Source: Phaeosaccion multiseriatum
Lineage: Eukaryota; Protista; Ochrophyta, other classes
Assembly (NCBI GenBank): GCA_965112735.1
Contig: OZ218952.1
Location: 5,146,001 to 5,210,000 of the forward strand
DNA length: 64,000 nt
Reading direction: 5' to 3'
Shown here: one piece after another, positions 1 to 64,000 of the stretch
How the letters are laid out: the number at the start of each line of letters is the position of its first letter
How positions within the stretch are numbered: position 1 is the first letter of the stretch
Notes under the pieces: generated by a model
What the model saw: only the letters and a program-made list of their open reading frames with translations
Database searches by the model: none
Told to the model about the DNA's origin: nothing
Translations under genes and position numbers: made by a program

Positions 1-1460
1 TTTGCCGACTTGACTACGGCCATCGTGCTGACCACGCGCCCTCTGAAGGACTTTGCCGACAAAGGGCTGCTTGTCTTTTCCGTTATCATGGGCTACGTGG
101 ACCTGCTCACAGATGCCGGTACGCACACACACACACACACGCACACACGCACGCACACATACACTCACACACATGTACACACACACGCACACACGCACGC
201 ACGCACGTCACGCTTCGGAGACGAGCCGAGTAGAGTAGAGCGCGCCCTTTCCACCCCTGCTGAGGCTCGCACCTTATCCCTCCCCCTCCCTCCCCCTCCC
301 CCCCTTCTCAGCCGCCGCCGCGCAGTTCTTCATGTCGGGCAACACGCGTGCATTCATCCTTGCCGTCTTCTTCATTGTGTTCCCCACGGCCATTGTCATG
401 TACTCCATCCTCATTAAAGCGGTGCGTTTCAGTTTCGGTCAGTTTTACTTTCTTTGAGTTGACGGTACCCACACACACCCGCACATTGCACCAGCCAAGG
501 ATTGCCAACCAATCGAGAGATCACTATCGATTGCTCCCTTGTCCTGCCACCCCTCCTTGGCGCTCACTCACTCATGCGGCCGATATCGGCCCTTCCACCT
601 CCTTCCCCTGCACTCCACTCCCCTCCCTCTCACGCTCTCTCTCTCAGGACGAGAATGACTATGGCTCCACTTGGCAACGGCGAAGGCACTGCGAATGCAC
701 AACTCGCAAAGCACGACACGCCCTGCTTGCCTTCCTGCAGCTGCACATCTTCAGCGAGGCCGTCTCGGGCCTCAAGGATGGTACGTAACACCTTCACATA
801 ACCTTACGGAGCACCTGACGTACGAAGCAAGCATTTGGGCCCTCGTACGTACGTGCGTGCGTGCAAGGCTCAGAGAGTTTTTGCTGCACCCACATACGCA
901 CACACGCACGCGCACACACACGCATACAGTCAGTCATCGATATCGCGGCATGGGGGAAAAGTGCACACATCTGCATGCACGTGTTCGATCCTGACCTTCC
1001 GCTTTGTCTGTCTGTGCCTGCGTGTGTGTGTGTTTGTGTGTGTGTGCGTGTGTATTTGTGTGTGATTGTGTATTTGTGTGTATGTGTGTGCGTGCGTGTG
1101 TGTGTGCGTGTGTGTGTGCAGGTGAGGAGACAAAGTCCTTCAAGGCGGCGCGCTTCACCGAGGCGTGCTTCGAGGCGGCCCCGCAGCTGCTGCTCCAGGT
1201 GGGTACGATAGGTGGGGTGCGCACAGCTGCCCCGTCCGTGCAGAGGCTGCTGCAGCCACATGGGCCTACTTTAAACCTAACCTAACCCAACTTTCAACCT
1301 CAACGTCTACCTCTGTCCCTGCCTCTGCCTCTACCCATGTGCCTCCACCCAGGCCTTTGTGATCTGCACGGACTGGTCCGACGGCGTGTCGCGTGTGGTG
1401 CTCCTCTCCGTGTGCATCTCGGCGCTCTCTCTAGCATGGGAGGCCACCAACATCTTAGAC

Positions 1461-1521
<61 letters not shown>

Positions 1522-2806
1522 TATGTGTGTGTGTGTATGTTTGCCCGCTTGCACCGCCGTTATGGCACCGTTTCATTTCGGTGCGAGCCGGCAGAGACCT
1601 CACACCCCTCCCCTCCCTCCCCTCCCTCCCCTCCCTCCGTCCCTCCGTCCATCTCTCCCTCCCTCCCTCCCTCCCTCCCTCCCTCCCTCCCTCCCTCCCT
1701 CCCTCCCTCTCTCCCAGGGGTACTGTGGAGGCAGAGGTGTCTCGCTTCATCCGCGAAAAGCGCTCTTCGCGCTTCGGCCCTGTGGGCGGCGAACTCATTA
1801 GGCGCTGGGGCCGTCTGCTGCTGCTGTGGCTCTTCCATGTGGGGGAGGTGAGTAGGGGTGTGTGGGGGTGTAAGTGGGGTTGTGCGTGGGGTGGTGAGTT
1901 GGGGTGTAAGTGCGGTGGTGTATGAGGGTGTGAGTGGGGTGGTGAGTGCGGTTGTGAGTTGGGGTGTAAGTGCTGTGGTGTATGAGGGTGTAAGTGGGGT
2001 TGTGAGTGGGGTTGTGCGTGGGGTGGTGTATGAGGGTGTGAGTGGGGTTGTGTGCGTGGGGGGGGGTGTGGGTGTGTGTGTGGGGTGGTGTGAGTGGGGG
2101 TGTGAGTGTGAGTGTGAGTGGTACAGTGTGCGTAGGAGTGTGTCAGAGTGTCGGTGGGTGCGTGTGCCCATCAAGGCCCCTCTTGGGAGCGCAGAGTGGA
2201 TCCAGGATGCTCTCTCCGTCGATCGCGCGAGAGGGGAGGACTGAGGGTACATGAGCGCAGAGGGCCCCTGTCCAGCACAGGAGGGCATGTTCGGCATACG
2301 GAGAATCACAGACGGCCGCCGTTGAGTGAGGGAGGAGACGGATGGAGAGGAGAAGCGCTTCCAAGGAGGGCCTCAGTCCAGCGAAGAAGAGGACTGCATG
2401 TCCGGCAGACTTCCTAAACCCTCCTCTCCTTCTCCCTCTCCCCCCCCTCCTCCCCTCCCACTCCCCTCCTCCGCAACATATATCCCAGGTGGTTTCCCGC
2501 GCCATCACCTTAGTGCTGCTGGCCCTGGCCCTACGCTCTTACACAGTGCTGCTCCTTGCCTTCGTGTGGACCACACGCATGGCGCTGGGAAGGCTCACCG
2601 AACACAGCGACGCGTCCCTATCCAAGCTCTCCATCAAATCCCTCTCGTCGGTGCTGCTCGACTCAGTCTGGGATCGCCGCAGGGCCTACCTCCTTGCCTC
2701 TGCGCTCACCTTCGTGGAGGGTATTGTGTGCATTGCGGGCTCCACGTTGGCCCGAAATAGCGATGGAGAGTCTCCTCTGCCCATCCCCGTGGACGTCCAG
2801 AAGAAC

Positions 2807-2884
<78 letters not shown>

Positions 2885-3669
2885 GTGTGTGTGCGTGTGT
2901 CCGTGTGTGTGGCGCGGGTGTGTAAGTTTATCGTGATTGTGTGTGCGCGAGTGGCGTGTCCTGTGGTGTGAGTGTGAGTGTGTTGTGTCCTGTGAGTGTG
3001 AGTGTGAGTGTGTTGTGTCCTGTGAGTGTGAGTGTGAGTGTGTTGTGTCCTGTGAGTGTGAGTGTGAGTGTGTTGTGTCTCGCGTGGTGTCTCATGCACC
3101 TGCCTTGACTTTGCTCTGACTTTTCTCTGACATGTGCTTTGTCCCGCATCTGCCACTCGGCCTCTCGGACTTACTTTCCCTCTGTTCTACCATGCGTTCA
3201 TGCACTGCCATCCCCACCCCTGCCCCATGCCATCCACTGCCATCCCCACCCCCGCCCCATGCCATCCACTGCCATCCCCACCCCTGCCCCATGCCATGCA
3301 CTGCCATCCCCTCAGCGTCATCGTGGCGGGTGCTCTGTATGCCGTGCGCGTGGCGGTGGATGTCGGCCTCAGAGGACCACTGCACTGGGGCAGGGAAGAG
3401 GAGGTGCGAGCAGCCTACCAACAGGTCAGTCGGGCGATGGCAGTGGATGGGTCCAACTACGGCCCTTGCCGTGAAGCAAAGCATAGGAGGGCAAAGGCGT
3501 GGGGAGAGCGAGAGAAGGGGACGCCACACATTCACACGAGCACGGCTCTATCGGCGGTCGCCCCCCCCCCCTCCTCTTTCTTTCTCATTCTCTCTTTCGC
3601 GCGCTCTCTCCTCTCTCTTCCTCCCTCCCTTCTTCCCTCTCACTTTTTCTCTCCCCCCCCCTCTCTCTT

Positions 3670-3732
<63 letters not shown>

Positions 3733-3987
3733 CTCTCTCTCTCTCTCTTTCTGCTCTTCGCCTGCCACGCACCTCTCACACCACACCCCTCGCAGGCTGC
3801 GTTATCCGCTCGTGCGGCCAAAGACGAGGAGGCAGGGAACGGGCAGGGAAAGGGCCTCTCCTTCAGTGCCCATGGGGGTGACGTAGGCAAGCAGCAGGGC
3901 CCCAAAGACCCGGAGGGAGAGACAGCAACCCGAGCAGCGGCAGGCCTGACAGCCACGAGGCCTCTCAGCGGCATAGGGTTGGCGTAG
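1..3987 (+). CDS. XK-related (Xkr scramblase family) multi-pass membrane protein, 5' end outside window
   Basis: Phase-consistent GT-AG exons about <1-118, 312-421, 648-780, 1122-1198, 1353-1462, 1718-1847, 2489-2808, 3316-3424, 3796-3987. Translation includes YVDLLTD, FTEACFEAAPQLLLQ and SVCISALSLAW, matching XK-family motifs (DxxTD; E/F-ExxPQxxLQ), with several hydrophobic segments. Confidence 0.75.
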
Positions 3988-5125
3988 GCGAAATACCCAA
4001 CACGAGAAGTGTGTCAGGCTTGCCTCCCTCCGCCCTGAATGAGACAGGTGCCTCAGACCCGCTCTCTCGGAGACCCTTTCAGACCGATGCCTTAGACTGC
4101 TCAAGCCCGCCCCGCCCCCCTCTCTCTCTTTCTCTCTTTCTCTGTGGGTGGAGCAAGAGGAGGCAGGGGGCTTGGTGCGCTGCTTCGTTGAGGAGCGCCG
4201 CACTTCTTGCTTTCTGCTCGTAGCGCTCCGCCGGCGGATGGCGTTTCAGAAGTGTTCTCTCTCCGGATGGCGTTTCAGAGGTGCACTCTCTCCGGTAGGA
4301 AGAGAGAGTCAACTGTACAAATGTACAGATAGTTTTGATACAAACAGATGAATGCGACCATGTGTAAGTCTGAGCCCCCCTGCACATAGAGACGATCTGC
4401 CACCTCCAGTCTCTGGATCCGTGTTTCAGGCTCAGTTCCAGTTTTTTTAAGACTCCATCCAACACCAATGAAGTCATCACCATGATATGGACACGGGCGG
4501 AAACACCGGCAACACCGTGACACAGTGGGTGTAAATACATGTATTTGGGAGTGAGAGAGGGAGGGGCCCTCTCAGGAAAAGCACAGCGTCACCGGGCGGA
4601 GGTGGGAGCCTCCCTCACATCCACCCACCCACCCACCCACCCAGCAAAACACCGTCGCCGCAACCCCCAAGCGACTCTCTTGGTCAGAATCCAAAACGCC
4701 CTCCCCCAGCTGTCTCACCACCTGCTGTATCGTCATATCCTGTGTGCTGTAGCCTGTGCCTCCCAAACACACACACAGACACACACACACAGAGAGAGAG
4801 AGAGAGGGAGCGCACTGGCTTCAGGGCACACCCTCTACGGTGGCCCTTCCTTCCGTGAAGCTCCTCCCCCCGAAGCAATATGTACATCCGTACTCTCTCT
4901 CTCTCTACACGCGCCCCTCCCCTCTTCCCATTTGCGTACTCCTTCTCCCTCTCCCCTTGCAAGCTCGCCTTCTCTTGCCCGCCTCCCCTGCCTCCTTTAC
5001 GCCGTGGCCCTGGCTGGCCGGGCACTTCAAACACTCGTCCCTCCCACGGGCGCCTTCGCATCCCCAAAACTGTGACCACTGATCAAACACGAGCCGTGCG
5101 AGGAGAGGAGCCTTTGACTCCATTG

Positions 5126-5166
<41 letters not shown>

Positions 5167-5641
5167 GGACAAAAGAGAGTCGGTGGTGTCGGCCTCCGGG
5201 CGCCTCTCGTGACGTCGTCAGTCGTCCCCGTGTTACTCGCTTCCAAGGGCCGTGGCGTGCGGCCCACCAGGGCCCGCACAGCAAGCGCAAACCTCAAACG
5301 TCTAAGGACGGGCAAGGGCACTGGGCAGTGACGCTCCCAGAGACATCCCGAGGAAGCGAAAGCGCACCATCCCGTCTATGACTGTGAGCCTACTGTGAGC
5401 CTGCCTTGCCTCTTCCCCGCCCCTGCTAAACAAGGCTCAGCCCAAGGCCCAGACCAACGGCCGCGCCACCCCCTAGAGACAGCGAGCATAGAGCAGGGGC
5501 TGCCCCTTCCCTGTCCCTCTGCCCCTTGCCCCCTGTCCACCGTCCCTTGCCGTGCGAGGGGAGGGGGGCGCACGACGACACACCCATTGCCCAGCTCCAC
5601 AAGAATACGAGCATATGGGCAGACGGGCAGATGGGCAGTCA

Positions 5642-8046
5642 TCACGCCTGTCGGTTGAAACGGGACGGAACAAGAGTCGCAGAGAGAAAAAGACACGATG
5701 AGGCAGACCTCGAACGACCTCTCACACAGACAACCTCACTTGTGCAGCTCTCGTCTCCTCCCCCCACACTCATCCACTGCCATCCCATCCGCCCATATGA
5801 ACCTAACACCAACCCCCCCGCCCCCCCCCCCCCTACTCCCGCTCACCTGCCCAGCTCCGGTGCCCCCTGCGTGTGCCATAGCGGGAACGGCTCTCTCCTT
5901 CTCTTCCTTTCCCCACCGCTCCTCCCATCCCGGTCTCTCCAAGCGGGCCGCGTAGGCGGGGTGCACGCCTGCAGACAGGGCAGGCATATGGGCAGGAAGA
6001 GGGTCAGTCAGGTATATGGGGGGAGGACGAGAGGCAGAGCAAGCAGCATCTTCCCCATTTGTCTTCCTTCGCCACCGCTGACACACAACGATGCGCTCAC
6101 GCACGTATACACGCACGCGGCCAATGCCCAATCGCAAGCAAAGGGTTCAGTCCAGTCATCCCCCGTCCTAAGCAATGGTTCAGTCCAGTCATCCACTGCC
6201 ATCCGCCCTCTCATCGGGGCTAACCCATCCTGCCCTCTGCCCTCTGCCTTCTCATCGGGGATGCATACCTGAAGGAGACGCAGCAGCAGCAGCAGGAGGA
6301 GGAGGAGGAGGGGCCACCGCGGCCACTACCGGAGCAGCGGCGGGTGCGGCCCCACCCTTCCTGGCCTGGGTCCTCACACCGCTCCTGGCCTGCTCCACAG
6401 CCTCCACCTTGGCTGCCAAAGCCTTGGCCATGTAGGTGCTGAATGCTTCACGCACAGCGCCACGCTCGGCTCGGAGAGCCTCCGCCTCGGCCTTGAGAGC
6501 ATTCAACTCCTGCGCCTGAGCCAGTCGGCTTGTGTGCGTCTGAGAGAGAGGGGGGGAGGGCGGAGAGTGGGGTGGGGCAGGGGATGGACGGCAGCCAAGA
6601 AGCGGACAGGCACAAGGGGCACATGGATGAGAGCGGCAGCAGCAGCGGCAGCAGCGGCAGCAGCAGCGAAGGATGCGGGTCAGCGATCGGCGAGTTTGCA
6701 GTGCTTCAAGCTCAATGCTAAGAACTCGGGCGAGGAGCGGGTGAAGAAGGAGGCTCGAGCCTCATCTGCCAGGGGATTGGCGACAGTCCCCACCCCTCTC
6801 CATTGCGCGGGGGGGGGCGAGCGCACAAGGAGAGGTATGGCACAGAGAGAGAGAGGGGGAGAGAGAAAGAGAGAGATATAGGGGCACAGTGGTCCTTCCA
6901 CTTCGTCCCCCCCGTCGGATCGGCGCCACGCACCTTGACGACATACTCCTGCGCGAACTTGCGCAGCTCCGCCAGCTCTTCTGCTTCCGACCCCTGCAAC
7001 GACGATGTGGATGCAGAAGCGGAGCCAGGCGCGGCCCCTCCTGCGCCCCCTCCTGCAGCCGCCTGCATGCGTTGGACCTCCTCCGGTCCCCACCTTCCCT
7101 CCCAGCCAGGGCGCTCTGTTCGGGCGGCATAGGCAGGGTGCACAGCCACAGCCGCATCCCCACTCGAACTTCCTTGCTCCGCTTGGGCGACCGCATTGGG
7201 TGCCGCTCCTGCAGCCGCCTGCATGCGTTGGATCTCCTCCGGCCCCCACCTTCCCTCCCAGCCAGGGCGCTCCGTGCGGGCGGCATAGGCAGGGTGCACA
7301 GCCACAGCCGCAGCCTTAGCTGAGCTGCTTGGCTGGGGAGCCGTTACTGACGCTTCGATGCCCATGCGCTGCGTCTCCTCCGCACCCCACCTCTCCTCCC
7401 AGCCTGGCCTCTCAGTCCTCATGGCGTATGCAGGGTGCAGGGCCACTCCTCCACCAGCAGCACCATCAGCCGCAGCAGCACCGCCTGCCGAGGCTCCCGT
7501 TGACGAATTGTCCAGAGAGGCCATGAGCTCCTCAAGGTGAGACTCATAAGACACCTTGATCTCCTCCCGCAGCGTGTCGATGCTCTTCATGCGGTCTTCG
7601 TGCCTGCTCAGCATGTCGCTGGCCACGCTGCCGCCCGCCGCCACTGCACCCCCCCCCTGGTACTGCTGAAGCTTGTCCTCCAGACCCTGCAGACGGGCCT
7701 CAAACTCCTTTCTGGTGTCTTCCTTCGCCTGCGACACCGCCCTCAGCTTCTCCTCACTTGCTTTGATCATGTAAGCACGCAGAGCCTCTTCCCCTTCCGT
7801 GCCTCCGGCACCCGCTGCCGCACTCCTGAAAGCCTCTCCACGCAATCTCTGCCGCTCTTGCCGCCTGAAGGTGGGGCCATCCACCCGACTAGATCTCGTC
7901 GCCAGGAGAGTCGGCTGGGGCTGGCGAGCGACAGCTGCTCCCCCGCTGCCCAGCCCAGGCAGCCAAGCTTGGGCTGGAAACAGCAGGGCACCGAGCAGCA
8001 GCAGAGCGAGCAAGCATTTCTGCGACCCTGCAGCGTCCTGAGACAT
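5642..8046 (-). CDS. Predicted plastid-targeted repeat protein (~503 aa) with 4x HPAYAxRxERPGWExRWGxEE and helical segments; function unknown
   Basis: Exons 8046-6934, 6539-6269, 5968-5847, 5647-5642 (last exon tentative) join in phase. N-terminus is a hydrophobic signal (CLLALLLLGALLFPAQA), then WLP (ASAFAP-type cleavage motif), then an Arg/Ser-rich transit-like segment. Confidence 0.7.
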
Positions 8047-8561
8047 TTCTCTCTCTCTTCTTTATAAAAAGTTTTTTGGATCCTCAGCGCCGTGAAGCTC
8101 ATGAAAGTCGAGGTAGAAAAACCCAGGGGGAGGAATCGAGATAAGAGTCGAGGGCGACGAGAAAGACATAGCAAGAGGTGAGGGTGAGGGTGGGGGATAG
8201 CAAGAAGTGAGGGTGGAGTGAGCTCAGGTGACTTTTTGATGCAAGGATTGCAGCTTAGTCCCTCTCTCTTCCGACGCAACGCACTTTTCCACTGCTTTTT
8301 CACCCCCTCTCTCCTTTTTCTGCCTCACTCCCTCTCTCTAGCTGCTGCTGGCCTCTCTCCTGCCTGTGCTACTGCTGCTGCTATTGCTGCTGCTGCTACC
8401 GGCCTCTTCCTTTGTGCCTCACTTACCTCCTGCCCCTCTTCTGTCTCTTCTCCTTTGCGCAGGCTGCAGAGTGGGAGAAAGAGCTGCCATCGCAGTGCCA
8501 TAGCGGTAGAAGGCGAGCCCGTTGCAGGGCAGTGGGGAAGCAGCAGCTGTGGTAGGCGACC

Positions 8562-11013
8562 ATGACTTCACTTTCTCGAGCAGCTTTGGCGTCGTGGAAG
8601 AATGGCCGACGCTTGAGCTCGAAGGTGTTTGCGGCACCCTTCAAGCTTGCAGCCAAGAACATGGGTGTGGTGGGGTCCGTGCCAAAGTGGCTGGGCCTGT
8701 GTGTGCGCGAGACCGGACTGGCCTTGGACAGGGCCGGGATGTTCTTCTTGGACAAGTCGGAGTACCGCGACCACTGTGAGTGCTCTCGAGACCGTGACTG
8801 ACTGAGTCAGTGCTCGGGGGTGAAGGGGAGTGGCGAAGGCGTACAGGGCGAAAGACGGGGATGGCTGGGTGCTGCGCCTTCGCGTGGATGGAAATCCAGC
8901 TCATAGGCGCGCCTGTGGGGCTGGTGGTGGGGGGGGGGACAGTGTGAAGCCGGCGAGCTCTACTGCTGGCATTACCTAGGCCCTCACCGCATGCTGCTGC
9001 TGCTACTACTCTGGCTCCCTGACCTTGACTCACGTAATGTTGCTACGATGGCCCCGGTCGGCCCGCCCCCTCTGCCCTTTCCTTAATCTCTCTCTCTGTC
9101 TCCCCCTCTTTGTCTCTCTCTCAGTCTCGGGCCACCGGCAGCTCATGACTGTGGGCAACAAGCACCCTCTGCTGTCGGAGGAGTCATGGGTGGCACCGTC
9201 CGCGTCACTGGTGGGGGATGTGGAGGTGGGCAAGCAGACCTCTGTGTGGTACGGAGCGGTGCTCAGCGGTTACGAGGGCAAGGTCACCCTGGGGGACAAG
9301 AGCAACATACAGGTCAGCGAAGGAATGGCGAGAGGCGGAGAGGGGAGGGGAGGGGAGGGGAGACTCAAGGAGGGGAGGGGAGGGGAGGAAGACCGGTCAT
9401 GACACCTCGCAATCGTGGCCAACTGTATGGGTTCGGTTCTAGAGGCCCAACCTTTGTCCAGCCTGGCTGCCCCAGCCAACCTCTTGACTGAGTCTTTATT
9501 CCTTCATAATAGAAAGGAACATGGGCTGCTACTCTCGCGTGGTCTGTCTCTCAGCTGCCATTCATCCGTCTGTCCTGACACCATTCACATCTGTCTGTCC
9601 TCTGTCCTGACACCTGTACCCCTTATCCCTCCTGCCCACTGTCTCCCTCAGGACGAGTGCGTGGTGACGGCGAGCAGCATCGGCAAGGGCTGTACAGTGG
9701 GGCACGGGGCCATCATCTCCAATACCACGGTTGGCGACGACTGCCTAGTGGGCATGAAGAGTGCCATCACAGGTAACCGAATGTCCCCCAACATCCTCGA
9801 CTGGGGCGGTGCGAATTAGGGGGGGGATGGAAGGGAGAGTAATTGCAAGCCGCTCTCACTGCTCCTCTCCACCCAGCACGCCCCGTTATAACTCGTTCGA
9901 CTACCTACCACTACCACCGAGCGTTGGCTCCCGACTAGGCTCTGTGTGCGCGTCTGACTCTGACTCTGACCGAGCTCTGCCTGCGTGTGTGTGTATGTGT
10001 GTGTGTGTGCGTGTGCGCGTGTCTCCTCGTGTGTGCCCGCCTGCTCTGTACAGGAGCGGTGCTGGAGAGCGGCAGCATGGTGGCGGCGGGGTCAGTGGTG
10101 GAGCCGGGCACCACAGTGGGTAAGGGACAGCTGTGGGCAGGCAACCCCGCCGTGTTCAAGCGGGACCTGGGGGAGAAGGACGTCAAGCAGGTGAGCAAGA
10201 GGGGTGGGCAGAGGGACAAAGGGGGGGGGGAAGGGGGAAGGGTGGGGTGTCTTGTGGCTTGGCTCCCCGCCCTTCGTGCGCGAGGGCTCATGAAGGCCCC
10301 TGACTTGATGGCGAGAAAGTGCACCGACCAAAGCAGATGGGAGAGGGGCAGGAGCAGGGGGGGGGGGGGGGCTGGAGAAACATTTGCTATACAGAGGCAG
10401 CAGTCTTCGAGGAGCCGTAGCTGCTGCACTCAGTCACGCCGTAGGCACGCTATGCCTTCCCCTTGGCCTTCGTCCCCACTTGGTGCCACACGTTCTCCTC
10501 TCCTCTCCTCTCATCTCATCTCATCTCTTCTCCTCCGCTGATGTCCTCGCTCCACTCTCTGTGCGCCTCATGCGCGCTCTCTCCTCGCTCGGTGCATCCC
10601 TCTCCTCTTCTCTTCTCTCCTCTTCTCTCCTCTCCTGTCGGCGAAGGTGGGCAAGTCAGCGGCTGAGTACTTTCCCCTGGCCCTGGCGCATCAGAAGGAG
10701 TTTGCTCAATTTGGGGACAGAGTGGACTCGGAGAAGGCCAAGGGCACACTGGAAGAGGTGAGAGACAAACGCACAGACAAGTCGCACGGCACACGAGTAC
10801 ATCACAGATGGATACGGCGTACGTGCCAGGATCTCTAATCACCACCGCTCTCCCTCCCTCCCTCCCTCTCTTTCGCCTCTATGAATTGTACATTTGCGCT
10901 CCTCCTCGCATCAGATGGAGGAGTACCGAGCGTTCTGGAAGGAAAAGATGGGTGACGACGTGGGAGAGATCACGGCCTCAAGTTGGAAGCTCGAGACCAA
11001 GACGTGGGGCTGA
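8562..11013 (+). CDS. Gamma-carbonic-anhydrase-like left-handed beta-helix protein (mitochondrial complex I-associated type)
   Basis: Exons 8562-8775, 9125-9312, 9652-9772, 10054-10190, 10647-10757, 10915-11013. Motifs RETGLALDRAG, FSGHRQLM, WVAPSASLVGDVEVG, SVWYGAVL, SNIQD, GHGA, LWAGNPA. Basic N-terminal presequence. Confidence 0.85.
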
Positions 11014-11180
11014 GCAAAGCAAAAGCGCCCCCCTTGATATTAGAGTGACCTTAAAACTAGGGGCGAATGACCTAAAACTCACATTTATTGTCGAAGCATC
11101 TTCGCCCCCTTGTCCAATCTGTACCTTCGGCAAGACCCCCCGCCTTGCCACAGCCGCATTAGCACTCTGCACGGCAGATA

Positions 11181-13103
11181 ATGGGGGGCAATAGCGGCAG
11201 TAGTAGTGGAGGAGGCGAAGACATGGTCTGGGGCATAATTTCCACGGTAAGCAAAGGAAGGGGCTCCCTCACTCTCCTCTTCGTCAACAGCACACCCCAC
11301 AGTTGGCCATTCGATGGGAGCAAACTTGTGTGCACACATAAACCACCAAAAGCAGGATCAGGGGGGGAGCAGGACGAGGAGGAGCGTTCGGCTCTCTCAC
11401 TTTCCACAAACCCTTTTTTCTCAGCCGCCCTCCCTTTCTTCATTTCCTTCCCGCACCGTCGCTGTGCCTGTGCCGCAGTCATGCTGGGATACCCTCGTGG
11501 TTGAGCAGAACATCACCGATGCGCAGTGCCTGACGGCTCTCGCGGCGAAGGGCCTCGGGATGCTCATGATTGTAGGCAGCTTGGTCATCAAGGCACCCCA
11601 GGTCGGTGGTATGGAAGGGGGGGGGGGGAAATATGGCATATTGAGGCTTTGCGTGGCTTCCATCGCTCTTGCCATTCCTCGAAGCACAAGGGAGGTTCTG
11701 TAGGCTCCGCCGCCTCGACCTACTCCGAGCAGAAAATCTCTTACTTCCCCAGATCCACCCAACTGACACTACCGTCCGTACCACTGCTGCTGCTGCTGCT
11801 GCAACTGCTGCTGCTGCTGCTGCTCCTACTACTACGACTACTACTCCTGATACTACCGCCCCGCTCGTAGGTGGCGAAGATCGTTAGCAGCAAGAGCGTG
11901 GACGGGCTGAGCCCCATGTCATTCTACAGCGAGATGGTCATCTACATCACCATGGCCTGCTACCACCTCACCAGGGGAAGCCCCTTCAGGTTAGCGCACC
12001 CACGCAGGGGCCAGGGGCCAGTGCACCCCTCTTGCAAGGATATTCTGTGCTGCTGCTCTCGTGCTTGAGCGGAGAAGAGAGCGGATGCCCCTCCGGGCTC
12101 GGTCGTCGTCGCGCTCTTATCCTCTGCCTCACGCCCCTCCCCCCACCCCCTCCCCCCCTTTTTTTCGGCCTCTGAGCAGCGCGTACGGAGAGATCTTGAC
12201 CATCCTCGTGCAGAATGTGGCGCTGGTGGCTCTCTTGTGGAGGTACCAGGAGAAGGAGGAGAGGCCGTCGGTGGGGACGCGCGTGGGCATTTCCGCCGCT
12301 TTCGTCGCTCTGGTAGGTCGTCGCTTGCGTCGTTGTACGCATCTTTTCAGAGCATACACAACACGGTGGACCGCAGCTCCCTTGCCGCAAGCCAGCTTCA
12401 CTCACACCCCTCTGGACCGCTTGCCTCTTGTCTGCTGCCGTCCACAGGGAGCCCTGTGCCTGATGGTTCCGCCCGACTACCGCATATACCTTACGTATCT
12501 TATTATTCCCCTCATGGTGCTGTCCAAAGTGCCGCAGGTCAGTGGGGACGGGACAGAGGAGAGGACTTGAGGAGGGAAGGAGAGAGGGGAGGGGAGGGGA
12601 GGGGAGGGGAGAGGAGAGGAGAGACGAGGGGCGGGGAGAGAAGAGGGGAGAGGAGGGGAGAGGTGACGGGAGGGGCCCTCAACGCCGCGTACGCTCCTCA
12701 GCAACGACGAGCACAGTGCGCTCTCCATCTCTCTCGTGTGTGCGGTGGCGCTGTTGTTTGGCGAGGAGAGCCAGCCCCTGCCTCGGAGCTTACCGTACCC
12801 CTCCCCCCCCCCCCTACTCCCCCCTCCCTCTTCCCTCCCGCCCCTGCCCCGCCCCAGATATACAAAGTGTGGCGCGAGAAGCATACGGGCCAGCTCGCCT
12901 TCGTGACGTGCTTCCTCAACGCCGTGGGCACCTTGGTTCGCATTGTGACCACTGTCGTGGAGCTTGGCTGGGCGGAGAGCGGCGTGCTGTTGCAATACGC
13001 GCTGGGGGCTGCGCTGAACTTGGCGGTGATTGGGCAGATGCTGTGGTACTGGAGGAGAACCAACGAGTACGTCCAGAGGAAAGCAGCCAAGAAGGAACAG
13101 TAG
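11181..13103 (+). CDS. MPDU1: Mannose-P-dolichol utilization defect 1 (PQ-loop protein)
   Basis: Exons about 11181-11246, 11479-11601, 11871-11989, 12180-12312, 12448-12537, 12858-13103. Motifs CLTALAAKGLG..GSLVIKAPQVAKI..KSVDGLS, PFSAYGE, SKVPQIYK...KHTGQLAFVT (two PQ loops). Confidence 0.85.
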
Positions 13104-13969
13104 GGGCGGTGTGCGCCAGACGCGCGGGCACGAGCAAGAGGGACGTGTGTTTATTTTTGCTGTACATACATGGGGTTTAAAGGGCGCCGGGGAGCAGGGG
13201 CGGACTCTACGGGCCACGACGGCGACGAGGCCTCAGAGATGTCGCATGCTGTGAGAGAGGCGTGCGTAGAGCTCAGTGCTTTGATGCCGTGGAGTGGGAG
13301 GCGGAGAAGGGAGGCGGAGGGGCAGCGGCTGGCACATCATCGCTTGCTCCTGCGCCACAGCGGAAGGCGGTCGGGAGGGAGGGAACCACAAGGGCTCACA
13401 AGCAGGCTCCTTGGCGCTCTGTTGAGAGCAAGTGTCACACCCTATGCCGTATTATACCGTGTCACACCAGATGCCGTGTGTGCTGGAACGGGGCGGGGGG
13501 AGAGGGGGGCGCGGCAAGGATCCATCCTCTCGGCCTCTCGCCCCGCCGGCCACACATGGAGGCACACTTGGAGGCTCACATGGAGGCACACATGGAGGCT
13601 CGGTGCTGCTGTGGGAGGGTCGGCGCTGCGTCTGCGTGAAGTGCCACGCCGGCTCGGAGCCCGCCACTGCCCTTCCTGGCTGCTCTGCCTTTCCTGTGGC
13701 TCTGACCACGGAGCGACGCGGAGGACCGCCAAGTGGGAACAAGGGCTCCACCACAAGCCACAAGCTCTCTCTCTCTGTAAATACTCAAACATGCTGCCAT
13801 ACGCTGCCATACGCTACCATACGCTTTATTTATGTACAAGGCCTCGGGGGTGGTGCGCCTCCACAGGCCCATACAGCCAATAGAACAATACACAGTGGGA
13901 GGAGTATGAAAAGAAATGAGAAATGACACGGCCAGGAAGAGACACACAAAGCCACCCCCCCCCTCTCTC

Positions 13970-15430
13970 TCAAAACTTGTCCTTTCTTTTCCGAGCGGTG
14001 AACTTGGAGTCTGGCCGCACATCCTTGCCTTGCTTACGCTGCCTCTCCTTCTTGGCCACAACCCAGTCCTTGGTCTTGACCCCAGCCCGGCCTTTTCTCT
14101 TGGCACCCTTGCGCTGCGACCCCCCCCCACCGCCGCTGCTGCTGCCCCCCGCTCCACCCCGCTCCACCACTCCCACGGTGCCCCTCCCTCTGGCGCCCCC
14201 CTCGCCGCTGCTGAGGCCCGAGGGGGCCTTGTAACCGTGGTCAAAGCTCAGCACGAGGTAGTGCTTTTTGGCCTTGGACGAGTTGGGATAGTCCACCACT
14301 AGACCGCCAGCAAAGCCCGCCTGCGCCGCGCATGCAGATACCAGCATGGCTTGCTCGGGACTCTCTGTGGTGAGGGAGTAAAGCAGGGGGGGGGGGGGAG
14401 CGGCGGTCAAAGCTGCTGCTGGAGTCTCGTCGCTGGAGGGCGAGGAAAGGAGAGGCCGGAGGCCGGAGCAGAAGCGCACCAGGAATGCCAATGCTAGGAA
14501 GGGATGGATTGTAAGGGAGCCGCCTCCCCATTCGGACAAGACACATGGAGGCAAGGGTGTGAGTCCTCATGAAGGAAGGTGAAACGAGATGCCTCGGACG
14601 GCCCCTGGGAACAGCTAGACACAGAGAGGGCTTCGATGGGGAGGTAGTGTAACCCCCCCCCCCCTGCTGTGGGTGGAAACGTACCCGGGTAGAACTGAAG
14701 CGCTGCCCGTCCATTCCTCTTGAGGACTCCGTACAGACTGGCGAAGAAGCGATTGAGCCTCACCTTGGACACCTCGTCGGTCTTCTGCGAGTAGCACAGC
14801 CACTGCAGGGCGGACACGCTGATGCAGCCGTCGAAGGTGGCGGGCTGGAAGGGCAACCCGGTACCCATATCATGCTGCATCAGGTCACCTGCGGAGTAGC
14901 ATGGAGCGAGAAGCGGTTAGTAGTAGAGGCCAGGAAGAGGGCATAAGGGGGGGGGGCTTGCGACAGTACGAGGCAGAGCCTTCGTATAGAGCAGAACGAC
15001 ATGAAGGACAAAACTGCTCTCAGCCTCTCTGCGTCCGCGACAGACCTGCCGAATCCTCCACATCATTGGCCACATCCAGCATGTCCCTACTGATATCCAT
15101 GCCCAGCCATACGTGCCCAGCCTCCTCCAGGCAGGCACCGCTCAGCCCACTGCCGCACCCGACATCCAGCACATAGGCCGGCTGCCCCGCCTGAGGACGG
15201 AGGAGGAAGTGTGCAGCGCAGAGGGGACAGAGGCGTGGCTTCAGCTGTGGAATGACGAGACACAGGACTGCAACGGAGCTGCAGGCACTCACGGGAAGGG
15301 CCAGCAGCTCTATGCATCGCTCCGTAATCTCCCTCTGGATGTTGACCATCCGGCTACTGCTGTGGTACTTCCTTGCCTCCGACTCATTGTAGAAGAGCTC
15401 TGGAGGCCGCTGGAGCTCCGGGCGGCTCAT
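13970..15430 (-). CDS. BUD23: 18S rRNA guanine-N7 methyltransferase Bud23/WBSCR22
   Basis: Spliced exons give [89 protein letters not shown] and the C-terminal [12 protein letters not shown], all diagnostic of the family. Confidence 0.95.
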
Positions 15431-15607
15431 GGCGTTGGTTTTCTTTCTTTTAGCTGCGCCCACCCGATCCCCACCTCCAAGCCAGTAAGTCAGTAGGTGC
15501 CTTGAGCTGCCATCGGCAGTTCAGCCTCATAGCTCTAAACGTCGTCTCCAGAGCCAGGAGCGCAGAGGTAGAGAGCGGCACAGTAGGCGAAGATCGGCCG
15601 TGCAGCA

Positions 15608-17132
15608 ATGCATACCGCTGCAGACGACGACATCAGGAGCTGCAGTGTGAAAGCAGATGGCATCTATTGGAACGCCATCGAGGAGGGCCTCCGCGAGGCC
15701 CGAGAAGTGCGGCGCAAGCGGGTGGAGCACATGGTGGAGCAGCAGGACCAGCAGAGAAAGGGGTGAGTGGATAGCCTAGCGGCGAGCGCGACGTGGCTGT
15801 GAAAGACAGGGTCGCTCCCGATTAGCTCCTTGAGGAGGTGACTGGCCTTTGCAATACCACCCCTGCTGAAAACCTTCTCCATCCCCTTCCCACGCTGCTG
15901 TCGCTCCACGCGTGTCTATGCACCAGAGTCCGCAGCGCGGGGGCGACGGCTCGGGTGGAGACTGCCGAGATTCTCCGGGTGGAGTTGCAGGAGTTCCATG
16001 AAATGGTACGCAGGCAGGAGATGGCCGAGCAGGACAGCTTCGAGTCGAGGGTCAAGGTGAGAGGGGTGCTGCGCTTTCGGCGAAAGGTGCCTGGTGACTG
16101 GCGCCCCTAATCCCCCCCCTCCCCTCTCTCTCTCTGTCCTGTCTTCGTTCTCGGTAGGTCGGACTGCTCTCTCGGAGCATCGGCCAGGCCGAGCTGACCT
16201 TCTTTCGGAACCGCTTCCGTCATACACATAACTCCTTCCATGTGCTGCAGCGCGCAGAGATGAACGAGATCCTCAGCGCTCAGCCCACGCGCATCCTGGC
16301 GCTGATCCGCTCTCACATTGTCAACAGACGCAAGACGCGCTGGATGGCACACGAACAGCCCACAGAGCCCAACGTGTGCCTCATGGAGGAGACGCTGGGC
16401 AGTTTAGCGCGTCTCACCTTCAAGAACAAGGACAAGTGCGACGCCGTGTGGCCCCTAGAGGACGGCCTCCGGGCGGTGCTGGAGGGCATGGCCATGTACA
16501 GCCACTGGCCCTTCGTGTTGGAGAATGGGCTGGTGCTGCTGCACAACTTGTGCGTTGCCACTCCGCCCGCCGTAGAGCGCCTCCTCAGGCTCGGCGCTCT
16601 CGAGCAGGTTGTCGAGGTGCTGAGGAGCTTGGAGAAGCTGCCCAACAGGGAGGGACAGTTGCGGGACACGCAGCAGAGGCGGCTATGGCAGCAACGACAG
16701 GCCCGACTGCACATGGAGGGCGAAGACGAGAGCGGCGCGGCCCAGGAGTGGCAAGCGGCCGGGCAGGAGGCTGATGAACGGCCCACGCCGGATGAGCCTC
16801 GACCGAGGACCAACGCCCCGTCGGGAGGTGTGCACCCTGAGACAACCCTGGACGTCAAGTACGCCACGGGGCTGTACGTGTCCACCTGCAGGGTCCTGGC
16901 AGCGCTGTGCTCGCAGTCTCGCTCGGCCCGCTCGTCGGCCGTCCGCCTGGGCGCCATACCCTCTCTGTGCGCGCTGCTGCAGAGCTGGCCGCGGCCACAG
17001 GAGTCTCTACTGGTGGCGGCGGGGAGGGCCATTTGCGCGCTGCTGGCGGGCGTGGAGGAGCACAAGGCGCGCCTCGACGATGGCCTCGGCGGACACGCCG
17101 TCACGCACTTCCTCGGAGTCATCAAGTGCTTC

Positions 17133-17194
<62 letters not shown>

Positions 17195-18179
17195 CCATCG
17201 GGTTCTGCTGGCCCCAACAGGAAGGGGTCCAGGCCTGACTCTGCATGCACCTTCGTTTCTGTGCCCCTCCTCCCCCTCTGCAGCACACAGGGCAGCCCGT
17301 CCATCGTGTGTCGGCAGGGGGCCGCTGCAGTGGTGGCGCAGAGCTTCGATGTGCTGCGGCTTATGTTGACCCTCAATGAGGCAGAGACCATCCGAAGACC
17401 CTCAGGAGCGGCGGTGGCGGCGGCGGAAGACGCACCGGAGGGTAGCGGCGGCCCTGCGCTCCCCCCCACCCCAGCCACAGAAACCTCCGCCAACCTTAAC
17501 GCCGACAAGAAGGCCCCACATAAGGCCGCGACCAAGGCCCAAGGGGGGAGGGCCCAGGATGCAGATGCACACGCAAATGCAGGCGGGAGGCTTGCCCCAG
17601 CAGTCGAGACTGCGAGCGAGAGCCACCTACAGCGCAAGCAGCAGCAGCTGAGCCGCCGCCGGAGCTCTTTGATCCGCCACGAGCAGACGGTGGAGGAGCA
17701 GCTGCATGGGCTGGGCAGGCGTGGCGTGCGGCAGATGGTGGCGGCCGTACGCTTCCACATACACGACCCCGTTGTGTCAGTGGCGGGCTGCCAGGCGCTG
17801 TTTGCGTACCTGCGCTTGAGCCAGGAGGCGTCGGCGGAGAGCCGGGAGGCAATCTTTGGAGCGGCCGGGTCCATCCTCGCGGGGCGCGACGACCGCTCCA
17901 GCCTGCTGGTGGCGCGGCTGCTGCTGGACTGCATCGAGCTCGACATGAAGGTGGCGCCGGTGGTGTGGGTGTCTCTGGCGAGCCTGGCGTGTTTGCACGG
18001 CATGGACAAGTATGCCCTGCCCTTTGTCTTGAGGGCCAAAGGTACGTGGTTTGTCATGGTTCATCTCTAGGCGAGTGGGCCGCATGGGGGATTGCTAAAG
18101 AAGGACTAGGAGAGCGGGGTGCCTTTTCAATCTCCAGCTCGAACAGACGGCTCGGCCCCGCATAATCTCGGCCCCTCCC

Positions 18180-18276
<97 letters not shown>

Positions 18277-18558
18277 ACCTCTCTCTCTATAAATATCTCA
18301 CACTATCTCTCTCTCTCTGTCCCAGGCGGGAGCGGCATGCTGGTGCGTGTATTGCGCGACAATCTCCGCCACCCCGCGGTGCTGGAGCAAGCCTGCCGCT
18401 TGATCCAGCTCGTGAGCAGCACCAGCTTCGAGTGCAAAGCCGCCCTCTTCCAGATGAGCGCCGTGGAGGCCATCAACAAAGCCATGTTTCTGCACAGCAA
18501 GCACAGAGGCGTGCAGATACTCGGCCGCAGAGCCAAGGGCGTCTTCGCCGGCCTGTGA
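15608..18558 (+). CDS. Armadillo-like alpha-helical repeat protein, function unknown
   Basis: Approximate exons 15608-15762, 15926-16056, 16251-17134, 17291-18041, 18325-18558 with GT-AG ends. ARM-like segments such as VLENGLVLLHNLC, LGAIPSLCALLQ, VSVAGCQALFAYL, AVLEQACRLIQLV. Exon boundaries are approximate. Confidence 0.6.
18179..18272. repeat. (CTGT)n intronic microsatellite, representative of many in the window
   Basis: Directly visible. Others: (GT)n at 1463, 2809, 17135, 49949, 56584; (GAGT)n at ~46800-47000 and ~61195-61430; (TACA)n at ~54690-54845; (CCT)n at ~46353 and ~59024; 30-bp minisatellite at ~2968-3080. Confidence 0.9.
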
Positions 18559-21553
18559 GCCTCACTGGGCAAGGAACCGTGTGAGGTACGCACACACAGC
18601 GCTTTTGCTTGTTTACTTGTGGTGAAGTACAGCGACCCTGGGGCTGCAGCTGGCCCAGCTCAGCACTTTCTTCCCTTCTCGGTATGGCGATCATGTGAAG
18701 AAGTGCAGCGAATAGAAAGGGACGTGCTTGGGGGCATTCTCCTCCTGAGACCATCATCTTTGAATATTCCCGAGGGGTACCTCAGATGAAAGTGTGGTTC
18801 GGCACAGAGACTTGCGCGCGAGTACCATCTCTGCTCTCCTCTCACCTCTCCCTCTCGGAGGATGAAAAGGCCGCCAGAACGAACGAGGAGAAAGAGACGC
18901 AGCTACGTGCCCCTCTCTGGACGCGCCGCCATGTACCCTGCCCAGTCTTGCAGAGGGGTAGTGCGTAGGAGCGGCGGCAGTGCCTCTCGAGGGCTGAAAG
19001 GGGCCCAATGCTGGCGACGCAGTGAAGAGAGCTGGGCCGCAGCCTCGACCCCCTGACCTGTGAGTGCGTCACCTCGGCTGTGGGAGGAGAAGGTCATGTC
19101 GCTGAATGATGACCTTCTTTTACAGCCAGCTGTGTACTCGGGCAGGAGGAGGAGGAAGAGGAGGAAAAGGAGGAAGAGAGGTAGTGGCAGGAGTGGCGCT
19201 CTATCAAGTGCCATCCGCGACGTGCTCATGCGGGGCAAAGAGGCCTTCGCCGCAGAGGCGTGCGCTGCCTGACATGCTGCAGAGGCTGCTGGGCTGAAGG
19301 GACGGCAGCACATGAAAATTTCGGCACGCTTGGAAGGAAGTACTGCATGCTCGGTCTATCCTTCGTCGCAGGTGAGGGAGATGTGGGGAGGGTGGATGGA
19401 AGGGAGAATGGGCCCAGCGAGAAATCCAACAACAGCTCGACACGGTGCAGGCGGAGCAGCGAGAACGACGCCATGTGCGTGCCCGGACCCAATCAGAGAG
19501 AGCGCACGAGTAGCTAGGGCTGTGGAGTAGGGACGGGACCGCGCGGGAGAGCTGTTTGCTCAGCAGTCGCGGCGTCATTGCGCAGACGGTGCGGGAGGCG
19601 AGGACCGTGCTGGTGGGCATCTTGGGCGGACGGCGCCTCGGTGGGCTCTGCAGGGGGGGCTGACACCGCTTCGGGCGGTGCCGCTGGCACCACGTCTGTT
19701 CTCTTTCTCGGAGTCGGCGGCAGCCAAAGGTAGGGGGAGGCGGGAGGCAGCGCTCATCGTGGATTGGTTGGCCGTGCCTTTCAACGATATGGTGCTCCTG
19801 CGCTCCTGCGCAAGGCGAGGCCTCAGGGGTGTGCGTAGCCATCCGTGCGGAGGGAGCGGGACCGCCTCAAGCAAGTCTCGCTCTCGCACACTCACTCACG
19901 CGCTGTGACACTCGTCGACCCTCGGCATTCCGAAGGAGAAGGAGCTGAGAGGTGAGCTTGCTTGAGATGTTGACCTGCGCCGCTGCACTCCGAGCACGAG
20001 GGACCAAGGGCCGTGTCCGCTTCGAGCAGCCCGGGATGCAAGTCTTTGAGTCGCCGTGCCTCACGCCCCCTCCCTCCTCCCTCCTTCCCCCACCAATAGA
20101 TCAAGATAGAAGCCTGCCCGAAGAGGGCGCGGAGCTGGCAGGTGCTGGCTACCAAGGCCGAGCAGCGCGACAAGGCGGACGAGCTCGACAGCCTCGGGGC
20201 TCGGGGCGGAGGCGCAGTATATATGAATACGACGAGCGGGGCGGCAGGTTCTTCACCTCCATTGCGTACCTGCAGCGGGACGACGAGGAATACCGCCACA
20301 GAAGGCACTTGATGGCGGAGGGGGGCAGGAGGAACGAGGGGGCTGCCGAGGTGGTACAAATGTTACAGAGAGTGAGGGGAGGGAGAGAGAGGAAGACAAA
20401 GGGAGATGTGTCATTTCTTGAAGATTTTCGCAAACTAATTTGGGAACCAGGATCCTCCCGGAAACATAGAAAGAAGTCGCGTGTTACGGACACAGCCAGA
20501 ATCGAGTCTTTTACAAGGTAACAGTAATCCTCACCTCCCAACCGTTTTAGAGACACCCCCCCCTTCCACCCAAACTACTGTTTAGCGAGTTTTGCACACG
20601 CATCGTGTTGCCTTCGTTGCCTTCTGACTCCTGCGACCTCTGAACCTCTATCAAGTTCAGTTCGATGGCCCAAGAGCGGGTGGAACCCTACAATGAAACT
20701 CGTAACTTGCGTTGTCCCAGCAAGGCTGGACTTTTAAAAAAAGAAAACGACTGTCGTTTTCTTACTGTAAGTACCCTCGACACTACAAAATGAAAACTGA
20801 AAAAAGATATGAGAAACCCCCCATTCGCATTTTTTTCGTGTTGTGAGCCCTTGGTGAGAATCTTTTCTGATAATTCTTTTCTACGCCTAGCTTTGCTTAG
20901 GCACTACGCCGCCTACTCCATCACAAGTCCCGCAGCAGCACCTCAACAAGGGGCAGCAGGGGCAGGAGCAGGAGGGAGGTGCCACAGCAGTAGCAGCCAG
21001 CTGTAGGCCTTACTAGTGGAGCGAGCGAGGAGAAGAGGAGCGAGGGAAGAGGAAATTATTGGGGGGGGGGGGTTGCGCCACTTTCAGCCCCGGCCGCAGC
21101 CCAGCAGCACAATTCAGGGCAGCGAGAAGGGAAGTGCTCCTTGAGCTAGCTACAGCAGCCAGTCCGAGCGAAGACCCGGCCGACGAGGCAGGTGGTCAGG
21201 ACGAGGAGCGGCCAGCGGCCAGCCAGCGACCGAGCGAGCCAAGCAACAAGGAGCCAAGCAACAACAAGCAAAAGCAGGAGAAAGGACAGCGGCGGTCGCT
21301 CGGTGCACAGAGGAACATTGGGGTAGTTGAGGGGACCTCCGAGTCCTCAACTTAGCTACTCCTGCTGCATCATCCCCGCCCCCCCCCCGGCCTGGCCTGA
21401 CCTGACTGTCTGCCTGCCATCATCCCGGCCGTGGCTGGGCTGATGATTGCCCGGGCGATTGGCTGGCCCTGACATCACCCCCATTCTCTCCTCCTCGTCG
21501 CTCCACCACCCACACCAGTGCCACTCCTCCTCTCGCAGACGAACAGAAACAAG

Positions 21554-24500
21554 ATGGAGCTCTCTCTGCGACGCGCACTGCGCCTGATGCTACTGTCAGT
21601 GGTGGTGTTGGGACAGCAGATCGGCACAGTTCACGGCAAAGGTAAGCAGAGCCTTGTTGCCTTGGCGCCCCTGCTGCAGCCAGCTGGATGTTGAAGCAAG
21701 AACACACTAACTCAGTCGGTCCCGAAGAAGAATGGAGCTGTAGCCGGCGATACAGCCGGCCGAGCGAGGGGAAAGTGACTAGGCAGTCAGCACTTGAGGG
21801 CGGCAGTGAGGATTGGCTGGGCAGCCATTGCCTGGCTCGCGGCAATCAACGGCCGTGGCTGGGCGGGGGAAACAACCTGGGAAGTTAAGCAAACCCCTGG
21901 TGACTTCTGCAAAGCATCAGCAGCCAGCACCAGGCGAAGATTAAACTGCTCCTCCTCCTCCTCCTCCTCCTCCTGCTCCTCCTCCTCCTCCTGCTCCTGC
22001 TCCTCCTCCTCCCCCTCCTCCTCATCCTCCTCCTCCTCCTCCTCCTCCTCCTCCTCCTCCTCCTCCTCCTCCTCCTCCTCCTCCTCCTCCTCCTCCTCCT
22101 CCTCCTCCTCCTCCTCCTCCTCCTCCTCCTCCTCCTCCTCCTCCTCCTCCTCCTCCTCCTCCTCCTCCTCCTCCTCCTCCTCCTCCTCCTCCTCCTCCTC
22201 CTCCTCCTCCTCCTCCTCCTCCTCCTCCTCCTCCTCCTCCTCCTCCTCCTCCTCCTCCTCCTCCTCCTCCTCCTCCTCCTCCTCCTCCTCCTCCTCCTCC
22301 TCCTCCTCCTCCTCCTCCTCCTCCTCCTCCTCCTCCTCCTCCTCCTCCTCCTCCTCCTCCTCCTCCTCCTCCTCCTCCTCCTCCTCCTCCTCCTCCTCCT
22401 CCTCCTCCTCCTCCTCCTCCTCCTCCTCCTCCTCCTCCTCCTCCTCCTCCTCCTCCTCCTCCTCCTCCTCCTCCTCCTCCTCCTCCTCCTCCTCCTCCTC
22501 CTCCTCCTCCTCCTCCTCCTCCTCCTCCTCCTCCTCCTCCTCCTCCTCCTCCTCCTCCTCCTCCTCCTCCTCCTCCTCCTCCTCCTCCTCCTCCTCCTCC
22601 TCCTCCTCCTCCTCCTCCTCCTCCTCCTCCTCCTCCTCCTCCTCCTCCTCCTCCTCCTCCTCCTCCTCCTCCTCCTCCTCCTCCTCCTCCTCCTCCTCCT
22701 CCTCCTCCTCCTCCTCCTCCTCCTCCTCCTCCTCCTCCTCCTCCTCCTCCTCCTCCTCCTCCTCCTCCTCCTCCTCCTCCTCCTCCTCCTCCTCCTCCTC
22801 CTCCTCCTCCTCCTCCTCCTCCTCCTCCTCCTCCTCCTCCTCCTCCTCCTCCTCCTCCTCCTCCTCCTCCTCCTCCTCCTCCTCCTCCTCCTCCTCCTCC
22901 TCCTCCTCCTCCTCCTCCTCCTCCTCCTCCTCCTCCTCCTCCTCCTCCTCCTCCTCCTCCTCCTCCTCCTCCTCCTCCTCCTCCTCCTCCTCCTCCTCCT
23001 CCTCCTCCTCCTCCTCCTCCTCCTCCTCCTCCTCCTCCTCCTCCTCCTCCTCCTCCTCCTCCTCCTCCTCCTCCTCCTCCTCCTCCTCCTCCTCCTCCTC
23101 CTCCTCCTCCTCCTCCTCCTCCTCCTCCTCCTCCTCCTCCTCCTCCTCCTCCTCCTCCTCCTCCTCCTCCTCCTCCTCCTCCTCCTCCTCCTCCTCCTCC
23201 TCCTCCTCCTCCTCCTCCTCCTCCTCCTCCTCCTCCTCCTCCTCCTCCTCCTCCTCCTCCTCCTCCTCCTCCTCCTCCTCCTCCTCCTCCTCCTCCTCCT
23301 CCTCCTCCTCCTCCTCCTCCTCCTCCTCCTCCTCCTCCTCCTCCTCCTCCTCCTCCTCCTCCTCCTCCTCCTCCTCCTCCTCCTCCTCCTCCTCCTCCTC
23401 CTCCTCCTCCTCCTCCTCCTCCTCCTCCTCCTCCTCCTCCTCCTCCTCCTCCTCCTCCTCCTCCTCCTCCTCCTCCTCCTCCTCCTCCTCCTCCTCCTCC
23501 TCCTCCTCCTCCTCCTCCTCCTCCTCCTCCTCCTCCTCCTCCTCCTCCTCCTCCTCCTCCTCCTCCTCCTCCTCCTCCTCCTCCTCCTCCTCCTCCTCCT
23601 CCTCCTCCTCCTCCTCCTCCTCCTCCTCCTCCTCCTCCTCCTCCTCCTCCTCCTCCTCCTCCTCCTCCTCCTCCTCCTCCTCCTCCTCCTCCTCCTCCTC
23701 CTCCTCCTCCTCCTCCTCCTCCTCCTCCTCCTCCTCCTCCTCCTCCTCCTCCTCCTCCTCCTCCTCCTCCTCCTCCTCCTCCTCCTCCTCCTCCTCCTCC
23801 TCCTCCTCCTCCTCCTCCTCCTCCTCCTCCTCCTCCTCCTCCTCCTCCTCCTCCTCCTCCTCCTCCTCCTCCTCCTCCTCCTCCTCCTCCTCCTCCTCCT
23901 CCTCCTCCTCCTCCTCCTCCTCCTCCTCCTCCTCCTCCTCCTCCTCCTCCTCCTCCTCCTCCTCCTCCTCCTCCTCCTCCTCCTCCTCCTCCTCCTCCTC
24001 CTCCTCCTCCTCCTCCTCCTCCTCCTCCTCCTCCTCCTCCTCCTCCTCCTCCTCCTCCTCCTCCTCCTCCTCCTCCTCCTCCTCCTCCTCCTCCTCCTCC
24101 TCCTCCTCCTCCTCCTCCTCCTCCTCCTCCTCCTCCTCCTCCTCCTCCTCCTCCTCCTCCTCCTCCTCCTCCTCCTCCTCCTCCTCCTCCTCCTCCTCCT
24201 CCTCCTCCTCCTCCTCCTCCTCCTCCTCCTCCTCCTCCTCCTCCTCCTCCTCCTCCTCCTCCTCCTCCTCCTCCTCCTCCTCCTCCTCCTCCTCCTCCTC
24301 CTCCTCCTCCTCCTCCTCCTCCTCCTCCTCCTCCTCCTCCTCCTCCTCCTCCTCCTCCTCCTCCTCCTCCTCCTCCTCCTCCTCCTCCTCCTCCTCCTCC
24401 TCCTCCTCCTCCTCCTCCTCCTCCTCCTCCTCCTCCTCCTCCTCCTCCTCCTCCTCCTCCTCCTCCTCCTCCTCCTCCTCCTCCTCCTCCTCCTCCTCCT

Positions 24501-27500
24501 CCTCCTCCTCCTCCTCCTCCTCCTCCTCCTCCTCCTCCTCCTCCTCCTCCTCCTCCTCCTCCTCCTCCTCCTCCTCCTCCTCCTCCTCCTCCTCCTCCTC
24601 CTCCTCCTCCTCCTCCTCCTCCTCCTCCTCCTCCTCCTCCTCCTCCTCCTCCTCCTCCTCCTCCTCCTCCTCCTCCTCCTCCTCCTCCTCCTCCTCCTCC
24701 TCCTCCTCCTCCTCCTCCTCCTCCTCCTCCTCCTCCTCCTCCTCCTCCTCCTCCTCCTCCTCCTCCTCCTCCTCCTCCTCCTCCTCCTCCTCCTCCTCCT
24801 CCTCCTCCTCCTCCTCCTCCTCCTCCTCCTCCTCCTCCTCCTCCTCCTCCTCCTCCTCCTCCTCCTCCTCCTCCTCCTCCTCCTCCTCCTCCTCCTCCTC
24901 CTCCTCCTCCTCCTCCTCCTCCTCCTCCTCCTCCTCCTCCTCCTCCTCCTCCTCCTCCTCCTCCTCCTCCTCCTCCTCCTCCTCCTCCTCCTCCTCCTCC
25001 TCCTCCTCCTCCTCCTCCTCCTCCTCCTCCTCCTCCTCCTCCTCCTCCTCCTCCTCCTCCTCCTCCTCCTCCTCCTCCTCCTCCTCCTCCTCCTCCTCCT
25101 CCTCCTCCTCCTCCTCCTCCTCCTCCTCCTCCTCCTCCTCCTCCTCCTCCTCCTCCTCCTCCTCCTCCTCCTCCTCCTCCTCCTCCTCCTCCTCCTCCTC
25201 CTCCTCCTCCTCCTCCTCCTCCTCCTCCTCCTCCTCCTCCTCCTCCTCCTCCTCCTCCTCCTCCTCCTCCTCCTCCTCCTCCTCCTCCTCCTCCTCCTCC
25301 TCCTCCTCCTCCTCCTCCTCCTCCTCCTCCTCCTCCTCCTCCTCCTCCTCCTCCTCCTCCTCCTCCTCCTCCTCCTCCTCCTCCTCCTCCTCCTCCTCCT
25401 CCTCCTCCTCCTCCTCCTCCTCCTCCTCCTCCTCCTCCTCCTCCTCCTCCTCCTCCTCCTCCTCCTCCTCCTCCTCCTCCTCCTCCTCCTCCTCCTCCTC
25501 CTCCTCCTCCTCCTCCTCCTCCTCCTCCTCCTCCTCCTCCTCCTCCTCCTCCTCCTCCTCCTCCTCCTCCTCCTCCTCCTCCTCCTCCTCCTCCTCCTCC
25601 TCCTCCTCCTCCTCCTCCTCCTCCTCCTCCTCCTCCTCCTCCTCCTCCTCCTCCTCCTCCTCCTCCTCCTCCTCCTCCTCCTCCTCCTCCTCCTCCTCCT
25701 CCTCCTCCTCCTCCTCCTCCTCCTCCTCCTCCTCCTCCTCCTCCTCCTCCTCCTCCTCCTCCTCCTCCTCCTCCTCCTCCTCCTCCTCCTCCTCCTCCTC
25801 CTCCTCCTCCTCCTCCTCCTCCTCCTCCTCCTCCTCCTCCTCCTCCTCCTCCTCCTCCTCCTCCTCCTCCTCCTCCTCCTCCTCCTCCTCCTCCTCCTCC
25901 TCCTCCTCCTCCTCCTCCTCCTCCTCCTCCTCCTCCTCCTCCTCCTCCTCCTCCTCCTCCTCCTCCTCCTCCTCCTCCTCCTCCTCCTCCTCCTCCTCCT
26001 CCTCCTCCTCCTCCTCCTCCTCCTCCTCCTCCTCCTCCTCCTCCTCCTCCTCCTCCTCCTCCTCCTCCTCCTCCTCCTCCTCCTCCTCCTCCTCCTCCTC
26101 CTCCTCCTCCTCCTCCTCCTCCTCCTCCTCCTCCTCCTCCTCCTCCTCCTCCTCCTCCTCCTCCTCCTCCTCCTCCTCCTCCTCCTCCTCCTCCTCCTCC
26201 TCCTCCTCCTCCTCCTCCTCCTCCTCCTCCTCCTCCTCCTCCTCCTCCTCCTCCTCCTCCTCCTCCTCCTCCTCCTCCTCCTCCTCCTCCTCCTCCTCCT
26301 CCTCCTCCTCCTCCTCCTCCTCCTCCTCCTCCTCCTCCTCCTCCTCCTCCTCCTCCTCCTCCTCCTCCTCCTCCTCCTCCTCCTCCTCCTCCTCCTCCTC
26401 CTCCTCCTCCTCCTCCTCCTCCTCCTCCTCCTCCTCCTCCTCCTCCTCCTCCTCCTCCTCCTCCTCCTCCTCCTCCTCCTCCTCCTCCTCCTCCTCCTCC
26501 TCCTCCTCCTCCTCCTCCTCCTCCTCCTCCTCCTCCTCCTCCTCCTCCTCCTCCTCCTCCTCCTCCTCCTCCTCCTCCTCCTCCTCCTCCTCCTCCTCCT
26601 CCTCCTCCTCCTCCTCCTCCTCCTCCTCCTCCTCCTCCTCCTCCTCCTCCTCCTCCTCCTCCTCCTCCTCCTCCTCCTCCTCCTCCTCCTCCTCCTCCTC
26701 CTCCTCCTCCTCCTCCTCCTCCTCCTCCTCCTCCTCCTCCTCCTCCTCCTCCTCCTCCTCCTCCTCCTCCTCCTCCTCCTCCTCCTCCTCCTCCTCCTCC
26801 TCCTCCTCCTCCTCCTCCTCCTCCTCCTCCTCCTCCTCCTCCTCCTCCTCCTCCTCCTCCTCCTCCTCCTCCTCCTCCTCCTCCTCCTCCTCCTCCTCCT
26901 CCTCCTCCTCCTCCTCCTCCTCCTCCTCCTCCTCCTCCTCCTCCTCCTCCTCCTCCTCCTCCTCCTCCTCCTCCTCCTCCTCCTCCTCCTCCTCCTCCTC
27001 CTCCTCCTCCTCCTCCTCCTCCTCCTCCTCCTCCTCCTCCTCCTCCTCCTCCTCCTCCTCCTCCTCCTCCTCCTCCTCCTCCTCCTCCTCCTCCTCCTCC
27101 TCCTCCTCCTCCTCCTCCTCCTCCTCCTCCTCCTCCTCCTCCTCCTCCTCCTCCTCCTCCTCCTCCTCCTCCTCCTCCTCCTCCTCCTCCTCCTCCTCCT
27201 CCTCCTCCTCCTCCTCCTCCTCCTCCTCCTCCTCCTCCTCCTCCTCCTCCTCCTCCTCCTCCTCCTCCTCCTCCTCCTCCTCCTCCTCCTCCTCCTCCTC
27301 CTCCTCCTCCTCCTCCTCCTCCTCCTCCTCCTCCTCCTCCTCCTCCTCCTCCTCCTCCTCCTCCTCCTCCTCCTCCTCCTCCTCCTCCTCCTCCTCCTCC
27401 TCCTCCTCCTCCTCCTCCTCCTCCTCCTCCTCCTCCTCCTCCTCCTCCTCCTCCTCCTCCTCCTCCTCCTCCTCCTCCTCCTCCTCCTCCTCCTCCTCCT

Positions 27501-30500
27501 CCTCCTCCTCCTCCTCCTCCTCCTCCTCCTCCTCCTCCTCCTCCTCCTCCTCCTCCTCCTCCTCCTCCTCCTCCTCCTCCTCCTCCTCCTCCTCCTCCTC
27601 CTCCTCCTCCTCCTCCTCCTCCTCCTCCTCCTCCTCCTCCTCCTCCTCCTCCTCCTCCTCCTCCTCCTCCTCCTCCTCCTCCTCCTCCTCCTCCTCCTCC
27701 TCCTCCTCCTCCTCCTCCTCCTCCTCCTCCTCCTCCTCCTCCTCCTCCTCCTCCTCCTCCTCCTCCTCCTCCTCCTCCTCCTCCTCCTCCTCCTCCTCCT
27801 CCTCCTCCTCCTCCTCCTCCTCCTCCTCCTCCTCCTCCTCCTCCTCCTCCTCCTCCTCCTCCTCCTCCTCCTCCTCCTCCTCCTCCTCCTCCTCCTCCTC
27901 CTCCTCCTCCTCCTCCTCCTCCTCCTCCTCCTCCTCCTCCTCCTCCTCCTCCTCCTCCTCCTCCTCCTCCTCCTCCTCCTCCTCCTCCTCCTCCTCCTCC
28001 TCCTCCTCCTCCTCCTCCTCCTCCTCCTCCTCCTCCTCCTCCTCCTCCTCCTCCTCCTCCTCCTCCTCCTCCTCCTCCTCCTCCTCCTCCTCCTCCTCCT
28101 CCTCCTCCTCCTCCTCCTCCTCCTCCTCCTCCTCCTCCTCCTCCTCCTCCTCCTCCTCCTCCTCCTCCTCCTCCTCCTCCTCCTCCTCCTCCTCCTCCTC
28201 CTCCTCCTCCTCCTCCTCCTCCTCCTCCTCCTCCTCCTCCTCTTCCTCCTCCTCCTTCTCCTCCTCCTCCTCCTCCTCTTCCTCCCCCTCCTCCTCCTAC
28301 TCCTCCTCCTTCCCCTCCTCCTCCTGCTCCTCCTCCTTCTCCTCCTCCTCCTCGTCCTCCTCCTCCTCCTCCTCCTCCTCCTCCTCCTCCTCCTCCTCCT
28401 CCTCCTCCTCCTCCTCCTCCTCCTCCTCCTCCTCCTCCTCCTCCTCCTCCTCCTCCTCCTCCTACACCTCCTCCTCCTCCTCCTCCTCCTCCTCCTCCTG
28501 CTCCTTCTCCTCCTCCTCCTCCTCCTTCTCCTCCTCCTCCTCCTCCTCCTCCTCCTCCTTCTCCTCCTCCTCCTCCTCCTCCTCCTCCCCCTCCTCCCCT
28601 CTCTCCTGATTCTCCTCCTCCTCCTCCTCCTCCTCCCCCTCGTCCCCTCTCTCCTGTTTCTCCTCCTTCCCCTCCTTCTCCTGTCATTTCTACTACTGAT
28701 GAAGCCAGCTACTGTGCAATGCTCGTCGGACGTGGGCTTTGGAGCAATACATACAGAGTCATCACTCGTAAAACCATGTAGCCTTGGGCTGCTCCTCTTG
28801 TTCTGCTTTTGAGCTAGTATATACTCCTGAACCTCGTACTAAACCCCGCCCCTTTGTTCTGCTCCTGTGCCCTTCCTGTCTCCTCTCCTCTCCTCTCCTC
28901 TCCTTTGTTCTACCGTTCTCACTGCCACTGGGCGTCATGTACCATGGTGGTCATCACATCAGACTTTCCTGGAATATGTCTACAGGCAGGAGGAACCATA
29001 GACGGCGATACTTGCTCCGACTGCACATCGGGCTCCCCCGTCATTTGCGACGCGGCTTCCTATGTATGTCAGGTGCGTCCGACCGCAGCATGTCTGCGCT
29101 ACGTAAGAGGGGCTGCCCGTGTGCCCCTGCCTTGCTGCTCCTCCCTAGGCAGCTGCTGGTCTTGATCTTCCTGCTCTGCGCTTCTTCAGGCAGGCAGTGA
29201 AGAGTGGTGGGATTGAAACCTGTCTGTGAGGAGCGGCTTGCTTGTGCGTGAGTGAAGGGTGGGGTAGTGGCATAACGGGCGAGCGACTCACTCCTCTGTG
29301 CTTCCTCTATCCATTCCCCCTGCTCGATTTTCCTGCCCCCCCACCCCCTTCCTTGCCCTGCCCTTGGCCTTGCACGGGCTCCTCCGGCTCCGCTCTCTTA
29401 TCTCCCTCGTCCCCTTCCTAACACTGGCTGCTGTCCCTTGACTTCATGGCGCGTCTCACTCCTGCTTGCTGGGCTGGTGGGACCCTCGCCCCCCTTCACC
29501 CCCACCCTTGCACCGCCGGGACTGGGCAACCTCCGTCCCCCCCCCCGTCCGTGGGTGCTGCGGACGTGGACAACGCTTCTCATCCTTCGCGGCTCTCCCA
29601 GTCTAAGACATTTGACGTAAGTCTAAGTGTCACTGCTCTCTTCTGCTCTTGGCTGGGAACACAGACTCGTGTATGGTCATCGCCACTAGCTTTTGATGCC
29701 TGCACCACCCCTCGCTTCGTCTGCCTGTCGCTGGCCTACCAGTACGCTGTACTGTCGCTTGCCTTTGTGTGCGTTTGTCGAAAGTCCTTTTGGTGTGCAA
29801 TGCTCAGATGAAGTCATTCCTCCTGTAGTATTGCGCAATACTGTAGTAAGGCGCAATATTCGAGCATAGCACATTGGGTACTTTGACTTGACCCGACTGA
29901 TGCCCAACGAACGTCTTGGATGGCGTCACTGGAACCCCTCCAACGTGTCACCTCATGCCATGACCATCCTGTTGCTTGCTTGCTGCTCTTTGCTCGCCTT
30001 GCAGAACTGCGTCGTGGAGTGCAGCGCTGCCTATGTGTGTATTGTGAGTCGGTGACGTGAAGCCCTTTCCAGCTCGCCCCATCCAAAGAGCACTACTGCT
30101 GATTCGCCAGTTCTTCTTGGATCTCGAGGGGATGATGGGGAGACGAGAAATGGATTAGCCCTATCAACTCCGGCTCCCCCCCATCGGATGTTGCTTTACT
30201 TGCTCGACTCGTGTGTGGGCTGTCCCGTCCCCTCCTTCTACTCTAGTTGCTTGCATTCTTCATTTGTTGTCGGCTAGCCTAGCTAAAGGCTTCCTCAGTT
30301 CCCTTACCTTCCGGTGTAGGCTGATTTGCCTTGAACTAACCCCCCCCTACCGCCCTCTGCATGCATCGCACCACCCCGTGCATCGCAGGGAGCATCCTTT
30401 GTAGGCACATCAAATGCTACCTGCAGCGACTTTGCTTGCTTTGTAAGTGTCGCTCTCTTCTTTTGGCGGACTTTACATGTACAGCAGCCAGCACCGCCGC

Positions 30501-33500
30501 ACCCTCCTGCTGGCCTCCTTTTCCATCTGCTGCCGCCTGAGACTTGGCTTGTCGCTGCTGGTGCCCTTGGACTTCCCCCCCTTCTCCCAGAGGCTTCTTG
30601 GCTGTGAATTTGTGACTTGCTTGCTTCCTTTCCTCATGGCAAGCCCACAACCGGCCGAGCTGCACCGCATCTCAACACGCGCGCTGCCCCTTGTTCCCAT
30701 GAACAGACTTGTTTTGGCTGTTGTCTGCGCAAGACAACGCATCTATGCTTGGACTTTTTTGCACGCCTGTTGGTCCGGCCTCCGAGTGACAGAGTCTGCC
30801 TCATAAATCCCCCCCCCCGCTCATTGCCTGCCTGCCTGCGTGCTTTGCTTGCCTCTCCTCATCTGGCTGTGTTCATACAATGCACGGCGACTTTGTCTCC
30901 ACTTCGTTGCCACCACCAGAGCGCGAAAGTTTGCCTCTCACAGGGATCCCCAGGGGTAGAGGAGCAGGACTGCACGGCAAAGGTGACGTGCAGCGCATCA
31001 CTTGCTTGCCAGGTAAGTCGTCGCTGCAAAACAACCGGGGGAGGATTACTTTGATACCTTTGCACCAGTGGTGGGGAGCTCGACGATGAAGATGTTCTTT
31101 GCTATCACGTGCCAGAAAGAGTGGGCCTAGTATGGAGGAGACAGCATGTCAGTGCTTGCCGCTACGCGTGCGGCCCAGGCTGGGATCGTGGCCCCAGTCG
31201 TGCTCCTTGGCTCCCTTGTCGCCATCTTTGGCCACCACGTATGTCCAGAGTTTGCCTCTCTCTGGCGGCTCAGCCTGCTGCGTTGGCTCTTCCTGCTGCT
31301 GCTCTGCCTGTTGCTGCTCTGCCTGCTGCTGCTGCTGCTCTTGCTGCTCTACTTGCTGTTTCTGCTGCTCTCTCTGTTGCTGCTTTGCCGTCTGCTCCCT
31401 CTGTTGCCGCTCGGCGTGCTGACGTCGCTCCAGGCCTTCTCCTTCGAGTTGTAACTTCTCCACGAACTCTCGGGTGAGAACCTGTTCCCAGCGTGATGTC
31501 TGTTGCTGCTGTGGGGCTGGCTGTGCCTCCTCTAATCTCGTGTTCCATGTGACGGTTCCACTCTTGGTCCCGCCCCCACCTCCCCCGCTCGCGCTACTGC
31601 TGCTGCTCCTGCTGCTGCTCCTGCTGCTGCTCCCGCTGCTGCTCCTGCTGCTGCTCCTGCTGCTGCTCCCGCTGCTGCTCCTGCTGCTGCTCCCGCTGCT
31701 CGAGGGCTGGTCCTCGTCCTCGCTGTCATCCTCCTTCTCCGCTGTCTCTGGTAGCTTCCCCTTCTCCACGTGACTCCCGAACACCGTGCCGTCGTGTCTG
31801 CGGTTCGTCACGAATGTGTAGGACGAGCTGGAGATGAACCGCTTCTGTGAAGGGATGTAGAAAAGGAGACAGGCTGATCTGTGGTTGGGGCTCTGTCCCA
31901 CGTACACTGCCGAGTGCGTCTTGTCGTTGTGCCACTGCTTGTGCTTCTTGTTGCCCACCCGCACCTTCGCCTGCTCTCCGAAGATGTGTAGGTGCTGTAG
32001 GTCAGGCTTGCGCTTGAAATACAGCTCGTAGGGGGACTGCTGCTGCCCCCTCCTGCACCTGGTGTTGTAGAGAAGCTGCGCCAACTTGTACGCTACGAAC
32101 CTCAGCTGCTTCGAGTGCTCCTCCAGCTTCGCCTCCTCAATGAAAAGAATAGACATTCGCGCCAGCTCCTTGTGTCGAGCCTCGTTCAGTCCGTTCTGCG
32201 CTTGACAATTGGGGTCCGTCAGCTTGACCTCAATGCCCTGGGAGTAGAGCATCTTCTTCGCTGCCTTCGTCTTGATGAGCTCCGATCCGTTGTCTGCTGA
32301 CAGACACTGCACCTTGTACCCCGCTGTCCTCTCCCCTGGAATGAATACTGTGGTGTTGAGGTCGTCATACACGCTCTGGAAGTGCGCCTCCGTCTTTCCC
32401 CCCACCTTCCTGCACCAGCCCATACCCGTGTGCGGGCAGCACGCCTGCAACACGTGCTCTCCTTCGAGAGGAATGGTGTCGAGCGTTACCTGTGCCAGCG
32501 GTGCCTTGGGGTAGTCGATGAACTGCTTACTCTGAGCTGCCTTCGTCATCTTCACCTCTGCGCAAGTCTTGCACGGCGCCCTCTTCCCGCACAGTGTCAC
32601 GCCCTCCAGCTTGGCCTGTCGCCGTAGTTCTTGATCGTTGCGGTGGCCCTTCTTGCAGTGGTAAGTCATGTAATCACTCCACTGCTCCGTGGCCTCCTCG
32701 ATCTTGAATTGTAGCATGTCAAGCCCCAGCTCTGGGTCCTGCGTCGTGTGCACCGTCTCTGGTGCGTCTGCTGAGGGGCCGAAATAGACTGGCTTCCCCG
32801 CTGGCCTTGCGCTCCCCCCCAGTAGGTCTGAGAGGTTCTTCTCTGCAAAAATGCAGAAAGGTACGTCTGGCGACACCACTACCTCCAGCCCCTTCAGTCC
32901 TCTTTTGCCGTCGTTGGAGACGTAGCTGATGTTCACCTTCCCTTTGCCCATTATCTGCGCGTGCGACTTGCCGTCTGCGAGTTGCACTAAACTCTGATGA
33001 GCGCAGAAATCGTACAGTCCATCCAAGTTGGGCCACACATTGAGCGCCGATCCGCTGTCTGCGAGCCCCTGCCGTGTGCCATCCGCCCCCGACTTCAGCT
33101 TGGACATATGGTAGAGAGAATGGCCGCTCCCCCTCTCCTGTAGCGTCCACGGAATGCTGAAAATGGCGCTGGTGGAGCCTTCCACATGCTCGCCATCTTT
33201 CTTCTTCCTGCTGTTTGGGCAGTCTGCACGCTGGTGCCCCGGCTTGTGGCAGTTGAAACACAGCTCCTCCTTGGACGGACACGTCGTCCGCATGTGCCCC
33301 TTTCTCCCACACCTGTAACAGCGTGTGTTGGACCGATCTTTCTCTCCTGCCCCTGTGGTGGTCTGTCTACCCCCCCCTGCTGGTTGCTGTGTCTTCTGCC
33401 TTTGCTGGTAAATGTGGAAAAGGCCCCGCTCAAGGTCCTCTCCCGCCTCCCTCGCTTGCGCTTGGAGGTCACTGTCAAACCGCTGCACTTGCTGTTTGAA

Positions 33501-36500
33501 CCGATTAAACTCGTCCTCTGTTTCTACCGAATGACCGTGCACTTGGCCGAACGACTCCCATCTCTGCCCCATACGCCTGAGGAACTTGTCCTTGATGATG
33601 GAGTAGGACATAGGAAGCTGCTCCTCCGTCATCAACACGTTGAGTTGGAGAAACTTGTTGAGGTAGGCAAGTCCCGTCTCCCCCACCCCTGGCCTCAGAT
33701 CGTGCATCTCGGAGGTGAGAAACTCTTGTCGCTGTGACTGCGTGCTCCCCATCACTGCCTCCTTGATTGCCTGCATCAATAGTACCAGGTCCACTTGGAA
33801 CCGCGCTGTGCGAGTGCGTTCTTCTATGGCATCCCTCATGTCCGAGGGAATGGCCTCCAAAATCTTGAGGCCCGTCTGTTGGTACAGACTGAACGTCAGG
33901 GCATACTTAGAGTCCCGGGAGGCGTCGTCTGCGTTGGGGATCTTATCACTATCCACCAAGAATGCCTTTGCCCCCATCCCCCCTATGTGATCCGTGACCG
34001 CTCGCATAAATCGCAAGAGAGGCATCACTCCCTCCGATTCCAACTTCTTGTCAAACTCATTGTTCTTCGGCTTGAACGTGAGTTCCAGCAGCTGCTGTGC
34101 TGTACTCCCCCCCCCGCTGGGGGTCACTGTTCCTCCGACTGAGGAGATAGTGACTGGTGCTGCGGCCGCTGCCGTGGGCACTCCTTGCTGTGTGATGTGT
34201 TTGGCCAACGCTGCCGCTATCATCTTTTCCATCATTTCAGCCATCTGCTGCTGTGCGTCTCCTTCTATCGCGGAACTCGCACTGACGGGCGCCGCTGCGT
34301 CCGCCTTTTCAACGCCTTCTTCTTCCGCGCCTGGCATGGCTAACGAAAGGACTCCTTCTCTCTCACTTGAGTTATCCGACCAAAACTCGCCTGTGTGCCG
34401 TCGCCGACTACGTAGAACCAGCTAGCTGTGAAGTGTCGCGACAGCTGTCGTGTTGCGATATCTCCTCTACGATGACAGGGACAAGCTAGAGTAGTGTCAA
34501 CTCGTGTATTAATAATACCTACTGAGAGATGCGTTCAAGGAAGTGATGGCCGTGGCCATACATGAATATCGATATCCACATCGATATTGTACGTCGATAT
34601 AGTGCTCAGTCACAAATGGCGATACTTATCACAACACTCTCTTCTTCTGGCTGACTTTACATGTACAGCAGCAAGCACCGCCGCACCCTCCTGCTGGTCT
34701 CCTTTTCCGTCTTTGCCGCCTGAGACTCGTCACTGTTGGTGCCTTTCCCCCCCTTCTCCCAGAGGCTTCGCTCTTTGCTGTGAATTTGTGACTTCCTTCC
34801 TTTCCTCATGGCAAGCCCACAACCGGCCGAGCTGCACCGCATCTCAACACGCGTGCTGCCCCTTTTTCCCGTGAACAGACTTGTTTTGGCTGGCTGTTGT
34901 CTGCGCAAGCCAACGCATCTATGCTTGGAGTTTTTTGCACGCCTGTTGGCTGGCTGGTCCGGCCTCCGAGCGACAGAGTCTGCCTCATGAATCCTTCCCC
35001 CCGCTCATGATTGCCTGCGTGCTTTGCTTGGCTCCCTCTCCTCATCTGTGTTCATACAATATACGGCGGCTTTGTCTCCACTTCGGTTCCACCACTAGTT
35101 CGTGCTTGTTTGCATCTCATGGGGAGAAGTAGAGGAGCAACAGGAGTGCGAGGCGGAGCTGACGTGCAGCACTTCAAAGGCTTGCGGAGTAAGTCGTTGC
35201 TTTTCAATGGAACAAGGGGGGGGGGGGCGGGGGGGCGTAAGCAAGTCAACCTGTGGAGCTCACTCGCCGCTCAGTGCAGCTTACCGCAACCTTTGTGCGT
35301 ATTTTGATCCTCACGCGCAAAGCACCTGCTACGGATGCTGGCTTAGATGAGCTGCATTTGCTTGCCAAGATGTGGGTGGCTGACATGGAAAGAAAGAGGG
35401 CATGCGGCCGGGAGGCGATAGAAGGCACGACCGGAGGGATGAGGAGTCTAACTGGTGTACTTCCCACCCCCGCGACCCTCCCTCCTCTGGCCTTTCCTGG
35501 CCTCGCTGCACCCATCCGTCACCTCTGCAGGCTGTTGCGCTGTTAGGGAACTCCCGGGGCACTTGTGATGACGCCGGCTCCTGCGACGCCACCGACTTTG
35601 GGCCCCTTACGGTGCGTGCGCGAGGAGGGGGTGAGATGTAAGGAGTCCAGTAACGGGTTCATTTGACTTGGGGACTGTGCTGTTTGTTGCGGGAAGGTGA
35701 TGCCTGCATCGAGCTCCTGTCCTCACTGTTGTACTTTTGTCGAATTGCGTATTCTCAGGTTCAGACAACGACAGGAGGATCAGCGTGCTGCACTGGCGTC
35801 GGGTGGTAAGTCATCAAGCCCGAAGCAAAGCTCGATGCAGCGTGCGCGTGTATCCCCTCCTCAATGGCCGGCACGGTCATCCCTTGATGGTCATTTCCTC
35901 CCTTGCTGCGCTCGCCCGTACAAGTGTATGTGTGGCTGTGTGTGTGTGTGCCATTGCACGCTGCACCGTACTCCCTCACTCGCCCCTTCAAGCAAGGAAG
36001 CTCACTTTTATTTTCTCTGCCTGGTTTGTTTCGCTCCACAACCCCCCTCCCCCCTGTCTGCTCGACTCGTGCGACTCTTCGGCACGAGCGAAGCCCTGCG
36101 GACGTTATCGTATGCGGTGAGGACGATCCATTCATGTTCCTGCAGAGAAAGTGCTGAATAGCGCAAGGGGGCCTTGGAGCAACCCATGGAAGAGTCTCGC
36201 TTCCATCTATTTGCTGTCCCCTCCTTGTCTCCTGTCTACTGTCCCGCTTGATATCTGCCGCTTTTCATCGCACTGTGTGCACCTCGGATTCTTTTTCTGG
36301 AAGTGCTCTGCGGTAGCTAGTCTGACCCACTTTTCTCTGGTCTTTTGCGGCTGGGTCGCTCCCCGTCTCCTCCTGCCACGACGTCTCAGACATCGACGAG
36401 GACGGCATTGCAGACCATCTCGACAAGTGAGTGTTCTAAACTGTGGACAGACTGGAGTGGGAATGAAGATGTTGTGCGTGTTTGTGGGCGTGCTGATTGT

Positions 36501-39500
36501 GTGCGTGTCCCCCCCCAGCGTCTCCCTGTAGAGGGTCGACACACTGACTACATTGTCCCCCTCTCCTTGTTGCTCCTTGCTTGGTCCTCGCAGCTGCCCT
36601 GACGCAGACAACCCCAAGCAAGAGGATGCCGATGGAGACGGAGTTGGAGACGCTTGTGACAAGTAAGGAGCGAGTTTACGTGAATGTGCCCCCCCCAGCG
36701 TCTCCCTGTAGGGAGGGTCGACACACTGAATACATTGTCCCCCTCTCCTTGTTGCTCCTTGCTTGATCCTCGCAGCTGCCCTGACGCAGACAACCCCAAG
36801 CAAGAGGATGCCGATGAAGACGGAGTTGGAGACGCTTGTGACAAGTAAGGAGCGAGTTTGCGTGAATGTGCCCCCCCCCAGCGTCTCTCTGTCATGGCAT
36901 CGTCGCCCCCTGCCTGTCATGTTTTCCCGTGCGTGCGGGTTTGTGACTTGGCCGGCTCCCTCCTGTGTGTGGCCAAGTGCCCTGCCTGGTGTCTTTCTGC
37001 TTCCGTGGAGGAGCTCGCGCTGACTACACCTCCCTTCTCTCTGGCCTCTTTGCCTCCTCTGCTCCTTCCAGCTGCCCTTTTGTGGCCAACGCGGACCAGA
37101 CTATTGTCCCTAACTGTGGTGAGCAAGGGATGTATTGCCCTGGCTGGTGATGTGTAATGCTCTACTGACTTAGGTTGCGTGGCCTCCAGCGTCTATCGCG
37201 GTTTCGCCCCTGCTCGCCCACGCACCTTGTTTGCTGGCATCTAAGCTCGCTCCCCTCTTACCTTTCTACCGTTCTCACTGCCACTGGGCGTCATGTGCCA
37301 TGGTGGTCATCACATCAGCCTTTGCTGAATTATGTTACGAGGCAGAAGGATCCATATCAGGACCCGACAGTGATACTTGCTCCGGCTGCTCCTTACCCGT
37401 CATTTGCGACGACGCTTCCAATAGAGCATGTGAGGTGCGTCCGAGCGCAGCATGTCTGCGCTACGTAGGAGGGGCTGCCCGTGTGCCCCTGCCTTGCTGC
37501 TCCTCCCCAGGCAGCTGCTGGTCTTGACCTTCCTGCTCTGCGCTTCTTCAGGCAGGCAGTGAAGAGCGGTGGAATTGAAACCTGTCTGTGAGGAGCGGCT
37601 TGCTTGTGTGTGAGTGAAGGGTGTGGGGTAGTGGCATAGCGGGCGAGAGACTCACACCTCTGTGCTTCATCTGTGCGTTCCTCCTCTGCTCGATTTCCCT
37701 ACCCCCCCACCCCCTTCCTTGCCCTGCCCTTGGCCATGCACGGGCTTCTCCGGCTCCGCTCTCTGGTCTCCCTCGTCCCCTTCCTAACACTGGCTGCTGT
37801 CCCTTGACTTCATGGCGCGTCTCACTCCTGCTTGCTGGCTGGTGGGACCCTCGCCCCCCTTCGCCCCCACCCTTGCACCGCCGGGACTGGGCAATCTCCG
37901 TCCCCCCCGCCCGTCCGTGGGTGCTGCGGACGTGGACAACGCTTCTCGTCCCTGCGGCTCTCCCAGCGTAAGACATTTAACGTAAGTCTAAGCATCAGAC
38001 CTTCACCCTTGTCACTGCTCTCTTCTGCTCTTGTGAACACAGACTTGCGTACGGTCATCGCCACTATTGATGTCTGCACCGCCCCTCGCTTCGTCTGCCT
38101 GTCGCTGGCCTGCGTTTGTCCTAAGTCCTTGACTTCTTTTCGGTACTTTGACTTGACCAGACTGATGCCCATCGAACGTCGTGGATAGCGTCATTGGAAC
38201 CCCTCCAACGTGTAATCACCTCATGCCATGACCATCCGTATTGCTTGCTGCTCTTTGCTCGCCTTGCAGAACTGCGAAGTGGAGTGCAGCGGTGACTTTG
38301 CGTGTGGGGTGAGTCGGTGACGTGAAGCCCTTTCCACTTCACCCCATGCAAAGAGCACTACTGCTGGCTGGCCACTTGCTTCTTGGATCTCGAGGGGATG
38401 ATGGGGAGACGAGTAAAATGGATTAGCCCTAACAACTCTGCCGCCCCCCCCCGAGATGTTGCTTGTACTTGCTCGATTCGTGTATGGGCTGTCCTGTTCC
38501 CTCCTGCACCCCTAGTTGCTTGCATTCTTCACTTGTTGTCGGCTAGCCTAGCTAAAGAAGGCTTCCTCATTTCTCTTACTTTCCGGTGTGGGCTGATTGG
38601 CCTTGAACTCACTCCCCCCCCTGCTCTTATATGCATCGCACCACCCCATGTGCTCTTCCCCTGCACATGGCAGTTTGCATCCTTTCGCAGCGCCCATGCC
38701 CTGTAGAATGTGCATGCTGCTTCGAAGGAGAACTTCGATTGTCTGTGCTCCCCGTGACCTCCTCTCACGTGTGGCTGCTCTTACCCCCCCCCTCCTGCTA
38801 CTTGTTGCTTCTGTCGTTGCTACCTGTACCCGTTGTACCTCCTCCCCCTCCCCCGCTCGGACTGCTGCTCTTCGGCGATGGCTCTTGGTGCGAATTGTCT
38901 CTGCCGTTTCATACCTGGGGCCCTCTCTACCCTCGCTCGTGTGGCTGTATCAGATCGTCACCTTTGAGGTACGTAGAGCTTGACTTGTTGTGAACGAAGC
39001 CTGGTGCTTGATGAACAGTGAAGCGTGGCTGGCTTGGGCGCGGGTGGTGTCGTGCGGGGCGGGTTCATTGCCAGCCCATCGCTTGGTCTGACTGTCACCA
39101 CTCGCCTGCCAGTGTGCTGTAGCTAGTACCCCGAAGTGCCTTGGCGTGGGCGTTGCTTGGGCACTGGTTCGTGACTTTCGAACACTTCATCCCTATTGCT
39201 TGCCGCTCTTTGCTCGCCTTGCAGGACTGCGACGTGCAGTGCAGCGGCAACCGAGCGTGTGCGGTGAGTCGGTGACGTGAAGCCCTTTCCACTTCACCCC
39301 ATGCAAAGAGCACTACTGCTGGCTGGCCACTTCTTGGATCTCGAGGGGATGATGGGGAGACGAGTAAAAATGGATTAGCCCTAATAACTCTGCCCGCCCC
39401 CCCCGAGATGTTGCTTGTACTTGTTCGATTCGTGTATGGGCTGTCCCGTTCCCTCCTTCACCCCTAGTTGCTTGCATTCTTCACTTGTTGTCGGCTAGTC

Positions 39501-42500
39501 TAGCTAAAGGCTTCCTCAGTTCTCATACTTTCCGGTGTGGGCTGATTGGCCTTGCTTGAACTCACTCCCCCCCTGCCGATATATATGCATCGCACCACCC
39601 CATGTGCTCTTCCCCTGCACATCGCAGTTTGCATTCTTCCTCGGCACCTCAAAGGCTACCTGTACGGGTAGTGAGTCTCGTTCGTGTAGGGTAAGTCTCT
39701 TTATCTTCGTCTGGCTATAGCTAGATGTACGCCTGCACCAACCGCGGCATCCTCCTAGCTGCTGGCGTGCTGTTATCCATCTCTCCCACCGCCTGAGATT
39801 AAACTCCTGGTGCCCTTCCTCCCTTTCTCCCGGAGGCTTCTTTGCTTCTTGTCTCAGGGGGAGGGGTTTGGGGGGAGACGAGTAGATGGAGATGCTGTAG
39901 TTGCTCGACTTGTTTTGTGGGCGCCCCGCTCCCTCCTCCTCCACACCACTAGTTGCTTACGTTCTTCATTTTTTTCCTCATTCCTCTTACATTCCGGTGT
40001 GGGCTGATTGGCCTTGCACTAACCCCCCTACCGCCCTCTGCACGCATCGCACCACCCCGCACATCGCAGAGAGCATCCTTCCTCGACGACTCAAAGGCTA
40101 CCTGCAGTGGGGAGGTTTCGTGTGATGTAAGTGTCGCTCTCATCTTCTTGCTGACTTTAAATGTACAGCAGCACCGCCGCACCCTCCTGCTGGCATCCTT
40201 TTCTGTCTGTTGCCGCATGAGACTCGTCACTGCCGGTGCCCTTCCTCCCATTCTTCCGGAGGCTTCTTTGCTTCTTGTCTCAGGGGGGGGGGTTTGGGGG
40301 GAGTGCCGAGACGAGTAGATGGAGGTGCTGTAGTTGTTCGACTTGTATGTGGGCGCCCCACTCCCTCCTCCTCCTCCACCACCACCACCACCACTAGTTG
40401 ATTACGTTCTTCACTTTTTTCCTCCGTTCCCTTACTTTCCGGTGTGGGCTGATTGGCCTTGAACTAACCCCCCTGCCGCCCTCTGCATGCATCGCACCAC
40501 CCCGTACATCGCAGATAGTATTCGTTCTCGGCGACTCAAAGGCTACCTGCGAAACTGCTCTTTCGTGCCTTGTAAGTGTCGCTCTCTTTTCTTCTTGCTG
40601 ACTTTACATGTAGAGCAGCAAGCACCGCCGCACCCTCCTGTTGGTGGCCTCCTTTTCCATATGTTGCCGCCTGAGACTCGTCACTGGTGGTGCCCTTCCT
40701 CCCCTTCTCCCAGAGGCTTCTTTGCTGTGAATTTGTGACTTGCTTCCTTATTTTCCTCATGGCAAGCCCACAACCGGCCGAGCTGCACCGCATCTCAACA
40801 CGCGTGCTGCCCCTTCTTGTTCCCATGAACAGACTTTCTTGTTTTGGCTGTTGTCTGCGCAAGCCAACGCACCTATGCTTGGACTTTTTGCACGCCTGCT
40901 GGTCCGGCCTCCGAGCGACAGAGTCTGCCTCATGAATCCTCCCCCCCGCTCATTGCCTGCCTGCGTGCTTTGCTTGCCTCTCCTCATCTGTGTTCATAAA
41001 ATGCACGGCGGCTTTGTCTCCACTTCGGTACCACCACTAGAGCGTGGTAGTTTGCCACTCACAGGAAGGAAAGGAGGAGCAGGACTGCGAGGCGGAGCTG
41101 ACGTGCAGCGATTCAAATGCTTGCGTAGTAAGTCGTTGCTTTTCAATGAAACGAAGGGGGGGGGGGGGGTGGGACGTAAACAAGTCACCTGTGAAGCTCA
41201 CTCGCCGCTCAGCGCAGCTTACCGCAACCTTTGTGCATATTTTGATCCTCACGCGAAAAGCACCTGCTACGGATGCTGGCTTAGATGAGAGCTGCATTTG
41301 CTTGCCAACATGTGGCTGGCTGGCATGGAAAGAAAGAGGGCGTGCGGGAGGCGATCGACGGCACGACCGGAGGGACACTAGAATATGGAGTCTAACTGGT
41401 GTATTTCCCACCCCCGCGACCCTCCCTCCTCTTGCCTTTTCTGGCCTCGCTGCACCCATCCGTCACCTCTGCAGAGTGTTGTGCTGTTCGGGAACTCCCG
41501 GGCCACGTGTGATGTGGCCGAGTCCTGCGAGTTAGTTACGGTGCGTGCGCGAGGAGGGGGTGAGATGTAAGGAGTCCAGTAACGGGTGTCATTTGACTTG
41601 GGGACTGTGCTATTTGTTGCGGGAAGGTGATGCCTGCATCGAGCTCCTGTCCCCACTGTTGTACTTTTGTCGAATTGCGTATTCTCAGGTTCGGACAACG
41701 ACAGGAACAGCGTGCTGCACTGGCGTCGGGTGGTAAGTCATCAAGCCCGAAGCAAAGCTCGATGCAGTGCGCGCGTGTACCCCCTCCTCGATGGCCGGCA
41801 CGGTCATCCCTTGATGGTCATTTCCTCCCTTGCTGCGCTCGCCCATACAAGCTTATGTGTGTGTGTGTGCGGTGTGCCATTGCGCGCTGTACCGTACTCC
41901 CTCGCTCGCCCGTTCAAGCAAGGAAGCTCACTTTTATTCTCTCTTTCTGGTTTGTTTCGCTGCCTCCACAACCCTCCCCCCCCCCCCTGTCTGCTCGACT
42001 CGTGCGACTCTTCGGCACGAGCGAAGCCCTACGGACGTTACCGTATGCGGTGAGGACGATCCATTCATGTACCTGCAGAGAGCGTGCTGAATAGCGCAAG
42101 GGGACCTTGGAGCAACCCATGGAAAAGTCTCGCTTGCATGGGCCCTTCCTTCTACTCCTCCTCCTTGTCTGCTGTCCCCCTTTATTATCTGCTGCTTTTC
42201 GTCCCACAGTGGATATCCTTTGAAACATCACAGGACTGACTGTATTGCCCTGGCTGGTGATGTGTAATACTCTACTGACTAAGGTTGATATATCTCTCTC
42301 TCACTCATTCCTTAATTTGGACGATGTGGTGGTGCTTGCTTTCAGACGAGGATGGCCAGATGGAAGGAGACCCGATGGTTTTCGGCTTCAAGCAGCAAAT
42401 CTTCCTCTTCAAGGGAGCCCACAACGCTTGGTACGCTGCCTTGGCGGAGAGGCACTTGCAGTTAAACTGGAGGCTGTCCGTCTTCCCCTCCTGCGAGAAC

Positions 42501-43739
42501 GGCGCTCAGCCGGTGAGTCAAGAGAAGCGGCGGTATTGGGGGGACTCGTCGTCGAATCTGAGCACTTGAGCTCCCGAGACAGTCAGCCAGTGACAGGGTG
42601 GAGAGGACTCCTTGCATGGTGCTTCGTATGAGTCCTGCCTGTGCCCTCTTGCCTTGCCTGGGGATGGTGGATGGCACCCTATACCAGTGCCACCGCTCTC
42701 GTCAGCCACCCACCCTGGTCAAGTACTGGCCGTTCCCCTTACTGCCTCACTCGCTCCTCTTTTCGCTCGGTGGCGGTCTCACGCGTGACTTGTCGGTCTC
42801 TTCTCTCTCTCTTCCATTAGCCAGACTCCTTGGCTTGCCCCCCTTTGACTCATGAACCCCTCATCACCTTCCCTTTGCAAGCACACAACCGCACGCACGC
42901 ACGCACGCACACAGACATACGCCACCGCCTTGGCCTTTACCTTCCCCCCCCCTCTGGACGGGGATGACAAGACCGCTCTCCTTGGAGGGGCGGGCACGGC
43001 TGCGTCGTCGAGAGTGCTGGTGGAGGTCATAGACGTGGAAAAGTACAACCCAGACTACATCCAGGGGGAGGAGCTCACACCCCGTGCCGAGCAAATCCTG
43101 GGCTACGGCTCTCTGAGAGTCACCATCGAGGACAAGAAAATCACCAAGCCGGGGCTCTACCACATGGCCAACGGTGGTAAAGTGATGGCCTTCAACGCGT
43201 ACGGCCCCTGTCAGGTGAAGCGCGACATCCACATGATGGAAGAGCTCAACGAGGCGGAGAGGCTCAAAGCCTCGCCTCTCAGACGCCGCCTCTCGGAGAT
43301 GGCAGTGGATGACGACCTTGCAGCGCTGCTGGCTGTGGAGTCTCGCCTGCACAGGGCCGAGGATAGGACCCTTTGTGAAGAGTGGATCGCAGACAAGCGC
43401 GTCAAGAGGAATCTCTTCACGGAGCCCGGGTCGTGGGCGAGCGTTTACATCTTCACCGACACGTACTCCTTCCAGGTGGACTACCGCCAGGAGATTGAGC
43501 GCTGCTACGCCCATGTGCTCGACGTTGGCTTCATCCACAAGCCCAATGACATCGGCGTGGAGCGCTGGAGCGGGGTCATGGGAGAGACTCAGATCCTGAA
43601 ACGCGACAGCTCTGGGCATCCCCTCGACAGGGAGAGGGACCTCATCCTGTCCTCCTCCAAGGACGAGGACTACGTCGTGGACGGGCCCTGGGGGACGGAC
43701 TTTGTGGCCCGCTTCGACAGCGCCTGGGAGGAGGAGTAG
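21554..43739 (+). CDS. Large secreted Cys-rich micro-exon protein (~793 aa): signal peptide, Cys-repeat module 1, TSP3 repeats, Cys-repeat module 2, VWD-like C-terminal domain
   Basis: 28 AG/GT-bounded exons join in phase without stops (2382 nt): 21554-21641, 28963-29072, 29602-29616, 30005-30043, 30389-30442, 30944-31012, 35144-35188, 35531-35611, 35759-35805, 36094-36116, 36390-36426, 36594-36662, 36776-36844, 37072-37118, 37319-37434, 37967-37981, 38270-38308, 38954-38968, 39225-39263, 39628-39690, 40070-40126, 40515-40571, 41065-41127, 41475-41540, 41689-41732, 42027-42049, 42346-42512, 42915-43739. Starts MELSLRRALRLMLLSVVVLGQQIGTVHG-K. Contains CPDADNPKQEDADGDGVGDACDN and GDPMVFGFKQQIFLFKG. 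Confidence 0.75.
21949..28680. repeat. Giant (TCC)n/(GGA)n trinucleotide array; uninterrupted about 22025-28242 (~2070 units) with degenerate flanks
   Basis: Directly visible in the sequence. It lies in the first coding intron of the 21554-43739 gene. Confidence 0.95.
31032..31130 (+). pseudogene. Inverted fragment of copia reverse transcriptase
   Basis: Plus strand reads QPGEDYFDTFAPVVGSSTMKMFFAITCQKEW, the copia RT motif Q.PG.DY.ETFAPV, on the strand opposite to the gag-int ORF. Confidence 0.8.
31149..34337 (-). CDS. Copia gag-pol polyprotein, 1062 aa, ending before RT
   Basis: Two CCHC knuckles (CYRCGRKGHMRTTC, CFNCHKPGHQRADC), aspartic protease LADSGSA, HHCC (YHCKKGH...CKTC), integrase D-D-E (VTLDT, SADNGSE, QNGLNEAR) and SH3-like AVYVGQS. 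Confidence 0.9.
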   Translation of the reverse strand: MPGAEEEGVEKADAAAPVSASSAIEGDAQQQMAEMMEKMIAAALAKHITQQGVPTAAAAAPVTISSVGGTVTPSGGGSTAQQLLELTFKPKNNEFDKKLESEGVMPLLRFMRAVTDHIGGMGAKAFLVDSDKIPNADDASRDSKYALTFSLYQQTGLKILEAIPSDMRDAIEERTRTARFQVDLVLLMQAIKEAVMGSTQSQRQEFLTSEMHDLRPGVGETGLAYLNKFLQLNVLMTEEQLPMSYSIIKDKFLRRMGQRWESFGQVHGHSVETEDEFNRFKQQVQRFDSDLQAQAREAGEDLERGLFHIYQQRQKTQQPAGGGRQTTTGAGEKDRSNTRCYRCGRKGHMRTTCPSKEELCFNCHKPGHQRADCPNSRKKKDGEHVEGSTSAIFSIPWTLQERGSGHSLYHMSKLKSGADGTRQGLADSGSALNVWPNLDGLYDFCAHQSLVQLADGKSHAQIMGKGKVNISYVSNDGKRGLKGLEVVVSPDVPFCIFAEKNLSDLLGGSARPAGKPVYFGPSADAPETVHTTQDPELGLDMLQFKIEEATEQWSDYMTYHCKKGHRNDQELRRQAKLEGVTLCGKRAPCKTCAEVKMTKAAQSKQFIDYPKAPLAQVTLDTIPLEGEHVLQACCPHTGMGWCRKVGGKTEAHFQSVYDDLNTTVFIPGERTAGYKVQCLSADNGSELIKTKAAKKMLYSQGIEVKLTDPNCQAQNGLNEARHKELARMSILFIEEAKLEEHSKQLRFVAYKLAQLLYNTRCRRGQQQSPYELYFKRKPDLQHLHIFGEQAKVRVGNKKHKQWHNDKTHSAVYVGQSPNHRSACLLFYIPSQKRFISSSSYTFVTNRRHDGTVFGSHVEKGKLPETAEKEDDSEDEDQPSSSGSSSRSSSGSSSRSSSRSSSGSSSRSSSRSSSSSASGGGGGGTKSGTVTWNTRLEEAQPAPQQQQTSRWEQVLTREFVEKLQLEGEGLERRQHAERQQREQTAKQQQREQQKQQVEQQEQQQQQAEQQQAEQQQEEPTQQAEPPERGKLWTYVVAKDGDKGAKEHDWGHDPSLGRTRSGKH
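34451..34636 (-). repeat. Candidate 5' LTR (186 bp) of the copia element
   Basis: Minus strand begins TGTTGTGATA and ends TATCGCAACA (9/10 terminal inverted match). No partner LTR and no convincing adjacent primer-binding site, so the inner boundary is tentative. Confidence 0.5.
36509..36888 (+). repeat. 182-bp tandem unit consisting of one intron plus one 69-nt TSP3 exon (~2.1 copies)
   Basis: Near-identical units. Exons 36594-36662 and 36776-36844 differ by one codon (GGA/GAA). Confidence 0.9.
38674..38706 (+). pseudogene. Pseudo-exon of the Cys-repeat exon family
   Basis: Acceptor context matches that of exon 39628. It reads FASFRSAHAL then TAG, and the usual GTAAGT donor is absent. Confidence 0.6.
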
Positions 43740-44251
43740 TTGCTTAGTTAGGTGGGAAGGGAGGGGTAGGAGAGTGGATGGTAGCTGGGTGCTGCTGCTG
43801 GCTGGGCCTGGAGCACGAGAGAGATCGACGCGCCTTGTGAAGGGCCTTGTGGAGGGGAGGTGGCATGCGCATAGGAGCTCAGAGGGAAGCAAGGCTTGAG
43901 GGGGTTTCTTCGATTCGGAAGACAGTAGCTAGGGTTCTGCTGCTGATGGAGCTGTGTAGAAGAGGGGCTCCGGGCCTTGCTTGGTTGCCCTTCTTGGGGG
44001 ATGTTTCTTTAGTTTGCTTGGGGAGCTTAGTAGTGCTAGCGATGGGAAAGGGGGGTGTAGCTTATGTTATGTTAGTTTAGTTGGGAGGGGGTCGGAGGGA
44101 TTTATTGACTTATAGGGAATCACCCAAGAAACAAGCCGCTCCTCTCGGGCACTCTGTAGTTGGAGGTTTAGCTTCATTAGGAGGGGGGGGGGCATTTTAA
44201 AAGGGTAGTACGTACAGTAATCAAATTGGAGAAAAGAAAAAGAAATCAGTA

Positions 44252-45847
44252 CTGTGATTTCGCGGATGAGTGGCACTTTTTACGCCCAATTACGCCCCAT
44301 TAATTTTTTTTTACGCCAAATGACGACTTTTTTTACGACGTTTGACGACGTTTGACGACGCTTTAGCCCCTTATTTGACGCCCTTTTACGCCCTTTTACG
44401 CCCTTTTACGCTCTTTGACGCTTCGCCTTAATTTCGTCTAAAAAAAATCACGTGTAAAAAAATCACGGAAGAGGGCGTAAAAGGCCGTAAAAGGGCGTAA
44501 AAGGGCGTAAAAGGGCGTAAAAGGGCGTAAGAGGGCGTCAAATAGGGGGCTAAAGCGTCGTCAAACGTCGTCAAACGTCGTCAAAAAAGTCGTCATTTGG
44601 CGTAAAAAAAAATTACTGTGATTTCGCGGTTGAGTGGCACTTTTTACGCCCAATTACACCCCATTAATTTTTTTTTACGCCAAATGACGACTTGTTTTAC
44701 GACGTTTGACGACGTTTTACGACGCTTTAGCCCCCTATTTGACGCCCTTTTACGCCCTTTTACGCCCTTTTACGCTCTTTGACGCCCTTTTATCTTAATT
44801 CGCCTTCAATTCGTCTAAAAAAAATCACGTAAAAAAAAATCACGGAAGAGGGCGTAAAAGGGCGTAAAAGGGCGTAAAAGGGCGTAAAAGGGCGTCAAAT
44901 AGGGGGCTAAAGCGTCGTCAAACGTCGTCAAACGTCGTCAAAAAAGTCGTCATTTGGCGTAAAAAAAAATTAATGGGGCGTAATTGGGCGTAAAAAGTGC
45001 CACTCAACCGCGAAATCACAGGTACTACCTATATATTAAATATTAAATAAATTAATAATATATATTTATTAATATATATAATATAATTTAAAAATTTATA
45101 TATAACCGCGAAATCACAGGTACTACCTATATATTAAATATTAAATAAATTAATAATATAAATTTTTAAATTATATTATATAATATAATATAATTTAAAA
45201 ATTTATATTATTAATTTATTTAATATTTAATATATAGGTAGTACCTGTGATTTCGCGGTTGAGTGGCACTTTTTACGCCCAATTACGCCCCATTAATTTT
45301 TATATATATATATTAATAAATATATATTATTAATTTATTTAATATTTAATATATAGGTAGTACCTGTGATTTCGCGGTTGAGTGGCACTTTTTACGCCCA
45401 ATTACGCCCCATTAATTTTTTTTTACGCCAAATGACGACTTTTTTGACGACGTTTGACGACGTTTGACGACGCTTTAGCCCCCTATTTTACGCCCTTTTA
45501 CGCCCTTTTACGCCCTTTTACGGCCTTTTACGCCCTTTTACGGCCTTTTACGCCCTCTTCCGTGATTTTTTTATACGTGATTTTTTTTAGACGAAATTAA
45601 GGCGAATTAAGATAAACGGGCGTCAAAGAGCGTAAAAGGGTGTAAAAGGGCGTAAAAGGGCGTCAAATAGGGGGCTAAAGCGTCGTCAAACGTCGTCAAA
45701 CGTCGTCAAAAAAGTCGTCATTTGGCGTAAAACAAAATTAACGGGGCGTAATTGAGCGTAAAAAGTGCCACTCAACCGCGAAATCACAGTAATGGGGCGT
45801 AAATGGGCGTAAAAAGTAAAAAGTGCCACTCAACCGCGAAATCACAG
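44252..45847. mobile_element. Nested non-autonomous foldback/MITE complex with CTGTG...CACAG ends and TA target-site duplications (Tc1/mariner-like)
   Basis: Outer copy 44252-45847 is flanked by TA. Its right arm is interrupted at a TA by a TA-flanked insert, 44616-45789, made of two full ~0.41-kb copies in opposite orientation (44616-45021 and 45364-45789) around an AT-rich core. TIR CTGTGATTTCGCGGTTGAGTGGCACTTTTTACGCCC. Internal (TTTTACGCCC)n and (TTTGACGACG)n arrays. Confidence 0.85.
45104..45260. repeat. 157-bp perfect palindrome (78-bp arms, one central base at 45182) with an A/T-only centre
   Basis: Arms were compared base by base as reverse complements. Confidence 0.9.
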
Positions 45848-46038
45848 TAGGTGCACGTGTTGGTTTCACACAAACCATTTGTTGGCGACTTTTTTGGGGC
45901 CCTTCCTGGCGACGAGAGCGAGAGCGATCTTCCCTTCTCCCCCCTCTCGCTCCCCTCCTTCCTTGCTGATTCTCGCCTCCCTCCTCCATCCTTCATGCTT
46001 TTTTCTACTCCCTGCTCCTCCTGCTGGTCACGCAGAAG

Positions 46039-47393
46039 ATGCCCACTGGCAAACGGAAAAGGGAGGAGGGATTGGATTCATTGGGTTCAGGAGAAGGCAA
46101 GGACCTGCAAGGAGGCGAGAACCACTATCGTGGGTACGTGATTCCCCCAGATGATGAGCACGGCTTAGGTACTGCCGTTGACATGGAGTCCCTAACGCCC
46201 GAGGTGTTCTATGGAGAGTATGTGGCGAAGCGGCGGCCTGTGCTCCTTGACGGGCACCTCAGAGAAGCAGCGTGGAAGGCAGGGCGGTGGACGAATGACT
46301 ACATGAAAGACAAGGTGTGTGGTAGAGATGGGACGAAGAGGCGATAGAGAGTCCTCCTCCTCCTCCTCCTCCTCCTCCTCCTCCTCCTCCTCCTCCTCCT
46401 CCTCCTCCTCCTCCTCCTCCTCCTCTCCTCCTCTCATCCGCTGCTGCTGCTGCTTCTCCCCTTCCGCGTTGAGCTGCTGGTCCCTTCCCTCGTCGATCCT
46501 TCGTCCAACCTCTCTCGTCGTCCTGGGGCTGCATCTCGTCTCCTGCGCAATCTATTGCCCTCCCATAGGTGGGCGAAGCAAAGGTCCGAGTGGAGTATCG
46601 CGACAGCCCAACGGAACCATTCGGGCAGGGAAAGGAGAAGGTCATGACCATGGGTCGATTTCTCGATGCCATGGAGGCGGGCAACGACCTCTTGTACCTC
46701 ACAACTCAGGTGAGTGAGTGTAGGACTCAAGAATGCTATCAGCAGTCCGATACACATGCATCGGAGTGGGCGGGTGGGTGGTTGGGTGGGTGAATGAGTC
46801 ATTGAGTGAGTGAGTGAGTAAGTAAGTGTGTGAGTGAGTGAGTGTGTGAGTGACTGAGTGAGTGACTGAGTGACTGAGTGTGTGAGTGAGTAAGTGAGTG
46901 AATGAGTGAGTGAGTGAGTGAGTGAGTGAGTGAGTGAGTGAGTGAGTGAGTGAGTGAGTGAGTGAGTGTGTGAGTGAGTAAGTGAGAGTGAGTGACCGAG
47001 TGACCGAGCCGCGTCGGAAGGGGGCCAGCAGGAGCGACTGAAGGGAGGTCACACACGCACACCAACGCGCTCTGTGTGACGCCCATTGTGATGCTCACCA
47101 ACCCCAACCCTTTGTCCCGCCCCCCCCCCTCAAAGGACTTGTCCTGTGACGTACTCGGCCGTCCCTCCATCCTCAGCTCTCCCGTGGCAGAGCTCATGGA
47201 TGACTTTCCCCTCCGCCCCTCGCTGCTGGGCGGCCTGGTGCCTCAAAACATCAACCTCTGGATGGGCGTGAACAAGGGAGGCGTGGGCGGGGCCTCCACT
47301 TCCGGCCTTCACCACGACCACCACGACAACCTCTACGTCCTGCTGAGGGGGAGGAAGCGCTTCAGGTGAGAGGGCTTGGCTTCGCTTCGCGCG

Positions 47394-47429
<36 letters not shown>

Positions 47430-48677
47430 TGTTGCTGCTGCTGCTGCTGCTGTTGCTGCTGTCGGCGTAACAGAGGAAGGCCTTTGGCGACCGACCCAAG
47501 GAAGGTGCATGGTGCGCTGGTCATGTCCCCTTGGGGTGGTGCTTCCTTCTTCATTAGCGTTCGCTACTTCAAATTGATGGCATCGATCGATCGCAATCAC
47601 TGCATCTTGCAGGAAGAGGCATGAGAAGGAACAGGGGACGATGAGCAGGAGAAGGAGAAGGAGAGAGATCTGGGAGTCGTCTCCACGTCCACCTACCCAC
47701 GCATCCATGCATGCATCCATCCACTGCCATCCTCTCCTCTCCTCCCCAAACAGAATCTACAGTCCCGCGGACGCTTTGAAGATGTACACCCGTGGCGACT
47801 TGGAGAGGGTACACTGCAATGGGCGCATCAACTACAGGGGCGAGCCCACAAGAGCGGACGGGGCCCACCTGTCCGCTGATCGCTGCGTCGCCGCTGCTAA
47901 GCTCAAGGACCAGGCGGAGAGAGAGGTGGATAAGTGCCAACAGACCCTGACGGAGGCCATGGACGCCATTGCCAGTGCGGGTGCCAGTGCGGCGGTATCA
48001 CCAACGGATGCTGCTGCTGCTGCTGCTGCTGGTGGTGGTCCTGCTAATGGTCCTGGTGCTGCTGTATCACCAACGACTGCTGCTGCATTGGACGAGAGGA
48101 GGCAGAAGGCAGCTCAGAGGCTGGAGGAGGCGGAGGAGAAGCTCGAGGAAGCTCTTGAGGCCGTTCTAGAGGCCGAGTGTGAGGGGGAGGAGGGGGGCGG
48201 ATTCGGGGGTGCGTACGGAGACGACGACGACGACGATGATGATGAGGAGGAGGAGAGGGAGGAGGAGGAGGAGGAGGAGGAGGAGGAGGAGGAGGAGGAG
48301 GAGGAGGAGGAGGAGGAAGGGGAGAACGGCGGGATCGAGGGTAGGCTAGGAGGGGGGGGAGGAGTGGGGGAAGGCGCAGCGGCGAGGCCGGCGGGAGAGG
48401 GACATTCAGTGGACGTCACCCCGCAAACCAAAGCCCTCCCAGACAATTTCAGCCGCGTTGTGGGTGCGAGCGTGCGTGCAGATCGAGCGGATGCGAGTTA
48501 TCGGGCTGTACGCGGTGGTGGTGGTGGGGACACGCGTGATGAAAGTGACACGCAGGAGGGGCAGGAGGCGCACGAGGGGAAGGCTCGCAAGAAGGCGAGA
48601 GGAGACGGGGGGGAGAGCAGCGGGGGCAGCAGCGGTGCCGAGCCAGCACCCGATTCAGGAGGAGGCACCACCACCAC

Positions 48678-48716
<39 letters not shown>

Positions 48717-49826
48717 CGGCGGCAGTGGTGGTGGTGGTGGGAGGACGCCTTCCGAGGCCGAGATAGCGGAGCAGTTTCCACTCTTCGCAACGGCCACGGG
48801 AGCGACGATAGAGGTGCGGGCAGGGCAGATGCTTTACTTGCCTGCAGGCTTCTTTCACGAGGTGAGGAGGGGGGGCTTCCGTTACTTGGCTTTGCTCAGC
48901 GTTTTGCTTTCACCACCGGGATGGGGGGGTGGGGGCTTTTGTGATTTTGGTCAATTCCTGCTGCTTGCTGGCTTCGGCTCTCCGGTGTCGTGAAGGCTTC
49001 GTCTCCTTCCTCAGTCCAGGGCAGAGCCTTGAGTGCCTCTTTGTGTCGAGCGAGAAGAAGCAAAGGGAATGGGACTGTGAGAGGGAGAGGACCGAGAAGA
49101 AAGAGAGAGGGAGGGAGAGGAGGAGGCGGATGGAGGGAGAGAAGGGAAGGAGAGAGAGGGAGATAAAGAGGCAGATGGAGGGAGAGAAAGAAGGAGAGGG
49201 AGGGAGAGAAAGAGGCAGATGGAGGGTGAGAAAGGAAGGAGAGGGATTGGACGAAGCCGCCCCTCCCCAAGCAAACCCCTTCTTCCCTCTGATTCTGTCC
49301 GGGCCACCTCGCCCCCAACCCTTCCTCCCTCTCACCCCTCTTCCCGCAGGTAACCTCCATTGCTGACTCCGACGGCGGTGGGCATATGGCGCTGAACTAC
49401 TGGACACACCCGCCCGATGCCTCCACTGCGGCTGAGGGCCACGGACCACCTTCGTCACCTTCTACTTCTCCTCCTCCTCCTCCTCCTCCTCCTTCCACCT
49501 CTTCTTCTCCTCTCCCCCCGCCTCCTTCTACTACTTGTCCTCCTCGTCCTCCTCCCTCTTCGTCTTCTCCTTCTTCTTCTTGCTGTCCACACTCCACCTT
49601 TGCGCACCCCTACGTGAGCTCCTTCTGGGAGGACGACTGGGCGGATAGAGTGAGGGACGGAGCCTTCGCCCTCTCCAGCAGCGCAGAGTCCGGGGGGGGA
49701 GGGGAAGGGGAAGGAGGAACAGGGCAGGAGGAAGAGGAGGAGGAGGGGCGAGAGACGCCGACTGGCAGCGGAAGGTCATTGAAGAGTACTCGCGGGATGA
49801 ATTGCGGCAATGCAATACATGCATGA
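46039..49826 (+). CDS. JmjC-domain (cupin-like) 2-oxoglutarate/Fe(II) oxygenase
   Basis: Exons 46039-46314, 46569-46709, 47136-47365, 47754-48861, 49350-49826 join in phase. Motifs YVAKRRPVLL, NINLWMG, SGLHHDHHDNLYVLLRGRKRFRIYSP, GQMLYLPAGFFHEVTS, HMALNYW. Confidence 0.9.
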
Positions 49827-49947
49827 TTCCTAAGCACAGCAAGATTAGCAGAGATATTGCTTATTGACAAGTCCTGAATAGGAATCACTGAAAGGGAAGG
49901 AAACTTTATTGACTTAATAGGAATCACCTAAGAAACTGAAAGTGTGA

Positions 49948-50013
<66 letters not shown>

Positions 50014-50177
50014 GTGTCGCTGTGTCTCCGGGGCCCTCGAGGGGCCGGTTACTGAAAGGGAAGGACGAGGCGAGAAAACCAGCTGTGATTTTGACTACCA
50101 ACTCGTAGCTTCGGTCCTGCCCAACAATTTCCTGGACAATTCCACACAATAGGTTGTTACATAGCGCGCGGGGGGAC

Positions 50178-53100
50178 ATGAAGAGAAGCCGGAGAGTTGA
50201 GGCACTTCCTCCTCGTCTCTCACTCTTCCTTGACAGTAGCCTGGGCCAGGCCAGCTTTGATCTCGAACAGGAACAGCTCTCCCGGCTCCGGTACGTGAAA
50301 GAAGCTCCCACTGTCACGCGATTGAGAAATCAATGCGATTATCTTGGCTCTGACATGCTGGCTTGCCTAGCCCACCGCCGTCCCTCCGCTCACTTCCTCT
50401 TCCGTCACCCGTGGCTCTCTGCGCTGCTACTACTCCTCTCCCACATTGCTTGTTCTTCCCTGTGCTTCATCCCGTTTTGGCCCTCCTAAGATGGCTGCAA
50501 GAAAAGGATGAAAAGGATGAAGGAGAGGGTCGAAAGCTCGGGCTGTGGGGATGGGAGGCCTTTCTATCTGCGGGCACGCCAAGCGCTTCTGCCGTGGCGC
50601 GAGGAGCCAAGCCAGCCGCAGTCCCGATCCGAGCGAAGCTCAAAGAGTTTATCAAGCTGGCGGGGAAGATCGCCGCCCAGGGGGGCGCAGACAGCCCATT
50701 CCCAGAGGCGGACAAGGCTTTGTTTGAGGGCATGACGGCGAGCAGGAAGGGCCAGGCTGCTCAGGCTTCTCCTGCTGCTGGTGGTGCGTCGTCTTTCTCG
50801 GGAGGGGGCTTCAGGAAACAGATTGAGTCCAGCATCGGCAAGGTGGATGACGACTTGTGGAAGAAGACGAGGTCGCTGGCCCTGGAGCTGAAGGAGTGGA
50901 GGGACGGCAAAGCGGGCGATGGCGACAGTAGTATGTCTCAACAACGTAGAGGAGGGGGGGGAGGAGGCTATGCAGTAGACGCTACCGAGTGGGGTGCGGC
51001 GCTGTGGCCTTGGAGAGGGGAAAGCAGCGGCGGTAAGCAGCAGCAGCAGGAGCAAGAGGAGGAGATAGGGAAGGGGCTGAGTGCCCTAGAGAAGACCCTG
51101 CTTCGGGAAGAGTCGGGCGGCGAGGATGACGGGGGAGGGATGGAGGACGATGGGAAGGAGCGTGTGGAGCCGAGCTATTCGCCTGGAGCGGCCTCTGTCG
51201 TGCCGCCTCCCCCGGCAGGGGTAGTGGAAGCAGCAGCAGCAGCAGCAGCAGCAGGAGGAGGAGGAGGAGGGGGGGGGTGGGGCCCGAAGCAGCACGACGC
51301 GGCCTGGCTCTACACTAGGTGTTACCAGCAGACAGCACAGGGTGGGGGCGGCACAGCTATGCTGGGCATGCCCCCTCTGGAGCTTGCCCGCTCCGTCTTC
51401 GCCATCTTGAAGGGTGGAGGGCGTGGGAGTGCGGGTGCGGGGAGGGACCTGGAGCGTGTCCAGAGCGGTCTGTTCGACTTGCTGGGAGAGGGCGGGCTGG
51501 AGATGATGATGGAGGTGATGGAGCATGCTTCGGAGCTCGCAGACAAGGTGAGTCACAATCCAATCCTTGGCTATTGACCCAGTTTAGCTCAGCTTGGCTC
51601 AGTTCATTTGAGGGTTGGAACTCTCGGTTTCGATCCCAGGACCGTCCCATGCTTCTGCGCCGCTGATACGTGATATCGTCTATGTTGAACTGCAACTCTA
51701 AAAACTGAAATCTCAAACTGCAACTGATCAACAAGGTGAGCGAGTCGGAGCTGCAGTCCGTGGCCACGGCACATGGCAAAGCTCTTAGCAGCGCCATGGC
51801 CCTGGAGCAGCAGCAGGCGGAGCGCCACATGCAGGAGTTGGGGGTGGGCAACGCCAAGGGGGGACCCAATAGCAGGAGGGCACCGAGCGGGCCGAGCATC
51901 TCTTCGCAGGTGACGGTTACGTCCCAGCAAGAGAAGCTGGCGGAGAAGGCGCGCAAGAGGGATGCCAGAAAGGCCGGTATGTCAACGAAGTGGAGGGAGG
52001 AGGGAGGGGGGGGGGGGGGTGGCGGCAGGGCGGAATCTGAGAAGGGAATGGGAATGGTCTCGGGAGAAGGAAGACTCGCGGAACGGAACGCGTTTTTACT
52101 CAACGAGCTCTTCTTCCTTTTTGTTTTGCTTCTTTCTTTGGTTCTTTTAACCCCTTTCTCTCTCTCTCCCTCCTCTTTCTCTCTCTCTATCCCACCCCTT
52201 TCTCTCTCTCTCCCCCCCCCTCTGCTGCCCATTACGGTAGGACGAAGAGCGGCTCGAGGAGAAGACCCCAACGGGCCCGACCCTGGGGGGCCTGACTGGT
52301 TGGCGACGCTCGGCCTGGGGGATGACTACCTCGCGCAGGAGAGGGCCCTGGGGCTGCAGAAGGCCGGGCTAGGGGACGGGTCACAGTTCGCGGACCTTGC
52401 CATGGCTGACCACCTTGCAAACCTCGCTCCGGAGGGCACCAAAGAGTTCCACGCAGATAGAGGGGGGCTGCCGGCAGGTGCGTGCGTGCGTGCGTGCGTG
52501 CGTGCGTGGTAAGATTGGGGGGTTGGGCAGAGGCGGAGAGGACAGGGGTCCACAGAGGGGGACAAGGACGGGGGCAGACAGACAGGCAGGCAGATAGTCA
52601 GGCAGGAAGGCAGGCAGGTAGACAGGCGGGCAAGCAGGCAGGCAGGCAGACAGGAATGAGAGGGCTGTTGTGTGTGTGTGTATGTGTGTGTGTGCGAGGC
52701 GGTGGAGAAACGCGCCGGGGGCTGTATCAGGAGCGGAGCAAAGGAGCCGACTGCCTGCCACATCCAGTGGTGTTGGCCAGGCTCAAAGGAGCCGACTGCC
52801 TACCATATCCAACTGCCTGCCATATCCAGTGGCGTTGGCCAGGCTCGGAAGCGCACCGACGCTACTCATCAGGCATGCGACCTCTCTTGACCAAAGGGGG
52901 AAGCAAATCGAATCAGTTCCAATTGAATCCCAAGCTTACCCTACCCCATTTAACCCCCCCCACACCCCACCCCTCCTACCTCTGCCATGCGCCCTGCCCG
53001 CTCCCTGCAGACGCCGTCAAGACCATCGTGTCAGGGCAGTACGAAGAGGTGCATATTCCTGCCAAGCTCAAGAGCGACAAGCTGGGGGAGGCGGCCCACA

Positions 53101-54743
53101 GAGTCAAAGTCACGGACTTACCGGGCTGGGCTCAGGTATGTATGTACTGGGTGTAACGGATGTAACGGGTGTCAGGAGGGCGGGGTGAGGAGGATGGGGG
53201 TGGGGAGGGTCATGTCAGGAGGGTGGGGTAAGGTGTGTGGCCTCTCTCTGTCTCTCTCTCTGCTGCTCTCACTTACTTGATCTCCTTCTCTCCTTGGATA
53301 TGACCAATTGCTTTGCTTGCACGCCCCCCCCCTTCCCGCCGACTCACAGTTGGCGTTCGCAGGCACCACAACCCTCAACCCAATGCAGAGCGAGGTTTAC
53401 CCCGTGGCCTTCGAAAGTTCCGAGAATCTTCTCATCTGCGCCCCCACCGGCGCCGGCAAGACCAACATCGCCATGCTCGCCATGCTGCAGGTAGGGGCGG
53501 TGAGCCACGCACGCACTCACTCACTCGCGCACAAACGCACGCACGCACGCACGCACGGACTCACGCACGCACTCACTCACTCACTCAATCACTCACGCAC
53601 TCACTCACGCACTCATTCACCAGGTGTTTGCTCGTTTACTCACTCACTTACTCCCTCCCTCCCCCCTTCTCCCCCCGACCCCCCCATCCCACCCTCCCTT
53701 CTTTCACGTTGAACCCATCTATCTACGCGCCGTCTCCGCCCCATTAACTGCCATCCCCCCCTCTTCTCAGCTGGTGCGCCACCACTTGAACAGCCGCGGA
53801 ATGATGCGCGACAGCAACCTCAAGGCCATCTACGTGGCCCCCATGAAGGTGATCCCACATGACACGCCTGACCCGTCTGTGCGCCTCCCCATGTGCCTAG
53901 CCCGTTGGCTGCCATCCCTTCGCAGTCGCTCCCTCTCTTGGCGCCCGTGTTCTCGCCGGAGGTCTCGCACGCACACTCACACGCACACGCACAGCTCGAG
54001 CCCTCGCCCCCCTGGGCTCAATCAAGCCTCTCTCATATCATGAGTGTCGATAGTGACACACTCAAATTACGTAATGCTTAGTTTGACTCCCATATGTCAA
54101 TGTATCGTCCTACCCCCCCCAGGCCCTCGCGCAGGAGGTGGTGTCAAAGTTCAGCGCTCGGCTCAAGCCGCTGGGCCTTGTCGTGAGGGAGTGCACCGGC
54201 GACATGCAGCTCACTCGCGCCGAGGTGGAGACTGCGCACCTCATCGTCACCACGCCGGAGAAGTGGGACGTCATCACGCGGAAGGGCGGGGACGGAACCC
54301 TCGTCACGCAGGTACGCTTTAGGCTTTCCTTACGGAAGGTGGGGGCGGGGGCGGGGGGTTACGTTTTCTACGTCTTACGTGTTTATTTTCTGTTTCAGTT
54401 TTGGTTGACCTTCTTCATTTTCTGCCGACGCACCCTCTCCTTCCGTTTCCGCTCCACGCCGCCCCCCCCCCGGGGCGCTCCCCTCCCCCATCCGCTGCCA
54501 TCCCCTCCCCCCACCTCCCCTCATCCCTTCCCTTCCTGCCCCCCATCCACCTCTCCACTGCCATCTCCGCCCCAGGTGGGCCTGGTGATGATCGACGAGG
54601 TGCACCTGCTTGCTGACGAGCGAGGGGCCGTTATCGAGAGTATCGTGGCCAGGATGCAGCGCCTCATGGAGGTAAGGCACGCTCCCACACACACATACAT
54701 ACATACATACATACATACCTACGTATATATATACATACATATA

Positions 54744-54777
<34 letters not shown>

Positions 54778-55260
54778 CATACATACATACATACATATAT
54801 ACATACATACATACATACATACATACATACATACATACATACTTCATACATACTTACTACCTACAAACACACTTACATGTCCTGCTCCTTCCGCTGCGCA
54901 AATTCTTTAACCTTGCCGCTTGAGTGTTCTGCTCCTCTATCGTACTCCTCTATCGTAGCTTCACTTTCTCCCTCCCTCCCTCCCTCCCTCCCTCCCTCCC
55001 TCCCTCCCTCCCTCCCTCCCTCCCTCCCTCCATTCCCCTCTCCCTCCCTCCTTCAATCAGGTGAGCCAGCGCCTGGTGCGGCTGGTTGGATTGAGCGCCA
55101 CCCTACCCAACTATCGAGACGTGGCCACATTTTTGCGTGTAGGGCCCAAAGGGCTGTTCCACTTCGGCCCCGAGCATCGACCAGTGCCCCTCGCGCAGAC
55201 GTTCATGGGAGTTACAGACAAGAACAGGAACAGGCAGAAGGACATGATGAACAGGTAGGC

Positions 55261-55296
<36 letters not shown>

Positions 55297-56581
55297 GCAC
55301 GGTAGGTACGGAGGATGGCACTCGATGCGGAGGCAGGAAGGCGAGCGGGAAAGGGGGTTGAGTCAGTAGCAGTAGCGGCGGCAGCAGCAGGGGGACAAGG
55401 AGGATTGGGCAGGGGAAGGGCAGGGGGCAGCGGCAGCGTAGGGTAGGATGGAAATGGCCCTTTGTCAGTTTCGCAAATGAGAGGCACTTTTCTGACCTTC
55501 TTCTCCTCCTCTTCGTCCTCTTCCTCCTCCTGCTCCTACTACCTGCTGCGGCTGCTCTTGTTTCTGTTCTCCTCCTTCCACCCCTCTCTCCTCCTCTTCC
55601 TCCTCTTCCTCTTCCTCCTCCTCCTCCTCCTCTTCCTGTTCCTCCTCCTCCTCCTACTCACCCCCCCGCCCCCTCCTCGCCCTCTTCCTCCTCCTCACTC
55701 CACTACCATCATCCCACTCCCCTCCCTTTTCTCCGTCAGAATCGCTTACAACAAGGCCCTGGAAGCCATCCGCCAGGGTAAGCAGGTCATGGTCTTTGTG
55801 CACGCTCGGAAGGAGACCGTTCGCACCGCTGAGGCAATCATAGACCTCGCCACACGGGACAACTCAATTGATGAGTTTAGTCCACTGGAAGGGGCGGACA
55901 AGGACGTGAAGAAGGCGGCGGGCGGAAGGAAGGACGGAGGAGGGAAGAAGGCAGTGGATGGCGGTAGCAGTCGTAGCCGAGAGTACGGTAAGCTGGCCGA
56001 GCAGGCAGCCAAGAGTCACAACGCGGAGCTGCGGGTGCTCTTTGGCAAAGGCTTTGGCTGCCATCACGCGGGCATGCTCAGGCCGGACAGGGGGCTCGCT
56101 GAGCGCGCCTTTGAGGCGGGGGCCATCAAGGTCAGTGAGGCATGGCAGTGGATGGCAGTGGATGGCAGTGGATGACCGTGGATGGCTGGGGCCATCATTG
56201 TCAGTGAGGCATATGGGCGGGGCTGCGCGAGGCTGGGGATGGCAGTAGATGGATGGAGCTGTGGGTGGCTGAATGTGACTGAGGCTATCCATCCATCCAT
56301 CCATCCGTCCATCCGCCTGTCCGTCTGTTGTCCGTCGCCCTGCGATACACCTTGGCGCCCTCACGATCGTGCATGAGTCGTATGTAGAGTTATGTTGGGT
56401 GTCCGTGGGCCTGTGCCTGTATCACTAAATGCTGTGCCTGTATTGCCATTTGCTGTGCCTGTCCCTGTCCCTTCCGGTGCTCGGTGTCAGGTGCTGTGCT
56501 GCACGGCGACGCTCGCCTGGGGTATCAATTTGCCGGCTCACACCGTTATCATCAAAGGCACGGAGATATACAACCCGGAGA

Positions 56582-56622
<41 letters not shown>

Positions 56623-59600
56623 TGTATCTCTCCTTGACTCTCAACCCGGCGGGGGTTAGTCTCTCTTCGTTGTCTCTCTCTGCCCCTCCCTCTTTCTCCC
56701 TCTCTCTCCTTTTCTCTCTTTCTCCCTCTCCTTCTCTCTCTCTCCTTCCCTCTGTTTCTCCCTCTCTCTCTCGCTATACATGTATCTCATTTGCGGCTTT
56801 GGGGCGGTGTCCTTTGTTTCTTTGAGCTGCTGCCCCTCCTCGAGTCAAGTAGCCCTCTCCTCCTCCCTTCCCATCCCATCCCTGTATGTCCCCATTCCCA
56901 CTCTGTGGTGTCGTGTACATTACCCACTACTCAAGCTGCGCCCCCTGACCCCCTCCCCCCTCCTCCTGACACCCGGTACCCACCCACCCACCCACCCACC
57001 CACCCTTCAGGGCGGCATGGTCGACTTATCCATGCTGGACGTGTTGCAGATCTTCGGGCGGGCGGGGCGGCCTCAGTACGACACCAACGGAGGGCACGCC
57101 GTCCTGGTCACGCAACACAAGTCGCTGGACAGGTACAGAGAAGGTGCCTCGTGTCAGGAGAACAAGCCCCCCCCACTCCTGACACCCGCTACCCACAGGG
57201 GCAAACCTCGTCCTGACACCTAACACCTAACACCTCCCCACCACTCCTTACCCTGTCCTGACACCAGGTACCTCGCTCTACTGGCCCGTCAGACGCCCAT
57301 CGAGAGCTCTTTCGTCAAGTCGCTACCCGACCATCTCAACGCAGAGGTGGGATAAGAGTGTCAGGACGAATGGGGAGTGTCAGGACTTAATAAATAGGGG
57401 GTGTCAGGACTATGGGGCAGGGGTGGGTATGGCGTGTCAAGATTGGTAAGGGGTGTCAGGATTGGTGTCGTGCGTTGTACATACATACACACATATTGTA
57501 TAAATCCTGACCCCCTTCTCTCGACGTTACAGATCGTGGCGGGTACGGTGACCAACATCCGCGAGGGCATCCAATGGTTGTCCTACACCTACCTCTTCGT
57601 GCGCATGATGCGCAACCCGCTCTCCTACGGCATCCCACCCTCCGCCAGGTAAGTCAGCATGTCGGTGATGGATGTGCAATATGCGTAGTAGCATAGCACA
57701 GTATGGAAGCATATGGAGTACATGACCACTCACCCTCACCCTCACCCTCACCCCACTCTGCCCTGCCCTGCGCTGCAATCAACAATGACATCCACTGCCA
57801 TCCACCCCCGCCCCCTCCTGCCGGCGTGCCCCAGGGAGTCGGACCCGCTGGTGGAGGAGCAGCGGAGGAAGCTCATCACAGAGACGGCAGAAACCCTTGA
57901 TGACTGCAAGATGATCCGATACGATCGCCGCTCGGGCAACGTCGGAGGTACGAGGGAGGGTAGGCAGGGTGGGGAGGCAAGGTGGGGAGGAGACGCAACG
58001 AGGGGAGGCGAGGAGGAGGGGAAGCGAAGAGGGGAGGAGAGGCAAGGAGGAGAGGCAGGGAGGGGAGGAAAAGAGGGAAGGGGAGGAGAGGCAAGGAGGA
58101 GAGGCAAGGAGGAGAGGGAAAGAGGAGAGGCAGGGAGGGGAGGAGAGGAGGTAAGAGGAGGGGAGGCGAAGAGGCTATCCACCGCTGTCCACATCATGTT
58201 CCCTCTGTCCCTCCCTGCCCACCCACTGCCATCCTCCGTCCGTCCCACCCACCCACCCACCCTCTCACTGCCATTCACTGCCATCCCCCCCTCCCAGTAA
58301 CGGACATGGGGCGGTCTGCGAGCCACTTCTACGTCAAGCACCTCTCCGTGGTGCGCTTTAATGACTTCCTGGCCCCTCACCTCGGTGATGGGCAGTGCGT
58401 GCACCTCGTGTGTCAAGCCTCTGAGTTCGACCAGGTAGGATCACAAATGGCAGGGCAGGGCAGGGGAAGCGACATCCACTGCCATCGATCACTCTGGTGC
58501 CATCCACCCACCCACCGATCCGCTGCCGCCTCCCCCCCCGACAGGTCCGAGTGCGGCCTGAAGAGCTGACAGAGATGGACGATCTTCGCGAGCGCTGCCC
58601 GCTGGAGATACGCGCCCCGTTGGAGGAGAGCTCGGGCAAGACAAATGTGCTGCTGCAGTCCTACATCAGGCAAGGGATGACAGTGGATGGGGGGGGGGGG
58701 CGGGTGGCAGTGGGCAGGGGAGAGAAGGAAAGGCCTCTCTGTTACTCTCTTTTCTCTCTCTCCCTCAATCCCTCTCTCTCTCTCTCTCACTCTGCCTCTC
58801 TGCCTCTCCCTCTGCCTCTTTTGTTTCTTTCTATCCCCGTCCTCCTCCGCCCTCTGTGGCCATTTCTTCCTCTGCTGCATACCGTCCATCTCTCTCCCCC
58901 TCTCTGCCTCTCTCTCTGCCTCTCTCCATCTCTCTCTCTCTCTCTCCCCTACCCTCCCTCCCTCCTCCTCTCCACTTCTCTGTTAACGTGTGCCTTTGCG
59001 TGTGCGTGTGACCCCCCCCCCTTCCTCCTCCTCCTCCTCCTCCTCCTCCTCCTCCTCCTCCTCCTCCTCCTCCTCCTCCTCCTCCTCCTCCTCCTCCTCC
59101 TCCTCCTCAGTGGCAACCCACCCCGCAGCTTCACGCTGGTGTCTGACACCAACTACGTAGCACAGAATGCCGGTCGCATGAGCAGGGCCCTCTTCGAGAT
59201 GTGTCTAAAGAAGGGATGGGCCTCTCTAGCCAAGAGGATGCTGGAGCTGGCCAAGGCCGTCGACAGGTGCCTGTGTGCATGTGTGTGCGTGTGCGTGTGT
59301 GTATGTGTGTGCGTGTGCCTGTGTGTATGTGTGTGCGTGTGCCTGTGTGTATGTGTGTGCGTGTGCCTGTGTGTATGTGTGTGCGTGTGCGTGTGCGTGT
59401 GCGTGTGCGTGTGTGCGTATGTATGGAGTGTGCGGGGGCGAAGAGAGCTGTATCACCAACTGCTGTTGCTCCTCTAACCCATCGCCTCTCTCTTATCTCT
59501 GCCCATAATCCTTTCTTCGCAGGAGGGTGTGGTGGTTCCAAAACCCGCTGAGGCAGTTCGGAGAGCTCACAGGACAGGTACGGACGGGACACAGCTTCAT

Positions 59601-62600
59601 CTTCGGTTACATTTCGGTTACAGCTACACCCTAAGTTCACGCACTGCCGATTCAGTGGTGCCAGGATGCAGTTCGTCTCTTCTTACTATTTGCCCTTGCC
59701 CTTGCTCTTGCTCTTGCTCTTGCCCGGTGTTTCCCCCTTCCCCTTTGCTCTTGCTCTTGTCCTCGCTTTTGCCCCATACCTGATTGCTTGCTTTGAACGC
59801 CTTGCTTGTTCCTGCGAGAAGGTGATGAAGACGCTGGAAGGCCACCCGCGAGGAGACTCGGTGGCTTGGCTGCTGGACATGAGCGCATCGGAGGTGAGGG
59901 AGGGAGGGAGGGAGGGAGGCAGGAAGGACTGCAGGACAGAGAGAAGGAAGGGAGGAAAGGAGGGAGGAGGGGAAGGGCTACCTGCCTGCGTAACTCCCTG
60001 CGTCCCTGTCTCCCTCTCCGGCGTGAGGAAATTCCCTGGACCGGCCCTCCCTTCTCTCCTTCTTCTAAACCCTCACACTAACTCAGCCGGTCTCCTTTGT
60101 CCCCGGCCAATCGCTGCACCCATACACCTCTAACACATCCTCGGCTCTGCGATGCTCCGCTCTACCCATACGCCTCTGTGTATACCTATGCATGGGGCCA
60201 GATCGGGCAGCTGTGCCGTAACCAGCGAGCAGGCGAGCAGGTGCTGCGGCTGGCGAGGGCTCTCCCTTCCCTCGACATCGACTACGTCGTGCAGCCCATC
60301 ACGAGGGACATCCTCAGCCTTACCGTGTACGCCACTCCGGCCTTCACATGGAACAAGTGAGTAGAGGAGGAAGGGAGAGAGGGAAGGGAAGGAGAGAGAG
60401 AGGGGAGGAGAAAGAGAGGGAAAGAGGGAGAGAGGGGGGAAGGGAAGGAGTGAGGGACAGGGAGAGGGGGGGGGGAGCGGGTAGGGGAGTAAGGGAGAGG
60501 GAGGGAGAGGAGAGCGACGGATGGCAGAGGCACGGACCCCGTGTTGCTTCGCTGTACCCTGTGCCCCACGCCCCTCACATCTCACACTGCCGCTGTACCA
60601 CCAACTGCTGCTGATGCCGCTACATCTGCTGCGGATGCTCCTTTTCTCCTCTTCTGCGTTGTTCCGCGGTGACTGACGGTGACTTATGGTGACTTACGGT
60701 GACTGACGGTGACTGACTGACGCCCATCCATCACAGCCGCTACCACGGAGGCGCGGACGCGTGGTGGCTGTGGGTGGAGGACGCCGACAGCGAGCGCATC
60801 TACCACAGCGAACGCATCATCATCAGCGCCAAGCGCTCCAGGGAGACTGTGGAGCTGAACTTCGCCATCCCCATCTTCGAGCCCATGCCGGCTCAGTATT
60901 GGGTGCGCTGCGTGAATGATCGCTGGGTGGGCTGCGAGTCCACGCTGGCGGTGTCGTTTCAGCATCTGCTGCTGCCCGAGACGGGGAGGTCACACACGCC
61001 GCTGTTGGACCTGCAGCCGCTTCCTGTGACCGCGTTGGACAACCAACAAGCGCAGGCGGCGCTCTTCCGGGGGAGCTTTACGCACTTTAACCCCATACAG
61101 ACGCAGCTCTTCCACACGCTGTATCATAAGGTGAGGGAGTGCGTGGTTGGGTGAGGAAGTGGGCGGATGAGTGGGAGGGTGGGTGAGCGGATGAGTGAGT
61201 GAGTGAGTGAGTGAGTGAGTGAGTGAGTGAGTGAGTGGGTGGGTGGGTGGGTGGGTGGGTGGGTGAGTGAGTGAGTGGGTGGGTGGCTGAGTGGGTGGGT
61301 GAGTGAGTTTTTGAGTAAATGAGTGGGTGGGTGAGTGAGTGAGTGGGTGAGTGAGTGAGTCTGTGAGTGAGTGAGTGAGTTAGGGAGTGGTGAGTGAATG
61401 AGAGAGTGAGTGAATGAGTGAGTGAGTGATTGCGTGAGCCCCCCAAGCAGCTTAGCTCTCTCTCCAGTTTTCTATCTCCAGTCTCAAAGTCTCCAAAATC
61501 TCCTCCCGGAAGACACCCGTTTCTTGAACTCTGTGGTCGGACGGAGACAAAGGACGTTCACTCCCTCTCTCCCTCCCTCTCTCACCCCCTGCCCATATAC
61601 TTCTACCCCACCCTGCCCCTGCAGACATCGAATGTGCTGCTGGGCGCTCCCACGGGGTCCGGCAAGACATGTGTGGCAGAGATTGCCATCCTCAAGATGC
61701 TGCGGGACGGACCCCCGGGGGCCAAGTGCATATACGTGGCCCCGCTCAAGGCCCTGGCGAGGTGCGTGGTTACAGTCAGTCAGTCTGTCAGTCAGTCAGT
61801 CACATGTAGGGGCATATAGATCCATGTGCAACAGGCGTATGCACGGGAGAGGGTGTTGCGTCTCTCTGTTACATACACGCGCCCCACCGCTCGCCGCTTG
61901 CGGTCGCTCCCTCCCTCTCACTCACCGGGTACGGGTCTCACTCACGCACACACGCACGCACGGTCCCGCTCACTCACTTGCGGGATGGTCCCACGCTCCC
62001 TCCCTCTTTCGCACCCATTCACTCACTCACGCAATGGGATCACGCACACACAGGGAGCGGCTGAAGGACTGGAAGGCCAAATTCGGAGGCAGGCATATGG
62101 GCCTGTCCGTGGTGGAGCTGAGCGGCGATGTGACGCCCGACCTCGCTGCCCTGAAGCGCGCCACCATCATCATCACGACGCCCGAGAAGTGGGACGGCAT
62201 CACGAGGGACTGGCGTAAGAGGCCGTATGTGGCGAGCACGGCGCTGGTTATCATCGACGAGATTCACCTGTTGGTAATACGCGATGGATGTTGGGTGTGG
62301 TAATCTGTGATTTTACTTGTTGGCTTGGATGGGTGGTGCATGCAGTCGAGTGGTAAGGAGGTGGGGGAGACAACCGTAAGGGAGACCAACAACAACAGCA
62401 ACAGCAATAAGCCGCACACGCACACGCACGCATGCACTACTCAGTCAGTCAGCGGGGGGAAGGGGGTGAGGGAGGGTTGCTGCCTGCGCCTGCTTTTGTT
62501 GTGGTATGCCCCTTTTACACCACACCATACCGCTCCATGATGGATGGGATTCACAGGCTGTGAATGTGGCTTTATGACCAACTGCTGCAGGAGACGACTT

Positions 62601-64000
62601 CGGGAACGAATGCGGCCGCCCTTTAACAACCCCCCCTACCTTCGCGTCCACTGCCATCCCCCCCTCCTTGCCCTCCTTTTGGCTTCTCTCTGCTCACGCA
62701 CACACACACACACGCACACACACACACACACACTCGCACTCACGCACTCACGCACCCACCGACCCTCCAGGGCGAGGACAGAGGCCCTGTGCTCGAAGTG
62801 ATTGTGTCTCGCATGAGGTTCATCGCCACGCAGACGCAGAAACCCATTCGCTTCGTGGGGCTCTCCACAGCGCTGGCCAACGCGCGAGACCTGGCGGACT
62901 GGTTGGGCATACAGAACGAGGAGGGGCTGTACAATTTCAGGCCATCTGTAAGGCCCATCCCCTGCGAGGTGAGCAGGGGAGAGAATTACTCGGGCAATGC
63001 CAATAGGGGGGATGGCAGTGGATGGAGAGGGGGGTGATGGTGGAAGGAGTCTCCGCTTGCATGCCAGCTTCAGTTTCAGTTCCAGTTTCATTCCCTGCCA
63101 TCCACTGCCATCCCCTTCCACAGGTGCATATCGCGGGCTTCCCTGGCGAGCACTACTGCCCGCGTATGGCCACCATGAACAAGCCCACCTACGCCGCCAT
63201 CTGTGACCACTCGCCCGACAAGCCGGCCCTCGTGTTCGTGGCGTCGCGCAGACAGACGCGTCTCACTGCTCTGGACCTCATTAGCCTCTGCACAGCCGAC
63301 GAGAGGCCCAAGAAGTTCCTCAGAATGCCGGTGAGTAGCGTGCATTCAGAGGAGCGTGCATTCAGAGGAGCGTGCATTTGTGTGTTTGCGTGTATGTGCG
63401 TGTGCGTGTGCCTGTGTGTGTGTGCGTGTGCGTGTGCGTTTGTGTGTTTGCGTGTATGTGCGTGTGCGTGTGCGTGTGTGTGTGCGTGTGCGTGTGCGTG
63501 TGTGTGTGTGTGCATGCGTGACTTGGAGTTGGCACTCTTGCAGTCTCTTCCTCTCTCCCTCTCTCTCCCTCTCTCTCTCTCCTCTCTCTTTCTCCTGAGC
63601 ACTAACCACTGCCTCGCACCCTTCCCTGACCTGCCCCCCTCCCCCCACTACCACCCCCTCCAGGAGGAAGAGGTGGAGGCTATCGCATCTACGGTGAGGG
63701 ACAGCGCCCTCACGCACACGCTCGTGTTCGGTATCGGCATTCACCACGCGGGGCTCGATAAGCACGATCGTGACGTGGTGGAGCAACTCTTTTGCAGCGG
63801 GAAGATCCAGGTTAGATGTGACTGGAAGGAGGGTAGATGGCAGTGGACGGAGGGTAGATGGCACTGAAAGGAGGGCAGACGGGAGATATGGTACAGGAAG
63901 GCAGATGGCAGTGGAGGGATCAGAGGGCACATGGCAGTGAAAGGAGGGGCAGAGTAAAGATGGCAGGGCATGGAGGTTCGATGGCAGAGGGCCGGGGTTA
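50178..64000 (+). CDS. ASCC3: ASCC3/Slh1 tandem Ski2-like DExH helicase with Sec63 domain; 3' end outside window
   Basis: Many exons from ATG 50178 (start tentative) to the last visible exon 63664-63810. Cassette 1: [43 protein letters not shown]. Cassette 2: [38 protein letters not shown] distinguishes ASCC3/Slh1 from Brr2. Confidence 0.93.

Follow-up and report, generated by a model that had tools for sequence, protein, structure and literature searches.

The window analysed here is a stretch of 64,000 nucleotides, and it very probably carries, on its forward strand between positions 21554 and 43739, a single real algal gene that is absent from annotation and is divided into about 28 exons, most of them tiny. 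This reading comes from the sequence itself: rebuilt from the letters alone, the 28 exons join into a single in-phase frame of 2,373 nt (790 amino acids), running from the ATG at 21554 to the stop codon that ends at 43739, with no internal stops. In this 28-exon model the acceptors are all AG (25 cag, two aag and one tag) and the donors all GT (gtaag, gtgag, gtgcg or gtacg). Seventeen internal exons are of phase 0-0 with a length divisible by three, and 22 of the 28 exons measure 81 nt or less, including three of 15 nt and two of 23 nt. The initial annotation had described such a chain, leading in phase from a signal-peptide exon to the stop at 43739, and the reconstruction recovered it with canonical splice sites throughout; its 28 exons and its stop codon stand, while its figures of 23 exons of up to 81 nt and of 793 residues are corrected to 22 and 790.

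Exon 1 (21554-21641) begins with the ATG and encodes a signal-peptide-like start of 29 amino acids, in which basic residues, a 10-residue hydrophobic core and small residues at -3 and -1 can be read by eye. It leaves in phase 1 through a GTAAGC donor, and exon 2 is entered in phase 1. The predicted protein continues with a first Cys-repeat module, thrombospondin type-3-like repeats, a second Cys-repeat module and a C-terminal von Willebrand D (VWD)-like domain. This domain order and the exon chain together support the earlier proposal of a single long micro-exon gene with a secreted, modular, Cys-rich product.

In the model, two introns stand out by their length, intron 1 at 7.3 kb and the one with the transposon fragment at 4.1-4.5 kb; the others fall between 150 and 900 nt. 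Most of intron 1 (21642-28989) is occupied by a nearly pure (CTC)n microsatellite of 6.7 kb on the forward strand (21949-28682), resolved by Tandem Repeats Finder into 748 copies of a 9-nt unit with a 99% match; its GC skew is -1.0. The intron at 31013-35098 holds a 3.6-kb copia-like retrotransposon fragment on the reverse strand (31026-34636), identified from its ORF and by Pfam, which had gone unmentioned in the initial annotation. Its intact 1062-aa ORF (31149-34337) encodes a gag zinc knuckle (zf-CCHC, 3.7e-07) and an integrase SH3-like domain (SH3_retrovirus, 5.3e-08); neither a reverse transcriptase nor an LTR pair was seen in the fragment. The flanks of the fragment form a 573-bp duplication of host sequence (30453-31025 and 34637-35210), the two copies of which are 86% identical.

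Cysteine modules and type-3-like repeats

Each Cys module opens with a cap exon, continues with repeat exons of 54-81 nt that are symmetric (phase 0-0), and closes with an end reading ..ACCTGVG / CPxDVxVC, which is split between an exon of 44-47 nt and one of 23 nt. This layout was found just as it had been claimed, in two copies (28990-36116 and 37346-42049). The repeat unit has two cysteines in 18-27 residues, and its coding sequence of 54-81 nt is sometimes split into exons of 15 + 39 nt; the three repeat peptides quoted in the earlier description were located at 30389-30442, 40070-40126 and 40515-40571.

In the exon model with its phases, the first part of module 1 (28990-31012) comprises a cap exon with four cysteines (28990-29072), a 15-nt exon (29602-29616), a 39-nt exon with three cysteines (30005-30043), a 54-nt repeat exon (30389-30442) and a 69-nt exon, again with three cysteines (30944-31012); the span 28908-31025 is a paralogue of module 2 at 85-88% identity. 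The end of the module (35531-36116), which is 88% identical to 40584-42211, comprises an 81-nt repeat exon (35531-35611), a 47-nt exon that ends in ..ACCTGVG and leaves in phase 2 (35759-35805), and a 23-nt exon that encodes CPADVIVC and leaves in phase 1 (36094-36116). Between these two parts lies the doubtful exon 7 (35099-35188). Set beside 30944-31012 and 41065-41127, it can be recognized as a copy of the acidic three-Cys exon in which the cacag acceptor of the paralogues has been lost by mutation, and it is usable solely through a weak upstream tag acceptor, which adds ten hydrophobic residues and a fourth cysteine. The reading frame stays open without it, and exon 7 may be a dead exon.

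Module 2 is modelled with twelve exons (37346-42049), beginning with a cap exon at 37346-37434 and ending with a 23-nt exon at 42027-42049. Between them lie two 15-nt exons (37967-37981 and 38954-38968), the exons at 38270-38308, 39225-39263, 39628-39690, 40070-40126 and 40515-40571, and those at 41065-41127, 41475-41540 and 41689-41732. Its cysteine count is odd, at 25. All three 15-nt exons of the gene, the diverged copy included, have retained their length, their cag/gta sites and a TF motif. At 38675-38707 lies the remnant of a dead repeat exon, the front part of a copy of 39628-39690, which is cut at a duplication breakpoint (similarity stops at 38684/39638) and is followed by an in-frame stop.

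Between the modules, four thrombospondin type-3-like exons (36390-37118) carry acidic DxDxDGxGDxCDNCP motifs, read by eye. They lie at 36390-36426 (phase 1-2), 36594-36662 (phase 2-2), 36776-36844 (phase 2-2, a 182-bp tandem copy of the preceding exon) and 37072-37118 (phase 2-1), and amount to three to four repeats with paired cysteines. On a single 22-aa exon, the Pfam TSP_3 model reached 17.2 bits (E 0.0041), short of the 25 bits required.

It could be argued that the locus holds more than one transcription unit, the exon at 21554 being for instance unlinked to what lies downstream, or modules 1 and 2 being separate genes. Intron 1 and the transposon-bearing intron are indeed far longer than the rest, and none of the reads, which are genomic DNA, links these parts. 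However, the outgoing phase of exon 1 fits the incoming phase of exon 2, no other signal-peptide start occurs within 28683-28989, neither a stop nor a start lies between the two modules, and the type-3-like exons chain the phases 1-2-2-2-1 exactly from one to the other, so that a division of this kind seems very unlikely.

Searches with the Cys-rich part returned little. Pfam gave no match on single repeat or cap exons, and a 19-position repeat profile compared with the PDB produced noise alone (best E 1.8). No relative of the modelled Cys region was found by phmmer among 84 family proteins, and when the model was compared by tblastn with the remainder of the window, no further family member appeared.

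C-terminal domain

Exon 27 (42346-42512) holds the start of the VWD-like domain and lines up uninterrupted with the beginning of the domain in the diatom family, and exon 28 (42915-43739) encodes the remainder (274 aa) and the stop codon. The junction of the two exons is colinear with the relatives, and the joined domain matches diatom proteins from end to end. In a collection of 15 billion proteins, phmmer found relatives of exon 28 in 78 representatives (E 7.9e-29 to 1.6e-05), which stem from diatom transcriptomes, and in these the match always lies at the C-terminus. Their N-terminal passengers are secreted but vary and are unrelated to one another, among them a subtilase, a gametolysin-like protease and a carbohydrate-binding module. 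The window protein and its close kin are absent from the same collection, where the best identity is 37%. The family emerged from the exhaustive search, a search for exon 28 homologues restricted to 151-480 aa having yielded none; Pfam had no match to exon 28 or to 27 family domains, ESM Atlas gave no match above 0.79 with exon 28, and an exact search of metagenome contigs for the spliced exon 27/28 junction found no match.

The family domain spans ~300 residues at the extreme C-terminus, has four to six cysteines and is near-invariant at G-D-P, G..GQ.F.F.G, W-Y, W-N, H.EY, W.G..GET and DYEV. Most of these motifs are present in the window domain, with the conservative swaps Q.DY for H.EY and DYVV for DYEV, and it is without one Cys pair (C95/C100 of the family). 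For one family member, the complete domain (P0001:290-596) was modelled from an alignment that included both window exons, with a pLDDT of 87.3. Against 28 VWD-type entries this model scored Z 11.1-8.4, with unrelated chains at 2.8 or below; the VWD domains of MUC2, MUC5AC, VWF and FCGBP stood at Z 11.1 and RGMB at 9.7, and matches extended to MUC4, the C-terminus of ITIH, Root cap proteins of plants and proteins of Ectocarpus. When exon 28 was modelled by itself (pLDDT 72.6), no VWD folds were retrieved (best Z 3.2); this model is uninformative, and the first 55 residues of the domain sit on exon 27. Judged from the model of its relative, the C-terminal part of 330 residues is a member of a widespread stramenopile family with a predicted von Willebrand D fold.

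The motif on exon 27 is GDPM, where the relatives show GDP plus L, I, V, M or T and the VWD domains of animals show GDPH. Neither the window domain nor its relatives have the His, and the Gly, Asp and Pro are nearly invariant. Pro9 of the model aligns with Pro169 of RGMB, the first residue of the compared RGMB chains, which we take to lie directly after the RGMB cleavage site. In domain D10 of FCGBP an H-to-N change (H4082N) stopped cleavage (PMC10880436), and by this parallel the absent His argues against Asp-Pro autocleavage at GDPM.

Cassette duplication and sequence change

The gene grew by tandem duplication of exon-plus-intron cassettes, and some of the cassette exons decayed. One tandem unit measures 955 bp (38233-38684 vs 39188-39638, 91.5% identity) and another, present in 2.1 copies, 445 bp (39809-40726); the tandem cassettes are 84-96% alike. 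Duplication as a source of variation had been suggested from the sequence before, and these two units show that cassettes were indeed duplicated.

All eight indels in exons between paralogous copies are multiples of three, against 10 of the 53 in introns. Among the repeat exons, Thr-Cys and the second Cys are invariant, and a fixed scaffold of cysteines with hydrophobic, Gly, Ser and Ala-Thr-Cys residues can be recognized, in which positions 2, 4, 5, 6, 8, 10, 11 and 12 are conserved and positions 1, 3, 7 and 9 are variable. Indels in threes, the retention of cysteines and the domain joined from exons 27 and 28 are three independent signs of coding constraint on the exons. Paralogue identity is 75.7% in exons vs 91.8% in introns (Fisher p 2e-26), the dips in identity coincide with exons, and the repeat exons are accordingly fast-evolving, as the claim of a variable surface would have it. 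Change is about three times greater in the repeat exons than in the surrounding introns, and it is mostly amino-acid-changing: the amino acid differs at 67 of 157 aligned codons, and synonymous change occurs at 6 of the 90 codons conserved for the amino acid. The dN value is 0.29 vs an intron distance of 0.087; dN/dS (1.26) is not by itself significantly above 1, and the case for selection depends on taking the introns as neutral.

The same difference could arise by homogenisation in place of positive selection, if gene conversion or unequal exchange kept the introns alike while converted exons were purged by selection for diversity, or if the introns were conserved for micro-exon recognition. 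Exchange is likely between tandem cassettes that are so alike, and the Nei-Gojobori pS of the exons (0.20) exceeds the intron mismatch rate (0.082). This high pS, however, stems from multiply-hit codons, and synonymous change at amino-acid-conserved codons is close to the intron rate, so that the exons do not look older; moreover, the similarity of the introns is uniform across hundreds of bases, with no concentration near splice sites. On balance we regard homogenisation as rather unlikely, and faster change of the repeat exons under selection as the preferred reading.

Over 37300-43299, the short contigs of runs X1-X4 span introns and exons equally and contain no splice joints. These runs are therefore genomic DNA, and their word share of 0.66-0.69 is not evidence of expression. 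Eight of the 40 variable sites listed in the DNA contigs fall in exons, which make up 18% of the bases, so there is no exon enrichment; this variation may mix alleles with paralogues. In contigs of two of the runs, the joints 39566>40024 and 39793>40218 each omit one 445-bp cassette.

Such joints could be read in favour of a combinatorial scheme, in which phase 0-0 cassette exons would be skipped or chosen so that a single gene gives rise to many products with solenoids of different length and surface. The frame would survive the skipping of any of the 17 phase 0-0 internal exons, the dropping of one three-Cys unit would turn the 25 cysteines of module 2 into an even number, and alternative splicing has been reported for the cassette exons of brown-algal ROCO LRR genes (PMC11378527). 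Yet the joints, which each bypass one 445-bp cassette, belong to DNA and not to splicing, their sides are just 18-27 nt long and paralogous loci are a possible source of them, while the sites of the cassette exons are all strong and of a uniform cag/gtaagt type, like those of constitutive exons. A combinatorial system of this kind appears unlikely for this gene.

Discussion

Taken together, the locus is probably one real nuclear gene of a stramenopile-type, GC-rich alga, which would encode a secreted matrix or cell-surface protein of ~790 residues. Each module would form a disulfide-braced array of repeats with N- and C-terminal caps, the exposed variable positions of which may provide a binding surface under diversifying selection, and the acidic type-3-like repeats could act as a calcium-binding spacer. 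For the disulfide-stapled solenoid put forward in the initial annotation, with stacked coils of one repeat each, the alternation of conserved and variable repeat positions would be indirect support. Because the VWD-like domain is always C-terminal behind unrelated secreted passengers, it would most likely tether or multimerise the protein in the wall or matrix. Diversity would be germline-encoded, both between repeats and between family members.

Several observations were counted against this explanation, namely the microsatellite and transposon introns, the damaged acceptor and the odd cysteine number of module 2, as well as the absence of the protein from collections, the dN/dS value, the model of exon 28 alone and the His missing from GDPH. 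With its large intron insertions and damaged exon acceptor, the copy may be expressed poorly or be in the course of decay. In its full form, that view would make it a silent, recently inactivated pseudogene of a larger family, the frame of which is still unbroken, and the 6.7-kb (CTC)n tract, the transposon fragment, the lost acceptor of exon 7 together with the truncated dead exon at 38675, the odd cysteine count of module 2 and the missing database entry would all fit. On the other hand, the 2,373-nt frame is intact over 28 exons with every splice site canonical, the exon indels all come in threes, and the C-terminal domain retains the near-invariant residues of its family. A pseudogene is in our opinion quite improbable, and a gene for a secreted protein remains the preferred reading.

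If the gene is expressed as modelled, stramenopile algae would assemble disulfide-rich repeat proteins for secretion from exons that each encode one repeat, using exons down to 15 nt. Standard gene finders overlook genes with such tiny exons, and the window protein is in no collection searched. The repeat surfaces would outpace neutral-looking introns, which is the pattern of molecules whose partners keep changing, be they pathogens, symbionts, gametes or substrata, and the repeat would be tied to a widespread, uncharacterised C-terminal VWD-like domain found on many diatom and brown-algal secreted enzymes. The spread of this domain would point to a common route by which algae anchor proteins in their wall or matrix. 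The gene offers a concrete family in which to ask whether, in brown-alga-like lineages, diversification by exon cassettes reaches beyond cytosolic LRR/TPR receptors to proteins outside the cell.

The architecture had at first not been recognized as that of a described family, a view that needs correcting in part: the C-terminal family is widespread in stramenopiles, the middle is type-3-like, and the exon layout has been published for ROCO genes. The middle part shares with thrombospondin type 3 repeats (TSP/COMP) the acidic DxDxDGxGDxCD..NCP motif, the paired cysteines and the number of three to four repeats; it differs in the sub-threshold Pfam match on a single exon, in having one repeat per exon and in its unrelated Cys-module flanks. 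The micro-exon genes (MEGs) of schistosomes have small, mostly unstructured products, and transcripts have proven that these vary through the skipping of exons. The window gene resembles them in its predicted secreted product, its runs of very short symmetric exons and its fast-evolving coding sequence, but there is no homology, small exons make up about half of the coding sequence, and the product is large and Cys-rich.

The modelled C-terminal domain has in common with the VWD folds of mucins, VWF, FCGBP, RGM, SUSD2, the ITIH C-terminus and Root cap a beta-sandwich, a Gly-Asp-Pro at the first strand and an extracellular setting. Unlike them, it shows an identity of 7-15%, no Pfam match, a helical insert of ~50 residues and Met in place of His, and the domain of the window family is exclusively C-terminal. 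A GDPH domain of diatoms, as the citing papers describe it, likewise occurs in stramenopile secreted proteins with a GDPx-type motif; a role in adhesion and matrix assembly has been proposed for it, and in Seminavis the GDPH domain is described alongside separate vWD domains (bioRxiv 10.1101/2023.03.06.531300, PMC7335047).

The closest published parallel comes from brown algae, whose ROCO LRR genes, like their NB-ARC-TPR genes, place one repeat on each exon and keep dead exons in their introns (Zambounis et al. 2012, PMC3341825; Teng et al. 2024, PMC11378527). In those genes, as here, every repeat has a symmetric phase-0 exon to itself, cassettes lie in tandem, the lineage is stramenopile, the exons bear signs of diversifying selection and the introns contain dead exons (in this case 38675-38707 and perhaps 35129-35188, where the acceptor is lost). 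Those genes, however, have 72-nt exons and encode LRR or TPR GTPase/NB-ARC proteins of the cytosol, whereas the predicted window protein has a signal peptide, a two-Cys repeat, type-3 repeats and a VWD-like domain. No LRR/TPR, ROC-COR or NB-ARC domain was found in the 28-exon model, and Pfam was blank on the repeat exons. Judged by sequence the two are unrelated, and the window gene is best described as an analogue of the ROCO / NB-ARC-TPR genes, not as a member. One may go further and propose a germline exon-cassette diversification system for extracellular recognition in stramenopiles, with selected binding faces, a repeat number set by gain and loss of cassettes and by alternative splicing, and anchoring in the wall or matrix by the VWD-like domain. 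We hold this wider proposal to be doubtful; if true, it would be the extracellular counterpart of the ROCO / NB-ARC-TPR repertoires that have been proposed for brown-algal immunity.

Gene model and coding constraint

Without using the coordinates of the initial annotation, we rebuilt the gene by direct reading of 21.4–22.0, 28.6–31.2 and 34.3–43.1 kb of the window, which is GC-rich (about 60%) eukaryotic DNA. Twenty-eight exons join into a single frame of 2,373 nt that encodes 790 amino acids, from the ATG at 21554 to a stop ending at 43739. Acceptors are AG throughout, nearly always cag preceded by a pyrimidine run, donors are GT of the type gtaag, gtgag, gtgcg or gtacg, and the exon phases chain without a break, also across the stretches of non-zero phase (0-2, 2-1, 1-2, 2-2, 2-2, 2-1, 1-0). 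Exons of 81 nt or less make up 22 of the 28, among them three of 15 nt and two of 23 nt. The 28 exons of the initial annotation were thus recovered independently; its figures of 23 small exons and 793 residues become 22 and 790, leaving the two models all but identical.

An open frame alone is little proof, because the exons had been picked for openness. That the frame is more than chance follows from three independent observations. In alignments of the two paralogous modules and of the tandem cassettes (exon plus flanking intron units), all eight indels that fall within predicted exons have a length divisible by three, against 10 of 53 in introns. Across nine repeat exons, every cysteine and a Thr-Cys pair stay fixed amid otherwise variable positions. 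Finally, the domain encoded by exons 27 and 28 (42346–42512 and 42915–43739) can be aligned over its full length, straight through the splice junction, to proteins found in diatom transcriptomes. Even in the copy with strongly diverged flanks, the three 15-nt exons are unchanged in length and retain the cag/gta sites and a Thr-Phe motif. The four sequencing runs that hold the region are genomic DNA from one heterozygous sample; their short contigs span introns and exons alike, and between 37300 and 43299 no splice joint occurs in these DNA contigs. The spliced exon 27/28 junction found no match in metagenome contigs. Judged from its sequence, the locus is very probably a real and unusual gene, and both the rebuild and the signs of constraint bear out what the initial annotation observed and its structural description.

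Anatomy of the predicted protein

Residues 1–29 look, by eye, like a signal peptide, with a basic start, ten hydrophobic residues and small residues at −3 and −1. Two Cys modules, each with 13% Cys, occupy residues 30–196 and 271–460. Both begin with a four-Cys cap exon, followed by units of 18–27 residues, and end in ..ACCTGVG, followed across a split codon by CPxDVxVC on a separate 23-nt exon. In most cases a unit is one phase 0-0 exon carrying hydrophobic-x-hydrophobic-hydrophobic-Gly-x-Ser-x-Ala-Thr-Cys, a loop of 4–6 residues and a further Cys; some units are divided into a 15-nt and a 39-nt exon, and one kind is an acidic exon with three Cys. Between the modules lie four exons with acidic DxDxDGxGDxCD..NCP units resembling thrombospondin type-3 repeats, one of which gave a sub-threshold Pfam match (E 0.0041) when single exons served as queries. 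Residues 461–790 form the C-terminal domain.

Module 1 contains 22 cysteines, or 18 without the doubtful exon 7 (35099–35188), and module 2 (window 37346–42049) contains 25, an odd number. Either one Cys is free for an inter-chain link or the three-Cys exons are not all used together. The disulfide-stapled solenoid proposed at first is an idea whose sole point in favour is the alternation of conserved and variable positions in the sequence.

A C-terminal domain with a predicted VWD fold

An exhaustive protein search with exon 28 yielded 78 relatives, each representing a cluster (E values from 7.9e-29 to 1.6e-05, identity 28–43%), the named members coming from the diatoms Stephanopyxis and Proboscia. 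The relatives are 113 to 1,977 residues long, and in almost every full-length one the match lies at the extreme C-terminus, behind varied N-terminal parts (subtilase, gametolysin-like metalloprotease, carbohydrate-binding module, or no recognisable domain). The Cys repeats of the window occur in none of the family proteins, and Pfam models gave no match to the family's C-terminal domain. In all of them the domain starts with a near-invariant Gly-Asp-Pro (GDPM in the window) followed by G..GQ.F.F.G.

The AlphaFold model of the complete domain of a family member is confident (pLDDT 87.3, pTM 0.86). In VIA-align, the top 28 PDB matches of this model are without exception of the VWD type (MUC2, MUC5AC, VWF, FCGBP, RGMB and Cypridina luciferase), with Z scores of 11.1–8.4, the next chain scoring 2.8. 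Foldseek against the AlphaFold database added the C-terminal domain of the inter-alpha-trypsin-inhibitor heavy chain, MUC4, SUSD2 and plant Root cap proteins, as well as three proteins with a blank organism field, which we take from the style of their accessions to be from Ectocarpus. Pro9 of the model aligns with Pro169 of RGMB, the first residue of the matched RGMB chains and, we assume, the one directly after the RGMB cleavage site. The domain is thus modelled as a VWD fold with the motif at the right place and the His missing. We do not claim autoproteolysis, because this His is missing and a His to Asn change at the motif of FCGBP D10 inhibited cleavage (PMC10880436). Its constant place at the C-terminus, after secreted passengers unrelated to one another, would be most economically explained by a role in tethering or multimerising proteins in the wall or matrix.

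Growth and decay of the locus

Modules 1 and 2 are 85–88% identical along 4.9 kb, introns included. Module 2 itself holds a 955-bp unit in two copies and a 445-bp unit in 2.1 copies, each with one or two exons, and a tandem copy of 182 bp accounts for one of the type-3 repeat exons. Decay is seen as well: the acidic exon copy at 35129–35188 has lost its cacag acceptor and would depend on a weak tag site lying 30 nt further upstream, and a truncated repeat exon copy at 38675 reads into a stop. A copia-like fragment of 3.6 kb (31026–34636) lies within an intron on the opposite strand; its intact ORF (31149–34337, minus strand, 1,062 residues) has a gag zinc knuckle and an integrase SH3-like domain, and the fragment is without a reverse transcriptase or an LTR pair. 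Copies of a 573-bp stretch of host intron and exon (86% identical) stand on either side of the fragment, much too large to be a target-site duplication. Within the 7.3-kb intron 1, a (CTC)n tract (21949–28682) takes up 6.7 kb at 99% purity on the sense strand; the pre-mRNA would have a pure-pyrimidine run thousands of bases long before the first acceptor.

Just downstream of the gene, an AT-rich block (44250–45850, 40% GC) with nested inverted arrays of 10-nt units TTTTACGCCC / TTTGACGACG looks like a MITE-type element. In an upstream gene region, a (GT)n/(CA)n microsatellite (16900–17300) lies within long ORFs on both strands and reads as Cys-Val or Thr-His runs.

Between 37300 and 43299 the DNA sample is heterozygous or contains close paralogues, which explains why no more than about 0.69 of the sampled words occur in the runs; many contigs there stand at about half the depth of the others and break at variant sites. 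Two DNA joints, 39566>40024 and 39793>40218, each leave out a single 445-bp cassette and the exon in it and occur in contigs of two runs, with sides of only 18–27 nt; they may hint at copy-number variants or a paralogue. Loose contig ends reveal paralogous loci with similar introns. The segment 42225–42290 is homologous to the intron after the last type-3 repeat exon (37119–37170), and loose ends at 42241 run on into exon-14-like sequence, so that this piece would be common to paralogous loci, or to a second, ancestral set of type-3 exons.

Faster divergence of exons than of introns

Pooled over all the paralogous pairs, identity is 75.7% in exon columns (420/555) and 91.8% in intron columns (4,263/4,642; Fisher p 2e-26); in sliding windows the dips in identity fall on exons, the others lying at intron indels. 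Amino acids differ at 67 of the 157 aligned codons. The Nei-Gojobori estimates are dN 0.29 and dS 0.23, a ratio of 1.26 (1.45 without cysteines) that is by itself not significantly above 1, with dS inflated by multiply hit codons. The case for diversifying selection lies instead in a dN that exceeds the intron distance of 0.087 about threefold. Alternatively, exchange between cassettes may have homogenised the introns. This explanation is weakened by the synonymous change in 6 of the 90 codons that keep their amino acid, about the intron rate per site, although six events are too few to exclude it. The proposal of a variable recognition system finds support only as germline diversification.

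Comparison with known systems

The 'GDPH domain' of diatom adhesive proteins may or may not equal the C-terminal domain described here. Schistosome micro-exon genes are a looser analogue of the gene than its nearest published counterparts, the LRR domain of brown-algal ROCO genes and the TPR domain of NB-ARC-TPR genes, in which each phase-0 exon carries one repeat, introns hold dead repeat exons, and exons are shuffled and positively selected (PMC3341825). Alternative splicing has been reported for the ROCO LRR exons in a study that found very few loci with this layout beyond LRR or TPR (PMC11378527). The secreted Cys-repeat family would therefore represent a related layout rather than a member of the ROCO or NB-ARC-TPR genes.

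Follow-up and report, generated by a model that had tools for sequence, protein, structure and literature searches.

Why should the duplicated exons of a gene differ more from one another than the introns that flank them? A coding surface that changes faster than introns is the usual sign of selection to vary binding. The question is raised by a window of 64,000 nucleotides from the alga Phaeosaccion multiseriatum (contig OZ218952.1, positions 5,146,001 to 5,210,000), for which an earlier note had described such a pattern and had attributed it either to diversifying selection on exposed residues, as in an arms race, or to gene conversion homogenising the introns.

The stretch in question is part of a 28-exon gene of 824 amino acids on the forward strand, in which every intron is GT-AG and whose domain order is a signal peptide, a Cys-repeat module, TSP3-like repeats, a second Cys-repeat module and a domain of predicted VWD fold. 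The 5' half of the gene, upstream of exon T3, is a putative model built by homology. Its presumed first exon, S (21554-21641), lies outside RNA coverage and carries the start codon and a signal-peptide-like segment, while its phase 1 fits, across a 7.3-kb intron, exon A1 (28963-29072), the capping Cys repeat of module 1, which is homologous to the RNA-supported A2 and of which a similar piece is present in run X5. Next come the 15-nt micro-exon m1 (29602-29616), representing the first strand of the B repeat and homologous to the RNA-supported m2, and the Cys-repeat exons B1 (30005-30043), C1 (30389-30442), D1 (30920-31012), D2 (35099-35188) and E1 (35531-35611), the last of the module, all of which were assigned by homology, in the case of D1 to D3 as corrected by RNA. 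D2 is intact, and its reading as a pseudo-exon with a lost acceptor was ruled out, since RNA joints place the starts of D exons 24 nt earlier. The linker exons F1 (35759-35805) and G1 (36094-36116), which are not hypervariable, precede the TSP3-like exons H (36390-36426), T1 (36594-36662), T2 (36776-36844) and T3 (37072-37118; present in RNA).

From T3 to the last exon the chain is backed by a run that behaves as RNA, which also added the two 15-nt micro-exons m2 and m3. Module 2 comprises the capping repeat A2 (37319-37434), m2 (37967-37981, read in run X5 from what lies between the joints of A2 and B2), B2 (38270-38308), m3 (38954-38968, recognised from loose ends in run X5 and situated within ~500 nt that have no homologue in the window), B3 (39225-39263), C2 (39628-39690), C3 (40070-40126), C4 (40515-40571), D3 (41041-41127) and E2 (41475-41540), followed by the linkers F2 (41689-41732) and G2 (42027-42049); all of these exons other than the two micro-exons are placed by RNA joints. 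Each Cys repeat has its own exon, with compatible phases (phase 0 throughout), the B repeats being divided between a micro-exon and an exon, and the gene combines these small symmetric exons with a signal peptide recognised by eye.

Module 2 is spliced in the RNA-like run, where all of its exons are included at a depth of ~206, a value from one contig-level run in which contigs drop rare forms and 12 joints were not displayed. Alternative splicing is not needed as the origin of a transcript that joins T3 to V1, as run X3 contains a DNA joint from 37126 to 42212; a relic of the T3 intron precedes V1. Repeat number varies by recombination: the copy numbers of B, C and D exons are unequal between the two modules, sibling forms possess one B exon only or lack module 2, and many close sibling copies are present in DNA runs.

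The C-terminal domain is encoded by V1 (42346-42512), where the GDP motif lies, and V2 (42915-43739), which carries the stop codon; the two exons are supported by an RNA joint and by 78 homologues, including secreted diatom proteins. Alignments of the window exons to homologues gave E values of 7e-29 and 6e-13. The structural model of one diatom-type homologue, P0001 (pLDDT 89.6), returned 19 best structure matches with Z scores of 8.1-11.3, the next match scoring 4.3, and nearly all of the 19 bear VWD domains (mucins, VWF, FCGBP, RGM, vitellogenin), so that the domain is predicted to adopt a VWD fold. The TSP3-like exons display a visible DxDxDGxxD pattern and, as single 22-aa exons, reach Pfam TSP_3 (PF02412) at an E value of ~0.004 and a score of 17 bits, which is below the curated threshold of 25. 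The repeat exons returned no Pfam match, the repeat profile no match among PDB sequences, and Foldseek no match with E < 0.001; searches of the ESM Atlas with A2 and of metagenome contigs with V2 yielded nothing useful, and no description of the Cys-repeat family was found in the literature.

The faster change of paralogous exons than of introns is confirmed. B2 and B3 differ at 9 of 39 nt and 6 of 13 residues with all Cys fixed, as had been reported, and the 69 intron nucleotides that follow are identical (previously given as ~65). A1 and A2 differ at 21 of 104 nt and by three in-frame indels, compared with five positions in the first 135 intron nucleotides, and E1 and E2 at 14 of 66 nt, compared with 2 of 147 in the downstream intron. 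The excess over introns described in the earlier note is real, but it is ~3-fold rather than 10-fold, because whole homologous introns differ by 4-10% and the best-conserved intron parts had been viewed. On the RNA-corrected exon model (D starts and 15-nt exons), upon which all divergence and selection statistics except the Nei-Gojobori estimates were computed, the divergence among Cys-repeat exons is 21-32%; when five blocks that overlap in part are pooled, the values are 133/548 (24%) for exons and 280/3770 (7.4%) for introns, with per-block Fisher p values of 1.6e-4 to 1.9e-12. The excess is limited to the Cys-repeat exons: the duplicated linker and TSP3 exons, which serve as controls, differ by 1-9% (5/136 nt) and do not exceed their own introns.

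One way to obtain such a pattern would be for gene conversion to keep the introns young, the exons being merely older and under ordinary constraint. Within a single duplicated block, intron divergence indeed ranges from 4.7% to 14% (p 2e-6), a patchiness which makes it likely that conversion or unequal crossing-over takes place at the locus; the many close siblings, the seemingly imported 500-nt segment around m3 and a silent-to-intron rate ratio whose wide interval (~0.6-2.9) might reach ~2.9 also speak for it. As the cause of the exon excess, however, conversion is improbable. Fourfold-degenerate exon sites differ at 3 of 44 positions (6.8%), a value that resembles that of introns and falls short of the 22% average of the exons (p 0.011), and the control exons of the same blocks are not older. 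Furthermore, conversion would need to hit both flanks of 39-nt exons every time, while intron divergence does not rise beside exons (3.3% at ≤20 nt from an exon), and an old-exon model, purifying or neutral, fell 9 lnL units short of one with selected codons and needed almost no purifying class.

Codon-plus-intron likelihood, in a pairwise, purpose-made model with equal codon frequencies and only ~110 independent codon pairs, put the nonsynonymous rate at ~3.8-fold that of introns (2 x delta lnL 56). With the silent rate free, omega was 2.2-3.3, omega = 1 being rejected in three overlapping pair sets (p 0.003-0.026), and an omega of 2.5 was obtained at p ~0.012; the best of the equal-size models combined a neutral background with ~31% of codons at omega ~18. 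Plain Nei-Gojobori dN/dS, computed before the exon-model correction, was 1.4-1.9 and not significant. Exon divergence exceeds intron divergence, and dN/dS is not well below 1. Relaxed constraint on a spacer rod, coupled with unusually constrained introns, could draw on the one-class silent-to-intron ratio, which can exceed 1, but it is scarcely credible and largely refuted: relaxation limits exon divergence to the neutral rate, the rejection of omega = 1 bears directly upon it, and the introns, with ~3,800 sites aligned and indels that often break the frame, appear unconstrained.

The exon changes are confined in kind and in place. Cys columns are preserved in 25 of 25 cases, exon indels are in frame in 8 of 8 cases as against 11 of 55 for introns, and the repeat exons contain no stops or frameshifts. 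Codons with a single hit comprise 39 nonsynonymous and 4 synonymous changes. In comparisons within a class, changes are found at four register positions in 39 of 41 cases and at three framework positions in 6 of 42, and the signal of positive selection falls at fixed repeat positions. Two of the four lie in the loop that the Cys pair encloses, as its residues 2 and 4; the third directly follows the second Cys, and the fourth opens the next repeat. In a second transcript form compared by hand with the gene, the post-Cys residue differs in 6/6 repeats and the first residue in 4/4.

Of the four hot positions, two border the exon-exon junction, changes there involving two nucleotides per codon on average, and the last codon differs in all 14 pairs, by 2.1 nt per codon, despite the usual splicing constraint at exon ends. 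This raises the possibility that a site-directed mutational process alters the same codons irrespective of selection. Such a process would also account for an excess of triple-hit codons (7 against 1.8 expected), a hot-codon mutation model lies only 2 lnL units under the selection model, and the transcript from sample S2 departs from the assembly at one observed place, position 41126, within a codon of the hot type, the last of D3. It is nevertheless unlikely, given that junctions outside the repeats (E-F, F-G and TSP3) are conserved within the gene, that loop positions distant from junctions are equally hot, that no template region was found in the window and that stops and frameshifts are missing. 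The exon changes, moreover, are rich in transversions (56 transitions to 77 transversions, versus 159 to 121 in introns), which fits replacement selection and is unlike a deaminase. It is rather unlikely that the alga possesses dedicated machinery for rewriting certain codons, above all next to the junctions of repeat exons, across a large family of secreted proteins with Cys solenoids; if real, such machinery would mean that a stramenopile alga continuously renews its recognition repertoire.

Of note, the 4.1-kb D1-D2 intron contains a truncated Ty1/copia-like retroelement on the reverse strand (31025-34636), with one LTR (34451-34636) and a gag/protease/integrase-like ORF (34337-31149); no reverse transcriptase or second LTR was seen in it. 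A diversity-generating retroelement was rejected on the basis that no template copy was found in the window, that all six substitution types are present in exons and that the neighbouring copia-like element shows no reverse transcriptase.

Short exon patches might instead be swapped in from more distant members of what is a large gene family and then filtered by selection. The D3 codon of sample S2 equals that of D2, and exon differences are more often adjacent to another (58%, compared with 34% in introns). Such clustering is also expected from codon-level selection, though, and no variable patch common to non-sister exons was noticed on inspection of the window, which renders this micro-conversion very improbable. 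Diversifying selection, then, probably fits best of the explanations. That part of the earlier inference is sustained by omega and by the recurrence of four positions, while intron gene conversion is not retained as the cause; the variable residues may be exposed and may reflect an arms race.

Under diversifying selection, a secreted modular protein would grow by duplication of single phase-0 exons and of whole phase-1 modules, aided by unequal crossing-over in look-alike introns. Introns and silent exon sites would subsequently drift at the background rate, while selection would repeatedly fix new residues at the hot positions of each repeat and leave the Cys pair and second-strand framework unchanged. 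The repeats may stack as a disulfide-stapled beta-solenoid, one outward edge of which, formed by the variable positions, could bind a changing outside partner (a parasite, virus, grazer, bacterium or mate), and anchorage of the protein in the extracellular matrix would fall to the TSP3 and VWD parts, which stay constant. Recognition of enemies or partners by algae outside plants is little understood. In stramenopiles, the candidate variable receptors hitherto came from brown algae and were intracellular LRR/TPR proteins; a secreted family with an unnamed Cys-stapled repeat and selection at four positions represents a testable candidate for extracellular recognition, and the repeat may serve as a natural binding scaffold.

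Among known systems, diatom GDPH-domain adhesive and VWD-domain proteins are likewise secreted and modular, with a C-terminal domain starting at a GDP motif (10.1101/2023.03.06.531300, PMC8027222, PMC12803021), and the homologues found here include secreted diatom proteins. The motif at this locus is GDPM rather than Gly-Asp-Pro-His (GDPH), its fourth residue varying among homologues, and none of the 78 homologues of the domain contains the Cys repeat or TSP3. Schistosome micro-exon genes (MEGs) share the signal peptide, the many small symmetric exons and the raised dN/dS, which in MEGs concerns the mature part, but they are limited to platyhelminths and diversify by exon skipping (PMC4350168), whereas here each exon holds a repeat with paired Cys, omega is both higher and specific to sites, and the RNA-like run includes all module-2 exons. 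In snake three-finger toxin and phospholipase A2 families, the introns of duplicates are more alike than the exons, and inter-Cys segments change within a retained Cys framework (PMC2474615). There the pattern lies between whole small genes and here also between repeats inside one gene, which has no homology to the toxins and shows no sign of toxicity. For viper toxin genes, so-called 'segment switching' has reportedly been described, a process similar to the micro-conversion considered above. The brown-algal ROCO (LRR) and NB-ARC-TPR genes also come from stramenopiles and also combine one repeat per exon with recombination, intragenic and intergenic, and positive selection at fixed positions (PMC3341825, PMC11378527). 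They encode intracellular LRR/TPR proteins with signalling domains, and their exons have one fixed length, with spare copies inactivated or inverted and alternative splicing documented (PMC3341825, PMC11378527). The present protein, by contrast, is secreted, combines a Cys-stapled repeat on exons of 15-116 nt with TSP3 and VWD parts and has no signalling domain, and no exon skipping was seen in the RNA-like run; membership of these families was rejected, as the exons scanned gave no LRR, TPR, ROC-COR or NB-ARC Pfam match. Exons that change faster than introns are already known from other gene families, and to these the locus adds an exon chain backed by RNA, control exons within the gene itself, a test at silent sites that speaks against conversion, and a second gene copy and one between-sample difference at the same positions.

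The window is eukaryotic in character, intron-rich and of ~58% GC, and self-comparison revealed long direct duplications (75-96% identity) in 28600-46000, i.e., 28908-30380 vs 37264-38650, 34637-36277 vs 40584-42211 and 38233-38684 vs 39188-39638, with shorter duplicated blocks near the C and T exons. The joined exons of the gene form an 824-residue frame with 61 Cys, no internal stops and 27 GT-AG introns. A signal-peptide-like exon is followed by module 1, which consists of Cys-repeat exons (A1, B1 preceded by micro-exon m1, C1, D1, D2 and E1) and linkers F1 and G1; then come four TSP3-like exons, of which T1 and T2 each gave a weak TSP_3 match, module 2 (A2, m2+B2, m3+B3, C2, C3, C4, D3, E2, F2 and G2) and two exons, V1 and V2, for the C-terminal domain. 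No membrane segment was found in this frame downstream of the signal. The 7.3-kb first intron contains a perfect (CTC)n tract, 6,216 nt long in the assembly (22027-28242). Genes upstream are BUD23-like (13970-15463, minus strand), PQ-loop-like and gamma-carbonic-anhydrase-like, while a long ORF at 6718-8046 (minus strand) has a signal-peptide-like start followed by Trp, resembling plastid targeting, and several HPAYAxRxERPGWExRWG copies. Downstream of the gene lie AT-rich, MITE-like nested inverted repeats of ~380 nt (44237-45847) and, as judged by eye, two spliced genes: one JmjC-like, carrying a long insert of acidic low-complexity sequence (46039-49826), and a Brr2/ASCC3-like helicase gene (50363-64000), which continues past the window end.

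The exon chain was assessed with X5, a run of sample S2 recorded as 'DNA?' that acts like RNA, its contigs covering exons and skipping introns; the evidence consists of GT..AG joints, the letters that lie between them, and loose ends. At a depth of ~190-230, X5 backs the chain between T3 and the final exon, and its joints reveal the 15-nt micro-exons and D acceptors 24 nt upstream of the first-predicted sites. Module 1 and the first exon have putative positions derived from homology and phase, and an A1-like piece was found in X5. These contig-level data, to which the limits of contigs apply, showed no skipped exon in module 2. A second transcript form with a single B exon (depth ~185) was also present; its letters occur in DNA runs as well, and it is thus a close paralogue or another haplotype.

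The earlier note had claimed that the paralogous exons are far more diverged than their flanking introns, and the pairs on which it was based bear this out: B2 and B3 are mismatched at 9/39 nt and 6/13 residues, whereas the next 69 intron nt are identical; for A1 and A2 the counts are 21/104 nt and three in-frame indels, with five differences in the first 135 intron nt; and for E1 and E2 they are 14/66 nt in the exons vs 2/147 in the downstream intron. Across five duplicated blocks, 20.9, 20.9, 23.1, 29.1 and 31.6% of aligned sites differ in repeat exons, compared to 8.1, 7.8, 4.3, 6.2 and 9.9% in the respective introns (Fisher p from 1.6e-4 to 1.9e-12 per block, the blocks partly overlapping). 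Duplicated linker and TSP3 exons, which served as controls, differ at 4/67 and 1/69 sites, not above their own introns, and the approximately three-fold inversion is thus specific to the repeat exons.

Fourfold-degenerate sites of otherwise unchanged codons differ at an intron-like 3/44, while single-hit codons comprise 39 nonsynonymous and 4 synonymous changes, and Cys columns are kept in 25/25 cases. Furthermore, the eight indels in exons all have lengths divisible by three, compared to 11/55 in introns. Codon pairs and intron counts were analyzed by joint likelihood (110 codons, each exon used at most once), using a simple model on a small data set: the neutral model returned lnL -1299.95, and an omega (nonsynonymous/silent rate ratio) of 3.8 at the intron silent rate returned -1271.83. 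With the silent rate free, its ratio was 1.47 (~0.6-2.9) and omega was 2.5, which beats omega = 1 (p ~0.012; two further pair sets gave p 0.003 and 0.026); a Nei-Gojobori test without intron calibration was not significant. Gene conversion alone, represented by older exons with purifying and neutral sites, reached -1274.5, below the -1265.2 obtained for a neutral background with ~31% of codons at omega ~18; conversion alone is therefore unlikely, and diversifying selection is the best-fitting reading. Mutation-hot codons on the same neutral background gave -1267.2, only 2 units below the -1265.2 for selected codons, and recurrent changes produced by mutation are an alternative reading, though an improbable one.

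When the units are aligned in register, the changes fall on four positions: the first unit residue (10/11 pairs), loop position 2 (7/8), loop position 4 (8/8) and the residue that follows the second Cys (14/14). At each of them the codons differ by approximately two nucleotides. Cys was never changed, and three framework positions were changed in 6/42 cases; within-class pairs are non-independent, and six independent pairs agree. When the second X5 form was compared with this gene (hand-read from joint tables), the post-Cys residue differed in 6/6 repeats and the first residue in 4/4. At the last codon of D3, which occupies the most variable codon position of the repeat, the X5 transcript encodes Gly (G at position 41126) and the assembly and three S1 DNA runs (S1 being the other sample) encode Val (T); D2 carries the same Gly codon. 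This is one event, and no other difference occurs within the six listed X5 pieces of this copy (~1.1 kb).

Repeat exons are in phase 0, and modules start and finish in phase 1. Directly upstream of V1, 47 nt of the T3 intron are repeated, and a sibling with T3 next to V1 was found as DNA and RNA; the best reading is thus that module 2 arose by duplication and was inserted into the T3-V1 intron. Introns between C exons are chimeric, with a C-D start and a B-C end, and B2 is followed by the remnant of a C-type exon, 12 nt long (38672-38684), with an intact upstream acceptor, unused in the RNA seen. The ~500 nt harbouring m3 (38685-39187) have no homologue in the window and a high summed depth in DNA runs, and were probably imported from a paralogue. 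Intron divergence is patchy. Together, these features indicate that recombination within introns reshuffles repeat units, but it does not account for the codon changes. The D1-D2 intron also holds a truncated antisense copia-like element (31025-34636), whose left end adjoins base 12 or 13 of the D1 intron and whose LTR adjoins a C-D type intron; these end positions suggest that a deletion or unequal crossover eliminated a C exon together with the RT and the second LTR.

A search with V2 returned 78 relatives (best E 7e-29, identity ~30-40%), including diatom secreted proteins, and V1 represents the N-terminal part of the domain, bearing a GDP motif. The modelled domain of a homologue (pLDDT 89.6) matched the VWD domains of mucin, VWF, FCGBP, RGM and vitellogenin with Z 8-11, compared to at most 4.3 for unrelated folds, and the C-terminal domain is accordingly predicted to adopt the VWD fold. 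Pfam misses this domain in the ten homologues scanned, some of which join it to subtilase, chitin-binding, PAN or CBM domains. The Cys repeat is absent from all 78 relatives and returned no match in Pfam (repeat exons), PDB sequences (repeat profile) or the ESM Atlas (A2), and no paper on this repeat family was found in the literature. In its consensus, a hydrophobic-alternating strand and a turn precede a short second strand with Cys as its last residue; a loop, mostly five residues long, separates this Cys from another, after which the unit has one more residue. Simple units are 18-19 residues long, and the pattern suggests a disulfide-stapled beta-solenoid.

In diatoms, adhesive and mating-responsive proteins contain GDP-motif and VWD domains (10.1101/2023.03.06.531300, PMC8027222, PMC12803021), and adhesion or mate recognition may therefore be as likely a candidate role as defence. 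Schistosome MEGs combine small symmetric exons with raised dN/dS (PMC4350168), and in snake toxin genes conserved introns flank divergent Cys-framed exons (PMC2474615); the locus described here resembles both in its working, while being a member of neither.
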